A stretch of DNA of 49,472 bases from Verrucomicrobiota bacterium (GTDB taxonomy: Bacteria; Verrucomicrobiota; Verrucomicrobiia; Limisphaerales; JBFMBT01), in assembly GCA_040754875.1 (NCBI GenBank), contig JBFMBT010000003.1, positions 1 to 49,472 on the forward strand. The letters run 5' to 3'. The translations under genes and the position numbers were made by a program. The notes beneath the pieces are model-generated. The model saw nothing but the letters and a program-made list of their open reading frames with translations. It searched no databases and was not told the DNA's origin. Positions 1 through 49,472 of this stretch are shown here, one piece after another. Within the stretch, counting starts at the first letter, position 1. Every line of letters starts with the position of its first letter.

Positions 1-62
1 AGGCAACTTGTGCGTGAAGACAAACCTGTCCTGTCGTTTCGGGACCTCACATAACGACTCGT

Positions 63-2720
63 ATGAATTCCATGATCACCCGCCCGATCCACCTGCTGGC
101 CGTCTCCATCCTGTGTGTTGCGCACCCGGCAGCCGCTGTTTATCTGCCGGTGGAACTGGCCTCCGGCAACACCACCAATTTCACCACCGTCACCGTGACG
201 GTTCCCGTCCCGGCCGGCTCGCAACCGGCCACCAAGCTCTGGATGAAGGTTCACAATCTCCAGCGCGACGGCCAGGCGTCGGTAAAGGTCAACTCCGGGG
301 CCTGGGTTGGCTTGTCCAACGGGATTCCGGAACTGACCGTCAACGGCCGCGGCGGCGTTTATGGCGGCATCGGCGGCGGCTATCACACCATCGAGATGGA
401 TCTTGCCCTCACCAACGGCCAGGTCGTGGCCGGCACCACCGCCACGATCCAATTCCGCATCAACCCGCCATTCACCAACGGTGTGTCCGCCTATCGCGTC
501 GTCAATTTCAACTTCCGCGACGCCGCCAATGGCAATATCGTGGTTTCCTCGGTCTTCACCAACATGCCGCCCGGCACGCTCGCGGATGATTCCACCAGTT
601 TCATCGCCGCGAACAATGCGGCGAACATCGCCGCCGGCTCGAACACGTGGCACAACACCAATTTGAAGGAATATCCCCAGGGCTCGAACATCTCCGCCAA
701 GTGCGCCGATTGCCATACGCAGGACGGGCGCGATTTGCGTTACTTCGGTTTTTCCAACCAGAGCATCTACAAACGCACGCGCTTCCATAATGTGCCGGAT
801 GCCGAGGCCAAGAATCTCACGCGCTACATCCGCAGCCTCACCGATGTGCCCTCGACGGAATCGTGGGGCCGCCCGTGGAACCCGCCCTACCAGCCGGACG
901 CCGGGCTGAGCGGGCGCCTGGTCAAGAATTGGGCGGCGGGCGGCGGGCTCAACGCGGTCCTGGCGACCGATGACGAAATGAAACCGCACCTGTTCCCGAA
1001 TGGTTCGGACACGCAGGCCAAGGTCGATGCCGTCATCAACACCACGGGCACCATCAAGACGTTCGACATTCCGGTGGCCATGCAATTCCCGGACTGGAAC
1101 CGGTGGGTGCCCAAGATCCATCCCAAGGACATCTGGACGAATTTCGAAAATGGCGCGCCGAACGCCGCTTACCTGGCCATCCGCAATAATCTGACAGCCA
1201 ATGGCGTTTCCTATTACCTCGCCAACAACACGCGCAAACTCGAGCTGGTCAACTTTCTGACCGAGCTGAATTCCGCAGTGCGCGACTGGGTCGGCAACGG
1301 CGCCACCGCCTACGACCCGAACGGCGATCCCACCGGTTCACCGTGGCGCGCGCAGGATTCCACCAAGCTCGTCACCGCCGCCAACAACGGGTTCGACCGG
1401 GAAACGGCCAAGCGCTCCATGACCCAGTGGCTGGCGGTCAAATACTTCGAGGTCATGCGCGAATTCAACCTGGAGGACAAATGCCCGCAGATCATGACGT
1501 ATGATTCCAAGGCGCAGGGCGAAGTGCGCGGCTGGCCCACCAAAGAGCAGAATGTCCACCCCAACGCGCCGCACATCACGGCCATGAATCTGGACAACTG
1601 GGTCGGCCAGCCCGAACTGGTGGGCCACTATCTGTCCACCGCCTGGTATCAGTTGCAGATGGTTCTCAATGCCGGCCAGGGCCAGGTTGCCGACAGCGTC
1701 CAGCCGCAGGATTGGGAATACCAGGTCAATCACATTGAAAAGCTTTCCGACGACACCGGGGTTCAGCATCCGTTGCGCATGGTCGAAAGCATGCTGAAGA
1801 TCTACCAGCTCCGCGACAACCAGGGCACGGTCAACAACGGCTGGATGATGCGGATGTGCGACCCGCACCGCCTCTACGCCACGCGCAAGGGCGACACCAC
1901 CATGATGTCCGCCCTCGAGGATTATGAGGACGGCCTGTGGGTCCGCATCAACAACGCGTTCATCAAGGAATTTGTCGAAGTCGTGACCAATCCCTCCTTT
2001 GAAGGTTCCAACCTGAACAACTGGACGCGTTACACGCCACCGTCCCAAGGCACGGAGGATTGGTGGAAAATCGAGGTCAAAACCTATCAGCCCACCGAAT
2101 GGACCACGGGCGAAAAATTCCCGCAGAACCATGCGGACAGTTTCTGGCGGCTTCTGCCGGACTTGAAACACCTGGGTTGCGATGCCACGCGCCTGGCCAA
2201 TCTTAAAAACTGGTGTGCGTCCGCCTGGCCCGGCCCGACCGCCACGCCCAACGATTGGGACAGCCGCCTGGTGGCGATGATGCCCACGACGTTTCAGTGG
2301 TATCACGTGGAAAACGTCCTTTACTCCGGCAAGCGCCTTTACGGCGACAGCCTCGTGGCCACCAATGCGATGCTCAACACCAGCACCGGCCCGCGCACGC
2401 AATGGATGCTGATTCCCGTCAGCGGCCCGTGGTTCCGGCTCCAGCGCCAGCCCTACCTGGACGGCGTGGATTACTGGCTCCGCGCCGTGGGCGGCGTGGT
2501 CGAAAACGGCAACCGCGTCGAAATGGGCACCACCGCGAACACCGGCGATCAGACGCAGTGGCGCGTGATTGATCTGGGCGCCGGCCAGTACCGCATCGAA
2601 AACAAAAACCCGACCTACTCGACCGCGCCGTGGTTGAGCGGACGCGCCAGCGATTTCGTCAACCGCGTCAGCACCACCAACACCGACAATTCCACCAAGT
2701 GGATGTTCGTCGTGCCCTGA
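63..2720 (+). CDS. Secreted c-type heme protein (single CxxCH) with C-terminal ricin-B/CBM13-like beta-trefoil; function unknown
   Basis: 885-aa ORF with a Sec-like signal (LLAVSILCVAHPAAA). CADCH motif at nt 702-716. The last ~140 aa contain three Q/KxW-type repeats (TQW, TQW, TKW) typical of beta-trefoil lectins. Confidence 0.75.
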   Translation: MNSMITRPIHLLAVSILCVAHPAAAVYLPVELASGNTTNFTTVTVTVPVPAGSQPATKLWMKVHNLQRDGQASVKVNSGAWVGLSNGIPELTVNGRGGVYGGIGGGYHTIEMDLALTNGQVVAGTTATIQFRINPPFTNGVSAYRVVNFNFRDAANGNIVVSSVFTNMPPGTLADDSTSFIAANNAANIAAGSNTWHNTNLKEYPQGSNISAKCADCHTQDGRDLRYFGFSNQSIYKRTRFHNVPDAEAKNLTRYIRSLTDVPSTESWGRPWNPPYQPDAGLSGRLVKNWAAGGGLNAVLATDDEMKPHLFPNGSDTQAKVDAVINTTGTIKTFDIPVAMQFPDWNRWVPKIHPKDIWTNFENGAPNAAYLAIRNNLTANGVSYYLANNTRKLELVNFLTELNSAVRDWVGNGATAYDPNGDPTGSPWRAQDSTKLVTAANNGFDRETAKRSMTQWLAVKYFEVMREFNLEDKCPQIMTYDSKAQGEVRGWPTKEQNVHPNAPHITAMNLDNWVGQPELVGHYLSTAWYQLQMVLNAGQGQVADSVQPQDWEYQVNHIEKLSDDTGVQHPLRMVESMLKIYQLRDNQGTVNNGWMMRMCDPHRLYATRKGDTTMMSALEDYEDGLWVRINNAFIKEFVEVVTNPSFEGSNLNNWTRYTPPSQGTEDWWKIEVKTYQPTEWTTGEKFPQNHADSFWRLLPDLKHLGCDATRLANLKNWCASAWPGPTATPNDWDSRLVAMMPTTFQWYHVENVLYSGKRLYGDSLVATNAMLNTSTGPRTQWMLIPVSGPWFRLQRQPYLDGVDYWLRAVGGVVENGNRVEMGTTANTGDQTQWRVIDLGAGQYRIENKNPTYSTAPWLSGRASDFVNRVSTTNTDNSTKWMFVVP

Positions 2721-2723
2721 GCC

Positions 2724-3764
2724 ATGTCACCGCGAGAACATAACGGATGGAAAATCGCGGCCGCCGCGTGCCTCGCGACGGCGGTGCTCGTGTGGTGGCC
2801 CGGGCGCGAGCGCGCGCCACACCCTGACGCCGCGCCCGGTTCGATGCGCCATGCCAGCCACTCGCCGTCCCCGGTTCAGCGGCAGCGCCAGCGGCCCGCG
2901 CGTCCAGACGCGGCCGCCAGCCAGGAGTCAAGCGCAACCGCCGCCAGCCCGGTTGCGGCAACCGCGCCGATGCCAATGGCCGAGCCACCGTCCACGCTCG
3001 TGTGGTTGCTCAAATCCCAAACGGACCCGCTTATGAAAGCGCGCGTGCTGGAACAGTTCCGTTCCTGGGGCCGCGAGCGCGGGCCCGAAGCGATGGATTA
3101 TGCGCTGCTTCAATTGAGCGGCCAGTTGCGGCTGGATGGCGCGGTCGAGGCGTGGCGCGGCTGGGCCGAGCGCGATGTTCAATCTGCCTCCGTCTATGCG
3201 GCGCGCCTGCTGACACCGGGCCACGATTATATTGTCTATTCCGTCGCCCAGGATTTTGGCCGCCAGGACGCCGCCGCCGCGCTCGCGTGGGCCATGACCC
3301 TGGTTCCGGCTGAATACCGTTCCACCGCCGCGCAACATGTCATCCTGCAGTGGCTGCGCCAGGAGCCTGCCGCGGCCCTCGCGTGGACGGCGGACCATCT
3401 CGGCGCGCAGCCGCGCTTGAACCGCGTCGAACGCACGGTGTTGTGGGAGGCCGTTTCTTATCTCGCCGGGCGCGACCTCGAAGCCGCCGGTGACTGGGCG
3501 TTGCGACTTCCCGCCGGCGGCGCCCTTGAATCCGGCCTCCACGCCGTGCTCGACCGCTGGATGGACCACGACCCGGCCGCAGCCCTCGCGTGGACCGAAA
3601 CCATCGCTCCTCGCGTCGAGCCCGGAGTCCTTGACGAAAGCTATTCCGCCATCGCGTTGCGCGCCGCCGGGGAAGACCATGAGATCGGCGTGGCCTGGGC
3701 GCGCCTCATTTCGGCCGAAGACCTCCGCGACCGCACGCTCGCCCAGATCCAACCAACCAATTAA
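2724..3764 (+). CDS. Membrane-anchored hypothetical protein with helical (D/E)PAAALAW repeats
   Basis: 346-aa ORF starting 3 nt after the upstream stop. N-terminal hydrophobic anchor, a Pro/Ala linker, then repeated DAAAALAWA / EPAAALAWT / DPAAALAWT motifs. Confidence 0.75.
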   Translation: MSPREHNGWKIAAAACLATAVLVWWPGRERAPHPDAAPGSMRHASHSPSPVQRQRQRPARPDAAASQESSATAASPVAATAPMPMAEPPSTLVWLLKSQTDPLMKARVLEQFRSWGRERGPEAMDYALLQLSGQLRLDGAVEAWRGWAERDVQSASVYAARLLTPGHDYIVYSVAQDFGRQDAAAALAWAMTLVPAEYRSTAAQHVILQWLRQEPAAALAWTADHLGAQPRLNRVERTVLWEAVSYLAGRDLEAAGDWALRLPAGGALESGLHAVLDRWMDHDPAAALAWTETIAPRVEPGVLDESYSAIALRAAGEDHEIGVAWARLISAEDLRDRTLAQIQPTN

Positions 3765-3848
3765 CCGCGAATGGGCACGAACAAACACAACGAACTCCGG
3801 CTTCTGTCTTTCAAACCATCGGGTTGAGGAGCGGGACAGGTGCCGACC

Positions 3849-6800
3849 TCAATTAAGGCCGCTACTGTATCTGCCTTTCGGGCCTTTTTTGCCCCAGCGG
3901 ACGCTCATGGTGCTGTTGCCGCCGTCGCGAAGGTTGACGAATCGGTTGGTGTAGCCTTCGCCAAGTGGTTCGGGTGGCGCCTCAAGCAGACCGGGGCGTG
4001 CGGGCACCGCGAAGGCTGCCCGCGGAATCGGCGCGTTCATCGTCTCATAATGGAAACGGGAGCGCGTGATTCCCCACTCGTTGTATTCGTTCATTTCGGC
4101 CACCTGGCTGGTGTCCGGATCCACCCACCATTGCATTCGCGACACAAAGGGTTTCGCATCCGGGATCATGTGCAGTTTCCATGCCTCGATGACGTGGGCC
4201 GTTTTGCTGCTCCCCGGGTGGAGGCCGGCATAACTGAGTTGCAGGGCGCTCGCCGCGGTCGCGATGTCCTGGCGCGCGAGATCAAACGGATCGGCAATCG
4301 AGAGGTTCAACTCGGTCACCTCGGCGACCGGGCAAACGACCAGGCGATTAGTCTTTTCGGTCTGATAATGCCACCACCACTTTTCGCCGTCGGACCCGAT
4401 GGCAAAGGCCGTTGAGCGCATGATCTTTGAGACATCGGCGAAGTAACGGTTGGGCTGTTCCCATTTGAATTGTGCGGACTTTGATTCAAGGGAGGTGAAC
4501 AGACCGTCCTCATGCCTTGTCGTAAGGACCTGCACCCGCTCGGATAGCGAGGCCAGTTGCCGGCGTTTCTGCTGCATGCCGCTGAGGACGCCGAGAAGTC
4601 CGGGGTCGTTGGCCGCCGTTTGAATTCGCCGGCGTTCGGAGGCGGCCAGTTCTTCGCCGGACGGCGCGTACTCGAGTTTCAAGGGTTCGGACAAAATACC
4701 GGAGGCGCTGCGAAACCCCGCCACGGTGAATGCGACTTTTTCCTTCGGAGAAAAGACCAGCGGCAACCGAAAGGTTCGTGCATTGGGAGCAAAGTCGATT
4801 GGAGCGGCAAGGCCCACGAGTCTTCTCGAGCCGGCGTCCGGCACGATGTACGGGCTTGCGTTGCGCGGCGGGAGCATGTCCTGGTCGAACTGGAGTTCGA
4901 CGAAACCGAGGGAAGGCATTTTGCTCCCGGCGGGTGGCGATACATTGACCGCGCGCGGCGGTTTGCTCGCGGCGGAGGAATAATCACCCGCCGTGCGAAA
5001 GCGCCAGGCGAAACGCGCGGCGGGCGCATCATTTGTGGCGTGAAATCCCTGGCCCGGCTCCACACGCTCATCGTCGAAGTACCGGTGGTTCACGACGACT
5101 TGGTGAAAGGCGCCAGGGGGCATGTGCAAAGGGATGGTGAATTCGTATCGAATGGGATCATACGTCGGGAAATCGCAGTCGAGGAAGCCGCCGGCAAGCC
5201 ATTGGAGACGCAGCCCAAATGGGTCCATGGGGCGGTCGAATCGCACCTTGATTGCGGTTTCAGCCGGGATGGAATCCGAGCCATTGGCCGGGAAAACGGA
5301 AGTCACGCGGGCGCGGGAAGCATCGGCGGTTTCCGTGAGAGCGCCTGGCTCCGACAGGGTGCGGGCGGGGCGGCGAAGGGCGCGCGGACCTCTGGCCTCC
5401 TCCGGGAGATAGGCGGGACCGGCGATCGGCTCTCTGGCCAGGGGCGACTGGCGGAGGCGTTCGAGGGCGGCGGCGAGGAGGTCATCGCGTTTGCCTTCAA
5501 AGGCGCCGGGGCCGGGCTGGAACCGGATCTGGGGTTGGACGCCGTGTTCGTCCAGGGGCGTGCCGTCCGGCAGATAATCAATCCACCGGGGAACGCTCAC
5601 GGTCATCTCAAGGGGCAGTGAAATGATGCGCGGGTTGCCGCTGGAGCCGCAGGTGCGGTCGCCCATGGTGGTGACATCGGGACCGCCGCTCATCATCTTG
5701 ACGAAGGATTCGTTGCTGCTCATGCAGCGCTGGCCGATGAGCAACACGACGGGCCGGGGGTAGCGCCAGGGGCCCTGGGGCTGGACGTTTCGCGGCTGTT
5801 TCGCGCCCAGGTCGTCGTGCTTGGGACCGCTCCGGTATTGGCTGTACGCATAGGTGAATTCCTTTTCCAGAAAGCGCCCCGCCACTTCTTTCGCCAGCGG
5901 TTCGGAGCCGCCTCCATTCAGCCGCACGTCCACAATCAGCCCGCGGGTGTCGCGCATTTCCTCGAGGAGTTTGTGGAATTGCGCCGGAATCTCGGGGTCG
6001 GTCCAGCGGGCGATGAGGACGTAGCCGATTTTGTCGGGTGTGATGGCCCAGCGCAGTTCGCGTCCCGCCGTGCGAAGCGGGCCGACGAGCGAATCGGCGG
6101 CGGCGGGGTTGGCGTTGGCCAAGCGCGGGCGGTTGAAAACCGGAACGTCCGCGCCGGCGACCGTCAGCCAGATGTGCAGGTCGCGCAGAGGCCGCAACAT
6201 TTGCGCCATGACGCCGGCGAATTCATGGACGGATTTGCTTTCCAAGGCGCGCGGGCGGAATTCATCGCGAAGCTTGTCCCAGCGGACGTCAGGCCGCAGA
6301 ACGAACATGGCGTATTGCTCGTCAAACGCCTTCCAGAGCTGGTCAAACGCCGAGGCCGCCAGTTCGCGGGTGATCGGCGGCGGAAGCTTCACGGGGCGAT
6401 TTTCAAAATTGGGGACGTATTGGGCGCTGCCGGCCGGTTGATCCACCATGAAAAAGCGGCGGAGCGGAGCGGTCGTGTCCACGTCGACGGTGAAATCCTT
6501 CCGCTCGGGGATCATCGCCCTGCCGCCCGCCTGCCAGCTTGAACGCATTTTGGCCACGGCGATGGCGCGCATCTCCGGCTCGAGCTGTTTGTTTCCGTCT
6601 GGAAACGCGGTGTCGGGCGGGAAAAGCCGGGCCAGCTCCGCGGGATGGAAGCGCAACCAGACATGCGCGACAGTCTCCGGTTCCCGGGCCGCGCTGCTGC
6701 GCAGCGTCCCGCCCTCGCGCGGCCGCACAATCGCCCAGACCGCGCCATCGGCGCAGCGGCCGATTCCGACATCGGCTGGGCCGAGTTTGATGAGCAATTG

Positions 6801-7028
6801 GTCGCCGGTGGTGAAGGTGAATTGCGAGAGGCGGAAGATGTCGTTCGCATCAAACGACCATTCCCGCGCGTTCTGAGGGACGACGTCACCGGCGGTCAAC
6901 CGCGTGGGATATCGCTCGAGCAAATCGAGGCCGTGGGCGCCGGTGAGTGGAGTTATCAGGGCAAGGCCAACCGCAAAGAATCCAAGGGGCCGCATGAAGC
7001 GAGTGTAGGGAAGGACGGGAATTCTCAA
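3849..7028 (-). CDS. S41-family (tricorn/CTP-like) peptidase fused to two SbsA/Big_5-like Ig domains and a LolA-like C-terminal domain
   Basis: Signal peptide. Tricorn C1-like AFDQLWKAFDEQY..LRDLH, GLIVDVRLNGGG, catalytic-Ser region CMSSNESF, and GVQPQI. Ig-like starts VTSVFPANGS..IKVRFDRPM and VNVSPPAGS..VELQFDQDM. LolA-like FKWEQPNRY..IGSDGEKWWWH. Confidence 0.8.
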   Translation of the reverse strand: MRIPVLPYTRFMRPLGFFAVGLALITPLTGAHGLDLLERYPTRLTAGDVVPQNAREWSFDANDIFRLSQFTFTTGDQLLIKLGPADVGIGRCADGAVWAIVRPREGGTLRSSAAREPETVAHVWLRFHPAELARLFPPDTAFPDGNKQLEPEMRAIAVAKMRSSWQAGGRAMIPERKDFTVDVDTTAPLRRFFMVDQPAGSAQYVPNFENRPVKLPPPITRELAASAFDQLWKAFDEQYAMFVLRPDVRWDKLRDEFRPRALESKSVHEFAGVMAQMLRPLRDLHIWLTVAGADVPVFNRPRLANANPAAADSLVGPLRTAGRELRWAITPDKIGYVLIARWTDPEIPAQFHKLLEEMRDTRGLIVDVRLNGGGSEPLAKEVAGRFLEKEFTYAYSQYRSGPKHDDLGAKQPRNVQPQGPWRYPRPVVLLIGQRCMSSNESFVKMMSGGPDVTTMGDRTCGSSGNPRIISLPLEMTVSVPRWIDYLPDGTPLDEHGVQPQIRFQPGPGAFEGKRDDLLAAALERLRQSPLAREPIAGPAYLPEEARGPRALRRPARTLSEPGALTETADASRARVTSVFPANGSDSIPAETAIKVRFDRPMDPFGLRLQWLAGGFLDCDFPTYDPIRYEFTIPLHMPPGAFHQVVVNHRYFDDERVEPGQGFHATNDAPAARFAWRFRTAGDYSSAASKPPRAVNVSPPAGSKMPSLGFVELQFDQDMLPPRNASPYIVPDAGSRRLVGLAAPIDFAPNARTFRLPLVFSPKEKVAFTVAGFRSASGILSEPLKLEYAPSGEELAASERRRIQTAANDPGLLGVLSGMQQKRRQLASLSERVQVLTTRHEDGLFTSLESKSAQFKWEQPNRYFADVSKIMRSTAFAIGSDGEKWWWHYQTEKTNRLVVCPVAEVTELNLSIADPFDLARQDIATAASALQLSYAGLHPGSSKTAHVIEAWKLHMIPDAKPFVSRMQWWVDPDTSQVAEMNEYNEWGITRSRFHYETMNAPIPRAAFAVPARPGLLEAPPEPLGEGYTNRFVNLRDGGNSTMSVRWGKKGPKGRYSSGLN

Positions 7029-7260
7029 AGTTCAAAGTTCGCCGGGCGCGGCGCGCGCAGGCGAGATGAGAGCGCCGTGAACGGGTGCGGGTCGAATGAG
7101 GCGGAAGGGGCGTGAACGCCGCGCCCCAAGGGCATTATCATTGTTCCACGCTTCAATGTTTCAACGCATCACGATTCAACGATGCCTGGTTACATGGGAT
7201 TATGTGGGACAAACTGCCGCTTCCGCCCGCTTCCGCCCGATATCGGCGCGGTTGCAAAGT

Positions 7261-10020
7261 TTAAAGTTCTCGACCCCCTCGGTCCCTCTCCCTGGTCGAG
7301 GCGGCGAGGGAAGCGGTTGGAGTGGCGGGATGCCCGGCGCTCCGGAGGCGCTTCACGTTGCGCGGGGGTTCTTCGCGGCGGGGGTGGAGGAGTTTGGCGA
7401 CGAGGCCGGTCCAGCCGGTTTGATGGGAGGCGCCGACGCCGCGGCCTGTGTCGCCGTGGAAGTATTCGTGGAACAGGAGGTAGTCCTTGAAGTGCGGATC
7501 AGTCGCGAGCTTGGAATGATATTTCAGCACGGGGCGCTGGCCGTCGGGGCCGATGAGGAAGAGGCGCGCGAGGCGGTGCGAGAGTTCGTTGGCAATTTCG
7601 TTGATGGTGAGGAAACGGCCGGAACCGGTCGGGCATTCGACTTTGAAATCGTCGCCGTAGTAGTGGTGGAATTTTTGCAGCGACTCGATGAGGAGATAAT
7701 TGACGGGCATCCAGATGGGGCCGCGCCAGTTGGAGTTGCCGCCAAACAAACCGGAGTTGGATTCGGCGGGTTGATAGGAGACTTCGAGCGTGTCGCCGTT
7801 GACGTGGAAGCGATACGGATTTTCCAGATGATGCCGCGAGACGGCGCGCACGCCGTAGTCAGAGAGGAACTCGGTTTCATCGAGCATGCGGCGGAGCAGG
7901 CATTTCATGCGATGGCCGCGCAACAAGGAAAGCAGGTGGCGCTCGCAATCGCCGCATTCCTTCCAGCGCGAAACGAGCTTCGCGAGGTCGGGGCGGTAAT
8001 TGAGGAACCATTCGAGGCGGCCGGCGAAGTCCGGCAATTGCGCGAGCAACTCGGGATCGAGCACCTCGACGGCGAAGAGCGGGATGAGACCGACCATGGA
8101 ACGGACCTTGAGCGGGATTTCCTGGCCATCGGGCAGGCGCAGTTCGTCGTAATAGAATTCGTCCTGCTCGTCCCAGAGGCCGCGGCCTTCGTCGGTGGTG
8201 TTGATGGCGGCGGCGATGTGGAGGAAGTGTTCGAAGAACTTGGTGGCGATGTCCTCGTAAACATGATTGTGCTTCGCCAGTTCGAGGGCAATGCGCATGA
8301 GGTTCAGGCAATACATCGCCATCCAGCTCGTGCCGTCGGCCTGATTGATATGGCCGCCGGTGGGGAGCGGCGCGGAGCGGTCGAACACGCCGATGTTGTC
8401 CAGCCCGAGGAAGCCGCCTTGAAAAATGTTGCGGCCCTGGGCGTCCTTGCGATTGACCCACCAGGTGAAATTGAGCAGGAGCTTGTGGAAAACGCGTTCG
8501 AGAAACGCGAGGTCGCCGGGATCGCCGGGCGTGTGTTCGCGACGCTGCTTGCGATCAATCTGGAACACGCGCCACGTGGCCCACGCGTGGACGGGCGGAT
8601 TCACATCGCCGAAAGCCCATTCGTAGGCGGGCAACTGGCCGTTGGGATGCATGTACCATTCGCGCGTGAGCAGGACGAGCTGGTGCTTGGCAAACCCGGC
8701 ATCGACGAGCGCGAGCGGGATGCAATGGAACGCGAGGTCCCACGCGGCGTACCACGGATACTCCCATTTGTCCGGCATGGAGATGATGTCGGCGTTGTTG
8801 AGGTGGGTCCATTCGCGGTTGCGGCCGTGCTTGCGCCCGGGCGGCGGAGGCGGCTGGGCGGGGTCGCCGTTGAGCCACTCGGGCACGTCGTAATAGAAAA
8901 ACTGTTTGCTCCAGATCATGCCGGCAAAGGCCTGGCGCTGGACGAGGCGGGCGTCGGCGTCGGCAATGTCCTTTTGCAACGCGGCGTAAAATTCATCGGC
9001 CTCGCGGCGGCGCTGCGCGAAGAGCGCGTCAAAATCAGCGAAGGATTTGGACGGGTGATGTTTCGCCAGGCGCAAGCGGATTTGCGCGGAGCTTTGCGCG
9101 GCGATGGTGAGTTGATAATGCGCGGCGGACTTGGTGCCGGTGCGTTGCGGGTTCACGGCGCCGGCATTGCCGTGGATGACGTATTCGTGGAAGGCGTCTT
9201 TGAAGAAGCCTTGGGCGTCCTGGCCGTAAAGGCGGCGCGTGTTCGTGTCGTTGTCGCAAAAGAGGCGCACGGGATTGCCGTCGCACATCAGACGATACGC
9301 ACCGAGTTCAGGATGTTCGGCGGCGATGGCGTGGTCGCCGATGGCGCGGAGGAGCGGCTTCGCGACATCGGGTTTCCATGACCAGGTGTTGCGGAACCAC
9401 AGTTGCGGGAGCAGATGGAGTTGCGCGGTTTCGGGGCCGCGATTGTGGACGGTGACGAGCATGAGGAGGTCGTCGGGGCCGGCCTTGGCATATTCGACGA
9501 AGACATCGAAATAGCGGTCGTCGTCGAAGATGCCGGTGTCGAGCAATTCGAATTCGGGCGCGTCCTTGCCGCGGCGGCGGTTTTCCTCGACGATCCGGGC
9601 GTAGGGGAATTCGCGCTGCGGATACTTGTAAAGCATCTTGAGATAGGAATGCGTGGGCGTGGCGTCGAGGTAGTAATAGAGTTCCTTGGCGTCTTCGCCG
9701 TGGTTGCCCTCGCTGTTGGTGAGGCCGAAAATGCGTTCCTTGAGGATGGGATCGCGGCCGTTCCAAAGCGCGAGCGCGAGGCAAAGGCGCTGCTGGTCGT
9801 CGCTGATGCCGGCGATGCCATCCTCGCCCCAGCGATAGGCGCGGCTGCGCGCGTGGTCGTGCGGGAAATAATCCCAGGCGGTGCCGTGCGCGCTGTAATC
9901 CTCACGGACGGTGCCCCATTGGCGCTCGGAGAGGTAGGGGCCCCAGAGTTTCCAGGGTTGTTTGCCCGCGTGGTCTTCGGAGAGGCGGAAGTGTTCGGGA
10001 TGGGAGTTGCCGTTGTTCAT
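7261..10020 (-). CDS. GH63 / MGH1-like glucosidase
   Basis: Motifs [47 protein letters not shown] and [20 protein letters not shown]. Confidence 0.92.
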
Positions 10021-10285
10021 GGAGAGAGAATCAGGTTGGGAAAGCGGAATGAAACCGAAATTCGAATCGCGAAATCCGAAACAAATTCAAAGGGAAGAAA
10101 TCCGAAAGAGAGAAACGATGACGCGTTTGGGCGGGACCTTTTGTCCGTCGTGCGTGTCGCGTCGTGAAGACAAGCGGCGCGCCACAAAGCGGCACAAAAC
10201 TGCCGCACTCCAAGACGCTGGCGCGTTCGCCTGGCGGCGGACAGTTGTGTCGCGTTCTTGAATTTCGAAGGCGGATGGTTCATGG

Positions 10286-10477
10286 TCAGAGTTGGCGGTA
10301 GTAGTCCCAACATTTCTGGCAGGTCGGATCGTTTTCGGCCCATTCAGGATACTGCCGTTTGATCATTTGAATAGTGTAATCGACGATTTCCTGTGCCTCG
10401 GTCTTCCGATGGATGTGGAGGTAGCTGCGGGGAATGTCGTGACCGCAGAGGGTGCAGCGGGATTTGTCGGGGTGCAT
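10286..10477 (-). CDS. Small (63 aa) CxxC...CxxC putative metal/zinc-binding protein
   Basis: From the ATG at 10477: MHPDKSRCTLCGHDIPRSYLHIH...PEWAENDPTCQKCWDYYRQL. It is co-oriented between the debranching enzyme and GH63. The upstream extension to 10702 is repeat-derived. Confidence 0.7.
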   Translation of the reverse strand: MHPDKSRCTLCGHDIPRSYLHIHRKTEAQEIVDYTIQMIKRQYPEWAENDPTCQKCWDYYRQL

Positions 10478-10730
10478 AATTCGGAGTTCAAGGTTCAAGG
10501 TTCGGAGTTCGGAGAAACCAAAGCGCGTTGCGAGAATCGGTGTCGCTCGCCACAAGCTGAAGCTTGAACTCCAAACAGGGCGGGTTCGGACGCGCGCGGT
10601 GGCATGGGTGCTCGATGGTTGCCGCGTTCGGCGAGAACAAGGCGCAAGGCTCGCGAGGAACCCACCCCTGGCCCCTCCCAGGAGGGGAGCGTTTTGCGAC
10701 ATTGCATCGTTTCCTGGTTATTCATGGCGT

Positions 10731-12719
10731 TCAGGCGGCGACCAGTTCGCGGGGGCGGCGCGGGGTGCGGGACGGTTTGGTTTCGGCGAGAATGACGCGG
10801 TCGAGGCGGAGGGCTTCGCCGACGGACCAGGCTTGAAACGGGCAGCCGCGCGGGGTGTGGGGCGGTTCGGCGTCGGTGATTTCGGAGATGTGGCCGAGGC
10901 CGGCGTCGTCGAGATGCGCGAGAAGCGGAGCGAGGAATTTGGCGCGGGCTTCGCGGCGGGCGGCGTTGGTGTTGCCGCGCACGCGAACCCAGGCTTCGAC
11001 GAACGGCCCGATGAGCCACGGCCAGACGGTGCCTTGATGATACGAGCCGTCGCGTTCGCGCACGCCGCCGACGTAATGCGGAGTGTAACCCGGCTCAAAC
11101 GGCGCGAGCGAACGCAAGCCCAGCGGAACCCAGAGGCGCGCTTCGACGGTGGCGACGACGCGCAGCGCCTGTTCGCCTTCCAGCAAAGCGAAGGGCAGCC
11201 CGCCCACGGCGAGAATCTGGTTCGGGCGGAAGGACGCATCAACGGCGCCGGGCCGGTGGTCACAATCGATGACATCGTAGAGGCAGCCGACGGCTTCGTT
11301 CCAGAAGCGCGCGCGAAAGGCGGCGAGCGCGTCGTCAAATTCCATTTGCCAGCGCGGCGAAATGGCCGCGCCGATCTTGAGCGCGTTGAGCCAGAGCGCC
11401 TGGATTTCCACGGGCTTGCCGATGCGCGGCGTCACGACCCAATCGCCGACCTTGGCATCCATCCACGTGAGTTGGACGCCGGGCACACCGCAGGCAAGCA
11501 GGCCGTCGGCGTCCTGGCGGATGCCGTAGCGCGTGCCGCGCGCGTAACCGGCGAGAATGTCTTCGACCGCGCCGAGCAGCACGGCTTGTTCGTTGGCGGA
11601 GGCAGGCGTGTTGCAGTTGCGACGCGCCTCGAGGTATTCGTGCAAGGCGATGACATACCAAAGCGACGCATCGACGGCGTTGAACTCGGGTTGCTCGCCG
11701 TGGTCGGGAAAGCGGTTGGGCAGCATGCCTTCGGAAACGGCGGTGGCCCACGCGAGAAGGATATCGCGCGCGTCGTCGAGCCGGCCGGACGCGAGGCACA
11801 AACCGCGTAAGGCGATGAAGGTGTCGCGGCCCCAATCGGTGAACCACGGATAACCGGCGATGATGGTTTTGCCTTTGCGTCCGTGGACGATGTAGTCGTC
11901 GGCCGCGCGGTGCAGGCGCGAAGGGAATTCCCGACGGCGGCGAAGTTCCTGCGCGCGCACGGCAGCAAAGCGGCGTGTGACGGATTGCGAGCGTTGCGGC
12001 AGGGCGTCGTGCGTTTCGCGCGTGGTGAGCATCCAGACGGCCTCGCGGGCGAGGTCCCATTGCAGGACGCCCGGCGCGGCGAGGTCTTCGGTGAAGTCAA
12101 GGCCGCGCGCGCGTTCGTCGTCGTATTGGAAGTTGCGATACCAATGCGGCTCGTGGGTGTACGTGGCGTTGGCGAGCGAGACTATTTCCGGGATCCCATC
12201 GTAGGGCCGCCACGAAACCTGCCCGCCTTTGACCTCGGCATGAAAACGGAATGCGGCGTTTTCCTTGTGCAGGGAATGGTAATCGCGTCCGGAAAGAAAC
12301 GGGCGCACGAACAATTTCACTTGTTTGGCTTTGCCAACCAAGCGCCACGCCAGCACCGTGAGCGGCGCACCGCGCGTGACGAACAATTCCTGCTCGATTT
12401 CGGTGCCGTCCTCGAAGCGGAAGCGCCAGCGCGGCCAGGGTTCGATGGAGAATTCCTCGATGCGTTGCGCGCCGTCACCGCCGACGACATCCGGCGCGTA
12501 ACCTTGGGACGTCATCGCGAAGCGGCCGGCGGGTGTTTCGATCCACGCGTCGAAGCCATTGACGAGCACGAGCCGGCCGGTGGGCGGCGTGGTGGCGACC
12601 AACAGCAACGCGTGATAACGGCGCGTGCGGATGCCGGTGGCGGTGCCGGAAGCGAAGCCGCCGAGGGCGTCGGTTTCGAGCCATTCGCGGGTGGAGGCGG
12701 CGGGAGAAATCACGTTCAT
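10731..12719 (-). CDS. Amylo-alpha-1,6-glucosidase (glycogen debranching enzyme, GDE_N + GDE_C)
   Basis: EWLETDALGGFASGT..TRRYHALL, IIAGYPWFTDWGRDTFIALRGL, LTWMDAK, YHQGTVWPWL and GCPFQAWSVGE. Confidence 0.93.
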   Translation of the reverse strand: MNVISPAASTREWLETDALGGFASGTATGIRTRRYHALLLVATTPPTGRLVLVNGFDAWIETPAGRFAMTSQGYAPDVVGGDGAQRIEEFSIEPWPRWRFRFEDGTEIEQELFVTRGAPLTVLAWRLVGKAKQVKLFVRPFLSGRDYHSLHKENAAFRFHAEVKGGQVSWRPYDGIPEIVSLANATYTHEPHWYRNFQYDDERARGLDFTEDLAAPGVLQWDLAREAVWMLTTRETHDALPQRSQSVTRRFAAVRAQELRRRREFPSRLHRAADDYIVHGRKGKTIIAGYPWFTDWGRDTFIALRGLCLASGRLDDARDILLAWATAVSEGMLPNRFPDHGEQPEFNAVDASLWYVIALHEYLEARRNCNTPASANEQAVLLGAVEDILAGYARGTRYGIRQDADGLLACGVPGVQLTWMDAKVGDWVVTPRIGKPVEIQALWLNALKIGAAISPRWQMEFDDALAAFRARFWNEAVGCLYDVIDCDHRPGAVDASFRPNQILAVGGLPFALLEGEQALRVVATVEARLWVPLGLRSLAPFEPGYTPHYVGGVRERDGSYHQGTVWPWLIGPFVEAWVRVRGNTNAARREARAKFLAPLLAHLDDAGLGHISEITDAEPPHTPRGCPFQAWSVGEALRLDRVILAETKPSRTPRRPRELVAA

Positions 12720-13004
12720 GCATCCGTTGGTCGAACGGTGCAGGGATAACTTACAAGGAACGCGACCACAGATTCAGAAAAAGCACAGATTGGAAACGAG
12801 GATCACGAAGACGAACCCCTCTCCCTTGTTCCCTCTCCCCGTCGTTCCTCCGGGGCGAGGGAGACTTTCAAGATGCAACTGAAGAGAATTCCGACATTGG
12901 CATTTGCGACGCGCAACAAAGCGGCACAGGACTGCCGCACTCCAAGACGCTTCGCGCATGCCGGGCTCCGATGGATGCGATGCCATCGGCACTGCGCACG
13001 GGGA

Positions 13005-13027
13005 ATAGCCGATAGCCGATAGCCGAT
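13005..13027. repeat. (ATAGCCG)x3 tandem heptamer downstream of gdh
   Basis: atagccg atagccg atagccg at. Confidence 0.9.
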
Positions 13028-13049
13028 GTTAAGATTGCGAATGAGACGA

Positions 13050-13976
13050 CTAGCCGCCGGTTTCGAAGCCGGGATACAAGGTCATGCCGCCATCGACGAA
13101 GAGGGTGGTGCCGTGGACGTAGTCGGAGTCGTCGGAAGCAAGCCACACAGCGGCGCGGCCGATGTCTTCGGGTTCGCCGATGCGCTTGTAGGGGACGAGC
13201 TTCATCAATTCGCGGTACGCCTCGGGCGTGCCCCAGGCTTCCATGTTGATGGGCGTGCGGATGGCGCCGGGGGCGATGCTGTTGACGCGGATGCGCCAGG
13301 GTGCGACTTCCTGCGCAATGCTTTTCATCATGAGCATCACGCCGCCCTTGCTCGCGGCGTAATTCACGTGGCCGGCCCAGGGAATAACCTCGTGCACGGA
13401 ACTCATGCAAATGATCTTGCCCGCCGCGCAGGAAACTTCCGGGCGGATGCCGCGGCGCTTGAACTCGCGCACAGCCTCGCGCGAGCAGAGGAACTGGCCG
13501 GTGAGATTCACATCGAGGACGAACTGCCAGTCGGCCAGGCTCATGTTCTCAAACGCGGCGTCCTTTTGCAGGCCGGCGTTGTTGATGAGGATGTCGATGG
13601 TGCCGAATTCCTGAATCATCTTTTTGAACATGGCCTGCACCTGGTCCTCCTTGCGCACGTCGGCCTGGTGCGCGTAGGCATTCGAGCCGCAACGCGCGGC
13701 TTCCTTCACCACGGACTCGGCGGCATCGGGGCGCGAGACATAATTCACCACGACATCCGCGCCGGCATGCGCGAGTGCCAGCGCGACGGCCTGCCCGATG
13801 CCCGAGTTGGCGCCGGTGACGAGGGCCTTCTGGCCTTTGAGGACCTTGCGAATGGGACAGGCGGGCATCACGGCTTGCGGCAGGTTTTCTTCGCACAGAT
13901 GATTGCGCATCAAATCAGCGGAAGACATGGCGGGCGCGGTGTGGCGCGCGGGCGGCGGTTCGAGAATGGTGTTCAT
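13050..13976 (-). CDS. gdh: Glucose 1-dehydrogenase (SDR family)
   Basis: TGANSGIG, NNAGLQ, SSVHEVIPW, YAASKGG and VDGGMTLYP. Start is uncertain (ATG at 14015, 13976 or further downstream). Confidence 0.85.
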   Translation of the reverse strand: MNTILEPPPARHTAPAMSSADLMRNHLCEENLPQAVMPACPIRKVLKGQKALVTGANSGIGQAVALALAHAGADVVVNYVSRPDAAESVVKEAARCGSNAYAHQADVRKEDQVQAMFKKMIQEFGTIDILINNAGLQKDAAFENMSLADWQFVLDVNLTGQFLCSREAVREFKRRGIRPEVSCAAGKIICMSSVHEVIPWAGHVNYAASKGGVMLMMKSIAQEVAPWRIRVNSIAPGAIRTPINMEAWGTPEAYRELMKLVPYKRIGEPEDIGRAAVWLASDDSDYVHGTTLFVDGGMTLYPGFETGG

Positions 13977-14183
13977 GGCAATGTTTTCAAAAGCGCCGAT
14001 GAGCGACTGGCTCATGCAGCGTCCTCCATGTGTCGTGCGAAGGGGGGGAAACTTACAGCCAGTTACATGAGTTAAATGAGTTGAAGAGTGGAAGGGTGGA
14101 AGGGTGGACGAGGGGAAGCGTGGAAGAAGGGGAGTGGTTTTTGTGTAAGGATTGGGGCGCGGGGCCGACGAAGGATAAACCTT

Positions 14184-14714
14184 ATGATGCGCGCCGAGTC
14201 ATCGGAAGTGTTGGGAAGCTTCGACAGCCTGGTGGAACGCCATTATCAGCCCCTGTTTCGTTTCGCCGTAAGTCTTTGCGGCGCACCGGAAACGGCGATG
14301 GACCTGACCCAGCAGACGTTTTATGTGGCGCTGCGGCGACAGGGGCAGTTGCGTGAGCCGTCGAAGTTCAAGTCGTGGTTGTTCAGCATTTTGTTCCGCG
14401 AATTCTTGCAGCGCCGGCGGCACTTGAAGCGGTTTCACCATCATTCGCTCGAAGACTGCGAGCGCGAATTGCCCAATGTGGCGCCCGACGATGTGAACCG
14501 CCTGGACGCATCGGCGGTGCGCGAGGCGCTGCAGAGCCTGGACGAGCCGTTTCGCGCGCCGCTGGAATTGTTCTACGTCCATGACCTTTCATACAAGGAA
14601 ATCGCCGCGCGCCTGGGCGTGCCGGTGGGAACCGTGATGTCGCGCCTCTCACGGGCAAAACGGATGTTGCGCGAGCGGCTGGAAACCAATTTGCGTCCGA
14701 AACCGAAACCATGA
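14184..14714 (+). CDS. ECF RNA polymerase sigma factor
   Basis: Region 2 (DLTQQTF..FKSWLFSILFREF) and region 4 (LSYKEIAARLGVPVGTVMSRLSRAK). AAGGA lies upstream of the ATG at 14184. Confidence 0.92.
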   Translation: MMRAESSEVLGSFDSLVERHYQPLFRFAVSLCGAPETAMDLTQQTFYVALRRQGQLREPSKFKSWLFSILFREFLQRRRHLKRFHHHSLEDCERELPNVAPDDVNRLDASAVREALQSLDEPFRAPLELFYVHDLSYKEIAARLGVPVGTVMSRLSRAKRMLRERLETNLRPKPKP

Positions 14715-15265
14715 ACAGCGGTCCAAAAATCATGAAACACATTTCCCTGGCAAAGCTCGCCGCGGTGGCGGCGGGCATTCTATTTTTTGCGCACAACCTG
14801 GCGGCCAACCCGGACAACTTCACGGTGCCATCGGCAACGGGCGGCGGAAAATTCACGCTGGCCGAAGCGAAGGGCAAATTCGTGGCCGTTCATTTTCTGC
14901 TGAAAACGGAATGCCCGGTGTGCCTGCGGCACACGCGCGAGTATGCGACAAAGGCAGCGACGTTGCCCAACGTGGTGCAGGTCTTTCTCAAGCCGGACAG
15001 CGCCGGTGATATCAAGGCGTGGGCCGGCAAGCTGCCGGCCGATCTCGTGGCGAAGTACCCGATCTATCGCGACGCGGATGCGGCGCTGGCGAAGGCGTTC
15101 AAGGTGCCGGACGGCTACAAATTCCACGGCGAAGTGGTGCATTATCCGGCGCTGGTGCTGCTCGATCCCGACGGGAAGGAAGTTTTCCGTCACGTGGGCA
15201 AAAGCAACAGCGACCGCTTCAGTTTCGAGAAGCTGGCGGCGAAGGTGGAAGAGTTGAGGAAGTAG
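14711..15265 (+). CDS. Exported redoxin (AhpC/TSA-like thioredoxin fold, CxxC)
   Basis: Signal peptide, FTLAEAKGKFVAVHFLLKTECPVC and YPALVLLDPDGKEVF. ATGA overlap with the sigma stop; alternative start at 14732. Confidence 0.85.
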   Translation: MNSGPKIMKHISLAKLAAVAAGILFFAHNLAANPDNFTVPSATGGGKFTLAEAKGKFVAVHFLLKTECPVCLRHTREYATKAATLPNVVQVFLKPDSAGDIKAWAGKLPADLVAKYPIYRDADAALAKAFKVPDGYKFHGEVVHYPALVLLDPDGKEVFRHVGKSNSDRFSFEKLAAKVEELRK

Positions 15266-15425
15266 GATACCTGCGCGCGACACACGGGAAGGGCCGTTTG
15301 GCGGCCAAGAACAGATTCGCAAATTGCGGCTCTAATCACACCCACCTGCCCGAATCTCTTCAAGAGGCGGCTGGCAAATTACCGTCGCTGGCATCACACT
15401 GGCGCCATCACCACGGGTTATTGCC

Positions 15426-17161
15426 ATGCAAATCGCGCTCGCTGATTGGGTCGTCCTCGTCGCCTACTTTGTCTTCATCGCCGGGGTCGGGATCGTAGCC
15501 GGCCTGAAGGTGAAGGACACCGGCCACTATTTCCTTGGCAAACGCCGCTTCGGAAAATGGCTGATGATCGGGCAAAGCTTCGGCGTCGGCACGCACGCGG
15601 AGATGCCCGTCTCGCTCGCCGGCGCGGTGAGCAATCTCGGGTTCTCCGGCATTTGGTTTCAGTGGAAAAACCTGTTCGCCACGCCGTTCTACTGGCTCTT
15701 CGCGCCAGTGTTGCGCCGCATCCGCCGCACCACCATTGCGGAACTGACCGAGGATCGTTACGGGCCATGGATGGGCCTGGTTTATATCATGTTCGCGCTG
15801 GTCTTTTTCACCATCAACTCCGCCGGCATGCTCAAGGGCGCGGGCAAGGTCATCAGCCAGGCGATCGGCGGCCAGTTCGGCGTCAACGAAATCGTCATTG
15901 CGATGACGGTGATCTTCGTGCTTTACAGTTTCATTGGCGGGCTGGTCGCGGCGGCCTGGACCGATTTCTTCCAGGGCTTCCTGATCATCGCGCTGTCGTT
16001 CATGTTGATCCCGCTGGGCTGGAGCGTGGTGGGCGGGATGAGCGGAATGAAGGAGTCACTCGAAGCCTACAAGTTCTCGCTGGCCGCGCCCCAGGGCATC
16101 GGCCCGTGGTACATCCTCATGCTCACGCTCAACGGCCTCGTGGGCATTCTGGCCCAGCCGCACATGCTTGCCGCGTCGGCACCGGCAAGGACGAGCGCAC
16201 GTGCCGGATCGGCTTTTTCTACGGCAACATGATCAAGCGCATCTGCACGGTCGGCTGGGCGCTGGTCGGCTTGATGGTCGCGGCGATGCTCGTGAAAGGC
16301 AGCTTCGGCGTGGACAAACTCAACGATGCCGAGGAAGCATTCGGTTTCGCCTGTCGTCACTTGCTGTTTCCCGGCGCGCTCGGCCTGTTGATCGCCAGCG
16401 TGCTGGCGGCCAACATGTCCACCGCGTCTGCGTTCATGGTCAACAGCGGCGCGCTCTTCACCGAGGGGCTTTATCGCAAATTCATGGCGGCCGGCCGGCC
16501 TGATGCCCATTACCTTTGGGTCGGCCGCATCAGCGGGTTCCTCATCACCATGCTCGGCGTGGTCTATGCCGTGTTCCTCATCGACAAAGTGCTCTACTCC
16601 TTCCTGATGACCGAGACGATGGCGACCTACATGGGCATCAGTCTGCTGGGCGGCATCGTGTGGCGGCGCGCCAACCGCTGGGGCGCGCTGGCCAGCCTGG
16701 TCGCGGCGTTTGCGACGAATTTTCTCGTGTATCACCTGCGCGGCGAGCGGTTCGACCATTGGGACCCGAACGTGTTCTGCGCGGCCTTCGCGGCGGGCGT
16801 CGCGGCCCTGGTGGTCGTAAGCCTGCTGACCAAGCCGGAACCGGCCGCCAGCACGGAATCGTTCTTTATCCGGCTGGAAACGCCCACGGAGTTGCCGGGC
16901 CGCGACGGCGACCCACTGGCCGATGCCTCGCCACGCACCGACACAGAGCATGCAAATCCGGATCACGCCCGACCCGAATTGGAGAAAGCCGCCGCCGAAG
17001 CAGGACAACAATCCCTCATCGTCAACCTGCTCCACCCGCGCCGCGCGACACACGGCGTCAGCTTCCTGAAGGCTTATCGGACGGACCTCATTGGCTTCGC
17101 CTGGAGTTGGGCGTGGGTGGTGGTGCTCGTGGGGTTGACCTGGCTGTTGCTGCAGGCATGA
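15426..17161 (+). pseudogene. Sodium:solute symporter (SSF), split by a one-base deletion at ~16174 (true pseudogene or sequencing error)
   Basis: The first frame gives the N-terminal half of an SSF (YFLGKRRFG, LYSFIGGLVAAAWTDFFQG, QPHMLA). It continues in another frame as VGTGKDE..GLLIASVLAANMST..WRRANRWGA up to the stop at 17161. Confidence 0.85.
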
Positions 17162-17224
17162 AAAGCCGTGCCGGATTGAACCAGTCTTCGGTTTTTGCCC
17201 GGGACATGTACGGCGTAGTAGCGG

Positions 17225-17680
17225 CTACTTCTGGCGCTTGACCACAATCAGATAAGTCCGCTGGGCGGGATTGGCCGAAAAATCCTCCGGCCGCTTTTGC
17301 AACTTGCCGCCGCCGACGGTGGTGCACCAGTAAAGCGTATCGCCTTCAATCTTGATGATGCCCTGATACGTGTTCCCCTTGAAATTGCTGCTTACACCGG
17401 TCGCGTCAATCGTCTTCCCGTCCGCCGCCAGCGTGAACTCGCCTTCGCCGATGTTACCTTGCGGCAATCGCACGCCCTTGACCTGATTGCCTTCGAAGGT
17501 CAATTGCAGCTTCACCCCTTTCTGCGCGTCTTCGCCTTTGCCCGAATCGAAGCGCGCGCCGCTCCAGACGCCTTGCAGGGCCTTTGGGGTCACTGGCTTG
17601 GCGCCCGGCGCTGCGCCCCATAACCCGCCCAACCCGATGAAGACAATCCCGGCTCCCAACCATGCTGTGATTCGTTTCAT
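17225..17680 (-). CDS. TIGR03067-type (Planctomycetes/PVC) exported domain protein
   Basis: Signal peptide from the ATG at 17680. ALQGVW, GIIKIEGDTLYWC, RPEDF and LIVVKR match the family pattern. Confidence 0.8.
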   Translation of the reverse strand: MKRITAWLGAGIVFIGLGGLWGAAPGAKPVTPKALQGVWSGARFDSGKGEDAQKGVKLQLTFEGNQVKGVRLPQGNIGEGEFTLAADGKTIDATGVSSNFKGNTYQGIIKIEGDTLYWCTTVGGGKLQKRPEDFSANPAQRTYLIVVKRQK

Positions 17681-17751
17681 AAATGGTCCGATTATCCGCA
17701 GTTCATTCTCGTCCTCGTCCTCAATTGTGGATCGCCTTTGATCTTGTTCTT

Positions 17752-19008
17752 TTATCCGATGCAATCCACCGGTGCGTACTTCCCACCCAGGATTTCCTCG
17801 CTCGGGGCCTTCAGGAATTTCTCGAGGATGGCCGCATAGACATTGCGGAAGTCCACGGCCATCTTGAGATTCCCGCGGTCGTCCAGGTCCGTGAGGCTGG
17901 GCATCGTGCCATGCACGCCCGCCTTCACACCGGGGCCGATGAGGAACATCGGCTGGGCCAGGCCGTGGTCGGTGCCGCCGCTGTAATTCTCGGCCACGCG
18001 CCGGCCGAATTCGCTGTAAGTGAAGGTCAGCACGCGCTTGTCGTTCTTGCAGCGGGCGAGGTCCTGGTAGAACGCCGACACCGTCTGGTCGAGTTCATCG
18101 AGCAACTGCGAGAGCCGCCGTGGCTGGTCGGCATGCGTGTCGTAGCCACCGAACACTGCGATGCCCTGCGCTGCATAAAACACACGCGCGTTCAATCCGC
18201 CGTTGATGAAGGCGGCGATGGTCTTGACCGAGTTGCCAAACTGCGTGTCGGGATATTGCACCGGCGTCTGATACTTGCCGGCAAGTTCGCCCAGACGCGC
18301 GCTGGCTTCGTTGGCATTCACCGCCGTGCGCGTGATGAATTGAAGATCGTCCGCCCCGGGCGCCTGGGTCATCTGGTTGAACTTCGCATACGTCTTCTGC
18401 CCTTGCGCATTGCGCGCGCCGGTGAAACGGAACGAGTCGGGATTCACGAAGCCCAGCCCCGGGTGCGCCTTGCCGGTGATGCCCAGCGGCAGGCCACCGG
18501 GACCAACAGCGATGTTGCGCGTCGCCTCGCTATCCTTGCAGGCGTAATCCACGTAACGCCCGAGCCAGCCCGTCGCCCCGGGCTTGCCGGTGCGCACGCC
18601 GGTCGCAGCCGCCTCCCAGATTTCGCGTCCGGTGAAGTGGCTCAAATTGAAATTCGGATAAGCGGTGCCAAGCACGACGCCCAGTGAGCCCTCGTCATGC
18701 AGGCGCTTGAACTGCTTGAGGCTCGGGTGCAAGCCCACCTGGTCGTTGAGCTTCAGCACCTCCTTGGGCGGGATGCCGAGCACCTTGCGGTTCTTATAAT
18801 AATCGTCGTTGCAATACGGCGGCACCACCGAGAGACCGTCCGGGCCACCGGTCAGCAGGAGTGAAACAATGATGCGATCATCCGAACCGGCGGCGGGGCC
18901 GGCCAGCGCGGAGCGCAAGACGAAGTTGGGCAGGGCCATCCCGATGCCCACGATGCCGAGCCCGTGGGTGAGAAACTCGCGGCGCGTGGCGATGTTGGTC
19001 TTCTTCAT
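17752..19008 (-). CDS. DUF1501 domain protein with Tat signal
   Basis: TRREFL twin-arginine motif, LTGGPDGLSVVPPY, NLSHF, GGYDTHADQ, SEFGRRVAENYSGGTDHG and VDFRNVYA. Confidence 0.92.
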   Translation of the reverse strand: MKKTNIATRREFLTHGLGIVGIGMALPNFVLRSALAGPAAGSDDRIIVSLLLTGGPDGLSVVPPYCNDDYYKNRKVLGIPPKEVLKLNDQVGLHPSLKQFKRLHDEGSLGVVLGTAYPNFNLSHFTGREIWEAAATGVRTGKPGATGWLGRYVDYACKDSEATRNIAVGPGGLPLGITGKAHPGLGFVNPDSFRFTGARNAQGQKTYAKFNQMTQAPGADDLQFITRTAVNANEASARLGELAGKYQTPVQYPDTQFGNSVKTIAAFINGGLNARVFYAAQGIAVFGGYDTHADQPRRLSQLLDELDQTVSAFYQDLARCKNDKRVLTFTYSEFGRRVAENYSGGTDHGLAQPMFLIGPGVKAGVHGTMPSLTDLDDRGNLKMAVDFRNVYAAILEKFLKAPSEEILGGKYAPVDCIG

Positions 19009-19063
19009 AACTGGACTTTACTTTGCTGGGTTGATGTGGGTACGGCGTTGCGTGATGAGGTGC

Positions 19064-21380
19064 TTACGATACCTGGTGTTCGGGCATGCACAGCAGGAGC
19101 ACGAGCACCGAACGCAGCCGTTCGTTCAGCTCGCGGCGTTGCCTGTCCCAACTGCCGCGCGACGGCAACGGGCCGAGTTGCTTGACCATATCCTGCCGTT
19201 TCTCCGCGCTCAGCGGCCCGCATGAGACAGGCCTTGGCGAGATAGTCCACTGCCTCCGCGCCGTTCTTGCAGCCGGCGGATTCAAGCAGCGCCACCACGT
19301 CCACACCCTCGTTGGCAACCGCCTCAACCACGCTGGCGACGGCGTTATAACGGACGAACAGCCGTTGCGAGCTGATCCACGGCCGGCCATAGCGCCAACC
19401 CTTCACGTCCGGCGGCTCCAGCAGCGTCATGCCCATCTGCTGCAAGGCCAGATCCAGCGCCCCGTAATCGGTCACCGGCCTGGTCACGGCCAGCGAACTG
19501 CCATCGTTCTTCGAGCGCGGCGTGTCTATTGGCCAATCGGCCGCCGCCGGCCGGACGCCCAGGTCGCGCAACAGGCCGACCATCAACTCGACCGGGCTTT
19601 TGATCTGGTTGCCCATCGAGTGCGGGCTGTAGAATTCCTCCGAGAGGAACAGGTTTTTGAGCATTGGCTCCAGCGCATAACCGCGGTCGAGCAACACCGC
19701 GGCGAGACCTTCCACCGTCCCCTTGTCCGGATCAGGATAGGCGAAGAACTCGAACAGCTTCTTCGCGACGAAGCGTGAAGTCTCGGGTTTCTCCAGGATC
19801 AGGCGCACCAGGTCGTCGCCGGTCCACGGCCCCTTTTTGCCAAAGATGGTTTTGTCGGTCGTGTCGTGCTGACTGTAAATGAAGCGATACGTGCCGGTGG
19901 CATGGTCGTAATTGTAGCCCGTCAGCGCGCGCGCCGCCTCGATGATGTCCTTTTCGGTGTAGCCCTGGTCCACGCCCATCGAAAACAACTCCAGGATTTC
20001 CCGTCCGAGATTCTCGTTCGGTTTGCCTTTGGCGTTTTTGTTGTTGTCGAGGTAACGGATCATCGCCGGGTCATGGACCAGTCCGTAGAGCAGCGCGCCG
20101 AAGTTGCCGGCCGCATGCTCGCGGAAGAATTGGAGCTGGCGGGACATCGCGTAACTGTTCTGCACCACGCTGTCCTGGCTGGCGAAATGCCCGTGCCAGA
20201 AGAGCGTGAGCTTTTCCTGAAGCGGGCGCGGCGATTCGACCATGCGCTGCAACCACCAGCGGCGCAGTTGCACCTGCTGGTTGGCGTTCACCTGTGGCCG
20301 GTCGAAGTCCACCGAGCGATTGCCAAAGCCGCGCATCTTCATTTTGCCTTCGAGCGGATCAATATGAATGAGCGGGACCGGGTCATACGCCTGCGCCGGC
20401 TGCGGTTGGCGGTAAAATTCCACGAGTTGATCCACCGCCTTGTGGAGGCCCATCTGGTGCAGCTTCGCGACCTCCTGCGGTGTGCCGCCAAACCCGGCGC
20501 GCACGAGCAAATGCCGCGCCCTGGCGTAATCCCATTTCTCCGCCGCCAGCGGCTTGAGCCCGCCCATGACCTCGGCGCGCAACGCATAGACTTCCGGGGC
20601 AAGCCGCCCGATCGTGCGCACCGCGTCGGCCACAATCGCATCGGCATCGGCCCTTTCCTTCGCCTGCTGCGCGGCAAACTCGGTCAGCCGCCTTTTCATC
20701 GCCGAATCCGTTTCCACGCTCGCGATTTCCCTGGCAATGCGCGCCGCTTCGCTGCTTTGCTCGACCAGTTCCTCAGCCGTGTCCTTGCGGATCGCCGCCC
20801 ACTGCCGGATTTCCATCACGCGCAACGCCCGCTGCTCGCGCACCGAACGCCACTGCGCGGCGGCGTTTTTGTCGCCTGCCTTGTCGGCGGCCGCGGCCTG
20901 CGCCTCGGCCACCTTGATCTCGGCCGCGCGTGTCGCCGCCATCTTGTCCCGCAAATCCAGTTCCGAAACGAACAACTCGCGCGACGCCTTGTTGGCCGCG
21001 ATCGTGTCGGCGATCAACCGTTCCGACGCCTTGCGCAGCGTGGCCAACCGCTCCTGCGCCGCCGCCCGCAGTTCCTGCACCTGCGCCCGCGGCTGCCGCG
21101 CGGCCAGCGCCCGCTTGACCTCATCCTCGGCGGCACGCCAATTGCGCAGCGCATCCTCGGCCCGGGTCCGCTCGGAACGGGCGATTTCGCGCGTGGCCGA
21201 GCGAGCCATCTCGCGCGAGTTCTCTTCGGTCTTCGCCGCTGCCTCCTGTTTGCGGGCTTCGGCAACCGCGGGATCCACGGCATCGGCGGCGTGGGCGGCA
21301 CGCGGGCTGGACACGGCCGCGGTGGCGGCCGCCAGAACAAACAGCGCCAGCCGCAAATGAATCGTGTTGCGCATTTTCAT
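19064..21380 (-). CDS. DUF1800 domain protein with signal peptide and N-terminal coiled-coil; +1 frameshift near 19218 (likely true stop at 19064)
   Basis: ARHLLVRAGFGG, LQEKLTLFWHGHF, DPAMIRYLDN, PNENLGREILELF and IKSPVEL. The family-like ending LLLCMPEHQVS lies in the alternative frame ending at 19064; the uncorrected frame ends at 19005. Confidence 0.85.
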
Positions 21381-21532
21381 GGTTTCAGTTTCAGAAGTTG
21401 AAGGGGCGACATCATTGATGGCGATAATCCAGTCCAGGACTACCCCACCACTTTGCCGTTGCCGGCGCCCCGCACGCCTTGACGCGCGTCAAAGAAGCGA
21501 ATTTCTATTGCCCCGGCAACTCATCCCTCTCA

Positions 21533-21599
21533 TTAACACCTCGCTTCAGCGAGGTGTTCGCGCATCAAACATGACAATTAACCGCTTATAGCGGTTTCC
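21533..21599. repeat. Double-hairpin REP-like element
   Basis: aacacctcgct-tc-agcgaggtgtt followed by aaccgct-tat-agcggtt. Confidence 0.6.
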
Positions 21600-21750
21600 C
21601 CTCACGCCACAAAACGTCAATCAGCGAACTTTGCCCCACACTTCAACCCTTCAACCCGCCACTCTTCAACGCCCCCGTTCGCTTGCATCCGCTGCTTCCC
21701 ATAAACACGGCAAACCCAGACGCATCGCCATTCACCCAACGCGGCAACGG

Positions 21751-21793
21751 CTTCTCCCTCTCCCCAAGGGAGAGGGCCGGGGTGAGGGGGAAG
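21751..21793. repeat. REP-like CCCTCTCCC...GGGAGAGGG hairpin family; related copies at ~7271-7312, ~10660-10690 and ~12813-12864
   Basis: cttctccctctccccaagggagagggccggggtgaggggg, with similar pyrimidine/purine-arm hairpins in other intergenic spacers. Confidence 0.7.
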
Positions 21794-21830
21794 GAAACGC
21801 TATCCAACCCGCGATCATCCGGTTCATGGG

Positions 21831-22394
21831 GTGCGCGGAAAAATGGCCAGCCTTGGCCAAATAATGTCGAGCCAGGACGTGGTCTTCCTCCACTTCAACA
21901 ACTGGCAGAAGCCCGATCCCGGCCCGAAGGCGCAGGAGAACCTGCGCGGGTTCGTCGAGCGCGGCGGCGGACTCGCCGTGCTGCATTTCGCCTGCGGCGC
22001 GTTCAGCAACTGGACCGCGTACCCAAAGCTCGCGGGCAAGGTTTGGGACCGCAAAAACACGCACGACCCGCGCGGCCCGTTTACCGTGCGCATCACCAAC
22101 CATGAACATCCCGTGACCCGCGGATTGAAAGACTTCGATACGGACGACGAGCTTTACACCTGCCTGACTGGCGACCAGCCGGTCGAGTTGCTGGCCGTGG
22201 CGCGTTCAAAAGTCAAAGGCTCGGATCAGCCGATGGCCTTCACCCACACTTGCGGCAAGGGCCGCGTCTTTCACACGCCCCTCGGCCACGATGCGCGCGC
22301 CATTCACTCGCCAGGTACGGCTGAGTTGATCCGCCGCGGCGTGGCATGGGCCGCGGGCCTGACACCCCTCGCCACCAAGCCGCCCCCCCGCTGA
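21831..22394 (+). pseudogene. ThuA-like (class I glutamine amidotransferase-like) domain protein, apparently 5'-truncated
   Basis: DVVFLHFNNW, FVERGGGLAVLHFA, HPVTRGL..DDELY, GKGRVFHTPLGHD and LIRRGVAWAAG. The usual first strand/helix of the domain and any signal peptide are missing, and the ORF starts right after a REP-like hairpin. Confidence 0.65.
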
Positions 22395-22396
22395 CG

Positions 22397-23025
22397 CATT
22401 TGCCATATCTGCCATATCTGCATATCCGCCATTTGCCAGTTGCCATTGATTCCCCCCCCGCAGCCCGCGCACGCAATCCTCGCCCCAATCTTCCCCCGCT
22501 TCGGATTTCGTCATTCGGATTTCTTTCGGCCTTCGGATTTTTGCTCCAAACACGCCAGTTGGAACAAAAAGCCTGCAAACCAACCCGCGTCCTCAACGCC
22601 TCACGAAAGATTTTTGTCTCAGCGGTTAGCAGTTGTCTCAGGCGTCTTGGCGTTAACGCCGCGCCTGTGTCAGCTTCCTCCTGATGTCGCACCAAACATC
22701 AACCGCCCGGCCACTGGCCGGAGCACGCCGATGCCTCCGGCAGCGCCCGGGCTGGCAATCGCCATCGGATTTCGCCGTACGGATTTCTTTCGGCCTTCGC
22801 CATTCGGGTTTCGGATTTCCCCCTCCGTTCGACCCTATTCCGGCCGTTCCCGTCCGTTACCGCCATTTCCCACTTATTCCCGGCTCGCGGAAAAAATCCA
22901 CACCCTTCAACGCATCACGCATCACGCCCTTCGTCATTCCCCCCTTCAACCCTCAACCCACCCGACCCCAACCAGACAATCCGCCCGCTTCCGCCCGATA
23001 ATGCCCGCTTCCGCCACATAATTTT
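22397..23025. repeat. Mosaic of short degenerate tandem repeats (TTGCCA, TTCGGAT/TTCG, GCATCAC, CTTCAAC, CCGCTT units)
   Basis: Directly visible, e.g. tcggatttcgtcattcggatttctttcggccttcggattt (about twice) and cgcatcacgcatcacgc. No credible ORF here. Confidence 0.7.
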
Positions 23026-23370
23026 CCACCCTCCCCCGATGCGCCTCGAACCTTGATGCCCATCAAGGCCCCTCCGGAGCGTCTATGCGACGGTGCTCGA
23101 AAAATGGTTGCGCATCCCCAGCGAACCCGCGCTCGGCCAGCGGTGGCCGTTGCTCGACATCATCACGTGATTCAAGGCGGGGTTCACATGCGCCATTTCG
23201 CGAATCCGTTGAATCGCCGCTCGTGGGGCACTGTCTTTGAGGTGACTCCATGTAGGACAAGCCCATGTCTCCGGTTGCCCTCGGTTGCCGGTGTGTAGGA
23301 CAGACACGGACAAGGAATTCAGACGCGCGCCGATTCTGGCGAGCGGCATTTATCCCTTTAATGCCTGCGC

Positions 23371-26300
23371 ATGAAAATTCAAATTGCGGCGCGCGGGCTT
23401 GGCCTGCTGCTTTCACTCACAGGCCTGGCCAACGTGCAAGGAGCGGAGTACTACGTGTCCACGGTCGGAAGTGATTCAAACCCCGGAACACTGGCCCTGC
23501 CGGTGCGAACAATTACCCGCGCGTACAGCATGGCCGGCGCCGGGGACACGATTACAGTCCTGCCCGGCGTCTATACCGATTACACGACGGGCTGGGGATT
23601 GCGAATGGGCAAGAGCGGAACCGCCACCAGTCCCATCACCCTGCGCTCCCAGGTCCCAAGGGCGGCCGTCATTGACGGCCAGAACCGCTCCGACCGCAAC
23701 CAGGGCATTTATCTGGACGGCAGTTACAACATTGTTGACGGCTTTGAGATCCGGGGCGGCCCGCACGGCGGCATCGCGATGTACGGCAGCTACAATCAAA
23801 TCCGCAACAACGACATCCACCACAACGGCAATCCGGCCAACACCAGCACCCTCGGGCAGGATGGCATCTTTTCCGACCAAAACACCCGCAACAACGTCTA
23901 TGCGGGCAACCTCATTCGCGACAACGGGCGCACCGGCAGCAATCTGGATCACGCCCTCTACCTGTGCGGCGACAACGAACTGGTCATCAACAACGTCCTT
24001 ATCCGCAACGCTTCCTGGGGCCTGCACCTCGCCGGCTATTCCACGGTCAGCAACCTGCGGGCGTACAACAATGTGATGGCCTTCAACGGCAAGGGCGGCG
24101 TCATGCTCTGGATGGCCCTCAACGGCGTGGATATCAAGAACAACATCATCTACAAGAACGGCCAATACGGCATCAACTCCTACGACGCCCACGGCAGCGG
24201 CGTCGTCGTTGACCGCAATCTCGTGTTTGGAAACAGCTTCGGAAATTACAATTTCTCCAACGGCGGATCGGATTACACTTACACGCTGGGGACGACGGTC
24301 TCGGCCGAGCCCCTGTTTGTTGATGCAACTTCGGCCACTTTTGATGCACACCTCCTCGCCGGTTCGCCGGCCGTCAATGCGGGATTGAATCTTTCCTCGG
24401 TCTTCACCACGGACATCGACGGAGTGGCGCGGCCCGCCTCCGGCGCGTGGGACCTCGGCCCCTATCAGGTTGTGAGCCTCGTGAACTCAGCGCCGACGAT
24501 CTCGATCATCTCTGGCCAAATCATCGCACAGGGCGGCTCGACGGGTCCGCTGGCTTTCACGGTGGGCGACGCGGAAACGCCGGCCAGCAACCTCACGGTA
24601 TCGGGCAGTTCTTCCAACCCGACCCTCGTTCCCGGCAGCGGCATCAGCTTTGGTGGCTCGGGCGGCAACCGCACCGTCACCGTCACGCCCGCGGCGACGC
24701 AGACCGGGACAGCCACCATCACGGTGACCGTGAACGACGGTTCGGTGAGCACGAGCACGAGCTTTGTCCTGACGGTGAATCCGCCTTCCTCCAGCCTGAC
24801 CTTCGCCTCGACCGGTGGCGCGATCAGTGCCCCGTTCGCGGCGGGCAGCGGCGTGGTGTCTCAACCCCTCCTCACGCTCGCACCAGCCGACGGCGGCCGG
24901 GCGGCATACACGTTCAACATCACCAACGCGGGCGCCTACGTCGTCACCGCGCTGGTCAACGCGCCGGACGACAGCGCCAACTCGTTCTTCGTCAACATTG
25001 ACGCCGAGCCCGTGGACCCGACGATGGTTTGGGACATTCCCTTGACGAGCGGCTTGGTGGAACGGACGGTTTCGTGGCGCGGCAGCGGCACGCCGACGAA
25101 CAACGAGTTTGCGCCGAAGGTGTTCACGCTGACGACGGGGACGCACCAGTTGATTGTGCGCGGTCGCGAGGCCAACACCCAATTGGGCACGATCACGCTG
25201 AAGCCTTACACCGTCAGCAATCCGCCGCCCACGATCGCGCTGACCGCGCCCGCCAACGGCGCGAGCTACACGGCGCCGGCAGCCATCGACCTGACCGCCA
25301 GTGTCAACGCGAACGGCGCCACGATCAACAAGGTGCAGTTTTATCAAGGCGCCACGCTGTTGGGCGAAGACACGACTGCGCCCTACACCTACAGTTGGAG
25401 CAACGTGGCCGCCGGCAGTTATAGCCTCAGCGCGAGAGCGGTGTACGGTGCCGGCAACGACACGGTAGCGTCGTCCCCCGTGAGTGTTGCGGTCAGCAAT
25501 CCGCCGCCCACCATCGCGCTGACCGCGCCTGCCAGCGGCGCGAGCTACACGGCCCCGGCCATGATCAATCTGGCCGCCAGCGTCAACGCGAATGGGAACA
25601 CGATCAACAAGGTGCAGTTTTATCAGGGCACCACGCTGTTGGGCGAAGACACGGCCGCGCCTTACACGTTTGCCTGGAACAATGTGGGCGCCGGCAGCTA
25701 CAGCCTCAGTGCGAGGGCAGTGTACAACACCAGCAGCACCGTCGCCTCGTCCTCGGCGAGCGTGAGCGTCATCTTCGGGCTGACCTTTGACTCCACTTCG
25801 GGCGTGATCAGCGCTCCGTTTATGGCCGCCAATGGCTTGATTTATCAAACGAACCACACCCTCATCGTGGCGGACAGCGGCCGGGCGGTTTACACGTTCA
25901 ACATCGCCAACGCGGGTGATTACGTCGTCACGGCACTCGTGAACGCGCCGGATGCGAACGCCAACTCGTTCTTCGTCAACATCGATGCCGAACCGATTGA
26001 CCCGACGATGATCTGGGACATTCCCCTGACGAGCGGTTTGGAGGAACGGGCGGTCTCGTGGCGCGGCAGCGGCACGGTTGAAAACAACGAGTTCGCGCCG
26101 AAAGTGTTCACGCTGACGGCGGGAACGCATCAGTTGATCGTGCGCGGTCGCGAGGCGAACGCGCAGTTGGGGACGATCACGTTGAAGCCATATGCGAACA
26201 CACCTCCGGTGGTGACGCTGACCGCGCCGGGGAATGGTTCCACCGTTTCCGGCCCTGCGGTAACCGTCGCCGCCGATGCGTCAGATGACAGCGGCGTGGC

Positions 26301-27408
26301 CGGGGTGCAATTCAAGTTGAATGGGATGAACCTTGGAACCGAAGTCACCGCTGCTCCTTACAGCGTGACCTGGGATACGACGACCGTCACCAACGGGTTG
26401 CACACGTTGACGGCGGTGGCGCGGGATTCGGCGGGAAATCAAACGACTGCGGTGGCAGTCAGTGTGGTGGTCAGCAACACCATGCCCACGGTGTTGCCGA
26501 CGGTGACGGTGACGGCCACGGATGCCATCGCGACAATCGGCACGACCGATCATGCGGCGCTCACGTTCACCCGCACCGGCGACACCAGCGCGGCGCTCGC
26601 GGTGAACTACACGCTCGGCGGCAGCGCGGTGAAGTGGATCGATTACCGCCGGCCCGAAGGCGACATGCCGGTGTCGGTGACAATTCCGGCCGGGGCGGCC
26701 AGTTACACAATGACGATCATCGGTGTGACCAACGCCACGGCGGCTGACCCGCACACGGTCGTTATCACTTTGGCGACGGACGCGGCGTATGACATCGGCG
26801 CGGCCAGCAGCGCGACCGTGACGTTGATTGGCGCCAGTGTTCCGCCGCCAGCCCCGCCGACCGTCAACGTTACCGCGAGCGATGCAAACGCTTCGCGCGT
26901 CGGCCCGGACAACGGCTCGTTCACCATCATCCGCACGGACGGCACGACAACGGCCCTCACCGTGAACTTCACGCTGGGCGGCACGGCGGCCAACGGCGTG
27001 GATTACGCCTCGGTGCCGTTGTCCGTGACGTTGCCGGCCGGCGCCGCGTCGGCCACGGTGATGGTTGCGCCGTTGCCGAGCAATACCGTGGTCGGCTCGA
27101 AAACAGCCGTCCTCACGCTGGCGAACGATGCGGCCTACACAGTTGGCGCGACAGGAAATGCGAGCGTCACCATCGCGGGCAACGCGGTGCCGATCACCTC
27201 CCTGAAATTCACCGGAAACAGCGCGACCATCACCTGGGCGAGCGCGGCGGGCAAGACTTACCGCGTGGCTTACAAGACCAGCCTGACGGACACCAACTGG
27301 ACCGACGCGAGCGGCAATATCACCGCCACTGGCCCGAGCAGTTCGTGGACCGACACTGCTGCCAGCAGATCCCAGCAGCGTTTCTATGTCGTGTATATGA
27401 CGAACTAG
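23371..27408 (+). CDS. Large secreted protein: right-handed beta-helix (DUF1565/choice-of-anchor-Q-like), cadherin-like, 2 CBM-like, 3 Big_7-like Ig, 2 Calx-beta-like domains and a C-terminal PVC-type domain
   Basis: Signal peptide, YYVSTVGSDSNPGT..PVRTITRA, Asn/Gly-rich helix rungs, GSPAVNAG..DIDGVARP..WDLGPY, PPTIALTAPANGASY repeats and FTRTGDTSAALAVNYTLGGSA. Confidence 0.88.
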   Translation: MKIQIAARGLGLLLSLTGLANVQGAEYYVSTVGSDSNPGTLALPVRTITRAYSMAGAGDTITVLPGVYTDYTTGWGLRMGKSGTATSPITLRSQVPRAAVIDGQNRSDRNQGIYLDGSYNIVDGFEIRGGPHGGIAMYGSYNQIRNNDIHHNGNPANTSTLGQDGIFSDQNTRNNVYAGNLIRDNGRTGSNLDHALYLCGDNELVINNVLIRNASWGLHLAGYSTVSNLRAYNNVMAFNGKGGVMLWMALNGVDIKNNIIYKNGQYGINSYDAHGSGVVVDRNLVFGNSFGNYNFSNGGSDYTYTLGTTVSAEPLFVDATSATFDAHLLAGSPAVNAGLNLSSVFTTDIDGVARPASGAWDLGPYQVVSLVNSAPTISIISGQIIAQGGSTGPLAFTVGDAETPASNLTVSGSSSNPTLVPGSGISFGGSGGNRTVTVTPAATQTGTATITVTVNDGSVSTSTSFVLTVNPPSSSLTFASTGGAISAPFAAGSGVVSQPLLTLAPADGGRAAYTFNITNAGAYVVTALVNAPDDSANSFFVNIDAEPVDPTMVWDIPLTSGLVERTVSWRGSGTPTNNEFAPKVFTLTTGTHQLIVRGREANTQLGTITLKPYTVSNPPPTIALTAPANGASYTAPAAIDLTASVNANGATINKVQFYQGATLLGEDTTAPYTYSWSNVAAGSYSLSARAVYGAGNDTVASSPVSVAVSNPPPTIALTAPASGASYTAPAMINLAASVNANGNTINKVQFYQGTTLLGEDTAAPYTFAWNNVGAGSYSLSARAVYNTSSTVASSSASVSVIFGLTFDSTSGVISAPFMAANGLIYQTNHTLIVADSGRAVYTFNIANAGDYVVTALVNAPDANANSFFVNIDAEPIDPTMIWDIPLTSGLEERAVSWRGSGTVENNEFAPKVFTLTAGTHQLIVRGREANAQLGTITLKPYANTPPVVTLTAPGNGSTVSGPAVTVAADASDDSGVAGVQFKLNGMNLGTEVTAAPYSVTWDTTTVTNGLHTLTAVARDSAGNQTTAVAVSVVVSNTMPTVLPTVTVTATDAIATIGTTDHAALTFTRTGDTSAALAVNYTLGGSAVKWIDYRRPEGDMPVSVTIPAGAASYTMTIIGVTNATAADPHTVVITLATDAAYDIGAASSATVTLIGASVPPPAPPTVNVTASDANASRVGPDNGSFTIIRTDGTTTALTVNFTLGGTAANGVDYASVPLSVTLPAGAASATVMVAPLPSNTVVGSKTAVLTLANDAAYTVGATGNASVTIAGNAVPITSLKFTGNSATITWASAAGKTYRVAYKTSLTDTNWTDASGNITATGPSSSWTDTAASRSQQRFYVVYMTN
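24796..26193 (+). repeat. Intragenic domain duplications: CBM-like unit twice (24796-25209, 25780-26193) flanking two tandem Ig units (~25219-25497, ~25498-25770)
   Basis: Near-identical peptides NAPD..ANSFFVNIDAEP.DPTM.WDIPLTSGL.ER.VSWRGSGT..NNEFAPKVFTL..GTHQLIVRGREAN and NPPPTIALTAPA.GASYTAPA, also visible at DNA level. Confidence 0.9.
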
Positions 27409-27445
27409 CGGAAGCCAAATTGGAAGACACATTGAGTTGAGGGAA

Positions 27446-27473
27446 AGGAGCGCGGACACGGCTGTCCGCGCTC
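27446..27473. terminator. Hairpin (REP-like or bidirectional terminator) between convergent genes
   Basis: ggagcgcggaca-cggc-tgtccgcgctcc is a perfect 12-bp inverted repeat between the stops at 27408 and 27478. Confidence 0.6.
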
Positions 27474-27477
27474 CCCG

Positions 27478-29121
27478 TCATGGGGAAGCCGCGTCCCGCG
27501 CGGCGCGGTAGAACTGGCGTGCGAAAGGGCCGTCGCGCGGGTCGGTAACCACGGTCGTTCCGTTGGCGTCCGTGTGATGGGTGGCAACCGTCGCCCACGA
27601 AACCAAATCCGAACTGGCTTGGATCAGGTAACTCGTGTCCGGATCGCCTTCGAATTGAAATCGAAATTCGTCATTGTCCTGTGCGGGCCCGGATGACACG
27701 CCCCCCAGGAGGGCAACTTCAGAGTTTTGCGGCACCGCAAGGCGCAGCAACCCGCTGGTGGAGCCGCCGGAACTGCTGCCTGCACCCGAGACCTGCAATG
27801 CTCGAGAAAGATTCAACCGGCCGCCGGTCCTGGTTTTGCCGGCAAGGGCCGGGAGCGGGTCCACGGACGAGAGCACGCGTTGGATGATCTGCCGGTAATT
27901 GTCGGCCGGATATCGCGCCCACACCAGAGCACACGCTCCAACGACGTGCGGCGAGGCCATGGACGTGCCGCTCAACGTCTCGTAACTGGCGTCGCTCAGG
28001 TTCCACGTGGAAACAATCTCGTGGCCGGGCGCGCCCAAGTCCACGGTGTTCGCGCCGAAATTCGAGAAGAACGCCAGATTGTCGTGGCGATCGGTGGCGG
28101 CCACGCTGACGATGTTGTCGAGGTCATAACCGGCGGGATAAAAGGGCCGGGCATCGTTGTCGGTGGAGTCATTGCCCGCGGCGGCGACAAAAATCATGCC
28201 GGCGTCGCGCGTGCTGGCGATGGCGTCGCGCAGTGCGGCGGAAAATTCAGTGCCGCCCCAACTGGCGTTGATGACGCGCGCTCCGTAATGGCGGGCGTAG
28301 TTGATGCACTCGATGGCGTCGGAGTTGAAGCCGGTGCCCGCCGCGTTGAGAAACCGGCAGATCATCAGCCGGGTGCGCCAGGCCACGCCTGTGACGCCCG
28401 CGCCATTGTTGCCCACCGCGCCGATGGTGCCGGACACGTGCGTGCCGTGGCCATGATCGTCGTGTTTGACCCCGAAGCCCACGAGTCCGAGGCTTGAAAT
28501 AGCGTCAATGCCGTGGACGTCGTCAATGTATCCGTTGCCGTCGTCGTCCAGGAGATTGGTGCGCCGGTCGAGGATCAGAAGACTGCGTCCGTTCTCGCCG
28601 GGATTGACCCACAAATTGGCCGCGAGATCCTCATGCGTGGGGCGCGCCCCGGTATCCGTTACGGCCACGATGATGCTGGCCGCGGAGTTCTGAACATCCC
28701 AGGCTTCCGGCGCATCGATGTCCGCATCGGACCGGCCGCCGTTCTGGCCGATGTTGTGCAACCCCCACAAGGAGCCATCGATAAAGCGCGGATCGCTTGG
28801 CGACGCGACGATGCGAAGCACGAAGTCCGGCTCCGCGTACGTCACCAGGCCGCTCTGCTGGTAGAGCGCGATGACGGCGAGCGGATCGACCAGCGGCGGC
28901 AACTGGAGGACCTGGAGGTTTCCGATGGCCGGGTACGTGCGCCAGACCAGCGTGCCGAGTTGTGCGTGCAACAAGGCCAGATTCGCACCGGCCTTGGGTT
29001 TCACCAGAATCCGGTCGGAGCGATAGTTGGGTTGCGCCAGCAACGATCCCGCCGACAGGCACAGCCAGCCGGCCAGAATCCAAATCCGCAAATTCCTTTT
29101 CATTGGCATATTCTCATTCAT
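27478..29121 (-). CDS. S8 subtilisin-like serine protease, secreted, with prodomain and C-terminal PVC-type domain
   Basis: Catalytic Asp (VAVTDTG), His (HGTHVSGTIGA), oxyanion Asn (AAAGND) and Ser (GTSMASPHV). Signal peptide present; start at 29121 or 29109/29103. Confidence 0.93.
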   Translation of the reverse strand: MNENMPMKRNLRIWILAGWLCLSAGSLLAQPNYRSDRILVKPKAGANLALLHAQLGTLVWRTYPAIGNLQVLQLPPLVDPLAVIALYQQSGLVTYAEPDFVLRIVASPSDPRFIDGSLWGLHNIGQNGGRSDADIDAPEAWDVQNSAASIIVAVTDTGARPTHEDLAANLWVNPGENGRSLLILDRRTNLLDDDGNGYIDDVHGIDAISSLGLVGFGVKHDDHGHGTHVSGTIGAVGNNGAGVTGVAWRTRLMICRFLNAAGTGFNSDAIECINYARHYGARVINASWGGTEFSAALRDAIASTRDAGMIFVAAAGNDSTDNDARPFYPAGYDLDNIVSVAATDRHDNLAFFSNFGANTVDLGAPGHEIVSTWNLSDASYETLSGTSMASPHVVGACALVWARYPADNYRQIIQRVLSSVDPLPALAGKTRTGGRLNLSRALQVSGAGSSSGGSTSGLLRLAVPQNSEVALLGGVSSGPAQDNDEFRFQFEGDPDTSYLIQASSDLVSWATVATHHTDANGTTVVTDPRDGPFARQFYRAARDAASP

Positions 29122-29300
29122 GTCGATTTCCTTTTGGTTCGAGTTTCAGTCAGTGCGCGGTTCGATTTGGTATGGACTGAAACGGTCCGCAGTTGCGGCG
29201 GTGTTGTCTGTTTTTCTAACAAACAAGCACGGGGAGTGAATACGCTCCAGCGGGGTGAACACCCCTCTAAACAAAGTGCGCGGACATTATTTGAAAGCGG

Positions 29301-30890
29301 TCATAACCCGGGCAGCGGGAGTGGCGACGGCAGGGGCGCGTTGACGGTGATGACGCGGCTCTTGCTGCTGGTCTGGCCGGCGGTGTTCCGGACGGTCAGC
29401 CGCGCGGTGTAACTGCCGGGGAGCACGTAAGTGTGCGCGGGGTTTCGCAAGGTGCTCGTGCCGCCGTCGCCGAAACTCCAGGTCCACGAAGTGGGGTTGC
29501 CGGTGGATTGGTCGGTGAAGGTGACCGGCAGCGGGGCGACTCCGAGCAGCGAACTGGCCGTGAAGTCGGCAACCAAGGGCGGAGGCGGCGCGGCGACAGT
29601 GATGGCGCGGCTGACGGAGCTGCGCTGGCCGCTGGTCACGGTCAAGGTGGCCGTGAACGTACCGGCGCTCTGGTAGGTGTGGTATGGGTTTCGGACGGTG
29701 GCGCTCGTGCCGTCGCCGAAGTTCCAGTTCCAAGTGTTGACGGGCCCGGTGGATTGGTCGTCGAATTGAACGCCCAACGGCGCCCGTCCGCTGGTCGGAA
29801 AGGCCGTGAAGGCCGCCGTCACGGGTTGGGGCTGGGGCGGCGCGGTGACGGTGATCGTGCGGCTGGCGGAGTTGCGCTGGCCGCTGCTGCCGGTCACGGT
29901 CAAGGTGGCGGTGAAGGTTCCGGCGCTCTGGTAGGTGTGGTACGGACTGCGCGCGGTGGCGGTCGCGCCGTCGCCGAAGTTCCAATTCCAAGCGGTAACC
30001 GGGCCGGTGGATTTGTCCTCGAACTGAACACCAAGCGGCGCCGGCCCGCTGGTTGGGAAGGCCGTGAAGTCCGCCGTCACTGGCTGGGGCTGGGACGGCG
30101 GTGGCGTGGTGGGCGAGTCATTGTCGGCAATCGTGACCGTGCCGCTTTGAGGCGACCCGATGGTGTATTCCGCACCGGGCGCCAGTGTGACCGTCACGGT
30201 TTCGTTCCCTTCCGCCAGGGTGTCGTCGATCGGCACAATCAACAATTCGGCTTGCAGAAACCCGGCGGGAAAGGGAGCGGAAGCGGGCAATTGCTCGTAA
30301 TCCACTCCGTTGCCGGCGGCGCCGCTGAAAGTCCAGTTCACGACAAACGATTTCCACGGATCACCGGTCCGGTGGAAGCGAACGGTACCGGGGACGCGAC
30401 CAGTTTCCGACGCGCCAGGCCCCGGCACCGACAAAGAAACGACTGGCTGGTCCGATGGCGGCGGAGGCGGTGGCGGCGACTCATCGGCAATGGTCACCGT
30501 CGCGCTGTTGGGCGAGCCGACGGTGTAGCCCTCTCCGGGCAGGAGTGTGAGGACCACCGTGCGCGTGCCCCGTCCGGCACTTTCAGGAATAGGCTGGATC
30601 TGCAAATCTCCCTCCAGCACGCCAGCGGGGAACGGGCTGCTGGTGGGCAATTCCTGATAATCCACGCCGTTGACGGCTGTGCCACCCAACGTCCAGTTAA
30701 CGACAAAGGATTGGGACGGATCGCCGGTGCGGTGGAACTTGATGACGCCATTGACCGGCCCGCTCTTGGAAGCATTGGGTTGCGGCACGGACAACGAAAC
30801 GACCGGCGTCTGGGCCAACACCGTGGGCGCGGCCAAGGCGAAACAGCCGAGGGCGAGGGCAACGGCAAGAGGCGGCCGCAGCTGAATCAT
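29301..30890 (-). CDS. Secreted protein with 2 Calx-beta-like and 3 PKD domains and Pro-rich linkers
   Basis: From the ATG at 30890 (MIQLRPPLAVALALG...). FHRTGDP..VNWT..G.A.NGVDY occurs twice and ADFTA..SG.APL.V.F.D.STG....W.WNFGDG three times. The ORF extension to 31136 is REP-derived or overlaps the upstream gene. Confidence 0.88.
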   Translation of the reverse strand: MIQLRPPLAVALALGCFALAAPTVLAQTPVVSLSVPQPNASKSGPVNGVIKFHRTGDPSQSFVVNWTLGGTAVNGVDYQELPTSSPFPAGVLEGDLQIQPIPESAGRGTRTVVLTLLPGEGYTVGSPNSATVTIADESPPPPPPPSDQPVVSLSVPGPGASETGRVPGTVRFHRTGDPWKSFVVNWTFSGAAGNGVDYEQLPASAPFPAGFLQAELLIVPIDDTLAEGNETVTVTLAPGAEYTIGSPQSGTVTIADNDSPTTPPPSQPQPVTADFTAFPTSGPAPLGVQFEDKSTGPVTAWNWNFGDGATATARSPYHTYQSAGTFTATLTVTGSSGQRNSASRTITVTAPPQPQPVTAAFTAFPTSGRAPLGVQFDDQSTGPVNTWNWNFGDGTSATVRNPYHTYQSAGTFTATLTVTSGQRSSVSRAITVAAPPPPLVADFTASSLLGVAPLPVTFTDQSTGNPTSWTWSFGDGGTSTLRNPAHTYVLPGSYTARLTVRNTAGQTSSKSRVITVNAPLPSPLPLPGL

Positions 30891-31000
30891 TTGGAGCACG
30901 GTGGCAAGCGAAGCACGACACCGTTTTGGCCGGCAAATGCAGGCTGCCCACCACGCACCAAAAGCGCCGTCGCCGCTGCGCTCTGCCGGCGCACTCCAAA
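30890..31000. repeat. REP-like inverted doublet of the (C)AAAGCG...GCA(C/G)TCCAA family; other copies at ~10187-10225, ~12918-12957, 37924-37963, 40022-40060 and a remnant at ~35585-35602
   Basis: All share an aaagcg start, an internal hairpin and a gcactccaa/gcagtccaa end. The copies at 30961-31000 and 37924-37963 match at 37 of 40 positions. Confidence 0.8.
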
Positions 31001-31011
31001 GAGTGCGCAGC

Positions 31012-33222
31012 TTATCGGTAGGTTCTGGTTTCACGGTTCGTGTTCGTAACCGGGGTCTTTCCGCGCACGTACACCAGGTAGTAACGCTGGCCGGACTCGC
31101 CGGCGTGTGCGTCGGCCCAGGAAGTGGTCGCGCCATCGGCGGTGATATCCCCGCTCAGATCAATCCAGTTGGCGTCGGCCAGATTATTCTTATAGGCCAC
31201 GCGATAAGTCGTGCCCGGCACACTGGCCCAGTTCAGCGTTGCGCGACTTCCCGTGACGTTCAGCGAAGCAACCGTGATGGCGCTCGCGGGTGGTGCCGTG
31301 AAGCCCGCGCGATCCTCGGAAACACCCAGGCTCAGCAACTGCACGACTGGCTCGAAGCGCTCGATGGTAATGGCGCCCAACTGGGTATTGGCCTCCCGCC
31401 CGCGCACGATCAACTGATGCGTTCCGGCCGACAACGTGAAGACCTTGGGCACGAACTCGTTGTTGTCGTGCGTGCCGCTGCCGCGCCAGGAAACCGTTCG
31501 TTTCTCCAGACCGCTGGTGACCGGGATGTCCCAGATCATGGCGGAATCAACGGGCTCGGCATCAATGTTCAAGTAAAAGGAGTTGGCGCTCAGGTCCGGC
31601 GCGTCCACCAGCGCGGTGACAACGTACGAGCCCGCGTTGGCGGTGTTAAACGTGTACGCCGCCCGGCCACCGCTGGCGATGGTGTGAGTGGGCTGATAAA
31701 TCACGCCGTTGCCGATCACGAACGGGGCCGTGACCGTGCCTGAAGTCGAGGCGAAGGAGGGATCGGAACTTCCAGGAGTGGTCTGACCGGAGTTGACCCG
31801 CACGCGGACAGGCGTGGAAGCGGCCATGCTGCCCTCGTTGTAAAACAGCCGCGCGCTCAAGGTGTATTCGCCCGCCCGCACATTGCTCCAGACAGCGTTG
31901 TAGGGCGCCGTCGCATCTTCGCCCAAGACGGCCACCAACACGGTGCCGTGATAAAACACGACCTTTCTGATCGTGTTGCCGTTGGGGTTGACGCTGGCAT
32001 CGAGGTTGATGGTCGCCGGTTCGGAGTAGCTTGCGCCTTCCGCCGGAGCGGTCAGGACGATCGTGGGCGTGGTTCCCGGGCCACCGACCGAGGCGCCGAA
32101 TTGAAAGGCGCCGATATCCCAGGCGCCGGAAGCGGGCCGGGCGGCGCCGCTAAAATCCGTGGCGAAAACCGAGGAGAGATTCAGTCCGGCGCCGATGGCA
32201 GGCGAACCGGCGGCCAGGCGCGGATTGAATCCGGCCAGGCTGGAATTCAGGAAAAGCGGGTCCGTCGAAAGTGTCGTACCCACCGAGTGGGTGAAGTCCG
32301 ATCCACCGTTGGTGAAACCGTAGTCGCCGGACAGGTTGCCGAAGACGAGGTTGCGGTCAATGACGACGCCGCTGCCGTGGGCGTCCCAGGAATCGATCCC
32401 GAAACCGCCGTTGCGGTAAATGATGTTGTTCTTGATATCGACTCCCTCCATGGCCATCCAAAGGATGATTCCCCACATGCCATTGTAGGCCACCACGTTG
32501 TTGTACACCCGCAGGTTGCTCACTGTGTTGGCGCCGGCGACTTGCAGGCCCGCGCCGGGGTTGCTGAACAACACGTTGTTGAAAACAAGCTCGTTGTCGC
32601 CGGTCAGATAGAACCCGTGATCACGACGATCGCCCGCCCTTCCGTTGTGGTGGACCAGGTTGGCTCCGTAAATGTTGCCCTGGGCTGCGTTTCCGGAATA
32701 AACACCGTTTCGACCGATGACGCTGTCGCTGGCGGGATTGCCGTTGTGATGGAATTCGTTGTTCAGAATCCGGTTGAAGCTGCCATAAACCGTGATCCCG
32801 CCCATGGGCGCGCCCCGGATGTCAAATCCGTCAATGACGTGGTGGTCGCCATCGAGCCAGATACCGACATTGCGATCTCCGGTGTTCTGCCCGTCAATGA
32901 TGGCCGCGCCGTGGACCAGGGAACGGAGCACAATGGGGCTCGAGGCGGTCCCGCTTTTGCTGCAACGAAGCCCGTACTGGCTCGTGTAGTCGGTGTAGAG
33001 GCCGGGCGCGACCGTGATCGTGTCGCCGGGACCGGCCAGGCTGTAGGCGCGGGTGATTGTCCGCAGCGGTTGGGTTGCGGTTCCCGAGTTCGAGTCGTTC
33101 CCCAGCGGGGAGACATGGTATTCGGCGCCCTGCGCGCGGATAAGAGCAAGCGCCGGCAACGTCCAACAGAGCCAGTGGCGCCTCCGGGCCGTGTTGCCGT
33201 CTCGAGTGGTTTTGGAGTTCAT
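31012..33222 (-). CDS. Secreted beta-helix protein, paralog of 23371..27408 (beta-helix, Big_7-like, CBM-like and C-terminal PVC-type domain)
   Basis: AEYHVSPLGNDSNSGT..LRTITRAYSLAGPGDTITV, DHGFYLTGDNELV, DAHGSGVVIDRNLVFGN and the same CBM-like unit and C-terminal domain as the paralog. Confidence 0.88.
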   Translation of the reverse strand: MNSKTTRDGNTARRRHWLCWTLPALALIRAQGAEYHVSPLGNDSNSGTATQPLRTITRAYSLAGPGDTITVAPGLYTDYTSQYGLRCSKSGTASSPIVLRSLVHGAAIIDGQNTGDRNVGIWLDGDHHVIDGFDIRGAPMGGITVYGSFNRILNNEFHHNGNPASDSVIGRNGVYSGNAAQGNIYGANLVHHNGRAGDRRDHGFYLTGDNELVFNNVLFSNPGAGLQVAGANTVSNLRVYNNVVAYNGMWGIILWMAMEGVDIKNNIIYRNGGFGIDSWDAHGSGVVIDRNLVFGNLSGDYGFTNGGSDFTHSVGTTLSTDPLFLNSSLAGFNPRLAAGSPAIGAGLNLSSVFATDFSGAARPASGAWDIGAFQFGASVGGPGTTPTIVLTAPAEGASYSEPATINLDASVNPNGNTIRKVVFYHGTVLVAVLGEDATAPYNAVWSNVRAGEYTLSARLFYNEGSMAASTPVRVRVNSGQTTPGSSDPSFASTSGTVTAPFVIGNGVIYQPTHTIASGGRAAYTFNTANAGSYVVTALVDAPDLSANSFYLNIDAEPVDSAMIWDIPVTSGLEKRTVSWRGSGTHDNNEFVPKVFTLSAGTHQLIVRGREANTQLGAITIERFEPVVQLLSLGVSEDRAGFTAPPASAITVASLNVTGSRATLNWASVPGTTYRVAYKNNLADANWIDLSGDITADGATTSWADAHAGESGQRYYLVYVRGKTPVTNTNRETRTYR

Positions 33223-33287
33223 GGCAGGGATGTGATTCGGATTGAGGGTTTTCGCCAGGCGGCACGAGGACGATCAGGCGGGCGAAA

Positions 33288-35549
33288 TCACGACGACCGG
33301 TTGCGGCAGCGATGGAAGAGGTCGGCGAAGGCGGCGGCGTAAGGTTCGCGGAGCATGGTGTCGCCGGTGGAGCCGTCGGGGCCGTAATAGTCTTCGGTGC
33401 GAGGAGCGATGTTTCGCCAGGGCGTCACGACTTCATCCAAATCCAGCAATGACCTGGTCGGCAGGATAAGGCACACGCGGCCCGGAAAACTGGCGGGGCG
33501 GTAGCAGCACAAGGCCGCAATCGTGACGCGGGCAAGCTGGTCGCGCCGCTGCATCAGCGGGTCCGGGGCCGAGGACCGCGCGGCGGCGCGTTCCGCAGTG
33601 AGGTTGTGCCACCGCTCGGCGATGTAGGACCGCAGGTCGGCGAACGACAGGGTGGCGACGGCCCGGGCGTGGCGAAGGACGCGATTGGCTTCGGTCATGA
33701 CGCGCGCGCGCAGTTGCGGCAACGGGCGATACCATGTTGGGAACGGGCAGCCGAACAGGGCAAGCAGATTCACTTCCGTCCCGTCGCGCACAAGCTGGTG
33801 GGCCACTTCCAGGGCGATGCCGCCGCCCGAACAGAAGCCAGCAATAATGCACGGCCCGTCCGGCCGAAACTCACGGATCTGGCCGGCGAAATACGCGGCC
33901 AGGTCCTCGACACGCGCGAGCGGTTCGCTCTGGCCATCGAGTCCGGGAGGTTCCAGGCCGAAGAACGGCTGGTCTTCGCCGAGGTGCTGCGCGAGGAAGC
34001 GATAGCAGAAGACATCGCCGTTGTGCCCGGCGACACCAAACACGGGGGCGCGTGTTCCGTGCGGCTGCAAGGGCACGATGGCCCGCTGCTGCCGCGCCAG
34101 CGCGCCGGCCGATTGCAGGAACTGGAGAATCTCGCGCTTGTGTTGCTTCAGCTCCTCCTTCAGTTCCGCAGTCAAAGCGCCGGCGGGGGCGCTGCATCGC
34201 AACTGCCCGCCATCCGCCGAGACACGGATGTTGCGCTCGCGGAGTTTCGCGAGGAAGGAGTAAACATGGCCATTGTCGGCGCGCGTGAATTTCAAAGCCG
34301 TGTGGTTGGCGGATGAAACGGAGGGCGTCGCGGTTCGCTCCGCGGAAACAGGCCCGGTATTCGCACGCTCGCGCAGGTCGTTCAGGTTTTCCAGGCTGTC
34401 CAGGACTCGCGCGGTGGGCACGCCGAAATCCAGCAGGCAGGCGATTTCATCCACGCCGGCGTTGCGACAACACTCGACCATTCGCGCGCAGGTGGCAGGC
34501 GTTCCAAACAGACCGCTGGTCTCGTAGTAACGCTCGAAGGCCACGTCGAGCAGCGCTTCGATCTCGCGCTCGGGCAAGGCGCGGAGGTCCACATCCTGCG
34601 ATTTGCTGTTGGCGTCGCCGGCGCGGACGAAAGCGGGCATGTTGCCGGCCAGTTCCGCCACCAGTTTGAGCGAGCTGCGGAGGTAGTCCTTCATCGGCCG
34701 GCGAACCAGTTCGCGCACTTCGGCGTCATCGCCGCCGACCAACGTGTGGAGCATGAGCGTCACCCGGCCGGTCGCCGGATCGTGGCCGGCGGCGGCGCGT
34801 GCCTGGCGGTAAACGGCGATTTTTTCGGCGACTTGCTCCAGCGTCTGCCCAAGCAGATGAGTGAGCACGTTGCCGCCCAGTTCGCCGGCCTGCCGGTAGG
34901 TGTCGGGATTGCCCGCGGTTGTGATCCACAGCGGCAGATCCGGTTGCACCGGGCGCGGCAGGGTCTGAATCAACACCTCCTGGCCGAGCGGATTGCGAAA
35001 GGCGATTTTCTCACCGCGCCACAAACGCCGGACCTGGTCAATTTGTTCAAGCATGACGCGTTTGTTTTCGGCGTGGTTCTCCGGGCACAACACAAAATCA
35101 TTGAGCTGCCAGCCGGAAGCGAAGGCGATGGCGACGCGGCCGTTGCTGAGGTTGTCCACGACGGCCCACTCTTCCGCGATACGGATGGGATGGTGCAGCG
35201 GCGAGACGCAACTGCCCGCTCGGATGCCGAGACGCTCGGTGACAGCCGCCAGCGCGGCACCGGTGACGGATGGATTGGGGTACGGCCCGCCGAAGGCATG
35301 GAAATGGCGCTCGGGCGTCCACACCGCCTCGAAGCCGTGACGGTCGAAGTACTTCGCGCCTTCGATCATCAACCGGTATTTGTCGCGGCCCGGCGCGTCA
35401 TCGTTGCCCCACAGGAACAGGCTGAAAGCCATCGGCTTGATCGGGCGTTGCGCTTCGCGGGAGGAAACGACTTTGGCTTCGCCTTGAAGCGCGGTGGCCG
35501 AACGCCTCGTCGGTGGCGGAGCGATGGCGATGTCATTGATCGTTTGCAT
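33288..35549 (-). CDS. MupA/Atu3671-family luciferase-like monooxygenase fused to a TubC-type docking domain and an atypical thioesterase
   Basis: FSLFLWG, AVWTPERHFHAFGGPYPNPSV, HHPIRIAEEWAVVDNLSNGRV and GVDEIACLLDFG (LLM). LRERNIRVSADGGQLRCSAPAGALTAELKEELKQHKREILQFL (TubC_N). IVPLQPHG..GFCSGGGIALEVA (TE fold). Confidence 0.88.
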   Translation of the reverse strand: MQTINDIAIAPPPTRRSATALQGEAKVVSSREAQRPIKPMAFSLFLWGNDDAPGRDKYRLMIEGAKYFDRHGFEAVWTPERHFHAFGGPYPNPSVTGAALAAVTERLGIRAGSCVSPLHHPIRIAEEWAVVDNLSNGRVAIAFASGWQLNDFVLCPENHAENKRVMLEQIDQVRRLWRGEKIAFRNPLGQEVLIQTLPRPVQPDLPLWITTAGNPDTYRQAGELGGNVLTHLLGQTLEQVAEKIAVYRQARAAAGHDPATGRVTLMLHTLVGGDDAEVRELVRRPMKDYLRSSLKLVAELAGNMPAFVRAGDANSKSQDVDLRALPEREIEALLDVAFERYYETSGLFGTPATCARMVECCRNAGVDEIACLLDFGVPTARVLDSLENLNDLRERANTGPVSAERTATPSVSSANHTALKFTRADNGHVYSFLAKLRERNIRVSADGGQLRCSAPAGALTAELKEELKQHKREILQFLQSAGALARQQRAIVPLQPHGTRAPVFGVAGHNGDVFCYRFLAQHLGEDQPFFGLEPPGLDGQSEPLARVEDLAAYFAGQIREFRPDGPCIIAGFCSGGGIALEVAHQLVRDGTEVNLLALFGCPFPTWYRPLPQLRARVMTEANRVLRHARAVATLSFADLRSYIAERWHNLTAERAAARSSAPDPLMQRRDQLARVTIAALCCYRPASFPGRVCLILPTRSLLDLDEVVTPWRNIAPRTEDYYGPDGSTGDTMLREPYAAAFADLFHRCRNRSS

Positions 35550-35600
35550 GGTGATGGGTGAAAGCGTTTGGGTTTTTGGACTGTCAAAGCGGTGTCGCGC

Positions 35601-38600
35601 TCATAACACGACTTCTTCTTGAATCCCTGTTTCCTCGCCGGCTGGTGTGTTCGACAGGCGCAGCCATTGCAGCGCATCGATCGCCCCGGCGAGGTCAGCC
35701 AGCACCGGTTTTTCAAACAGCGTCCGCGTCGGCAAATCGACGTTGAAAGCGTCGCGAATGCGCGCGAGGGTTTTGATCGCCAGCAGGGAGTGGCCGCCCA
35801 AGTCGAAGAAATCATCATCGAGACCAACGTGCTCGACGTTCAACACTTCACTGAAAATACGCACGAGCGTCTGTTCGGTTTCGGTCGGCAGCCGGGAAAT
35901 CTCGCGAGCGGGCGAACGGCTTGGGGACGTTGGCGCGGGCAACGCCTGGCGGTCAAGCTTGCCGTTGGCTGTCAGGGGAAACTGCTCCAGCAGGACGAAG
36001 GCCGAGGGAATCATGTATTGAGGCAACCGCGCCTGGAGATGCTTGCGCAAGGCCACGGGGGTCAGAATCTCCGGTGTCGGCGGCACGCTGCGGAGATGCG
36101 CCCCGTCCGCCTGTTCCCGCACGAGCCGTCCGGCTGGCGAAGGCCGGATGGCGTACACGTAACAGAGGTCGGTTTTTGTGAGCAACGGATCCTGTTCGAG
36201 AAGCACTTCATAACCTTGCTGCTCCAGCAGAGCCATGAGCGGCGCCCGATCCTTTGCCTGGTCCACTTCAACGACCAACTGACGGATTTTTGCCCAATCG
36301 CCGGCACCAATTCCGCGCAGGACATCCAATTCGCTTTTCTCGACATTGATCTTGAGCAGGTCAATCCGCTCGACGCCCTCCGCGGTGATGACGTTGGACA
36401 GGGTCCGCAATTGAGTGGTTTCCGTCCGCGCGCGGAACCGGTCCTCGATGATTTCCTCGACGGCGCCGGCCAATTGCCCGTTGTCGGGCGAGCCTGACAT
36501 TTGATTGAGCGCGTAAGTCTTGACCACTTCGCGCTCGATCGCCGCGTCCGCGTAGAATCCGGACAACAAGGAGAAGCCTTCGAAGAAGGTCAACTCGGCC
36601 GTTCGTTCCTCGGAGGAAAGGCCGAACGGGAGGCATTTCGCGGCGGCGCCGTAGGCTTCGGCATTGGCCTTCAAGCAGGCGAAGGCGGCGGGGTTGGGTT
36701 CAAAGGCCAGCACGCGGAGACTCCGGGCCAGGCGGCTGGCAAAGACGGTGAACAGGCCGATGTTGGCGCCCGCATCCACAATCACGTCGCCGTCGCGGAT
36801 CGTGATCCCGTGGCGCAGATAGGCCTGAAGGACGAAAATCTCGTGGTAGATGTAATCGGTTTCGTGCTTGTTCAGATGCGCGACCGGCGAGCCGTCCGGC
36901 AGGAGATGAATCGCGCGCCCTTCCCACAGCGGCTGAGCCGGGCGTGTGGGGACGAGATATGCGACCAATTGTTTGCCGCTCGATTCCTCCTCCCGTCCCA
37001 ACACCACGGCTTCGCGCACGCCGGGGTGTTCACGCAAGACTGCTTCGATTTCCCCGGGCTCGATGCGGTAGCCGTGGATTTTGATCTGGTGATCCAGCCG
37101 CCCGCAAAACTCGAGGTTGCCGTCGGGCAGGTAGCGCGCCCGGTCGCCGGTGCGATACAGGCGGGAACCCGGGTGGAAGGGATCGGGAGTGAATTTTTCG
37201 GCGTTCAGCTCGGGGCGATTGAGGTAGCCGCGCGCCACTCCCGCGCCGCCGATGCACAACTCACCGGTCACGCCCCTCGGCACGGGCTGGCCGTGGCGGT
37301 CCAGGAGGTATACGCGGCTGTTGGGCAACGGTCGGCCCAGCGGCAACGTGCCTGACGGCGTGAGGGGGAAGTCGGCGCCGACGCGATACGTCAACACACC
37401 GACGGTTGTTTCGGTCGGCCCGTAGTGGTTGTAAATCTCGCAGCCGGGCGACCAGTCGCGCAGTTGCTTGATCCATTCCAGCCGGGACGCCTCGCCGCCC
37501 AGAATCAAACGCTGCCGGGGCATGATGGATTCGGGATTTCTCCCGCTCTGCAACGCGGCGAGATGAGAGGGGACGATTTTCAGCACGTCGATTTGCTCGC
37601 GGGCGAAGTATTCGGAAAGTTGCGCGGGACTCTCGGCCCGTTCGTGCGAGATGATGTGCAGGCAGCCGCCCGTGATGAGGGCCGGGAAAAGCACCGTGTT
37701 GCCGAGGTCGGCGGCAATGGTCGAAACCATCGCGTGCTGCATCCCAGGCGTGAGCCGCAGGCGTTCCACGATGCCCAACACGTAATTGACGATGTTGCGA
37801 TGTTCGATGCAGACGCCTTTGGGGCGGCCGGTGGATCCGCTGGTGAAGATTACATAGGCGGCGTTGGTTGGTGTTGCGGCGACGCCGCCTTGTTTTTTTG
37901 CCGAGCGGTGTTCAGTCGAAGTCAAAGCGCCGTCGCCGCTTCGCTTTGCCGGCGCAGTCCAAATTTCATCGAGGCAGACAGACCGGCAGTCTGAAGGCAG
38001 ACCCGGCAGAAGGCTGGTTTGCGTGACCAGGAGTTCAACACCAGCATCCGCCAGCATGAGGGCGATCCGTTCGGCAGGAAGCGCCGTATCGATTGGCACG
38101 TAGGCCGCGCCCGCCTTGAGAATGCCCAAGAGTCCCACCACCAACTCGACGGAACGCTCGACGCACAGACCGACCAGGACCTCCGGCCCCGCTCCCAACG
38201 TTCGCAGATGACGCGCCAGTTGGTCGGCGCGATGGTTCAGTTCCGCATAGGTCAAGCGCTGATCTTCAAAGGCCACGGCCGGTTGGTCGGGTGTGCGGGC
38301 GGCCTGCGCTTCGAACAACTGGTGCAGACAGAGGTTCTGGCGCGGATCAGCCACAGTCGTCTGGTTCCAATCCATCAACAATTGCGTGCGCTCCGGGTCG
38401 GTCAGCATGGGGAGTTCCCACACGCTTCGATCCGGGCAAGCGACCATGGCTTCGAGCAGCGCGCGCCAATGACCGGCCATCCGCGCGATGGTTTGTTCCT
38501 CGAACAAATCGGTGGCGTACTCGAAGTACGCGCGGAGCTCGCCAGGTGTTTCATCCACCAACACGGCGAGATCAAACAACGCCCCTCCCGCGTGCACGCA

Positions 38601-39974
38601 GAGCGGGCTGGTGGTGAGCCCGTCGAGTTCGAGCGCATCCTGCGGCCCGCTTTGCTGGGCGAACATGACCTGGAACAACGGATTGCGGCCCGGGTCCCGC
38701 CTGGGCTGGATTTCCTCGACGAGCCGGTCGAGGGGCAGTTCCTGATGCGCCACGGCGTCCAGGCACACTTCGCGCATGCGCGCCAGATGCTGGCGCACCG
38801 ACGGGTTGCCCGACAGATCGGCGCGCAGCACGACGGTGTTGGCGAAAAAGCCGATTGCGTTTTCGAACTCGGCGCGGTTGCGGTTGGCGACCGGCGTGCC
38901 CAGCAACAGGTCGTCCTGTCCGCTGTAGCGCGCCAGCAGCAGCGTGAAGCCGGAGGCCAGCGTCATGAAAAGCGTCGCGTGTTCCAGCCGGGCCAGACTG
39001 CGGAGGTCCTTGACCAGTTCCGCGGGAAGCGTGAACACCTGGATTGTTCCGCGATGCCGCTCCACCGGCGGCCGCGGGTGATCGGTCGGGAGTTCGAGCA
39101 CCTGTGGCGCGCCCGCCAGACGTGATTTCCAATGCGCGAGCGATTCGGCCAACGCCCCGTCCTGCCAGTGCTGACGTTGCCAGCGCGCGAAGTCGCGATA
39201 TTGAAAGCGAAGCGGCGGCAGGGCTGTCGGATGACCGCGTAAAAAGGCGTTATAGAGTTCGCCCAGTTCGCGAATCAGTATGCCTTCGGACCAGCCGTCC
39301 AGAATGATGTGGTGCATCGTCAGCATCAACACATGGGTGTCCGCAGCGATGCCGTAGAGCTGGGCGCGGAACAAGGGCCCGTTCGCCAAATCGAACGGGT
39401 GGGTAGCCGCTGCGCGCAGCCGTGTCATCAGCGTTGAGTGCGCATCCGGCTGTCCGCCCAGGTCTTCCACGGGCAGCGCCCATGGTCCCGATTCGAGCAC
39501 GACCTGGAACAACTGTTCCTCCATGTGCACGAACACGGTGCGCAGCGATTCATGCCGGCGAACCAACGCCTCGAAGGCGCGCTCGAGGGCCGGGACATCG
39601 AGGTTCCCGCGCAATTCGAAGGCCCGGGTCATGATGTAGGCCGTCCCACCGGGCTCGACCTGGTCGAGGAACCACAGGCGCTGCTGCGGATAGGAAAGTT
39701 CCGCCGGCGCGCGCAGAAATTCCAAGATTTCGCGCTTGTGCTGCCGCAGCTCTTCTTGCACGTCCGGCGTCAACACACCGGCTGGAGCGTCGCACCGCAG
39801 GTGATCGCCATCAGCCCAGACACGAACGTCCCGCGCGCGCAACTCAACCAACACGCCGGGCTCGGCCCAGGGGCGCGGGTGTCCATTGGGCGGCGACTTC
39901 AACCCGAGGCTGTGGGGCGTGGCGTTGGTACGTTCCCGCTGGCCGATTGGTGAGGTTGTTTCCTGTTTGTTCAT
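35601..39974 (-). CDS. NRPS2: TubC-type docking domain - C - A (Asp predicted) interrupted by an FkbM methyltransferase - PCP - C-terminal docking peptide
   Basis: LSYPQQRLWFLDQ, HHIILDGWS, AYVIFTSGSTGRPKG, YGPTE, LYRTGD, DAGANIG and DLLKINVEKSE (FkbM), NGKLDR and LGGHSLL. Likely start is the ATG at 39974; the ORF-track extension to 40163 overlaps NRPS1 and a REP. Confidence 0.92.
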   Translation of the reverse strand: MNKQETTSPIGQRERTNATPHSLGLKSPPNGHPRPWAEPGVLVELRARDVRVWADGDHLRCDAPAGVLTPDVQEELRQHKREILEFLRAPAELSYPQQRLWFLDQVEPGGTAYIMTRAFELRGNLDVPALERAFEALVRRHESLRTVFVHMEEQLFQVVLESGPWALPVEDLGGQPDAHSTLMTRLRAAATHPFDLANGPLFRAQLYGIAADTHVLMLTMHHIILDGWSEGILIRELGELYNAFLRGHPTALPPLRFQYRDFARWQRQHWQDGALAESLAHWKSRLAGAPQVLELPTDHPRPPVERHRGTIQVFTLPAELVKDLRSLARLEHATLFMTLASGFTLLLARYSGQDDLLLGTPVANRNRAEFENAIGFFANTVVLRADLSGNPSVRQHLARMREVCLDAVAHQELPLDRLVEEIQPRRDPGRNPLFQVMFAQQSGPQDALELDGLTTSPLCVHAGGALFDLAVLVDETPGELRAYFEYATDLFEEQTIARMAGHWRALLEAMVACPDRSVWELPMLTDPERTQLLMDWNQTTVADPRQNLCLHQLFEAQAARTPDQPAVAFEDQRLTYAELNHRADQLARHLRTLGAGPEVLVGLCVERSVELVVGLLGILKAGAAYVPIDTALPAERIALMLADAGVELLVTQTSLLPGLPSDCRSVCLDEIWTAPAKRSGDGALTSTEHRSAKKQGGVAATPTNAAYVIFTSGSTGRPKGVCIEHRNIVNYVLGIVERLRLTPGMQHAMVSTIAADLGNTVLFPALITGGCLHIISHERAESPAQLSEYFAREQIDVLKIVPSHLAALQSGRNPESIMPRQRLILGGEASRLEWIKQLRDWSPGCEIYNHYGPTETTVGVLTYRVGADFPLTPSGTLPLGRPLPNSRVYLLDRHGQPVPRGVTGELCIGGAGVARGYLNRPELNAEKFTPDPFHPGSRLYRTGDRARYLPDGNLEFCGRLDHQIKIHGYRIEPGEIEAVLREHPGVREAVVLGREEESSGKQLVAYLVPTRPAQPLWEGRAIHLLPDGSPVAHLNKHETDYIYHEIFVLQAYLRHGITIRDGDVIVDAGANIGLFTVFASRLARSLRVLAFEPNPAAFACLKANAEAYGAAAKCLPFGLSSEERTAELTFFEGFSLLSGFYADAAIEREVVKTYALNQMSGSPDNGQLAGAVEEIIEDRFRARTETTQLRTLSNVITAEGVERIDLLKINVEKSELDVLRGIGAGDWAKIRQLVVEVDQAKDRAPLMALLEQQGYEVLLEQDPLLTKTDLCYVYAIRPSPAGRLVREQADGAHLRSVPPTPEILTPVALRKHLQARLPQYMIPSAFVLLEQFPLTANGKLDRQALPAPTSPSRSPAREISRLPTETEQTLVRIFSEVLNVEHVGLDDDFFDLGGHSLLAIKTLARIRDAFNVDLPTRTLFEKPVLADLAGAIDALQWLRLSNTPAGEETGIQEEVVL

Positions 39975-40065
39975 CGCGGTTCTCAGTTTCAGTGGTCGAT
40001 CGCGTCGCGAAGATTTCGCGAAAAGCGGCGTGGCGCTTCGCTTCCCGCCGCAGTCCAAAGGTTGA

Positions 40066-43000
40066 TCAGATCGCGATTTCTTCCCGCATGCCAGCGGCGC
40101 CGGTCGGCGCTTGCGAGTTTTGCAACCACTGCAGTGCGTCAATGGCTTCGGCCAGGCCGGCAACGGTCGGGCGCGTGAACAGGTCGCGCAGCGGGAGGTC
40201 CACGCCCGATTCGGTTCGAAGCTGCGCCATCAACCGCGCGGCCATGAGCGAGTGGCCGCCAAGATCAAAGAAGTTGTCGAGCACGCCGAAATCTTCGCGC
40301 TTCAGCAAAGAACGGTAGATGCCCATGACCATTTCCTCGGTGGGTGTTCGCGGCGCGACGGCGGCGGCGCGCGGCGACGCATCAGCCGCGCTGGGCGCGG
40401 GCAGTGCCCTGCGATCAATTTTGCCATTGTGGGTGCGCGGCAGTGCGTCGAGCAAAACGAAGTGCGATGGGACCATGTATTCGGGCACGGCCGCGCGCAG
40501 CCGGGCGCGAAGCTGGTCCATCAAATCGGCCGGCGCGTTCGCGGCGGCGAGATAAGCGACGAGGCGCCTGTCCCCGGCCGTGTCCTCGCGCGCGATGACG
40601 GCGGTCTCGCGGACGGCCGGATGCTGCGCAATCACGGCCTCGATCTCTCCAAGCTCGATGCGGAACCCGCGCAGCTTGACCTGAAAATCGAGCCGGCCCA
40701 GGTGTTCGACCGTGCCGTCCTTGCGCCAGCGCGCGAGATCGCCGGTGCGATAAAGCAGGGCTCCCGGGACGGGGCTGCAAGGATCCGGGACGAAGCGATC
40801 CGCAGTCAGTTCCGGCCGCTCCCAGTAACCGAGCGCGACGCCGTCGCCTCCGATGCACAATTCGCCGGGGACGCCGACGGGACAGAGATTTTTCCAAGGA
40901 TCGAGAATCCGGACGACGGTGTTCGCAATGGGTTTGCCGATGGTGATTCCGCTGGACGTGTCGGTGGTGCGGGCGCAGGTGGACCATACCGTGGTTTCCG
41001 TGGGGCCGTACATGTTCCACAACTCGACGCCGCGCGCGAGCAGTTGAGCGGCGAGTTCCTCCGGCAGCGATTCGCCGCCGACCAATGCCTTGAACGGAGG
41101 CTTGGCGGGAGTCCCGTTCCAGCCGGTTTCCAACAAGAGCCGCCATGTGACCGGTGTGGCCTGCATGACAGAAGCGCGATGCCGTTCCAGGAGGGTGCGG
41201 AGCGCGTGGCCGTCCAGAGTTTCGTCATGGTCGGCGATAACAACGCGGGCGCCGACGGTCAGCGGCAGAAGGATTTCCAGCACGGCGATGTCAAAGGACA
41301 GCGTGGTGACGGCGACCAGCACGTCATTCGCGGTCAGACCCGGCTCGCGCGCCATGCTGGTCAGGAAGTTGACGACTGCACGGTGCGGGATGACCACGCC
41401 CTTGGGTTTGCCGGTGGAACCGGAGGTGTAGATGATGTAGGCGGGGTGGCCGGGTTGCGGGTTCGAGTCGGGATGCGGGGTGCGTGATGCGTGATGCGTG
41501 ATGCGTGAATCGAGGCACAGCACTTTCAGGTCGGGAATCTCAAATTTGAAACTGTCTCGCAACGACTGCTGCGTGAGCAACACGGACGCGCGGGAGTCTT
41601 CCAGCATGAACGCCAGCCGCTCCTTTGGATACATCGGGTCGAGCGGCACATAGGCGCCGCCCGATTTGAGGACGGCGAGCAGCGCCACGAGCATTTCGAG
41701 CGAGCGGTTCACGCAGAGACCCACGCGCACATCCGGCCCGACACCCAGCGCCCGCAGATCACCGGCCAGCGCGTTGGCGCGCGCGGTCAGTTCGCGGTAG
41801 GTGAGTTGCTGGTTTTCAAAAACCACGGCGACGGCATCCGGCGTGCGCGCCGCCTGCGCTTCAACCAGGTGATGAACACACGCGCGGTCGGGATACGCGG
41901 TTGGCGCCGGGTTCCATTCTTCAAGCAACTGCGTGTGTTCGGCGGCGGTCAGCAAGGGCAGTGCCGTCAGTTTCATATCCGGGTTTTCGACCACTGCTTC
42001 GAGCAGAGTTTGGAAATGGCCCAGGAGGCGAGAGACCGTGTCCGGTTCGAACAGGTCGGAATTGAATTCCACGTAACCTTCCAGGCGCTCGCCGTCTTCC
42101 TCCATTGAAAGGGACAAATCGAACTTGCTCGCGCCGTTGTGAACGAGGACCGAACTCCAATCCAGGCCCCCTGCCCGCTTGGACGGCATCGGCGCCTTTT
42201 GCAAAATGAACATCGCCTGAAAGACCGGCGACCGGCTCAGGTCGCGCTCGACACTCACGGCTTCCACCACTTTTTCAAAGGGCACGTCCTGATGGGTGAA
42301 GGCTTCCAGCGCAATTTTCCGCACTCGCTGCACCAATTCGCGGAAGGTTGGTTCGCCGGACAGATCGGTCCGCAGGGCCAGCGTGTTCAAAAACAATCCG
42401 GCCAGCCCTTCCAATTCGGCCCGTGTCCGACCGGCCACGGTTGTTCCGGTGATGATGTCCGTCTGCCCGGAATAGCGGTGAAGCAAGGTCTGAAACGCGC
42501 CGAGCAACAGCATGAACAGCGTCACGTCCTCGCGCTGGCAGAGCGACCTTAGCGCCGCGGACAGAGCGTCAGGGAGTGCGAAACATTTCACGGCGCCGCG
42601 GTACGATTGTTGCGCCGGACGCGGATGGTCGGCGGGCAGCTCCAACACCGGCAGCGGCCCCTGAAGTTGCCGTTTCCAATAGGCGAGCTGTTCTTCCAAC
42701 ACCTGGCCTTGCAGCCATTCGCGCTGCCATCGGGCATAATCGTCGAATTCGAGCGGCAACTCTGGAAGCGACGCGCTGGTGCCGTGCGCAAATGCGTCGT
42801 AAAGCTCCCGCAACTCACGGTAGAGAACCGCCATCGTCCAGCCATCGCTGATGATATGATGAGTGATCAGCATCAGCAGATGCTTCCGGTTGTTGAGGCG
42901 CAGCAGCTTCGTGCGCAACAACGGCGCTTTGCCGAGGTCGAATGGTTGCTCCGCTTCGCCGGTCATCACGCGCTCCATATGAGCGGGTTGTTCCTGATCC

Positions 43001-46000
43001 GACAAATGGTCGAGCGCAACCACGGACAATTCGATTTTGACCGCCGCGGCCCGCTGAGCGGTTGGTCTGCCTTGCGCATTGCTGAAGCTCGTCCGCAGAC
43101 TGCCGTGGCGGGCGACCAACGCGTTCAAACTTTTTCCCAGCGCGGCAACGTTCAGTTCGCCCTCCAGGACAATTCCAATGGGCACGTTGTACACCGGGAG
43201 TCCTGGCTCCAATTGATCCAGGAACCACAGCCGCTCCTGGGCGAAGGATGGTTCCGCAGCCCCATCAGCGCTGTTGTTGGACCGGCGCGCGATGGCCGGG
43301 AGAGATGAGCAACGCGAGTCCGCGCGCCTTTCATTCAACCGGACCGCCAGCCGCTCGATGGTCGGCTCCGCGAATACGGCTGGCAACGGCAGTTCCACCC
43401 CCAAGGCGTTGCGCACACGGGAAATCAGTTGTGTCACCAACAGGGAATGTCCTCCCAGTTGAAAGAAATTGTCGTGTATCCCCACGCGCTTCAAACCCAG
43501 GAGTTCGCACCAGATCCCGGCGAGCATTTCCTCGACCGGGTTCCGTGGAGCTGTGAAATCCGTGCCGGAGGACCGGATGTCCGGCGCGGGCAAGGCGCCG
43601 CGATCGATCTTGCCATTCGGATTGAGCGGTAATTGCGGCAAACCGACGATGAAGGGCGGAACCATGTAGTCCGGCAGCCTCGCCTGGAGGAAGGCGCGCA
43701 GTTCCTCGCTGGTTGGACCCGGGGATTCCTTCGACGCAAAGTAGCCGACCAACTGGTTGGTTCCGGCGGCGTCTTTGCGCGCGATTACAATGGACTGGCT
43801 TACGTCCGGGTGGCTGTTCAGGCAACTTTCGATTTCACCCGGCTCGACCCGGAAGCCGCGAATCTTGACCTGGTGATCGGTCCGCCCCAGAAACTCGATC
43901 TCGCCCGAGGTCAATCGCTTCACCCAATCACCGGTGCGATAGAGCCGCCCCAAATGCGGATAGGTGATGAATTTTTGCGCCGTGAGTTCCGGGCGCTTCC
44001 AGTAACCGAGCGCAACACCGTCTCCGCCAATGTACAATTCACCCGGTGCGCCGATGGGGACCGGGTTGAGCTGTTTGTCGAGCACCCATGCAGTGGTGTT
44101 CGCGATCGGACGGCCAATCGGAATCGACGGCGCGTTGGCCGGCACTTCCTTGATATGGTGCCATGTGGCGAACGTCGTGGTTTCGGTCGGCCCGTAAGCG
44201 TTCAGCAGACGCTCGGGCGGGTCCTGGAGCAGGACGGCGGCCGGCCATTTCGGGTCCGCCGCTTCGCCGCCGAAGAGCAGGTGCCGCACGTTTCGGAAAG
44301 CCCCGGGAGCTTCCGCGGCAATTTGATTGAACAGCGCCGTCGTAAGGAACATGGCGGTGATCTCATTGCGCACGATGGCATCGGCGAGTTCGCGCACGGC
44401 CAGCACCATCTTGGCGGGAATGATCACGAGGCGTCCGCCGTTCAGCAACGTGCCCCAAACCTCCCACGTGGCCGCGTCGAACGAACAGTTGGAGATTTGC
44501 GCCATGACGTCCTGCGGTGTGAGCGGCGCGTAATCGGTATTGAGCACGAGGCGGGTGATTGCGCGATGCGGCACGCACACGCCTTTGGGCGTTCCCGTGG
44601 AACCGGAAGTGTAAATGATGTAAGCCAGACTCTCGCCGTTTGCGGTGGGGGGAAGATTCTCCGCCGGATGGGCGGCGATCTGGGCTTCCGCCGCATCGAG
44701 GCACGTCACGACCGCAGAAGTATCGGGCAATGCATCTTTCAAGGCCGTGGTGGTGATAAGCACCGGCGCTTCCGTGTCTTCCATCATGAACGCGACGCGG
44801 TCCTTGGGATACGACCGGTCAAGCGGCACGTATGCGCCGCCGGCTTTCAGGATCGCGAGGAAGGTCACGATCATCGGCAGGCCGCGGTCGAGATACGTCG
44901 CCACTGGAGTGCCAGTCTTGACGCCGTGCTTGCGCAGGTGATGCGCCAGTTGATTGGCGCGAGCGTTCAACTGACCGTAAGAGCATTTAACCGCGCCATC
45001 GATTACGGCAACAGCGTCGGGCGTCTTTGCGGCCACGCGCTCAAACAGCTCCGCGACGCTGGCATCGCGCGGATACTCGCGGCTGGTTTCGTTCCAACCG
45101 GCCAGCAGTTCGCGGTCGCTTTCGGTCAACAGCGGCAAATCACCCACGCGTTGGGGCGAGGTTTGCGCGCTCCCCATCGCTTCCAGCACGGCCTGCAGGT
45201 GCTCGAGCAAGCGCTTGATGGCCGGACGCTCGAACAGGTTCGGGTCATAGACCAGCGTGAGCCGCGCGGAACCGGCGACGTAAACATCCAGAACCAGCGG
45301 GTAGTTCGGTTGATTGTGGACGCGAAACTGCCGGCCGCTCCAGGTCTGCCGGAGCACCGCGTCCCAAGGCGGATCGAGCACGCTCATCATCGTCTGGAAC
45401 AAGGGCCGCCCGGGCGGCGCGTCGCTCCAGGATTGGATCTTGAACAGCGGACTGTGCTCGAACTGGCGCAACTCGATCCATTGCTGACGGACTGTGCCCA
45501 GCCATTCAAGGAGTGGTTGATCCGCGGCGCAGCGCACGCGCACCGGCAGCGTGTTGATGAACGGGCCGGCGATGTCATTCGCGCCGAGCACGGGCACGTT
45601 GCGGCAGGACTTCACCGCGCCGAAGACCACTTCCTCCTCGCCGCTGTAGCGGTTTAACACCACAGCCCAGGCGCCCTGCAAAAAGGTGTTCAGCGTCAGG
45701 CGTTGTGTCTTTCCCCATTCGCGCAACGCCTTGATTGTCTGTTCCGGCACCACGGCTTCCTCCTCGACCCAGTTCCCGCTGACGACGGCGCTGCTGCTCT
45801 CTCGCGCGCACGCCGGCAGCGGCGTCGGCGTGGTGAATCCCGCCAATCGCTCGCGCCAGAAGTTCTCCGCTTTTGACCAATCCTGCTGCTGAAGCCAGGC
45901 GACATAATCCCCATATTCGGGCGCGGGCGTCAGCGACGGTTCCTGCCCGGCTTTCAGCGACTCGTAAACCGCAAAGAGGTCGTTGAGCAGAATCACGACC

Positions 46001-46533
46001 ATGCGGGAATCCGAGAGCAAGTGATGGATGCTCCAGACAAACTGGCAGCGCCCCCGGCCCAGCCGGAGCAACGCCACGCGAATGAGCGGGGCGACGGTAA
46101 TGTCAAAGCGCATTTGTCGGTCCGCCTGAAGCAACGCCTCCAGCCGCTCCTCCTGGACCTGCGCTGACAGGCCGCTCCAATCCTCCAGCCGGACAGGAAC
46201 CCGCCCGTGCTCCGAAACCAGCTGCCGGGGCGATGCCAATCCTTCCCAACGGAAACTGGTCCGGAGAATGGAATGGCGCTCCGCCACGCACTGCCAGGCC
46301 CGGTTGAACAACTCCGCATGGACCTCCTCCTGCCAGTCACAAATGATCTGCGAGATGTCCACGCCGGAGTCGGTGGCGTAGAGACTGTGGAACAGCATGC
46401 CCTCCTGCAAAGGGGAGAGCGGATGCGTCACTTCGCCCGTTCCGGCGCGCGCGTTTCCAGTGATGGCAACATCCCGCCGCGACTTCGGCGGGTCAACGTT
46501 CGGAGTGTTCTTGGTGGTTGATTTCATTTCCAT
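40066..46533 (-). CDS. NRPS1: C-A(Val/Ile/Leu predicted)-PCP-C-A(Gly predicted)-PCP plus C-terminal docking peptide
   Basis: C1 PLSPLQEGMLFHSL..HHLLSDSR. A1 AYIIYTSGSTGTPKG. PCP LGGHSLL. C2 SFAQERLWFLDQ..HHIISDGW. A2 FDIAVLE..YGPTETTVWS. PCP LGGHSLM. Ends in REEIAI. Confidence 0.95.
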   Translation of the reverse strand: MEMKSTTKNTPNVDPPKSRRDVAITGNARAGTGEVTHPLSPLQEGMLFHSLYATDSGVDISQIICDWQEEVHAELFNRAWQCVAERHSILRTSFRWEGLASPRQLVSEHGRVPVRLEDWSGLSAQVQEERLEALLQADRQMRFDITVAPLIRVALLRLGRGRCQFVWSIHHLLSDSRMVVILLNDLFAVYESLKAGQEPSLTPAPEYGDYVAWLQQQDWSKAENFWRERLAGFTTPTPLPACARESSSAVVSGNWVEEEAVVPEQTIKALREWGKTQRLTLNTFLQGAWAVVLNRYSGEEEVVFGAVKSCRNVPVLGANDIAGPFINTLPVRVRCAADQPLLEWLGTVRQQWIELRQFEHSPLFKIQSWSDAPPGRPLFQTMMSVLDPPWDAVLRQTWSGRQFRVHNQPNYPLVLDVYVAGSARLTLVYDPNLFERPAIKRLLEHLQAVLEAMGSAQTSPQRVGDLPLLTESDRELLAGWNETSREYPRDASVAELFERVAAKTPDAVAVIDGAVKCSYGQLNARANQLAHHLRKHGVKTGTPVATYLDRGLPMIVTFLAILKAGGAYVPLDRSYPKDRVAFMMEDTEAPVLITTTALKDALPDTSAVVTCLDAAEAQIAAHPAENLPPTANGESLAYIIYTSGSTGTPKGVCVPHRAITRLVLNTDYAPLTPQDVMAQISNCSFDAATWEVWGTLLNGGRLVIIPAKMVLAVRELADAIVRNEITAMFLTTALFNQIAAEAPGAFRNVRHLLFGGEAADPKWPAAVLLQDPPERLLNAYGPTETTTFATWHHIKEVPANAPSIPIGRPIANTTAWVLDKQLNPVPIGAPGELYIGGDGVALGYWKRPELTAQKFITYPHLGRLYRTGDWVKRLTSGEIEFLGRTDHQVKIRGFRVEPGEIESCLNSHPDVSQSIVIARKDAAGTNQLVGYFASKESPGPTSEELRAFLQARLPDYMVPPFIVGLPQLPLNPNGKIDRGALPAPDIRSSGTDFTAPRNPVEEMLAGIWCELLGLKRVGIHDNFFQLGGHSLLVTQLISRVRNALGVELPLPAVFAEPTIERLAVRLNERRADSRCSSLPAIARRSNNSADGAAEPSFAQERLWFLDQLEPGLPVYNVPIGIVLEGELNVAALGKSLNALVARHGSLRTSFSNAQGRPTAQRAAAVKIELSVVALDHLSDQEQPAHMERVMTGEAEQPFDLGKAPLLRTKLLRLNNRKHLLMLITHHIISDGWTMAVLYRELRELYDAFAHGTSASLPELPLEFDDYARWQREWLQGQVLEEQLAYWKRQLQGPLPVLELPADHPRPAQQSYRGAVKCFALPDALSAALRSLCQREDVTLFMLLLGAFQTLLHRYSGQTDIITGTTVAGRTRAELEGLAGLFLNTLALRTDLSGEPTFRELVQRVRKIALEAFTHQDVPFEKVVEAVSVERDLSRSPVFQAMFILQKAPMPSKRAGGLDWSSVLVHNGASKFDLSLSMEEDGERLEGYVEFNSDLFEPDTVSRLLGHFQTLLEAVVENPDMKLTALPLLTAAEHTQLLEEWNPAPTAYPDRACVHHLVEAQAARTPDAVAVVFENQQLTYRELTARANALAGDLRALGVGPDVRVGLCVNRSLEMLVALLAVLKSGGAYVPLDPMYPKERLAFMLEDSRASVLLTQQSLRDSFKFEIPDLKVLCLDSRITHHASRTPHPDSNPQPGHPAYIIYTSGSTGKPKGVVIPHRAVVNFLTSMAREPGLTANDVLVAVTTLSFDIAVLEILLPLTVGARVVIADHDETLDGHALRTLLERHRASVMQATPVTWRLLLETGWNGTPAKPPFKALVGGESLPEELAAQLLARGVELWNMYGPTETTVWSTCARTTDTSSGITIGKPIANTVVRILDPWKNLCPVGVPGELCIGGDGVALGYWERPELTADRFVPDPCSPVPGALLYRTGDLARWRKDGTVEHLGRLDFQVKLRGFRIELGEIEAVIAQHPAVRETAVIAREDTAGDRRLVAYLAAANAPADLMDQLRARLRAAVPEYMVPSHFVLLDALPRTHNGKIDRRALPAPSAADASPRAAAVAPRTPTEEMVMGIYRSLLKREDFGVLDNFFDLGGHSLMAARLMAQLRTESGVDLPLRDLFTRPTVAGLAEAIDALQWLQNSQAPTGAAGMREEIAI
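41481..41508. repeat. (TGCGTGA)x4 tandem heptamer inside NRPS1
   Basis: tgcgtga tgcgtga tgcgtga tgcgtga, encoding SRITHHASR on the minus strand. Confidence 0.95.
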
Positions 46534-46536
46534 ACT

Positions 46537-47565
46537 CTAACGATTTAGCGCTTCCAACGAGTTCGCGTTCACCCCCGCGATTTCCTCATAGAATTGCTCC
46601 AGCGCCCGACCCGCAGTGAAGGTCGAAAGCTCGGGGAGACGTCCCGACTGCCGCAGATCGACGCGCCGGCAGTTCCGTCGCACCAGGGAAAGTTTTGCCG
46701 CCAGGTCCTCCGCGTCGGGCCGCGCCAGGTGGCAGCCATCAATCCCTTCGATGCGCTCGGCCACGTCGCCCACGTCCACGGAAACGACGGGCAGGCCGCA
46801 CGCAAGGGCTTCCTTTACCACGGTGGGCGATCCTTCGTGCTGGGAGGTCAGGAGCAACACATCGCTCGCGTTCAACCAGACGGGCACTTCGGCGTTGGGC
46901 ACGCCGGTCAAATAGTGCAGCTCCGGCAGGCGATCGACGTGGTCCATTTGCGCCACGGCTGCTTGTGCCAGCCAGGGGCGCTTCACGGGGTCGCCGTTGC
47001 TGGACGCGAACAACACGTGGAAGGAGTCGTTTCGCCAGCCGAGCTTTTGTTTGCAGAGCAGTGAATCCATCGGTTTGAACCGCTCGAGGTCGATGCCGCA
47101 CGGAATCACCCGGATCTTGTCCGGCGAAACCGCGCCGTTCAAAGCCCTGACCAGATGCCGCGCCACGACGATCACGCCCTCGGCAGCCCGGGCCGCCCGG
47201 CGCGAACAGTGCACGCCGTAGCGCGCGATGATTTTGCGCGTCCAACCGGAAAGGTTTTCGCCCAGCAAATCCGAACCGTGGAAGGTCACCACAACCGGGC
47301 GGACATGATGCTCGCGCAACACCTGGTCGGCCATCACGCCGCCGTACATCACATGAATCACGTGGGGATCGAACTCAGCGACGGCGCTCTGGACCCGGTT
47401 TTGCATCCGGTAGTACGTCAGCGGCCCTTCCTGCCGCCGGTCCACGAACAGCACACGCACGTCCAGGCCGAGTGCGCACAGGCCCCTGACTTGCTCCTGC
47501 ACGAAGACGCCCCGACCGGGGAACGCCGGCGACGGATACATGTTGGTGATGGCAAGGATGCGCAT
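46537..47565 (-). CDS. GT4-family glycosyltransferase (TuaC-like)
   Basis: MRILAITNMYPS..GVFVQEQV, VVTFHGSDL, IPCGID and EGSPTVVKEALACGLPVVSVDVGD (EX7E motif). Confidence 0.92.
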   Translation of the reverse strand: MRILAITNMYPSPAFPGRGVFVQEQVRGLCALGLDVRVLFVDRRQEGPLTYYRMQNRVQSAVAEFDPHVIHVMYGGVMADQVLREHHVRPVVVTFHGSDLLGENLSGWTRKIIARYGVHCSRRAARAAEGVIVVARHLVRALNGAVSPDKIRVIPCGIDLERFKPMDSLLCKQKLGWRNDSFHVLFASSNGDPVKRPWLAQAAVAQMDHVDRLPELHYLTGVPNAEVPVWLNASDVLLLTSQHEGSPTVVKEALACGLPVVSVDVGDVAERIEGIDGCHLARPDAEDLAAKLSLVRRNCRRVDLRQSGRLPELSTFTAGRALEQFYEEIAGVNANSLEALNR

Positions 47566-47572
47566 GGGGGCA

Positions 47573-47596
47573 TTGAAACGTTGAAACGTTGAAACG
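47573..47596. repeat. (TTGAAACG)x3 tandem octamer just upstream of the GT4 start codon
   Basis: Three exact copies in the 45-bp spacer between the dehydratase and GT genes. Confidence 0.95.
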
Positions 47597-47610
47597 AACT
47601 GCCACCGCGG

Positions 47611-49472
47611 TTACACGGCTTCCGCGTCTTTGGCATGCGGGAATGGCTGGGCAAACCCCGGCGCGACGGCTGGCTGGCGCCCGTTCCGCTTGTCTTCGTC
47701 TGTCTGCGCCGGCGCTTCCGCATCGCGTAACACCGTGCGCGATCCCAGTTGCGGTTGATATTCGGGCACCACGCGTTTCAACGACTGCTTGATTTCGTCG
47801 GCTTTCAATTGATCCATTTGCGCGCCCAATTCCAGCACGCTGCGACGCACCTGTTCGAAGGGCAGAGGTTCGCAAACCAACTGCATGATCTTGGGGTGAC
47901 GAGTGGGCGCAATATGCTCCCCTTGATAGCTGAGTTCCTCGAATAATTTTTCGCCGGGGCGGAGCCCCGTGAACTCGATGCGAATGTCCTGGTCGGGTGT
48001 GAACCCGGAAAGCTCGATCAACTGCCGCGCCAGGTCCACAATCTTGACCGGCTTGCCCATGTCCAAGGTAAAAATCTCACCGCCGAATCCCATGGCGGCG
48101 CTTTGCAACACCAGGCCGACGGCCTCCGGAATGGTCATGAAGTAGCGGGTGACATCCGGGTGCGTGACTTTGACCGGTCCGCCCGCGGCGATCTGCTTGT
48201 TGAAAATCGGCACGACACTACCCGACGAACCAAGCACGTTGCCGAACCGCACCGCCATGAACCGCGTGGCTTCCGGATGGCTTTCGTAAAGCGATTGCAC
48301 GCACATTTCCGCCAATCGTTTGGTTGCCCCCATGACATTGGTCGGATTGATGGCTTTGTCGCTGGAAATGAGAACGAACCGGTCCGTCCCGTGCCGCACG
48401 CACGTTTCAGCCAGGCGCAAGGTGCCCAACGCGTTGTTTTTGACCGCCTCGCCCGGCTGCGATTCCATCATGGGCACGTGCTTGTGCGCGGCGGCGTGGA
48501 AGACGACCGCCGGCTGATACTGCCCGAAAACATGATCGAGCCGCGCTTCGTCCTGAATATTCGCGACAAGCGGGACAATCCGTTTGCCGTGGCCTGAATC
48601 AATCAGCTCCTGCTCGATTTGAAACAATTGCACCTCCGACTGCTCGACCAGCAACAGCGCGCGTGGTGAGTAGGCCGCGATTTGCCGGCACAACTCGCTG
48701 CCGATGCTCCCGCCGGCGCCCGTCACCATCACCACCCGGTCGCGCAGCAGGTTTTGAATGACGCTGGTGTCCAGGCGCACCTGTTCGCGGCCCAACAGAT
48801 CCTCGACATTCACGCTGCGCAACTGGCTGACCTTGGCCTGGCCGGTCGAAAGCTCGTAGATCGAGGGCACGGTGCTGAACTTGATCTTCAACTGCTGGAG
48901 GGTTCTGATGATCTCCGCCACACGACTGGCCGGCGCGCTGGGCATGGCGATGATCACCTCCTCCAGTTCCAGGTTCGCGTGGTCGTTCAGCAAAATCTCC
49001 GGTGCGCCCACCACGGGAATATTCAGCACGGACTTTCCCCATTTGAGCCGGTCGTCGTCGAAGAACGCCACCGCCTGCAACCCGAGGTCGCGACGGGCGG
49101 CGAACTCGTGCGCCAGGGCCGTGCCAACCAGACCCGCCCCGATGATGCCCGCGCGCCGCGCCCGTTGCCGCGGCGGACTGGCCGCGCGCTGGTTGGCGCG
49201 CGCATGGGCCTGGCGGAGCGCCAGGCGGATGGCCGTCAGCGCCAGGAGTGAAAAACTGAAGTCAATCAACACGACGCTTCGCGGTGGCGCGTAGGTCCAC
49301 CCCAAATGCGGAGAAAGACCGAACACGACAAACGTTGTGGTGAGCAGAATCCATAACAGCCGTGAAAAATCCGGCGCGCTGAAGTAACCGGGCAGCACAT
49401 CGAACTGGTGGAATCGCCAGAGGCAGAGCAGCTTGAAAATTATGACCCAAACAAACACGAGGGGAAACGTCC
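47611..49472 (-). CDS. CapD/PglF/WbpM-type membrane nucleoside-diphosphate-sugar 4,6-dehydratase (5'-partial; runs off the window)
   Basis: N-terminal TM helices, IIGAGLVG, VEDLLGRE, TGAGGSIGSEL, HAAAHKHVP, ISSDKAINPTNVMGATK, VRFGNVLGSSGSV and GLRPGEKLFEEL. The frame is open to the window edge. Confidence 0.95.
   Translation of the reverse strand, partial: TFPLVFVWVIIFKLLCLWRFHQFDVLPGYFSAPDFSRLLWILLTTTFVVFGLSPHLGWTYAPPRSVVLIDFSFSLLALTAIRLALRQAHARANQRAASPPRQRARRAGIIGAGLVGTALAHEFAARRDLGLQAVAFFDDDRLKWGKSVLNIPVVGAPEILLNDHANLELEEVIIAMPSAPASRVAEIIRTLQQLKIKFSTVPSIYELSTGQAKVSQLRSVNVEDLLGREQVRLDTSVIQNLLRDRVVMVTGAGGSIGSELCRQIAAYSPRALLLVEQSEVQLFQIEQELIDSGHGKRIVPLVANIQDEARLDHVFGQYQPAVVFHAAAHKHVPMMESQPGEAVKNNALGTLRLAETCVRHGTDRFVLISSDKAINPTNVMGATKRLAEMCVQSLYESHPEATRFMAVRFGNVLGSSGSVVPIFNKQIAAGGPVKVTHPDVTRYFMTIPEAVGLVLQSAAMGFGGEIFTLDMGKPVKIVDLARQLIELSGFTPDQDIRIEFTGLRPGEKLFEELSYQGEHIAPTRHPKIMQLVCEPLPFEQVRRSVLELGAQMDQLKADEIKQSLKRVVPEYQPQLGSRTVLRDAEAPAQTDEDKRNGRQPAVAPGFAQPFPHAKDAEAV

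What the first reader, a model, noticed from the sequence alone, without database searches (positions are those of the whole stretch)
33288..49472. Three-module NRPS assembly line embedded in a polysaccharide biosynthesis operon: candidate peptide-decorated exopolysaccharide system
Seen: the CapD-like dehydratase, GT4, NRPS1, NRPS2 and LLM-TE are co-directional with gaps of 45, 3, 91 and 51 bp. Established: CapD/PglF enzymes make NDP-4-keto-6-deoxy sugars for capsule, O-antigen or glycan synthesis, and PKS genes inside capsule loci are known (WcbR, RkpA). Inference: hand-read A-domain codes DAWFLGATFK (Val/Ile/Leu-like), DILQLGMVWK (Gly) and DLTKIGHVGK (Asp) predict a tripeptide, modified by a methyltransferase and a flavin monooxygenase. 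The release domain is non-canonical, and I see no exporter, resistance gene or siderophore receptor in the window. The peptide may therefore be transferred to a sugar or polysaccharide, or form a glycopeptide, rather than being released as a free metabolite.
Basis: partly seen in the sequence, partly recalled or inferred. Interest (0 to 1): 0.85.

Follow-up and report, generated by a model that had tools for sequence, protein, structure and literature searches.

The report
NRPS tail on a conserved exopolysaccharide locus
A three-module peptide assembly line sits at the end of a large sugar-polymer (exopolysaccharide) gene cluster in an uncultured soil Verrucomicrobium, and related bacteria carry different assembly lines at the same spot, which suggests, but does not prove, that the peptide and the polymer work together.

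Summary
In detail: the genes, strand, gaps (45/3/91/51 nt), domains and A-domain codes are as described. The window is a whole contig. Its end overlaps the start of contig C2 by 19 nt, and the CapD frame continues across the join. C2 carries about 29 kb of co-directional Wzx/Wzy-type EPS genes (Wza, Wzc, Wzx, Wzy_C, AsnB-like, GT4s, GT2, DegT, Bac_transf). The NRPS is therefore the 3' extension of an EPS locus.

That locus is conserved in the same order. Directly after the GT4 ortholog, 6 of 14 informative relatives carry different thiotemplate genes (NRPS, PKS-like, ligase-T-C-A-T-TE); 7 carry none.

NRPS1 starts with a C domain whose closest solved relatives differ from those of C2 and has no loading module, so a tripeptide is the minimum product. 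The LLM is of the MtaG/MelG MOX kind: in relatives it is inserted into, or follows, Gly modules. The TE has a conserved Cys nucleophile.

Functional coupling to the EPS is likely from synteny but chemically unproven. MOX-type release would give a free peptide amide instead. I rate this a new variant of a known kind, of moderate to high interest.

The parts
47611..49472 (-). CapD/PglF-like membrane NDP-sugar 4,6-dehydratase. The first ~45 codons lie on contig C2.
   Evidence: Polysacc_synt_2 at 386.6 bits plus an N-terminal CoA_binding_3. PseB and FnlA equivalogs are below cut-off. The ORF continues in frame on C2 across a 19-nt overlap. The C2-encoded N-terminus aligns to orthologs in L173 and L177.
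46537..47565 (-). GT4 glycosyltransferase (TuaC-like, below the TuaC cut-off), an integral gene of the conserved EPS locus
   Evidence: Pfam GT4 families. TuaC scores 95.7 bits against a cut-off of 550. Orthologs at 57-74% identity occur in 14 of 400 genomes of the order, plus one weaker match at 42%.
40066..46533 (-). NRPS1: C1 (46425-45094), A1 (45093-43564), T1 (43524-43345), C2 (43248-41923), A2 (41862-40420), T2, and a C-terminal docking tail
   Evidence: C1's best solved relatives are McyB, PvdL, BacC, TycB and SrfA-C. C2's are Txo1/2, 5u89 and TycC. Codes are DAWFLGATFK and DILQLGMVWK.
35601..39974 (-). NRPS2: TubC_N dock (39851-39711), C3 (39701-38376), A3 N-part (38315-36945), FkbM methyltransferase insert (36776-36207), T3 (35873-35679), docking tail
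   Evidence: Code DLTKIGHVGK. The same A-FkbM-T unit occurs in soil metagenome loci: FkbM hits in 27 of 80 and the code in 26 A domains.
33288..35549 (-). LLM (35426-34371), internal TubC_N dock (34265-34113), thioesterase (34031-33291) with the Cys573 codon at 33833-33831
   Evidence: TIGR04020 at 504.9 bits and Pfam. Twenty full-length homologs have the same architecture. Cys is conserved in 25 of 25 and aligns to the nucleophile position.
31012..33222 (-). Secreted right-handed beta-helix/Big_7 protein. Homologs lie beside the EPS locus in relatives.
   Evidence: Homologs at 51-58% identity lie next to GT4 in L176 and near the locus in L179.
29301..31136 (-). Calx-beta/PKD repeat protein (start uncertain)
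27478..29121 (-). Subtilisin-like S8 peptidase. A 63%-identical homolog follows the LLM-dock-TE gene in L094.

Best explanation
The three NRPS genes are the distal, most likely co-transcribed, extension of a roughly 45-kb co-directional Wzx/Wzy-type exopolysaccharide locus (contig C2 plus this window). The locus is conserved in one Verrucomicrobial order. Its 3' end, directly after the GT4 gene, is a variable slot filled in different families by different thiotemplate lines.

Shown:
- the anatomy and the contig join;
- conservation of the EPS locus in the order;
- the recurrence of variable assembly lines after the GT4 ortholog.

Inferred mechanism:
1. A donor not encoded in the window (an acyl or D-aminoacyl/peptidyl carrier) is condensed by C1 with a Val/Leu/Ile-like residue.
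2. The chain is extended with Gly, then passed through the tail/beta-hairpin docking pair to NRPS2.
3. NRPS2 adds an Asp-like residue that the embedded FkbM-type methyltransferase methylates.
4. The LLM-dock-TE protein docks on a carrier-domain tail (NRPS2, possibly also NRPS1).
5. Its MtaG/MelG-type monooxygenase hydroxylates the carrier-bound residue, and the Cys thioesterase off-loads.

I think it more likely than not that the product serves the EPS, as a decoration or cap of the amino-sugar-initiated repeat unit or as a co-produced partner. The chemical link is not identified.
For: Anatomy.

Contig join:
- 19-nt exact overlap and a continuous CapD ORF.
- The C2-encoded N-terminus aligns to CapD orthologs of L173 and L177.
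- The gene order DegT, Bac_transf, CapD, GT4 is the same in G788, G553, G653 and G623.

C2 genes: Bac_transf, DegT, GT2, MBOAT, deacetylase, Formyl_trans_N, GT4, GNAT, MT, GT4, epimerase, Wzy_C, AsnB-like, Polysacc_synt_3, Wzc-like kinase, Poly_export.

The GT4-NRPS1 gap is 3 nt. No promoter-like site was found, and terminator-like sites do not exceed shuffles in 30000-49472.

Recurrence:
- GT4 orthologs occur in 15 of 400 genomes of the order.
- Of 14 informative loci, thiotemplate genes lie within 12 kb downstream on the same strand in 6. These are L173 (NRPS, LLM, carbamoyltransferase, NRPS), L174 (NRPS), L172 (DH-FkbM-ACP, AMP-binding, KS-AT), L175 (FkbM only, at the contig end), L181 (AMP-binding-T-C-A / T-TE) and L182 (A-T-C-A-T-C-A).
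- L110: GT4 (65% identity), epimerase, carbamoyltransferase, FGE-type protein, C-A(LLM)-T, dock-TE.
- Contig-length fingerprints put a GT4 ortholog on 4 of the 6 long (>40 kb) contigs that carry LLM-dock-TE orthologs.
- In G000, NRPS-like hits cover only about 8 contigs of 6.7 Mb, so chance adjacency is unlikely.

Thiotemplate chemistry is native to this EPS locus. Relatives carry a trio of NAD-synthase-like gene, ACP (GVVDS motif) and AMP-ligase inside it. The two NRPS/PKS-bearing loci G000 and G553 lack the trio; G788 has both.

LLM kind: in L011 and L110 it is inserted right after motif A4 of Gly-type A domains. In L094 it follows a terminal Gly module, and in L173 a Gly module. The MtaG/MelG C-A-MOX-A-T-TE logic is quoted in PMC11411415 (passage).

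Docking: two TubC_N domains and similar C-terminal tails.
Against: No enzyme that would join peptide and sugar was identified.

MtaG-like chemistry would release a free peptide amide plus an alpha-keto acid, which needs no sugar.

Seven of 14 informative GT4-ortholog loci have no assembly line (G508, G623, G653, G551, G584, G721, G540).

The NRPS parts are not specific to EPS loci:
- 0 of 80 genome-contig loci with the LLM domain had a CapD or GT4 hit in the fetched flanks.
- 32 of the 35 LLM-positive genomes of the order had no GT4 ortholog at E 1e-60.
- The A(Asp-code)-FkbM-T plus dock-TE cassette of L157 sits with a PPTase and an acyl-CoA dehydrogenase and no EPS genes.

Kin are not independent: G553 and G658 are one genus.

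The locus has its own candidates for N-acylation of the amino sugar (GNAT, Formyl_trans_N).

The substrate readings from the A-domain codes rest on recalled code tables, not on a predictor.
Confidence: 0.55

Rival explanations
1. This is an ordinary stand-alone NRPS gene cluster for a small free peptide, for example an N-capped peptide amide released by MOX/TE chemistry. It landed in a variable, island-like end of the EPS locus. Read-through transcription is incidental and the EPS is not changed by it.
For: The LLM is of the MtaG/MelG kind, whose proposed outcome is a free terminal amide. LLM-NRPS loci and the A-FkbM-T/dock-TE cassette occur widely without sugar genes. Seven of 14 informative EPS loci have no assembly line. 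An S8 peptidase follows the LLM-dock-TE gene both here and in L094, so part of the neighbourhood travels with the NRPS.
Against: The gap to GT4 is 3 nt. Different assembly lines occupy the same slot in at least 5 other families and in L110. No transporter or regulator of its own was found among the annotated window genes. Beta-helix homologs that flank the EPS locus in relatives lie downstream of the NRPS here, so the NRPS is inside the locus rather than beside it.
Confidence: 0.3
2. The product is a glycosylated (lipo)peptide, comparable in logic to glycopeptidolipids. The CapD/DegT sugar pathway and the GT4/GT2 enzymes glycosylate the released peptide rather than build a polymer.
For: NRPS, glycosyltransferase and methyltransferase genes sit in one co-directional block. 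The N-terminal C domain is compatible with N-acylation. L181 has an AMP-binding-T-C-A/T-TE line.
Against: The locus has the full polymer machinery: Bac_transf initiating transferase, Wzx-like flippase, Wzy_C, Wzc-like kinase and Poly_export. The GT4 and its cassette are conserved in loci that have no assembly line at all.
Confidence: 0.08
3. The adjacency is an assembly or binning artefact: C2 and C3 are not neighbours, or the NRPS contig belongs to another organism.
For: The genome is a 566-contig MAG. The overlap is only 19 nt.
Against: CapD and GT4 are on the same contig as the NRPS, so the sugar-NRPS adjacency does not depend on the join. The join keeps the CapD frame, and the C2-encoded N-terminus aligns to orthologs. 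G788 and G474 show CapD-GT4-NRPS on single contigs.
Confidence: 0.03

Closest known systems
MtaG/MelG terminal modules of myxothiazol and melithiazol biosynthesis (C-A-MOX-A-T-TE)
   Same: A luciferase-like monooxygenase is paired with a Gly module and a thioesterase at the end of an assembly line. Relatives of the window's LLM (L011, L110) have the same insertion into a Gly-type A domain, right after motif A4. The mechanism is as quoted in PMC11411415 (passage).
   Different: Here the LLM is not inside an A domain. It is fused, through an internal beta-hairpin docking domain, to a free-standing TE. The last module has an Asp-like code with an FkbM methyltransferase, and Gly is the second-to-last residue. 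The TE nucleophile is Cys.
Thiotemplate genes inside polysaccharide loci: PKS RkpA/WcbR in capsule loci; DltA/DltC/DltB/DltD D-alanylation of teichoic acids
   Same: Carrier-protein chemistry is encoded inside a surface-polymer locus. Relatives of this locus carry an AMP-ligase plus ACP pair. G000's locus carries an MBOAT whose only solved relatives are DltB. RkpA and WcbR appear in the listing of PMC3908369 (listing only); the Dlt roles are recalled.
   Different: This is a three-module NRPS with tailoring domains, not a single PKS or a single adenylation enzyme. No DltA or DltC ortholog was found in G000. The polymer link is not shown.
Cys-nucleophile thioesterases (AB3403 of PDB 4zxh; ObiF1; SulM)
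   Same: Cys occupies the nucleophile position in a GxCxG motif. It aligns with the GWCFGG of chain 4zxh. ObiF1 and SulM appear in the listing (titles and starts of abstracts only).
   Different: The TE is free-standing, carries an N-terminal docking domain and here also an LLM domain. There is no evidence for beta-lactone or beta-lactam formation.
Pgl-type initiation (PglF dehydratase, PglE aminotransferase, PglC phosphoglycosyltransferase, GT4 PglA)
   Same: The cassette DegT, Bac_transf, CapD-like and GT4 has the same enzyme families in one block. The roles of the Pgl enzymes are recalled, not from a call.
   Different: No PglD-like acetyltransferase lies next to the cassette. It sits within a Wzx/Wzy/Wzc/Wza polymer locus. 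The substrates are untested.

Membership tests
Type I modular NRPS | C, A and T domains in module order with intact core motifs | tested here: met
   Pfam Condensation, AMP-binding and PP-binding in three modules. HHxxxD, GGHS and the A10 Lys were read in the translation.
Type I modular NRPS | A loading (initiation) module for the first C domain's donor | tested here: not met
   NRPS1 starts with C1 after 36 residues. The upstream genes are GT4 and CapD. No loading module is in the window.
TIGR04020 MupA/Atu3671 LLM | Score above the curated cut-off | tested here: met
   504.9 bits against 244.45.
MtaG/MelG-type amide-forming terminal module | MOX inserted in the A domain of a terminal Gly module followed by a TE | tested here: not met
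   In the window the LLM is fused to dock-TE and the terminal module has an Asp-like code. The feature is met in relatives L011 and L110, and partly in L094.
TubC_N beta-hairpin docking | PF18563 above cut-off, with partner C-terminal tails | tested here: met
   63.8 and 70.7 bits against 26. The tails of NRPS1 and NRPS2 are alike. Binding itself was not tested.
Cys-nucleophile TE | GxCxG at the nucleophile position | tested here: met
   GFCSGG in the window. 25 of 25 homologs have G[FY]CxGG. Alignment to 7crn and 4zxh.
CapD/PglF (Polysacc_synt_2) | Pfam family above cut-off; specific equivalog | tested here: inconclusive
   PF02719 scores 386.6 bits. PseB (164.8 against 407.75) and FnlA (124.7 against 730) are below cut-off. 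The family is met, but the exact reaction is not.
TuaC | NCBIfam equivalog cut-off | tested here: not met
   95.7 bits against 550. It is a GT4 only at family level.
Wzx/Wzy-dependent EPS pathway | Initiating phosphoglycosyltransferase, flippase, Wzy-type protein, Wzc-type kinase and Wza-type exporter in one locus | tested here: met
   On C2: Bac_transf, Polysacc_synt_3 (36.6 bits against 23), Wzy_C, TIGR01007 (135.9 against 108.05) and Poly_export.
XrtA/PEP-CTERM EPS system | System-specific equivalogs above cut-off and an exosortase in the locus | tested here: not met
   The best hits are pepcterm_export (99.3 against 180), pepcterm_TyrKin (141.9 against 230.65) and eps_aminotran_1 (589.9 against 816.9), all below cut-off. 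The four exosortase genes of G000 lie on other contigs: C20, C55 and C174.
Dlt-type carrier-to-polymer acyl transfer | DltA-like ligase, DltC-like carrier, DltB MBOAT and a DltD-like partner | tested here: inconclusive
   The MBOAT's only solved relatives are DltB. Its neighbour resembles SGNH/DUF1574 clusters (a lead only). No ligase/ACP pair was found in G000's locus. Relatives have the ligase/ACP pair, but I found no MBOAT hit in them.

The most novel reading that the evidence does not exclude
The assembly lines at the end of this EPS locus are serotype-like decoration modules. The carrier-bound peptide (or polyketide, in other families) would be handed to the growing glycan by one of two routes. 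Either the Cys thioesterase transfers it to the 4-amino sugar made by CapD and DegT, or, in G000, a Dlt-like route carries it through the locus's MBOAT plus SGNH-like pair. The result would be a peptide-decorated exopolysaccharide whose decoration varies between lineages.
Probability: 0.25. Interest if true: 0.85.

Novelty: new variant of a known kind. Interest (0 to 1): 0.62.

Why it matters
Carrier-protein chemistry is known to modify surface polymers in simple forms, such as D-alanylation or single PKS genes in capsule loci. A conserved EPS locus whose distal slot holds whole, lineage-specific NRPS or PKS lines would extend that idea to multi-residue decorations. It would also link two fields, natural-product assembly lines and surface glycans, that genome-mining tools treat separately.

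The locus also gives a concrete, testable system in abundant uncultured soil Verrucomicrobia. It contains two under-studied parts: a trans-acting MOX-dock-TE protein with a Cys nucleophile, and an Asp-code A domain interrupted by an FkbM methyltransferase.

If the link to the EPS fails, the result is still a well-defined small NRPS cluster with an unusual release protein.

Tried and rejected
Searches and tests that led nowhere:
- Close orthologs of LLM-dock-TE in 40 same-order relatives: none with this architecture.
- Genome-contig scan with LLM-TE: 80 loci kept, almost all with the LLM inside or beside A domains; none had CapD or GT4 in the fetched flanks. The best locus, L011, is C-A(LLM)-T, not an ortholog.
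- Metagenome scan with dock-TE. Upstream flanks of at most 10 kb cannot reach a GT4 placed as in the window. The 0 of 80 CapD hits and 1 of 80 GT4 hits are therefore uninformative for long NRPSs.
- The record behind L094 could not be searched or extended, because of the cap on metagenome records.
- GT4 orthologs were not found in 400 genomes sampled across the phylum. They were also not found in 301 genomes of the phylum of a Binatia-labelled genome or in 5 genomes behind other loci. The Binatia and Acidoferrum labels therefore could not be followed up.
- Sequencing runs: none was listed and no RNA holder was listed.
- PDB searches of window ORFs 63-2720 and 7261-10020 found nothing. ORF 3849-7028 hit only chains titled 'putative peptidase'.
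- The GT4 has no close solved relative.

Literature: searches found no paper describing a multi-modular NRPS in an EPS locus. These are word searches of an open-access library only, and supplements were not consulted.

Ideas considered and set aside:
- LLM as a beta-hydroxylase giving 3-methoxy-Asp. It is possible, but of the 27 metagenome loci with an FkbM hit (of 80), none shows an LLM hit.
- Beta-lactone release. There is no evidence beyond the Cys nucleophile.

Full report
OBSERVATION

The window is the whole of contig C3 of a 566-contig, 6.7-Mb genome. On the minus strand lie five genes:
- a CapD-like gene at 47611-49470, open at the contig end;
- a GT4 gene at 46537-47565;
- NRPS1 at 40066-46533;
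- NRPS2 at 35601-39974;
- an LLM-TE gene at 33288-35549.

Pfam and NCBIfam give the following:
- CapD-like: Polysacc_synt_2.
- GT4: GT4 families.
- NRPS1: C-A-T-C-A-T.
- NRPS2: TubC_N dock, C, A with an inserted FkbM methyltransferase, T.
- Last protein: LLM (TIGR04020, 504.9 bits against 244.45), an internal TubC_N dock, and a thioesterase.

Their assignment to Val/Ile/Leu-like, Gly and Asp rests on recalled code tables.

THE RELEASE PROTEIN

The thioesterase motif is GFCSGG. Its Cys aligns with the Ser of chain 7crn and with the Cys of chain 4zxh. All 25 homologs I examined have G[FY]CxGG. The large protein collection holds 20 full-length homologs (59-78% identity) with the same LLM-dock-TE architecture, all from metagenomes.

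The LLM's nearest relatives show its usual context:
- In L011 and L110 it is inserted directly after motif A4 of a Gly-type A domain.
- In L094 the LLM-dock-TE protein follows an NRPS whose last module has a Gly code.
- In L173 a stand-alone LLM follows a C-A(Gly)-T protein.

This is the C-A-MOX-A-T-TE arrangement described for MtaG/MelG. There, alpha-hydroxylation of the glycyl thioester is proposed to give a terminal amide, while the TE releases the keto acid (passage in PMC11411415).

The window differs from that arrangement. The LLM is delivered in trans through a docking domain. The last module has an Asp-like code plus an FkbM insert, and Gly is the last module of NRPS1. The C-terminal tails of NRPS1 and NRPS2 are alike, and so are the two docking domains. 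The LLM-TE protein might therefore visit either carrier domain; this is inference.

START OF THE LINE

C1 follows only 36 residues of N-terminus and there is no loading module. C1's best solved relatives are McyB, PvdL, bacitracin synthase 3, TycB and SrfA-C. C2's are Txo1/2, 5u89 and TycC. From recall, the first group accept D-configured or acyl donors. A tripeptide is therefore the minimum product, and the donor is unknown. G000 has further NRPS contigs (C33, C151, C220, C336, C24), none of which I could link to this line.

THE UPSTREAM CONTIG

Proteins of the G788 locus found their orthologs at the start of G000 contig C2, all on the minus strand. The end of C3 and the start of C2 share 19 identical bases, and the CapD frame runs on. 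The 45 residues encoded on C2 align with the N-termini of CapD orthologs in L173 and L177.

In transcription order, C2 carries: Poly_export, a Wzc-like tyrosine kinase, a Polysacc_synt_3 (Wzx-like) protein, two unnamed ORFs, DUF2334, an AsnB-like amidotransferase, Wzy_C, an epimerase, GT4, a methyltransferase, GNAT, GT4, a Formyl_trans_N protein, a deacetylase, an MBOAT, an unnamed 349-residue ORF, GT2, DegT and Bac_transf. CapD follows, crossing the join.

The best NCBIfam names are those of the XrtA/PEP-CTERM EPS system, but all are below cut-off. The four exosortase genes of G000 lie on other contigs.

COMPARISON

GT4 orthologs were not found in 400 genomes sampled across the phylum. They were found in 15 of 400 genomes of the order.

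The fetched neighbourhoods show the same EPS locus in G553, G653, G788 and G623, and in rearranged form in G584.

Directly after GT4 the content varies:
- G788: NRPS, LLM, carbamoyltransferase, NRPS.
- G474: NRPS, running to the contig end.
- G553: a DH-FkbM-ACP protein, a methyltransferase, an AMP-binding enzyme and KS-AT. Its congener G658 shows the FkbM part.
- G770: AMP-binding-T-C-A and T-TE.
- G655: A-T-C-A-T-C-A.
- Seven others (G508, G623, G653, G551, G584, G721, G540): none.
- One contig (L184) is too short to tell.

The metagenome locus L110 has GT4 (65% identity), an epimerase, a carbamoyltransferase, an FGE-type protein, C-A(LLM)-T and dock-TE.

Equal contig lengths suggest that 4 of the 6 long contigs with LLM-dock-TE orthologs also carry a GT4 ortholog. 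This is an inference from lengths, not from sequence.

Homologs of the window's beta-helix protein (31012-33222) lie beside GT4 in G623 and near the locus in G584. In the window the NRPS therefore sits between EPS-locus neighbours.

Relatives also carry a trio of NAD-synthase-like gene, ACP and AMP-ligase inside the locus. G000 and G553 lack it, and G788 has both. With so few loci this is only a hint of substitution.

EVIDENCE AGAINST A LINK

- The parts are widespread without sugar genes. None of the 80 genome-contig loci had CapD or GT4 in the fetched flanks.
- The LLM is in 35 of 400 genomes of the order, and only 3 of these have the GT4 ortholog.
- The A(DLTK[IV]GHVG)-FkbM-T plus dock-TE pair recurs in soil metagenomes: FkbM hits in 27 of 80 loci and 26 A domains with the code. 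In L157 it sits with a PPTase and an acyl-CoA dehydrogenase only.
- MOX-type release gives a free amide.
- The locus has its own GNAT and formyltransferase-like genes for the amino sugar.
- No joining enzyme was identified.
- The MBOAT's only solved relatives are DltB, but bacterial MBOAT structures are few. Its neighbour resembles SGNH/DUF1574 clusters (a lead only). This pair would also fit plain O-acetylation (recalled).

TRANSCRIPTION

The consensus scan found no promoter-like site and no excess of terminator-like sites in 30000-49472, and none in the intergenic gaps. The scan may not suit this phylum. No sequencing run was listed.

VERDICT

The idea of a functional tie is supported by recurrent, architecture-independent synteny, but the chemistry remains open.

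I put 0.55 on a product that serves the EPS, 0.30 on an unrelated free peptide, 0.08 on a glycosylated lipopeptide and 0.03 on an artefact.

I found no description of such a system in my literature searches.

Noticed in passing
L096, L105, L108, L111, L114, L120, L137, L157, L161 and others (metagenome loci): A two-gene cassette recurs in soil metagenomes: an A domain with code DLTK[IV]GHVG interrupted by an FkbM methyltransferase plus a T domain, followed by a dock-TE with a Cys nucleophile. FkbM hits occur in 27 of 80 loci and the code in 26 A domains. In L157 the cassette sits with an Sfp-type PPTase and an acyl-CoA dehydrogenase. The pathway appears uncharacterised.
   Followed up: partly
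L186:942-4253 (G788), with homologs in L176, L177/L188 and L179: The conserved EPS locus of relatives holds a trio of NAD-synthase-like protein, small carrier protein (GVVDS motif) and AMP-binding ligase. G000 has no ortholog of the trio.
   Followed up: partly
G000 contig C2:4835-7442 (L191): An MBOAT (its only solved relatives are DltB) sits next to a 349-residue protein that resembles SGNH/DUF1574 clusters. Neither had a hit in any of the relatives' loci compared.
   Followed up: partly
window 23371-27408 (+) and 31012-33222 (-): Two paralogous secreted beta-helix/Big_7 proteins with shared N- and C-terminal parts. Homologs flank the EPS locus in G623 and G584. They may be polysaccharide-modifying or -degrading enzymes.
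   Followed up: partly
L110:1882-3703 and 6127-9869: The carbamoyltransferase and the C-A(LLM)-T gene are each split into two overlapping ORFs. This suggests frameshifts: either sequencing errors or decay.
   Followed up: no
G551:C384:9640-10683 (L178): The GT4 ortholog carries one in-frame TGA.
   Followed up: no
G000 contigs C33, C151, C220, C336, C24: Further NRPS fragments in the same genome. C33 and C151 contain C domains 46% and 40% identical to C1. C220 ends in a TE.
   Followed up: no
window 17752-21380 (-): A DUF1501/DUF1800 gene pair. In the translation the DUF1800 protein has a long N-terminal stretch rich in Ala, Glu and Arg.
   Followed up: no
names: GT4 homologs of about 70% identity carry the source names Candidatus Binatia and Candidatus Acidoferrum. 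Yet 0 of 301 genomes of the phylum of a Binatia-labelled genome had a match. The labels may reflect mis-binned contigs or rare transfers.
   Followed up: partly
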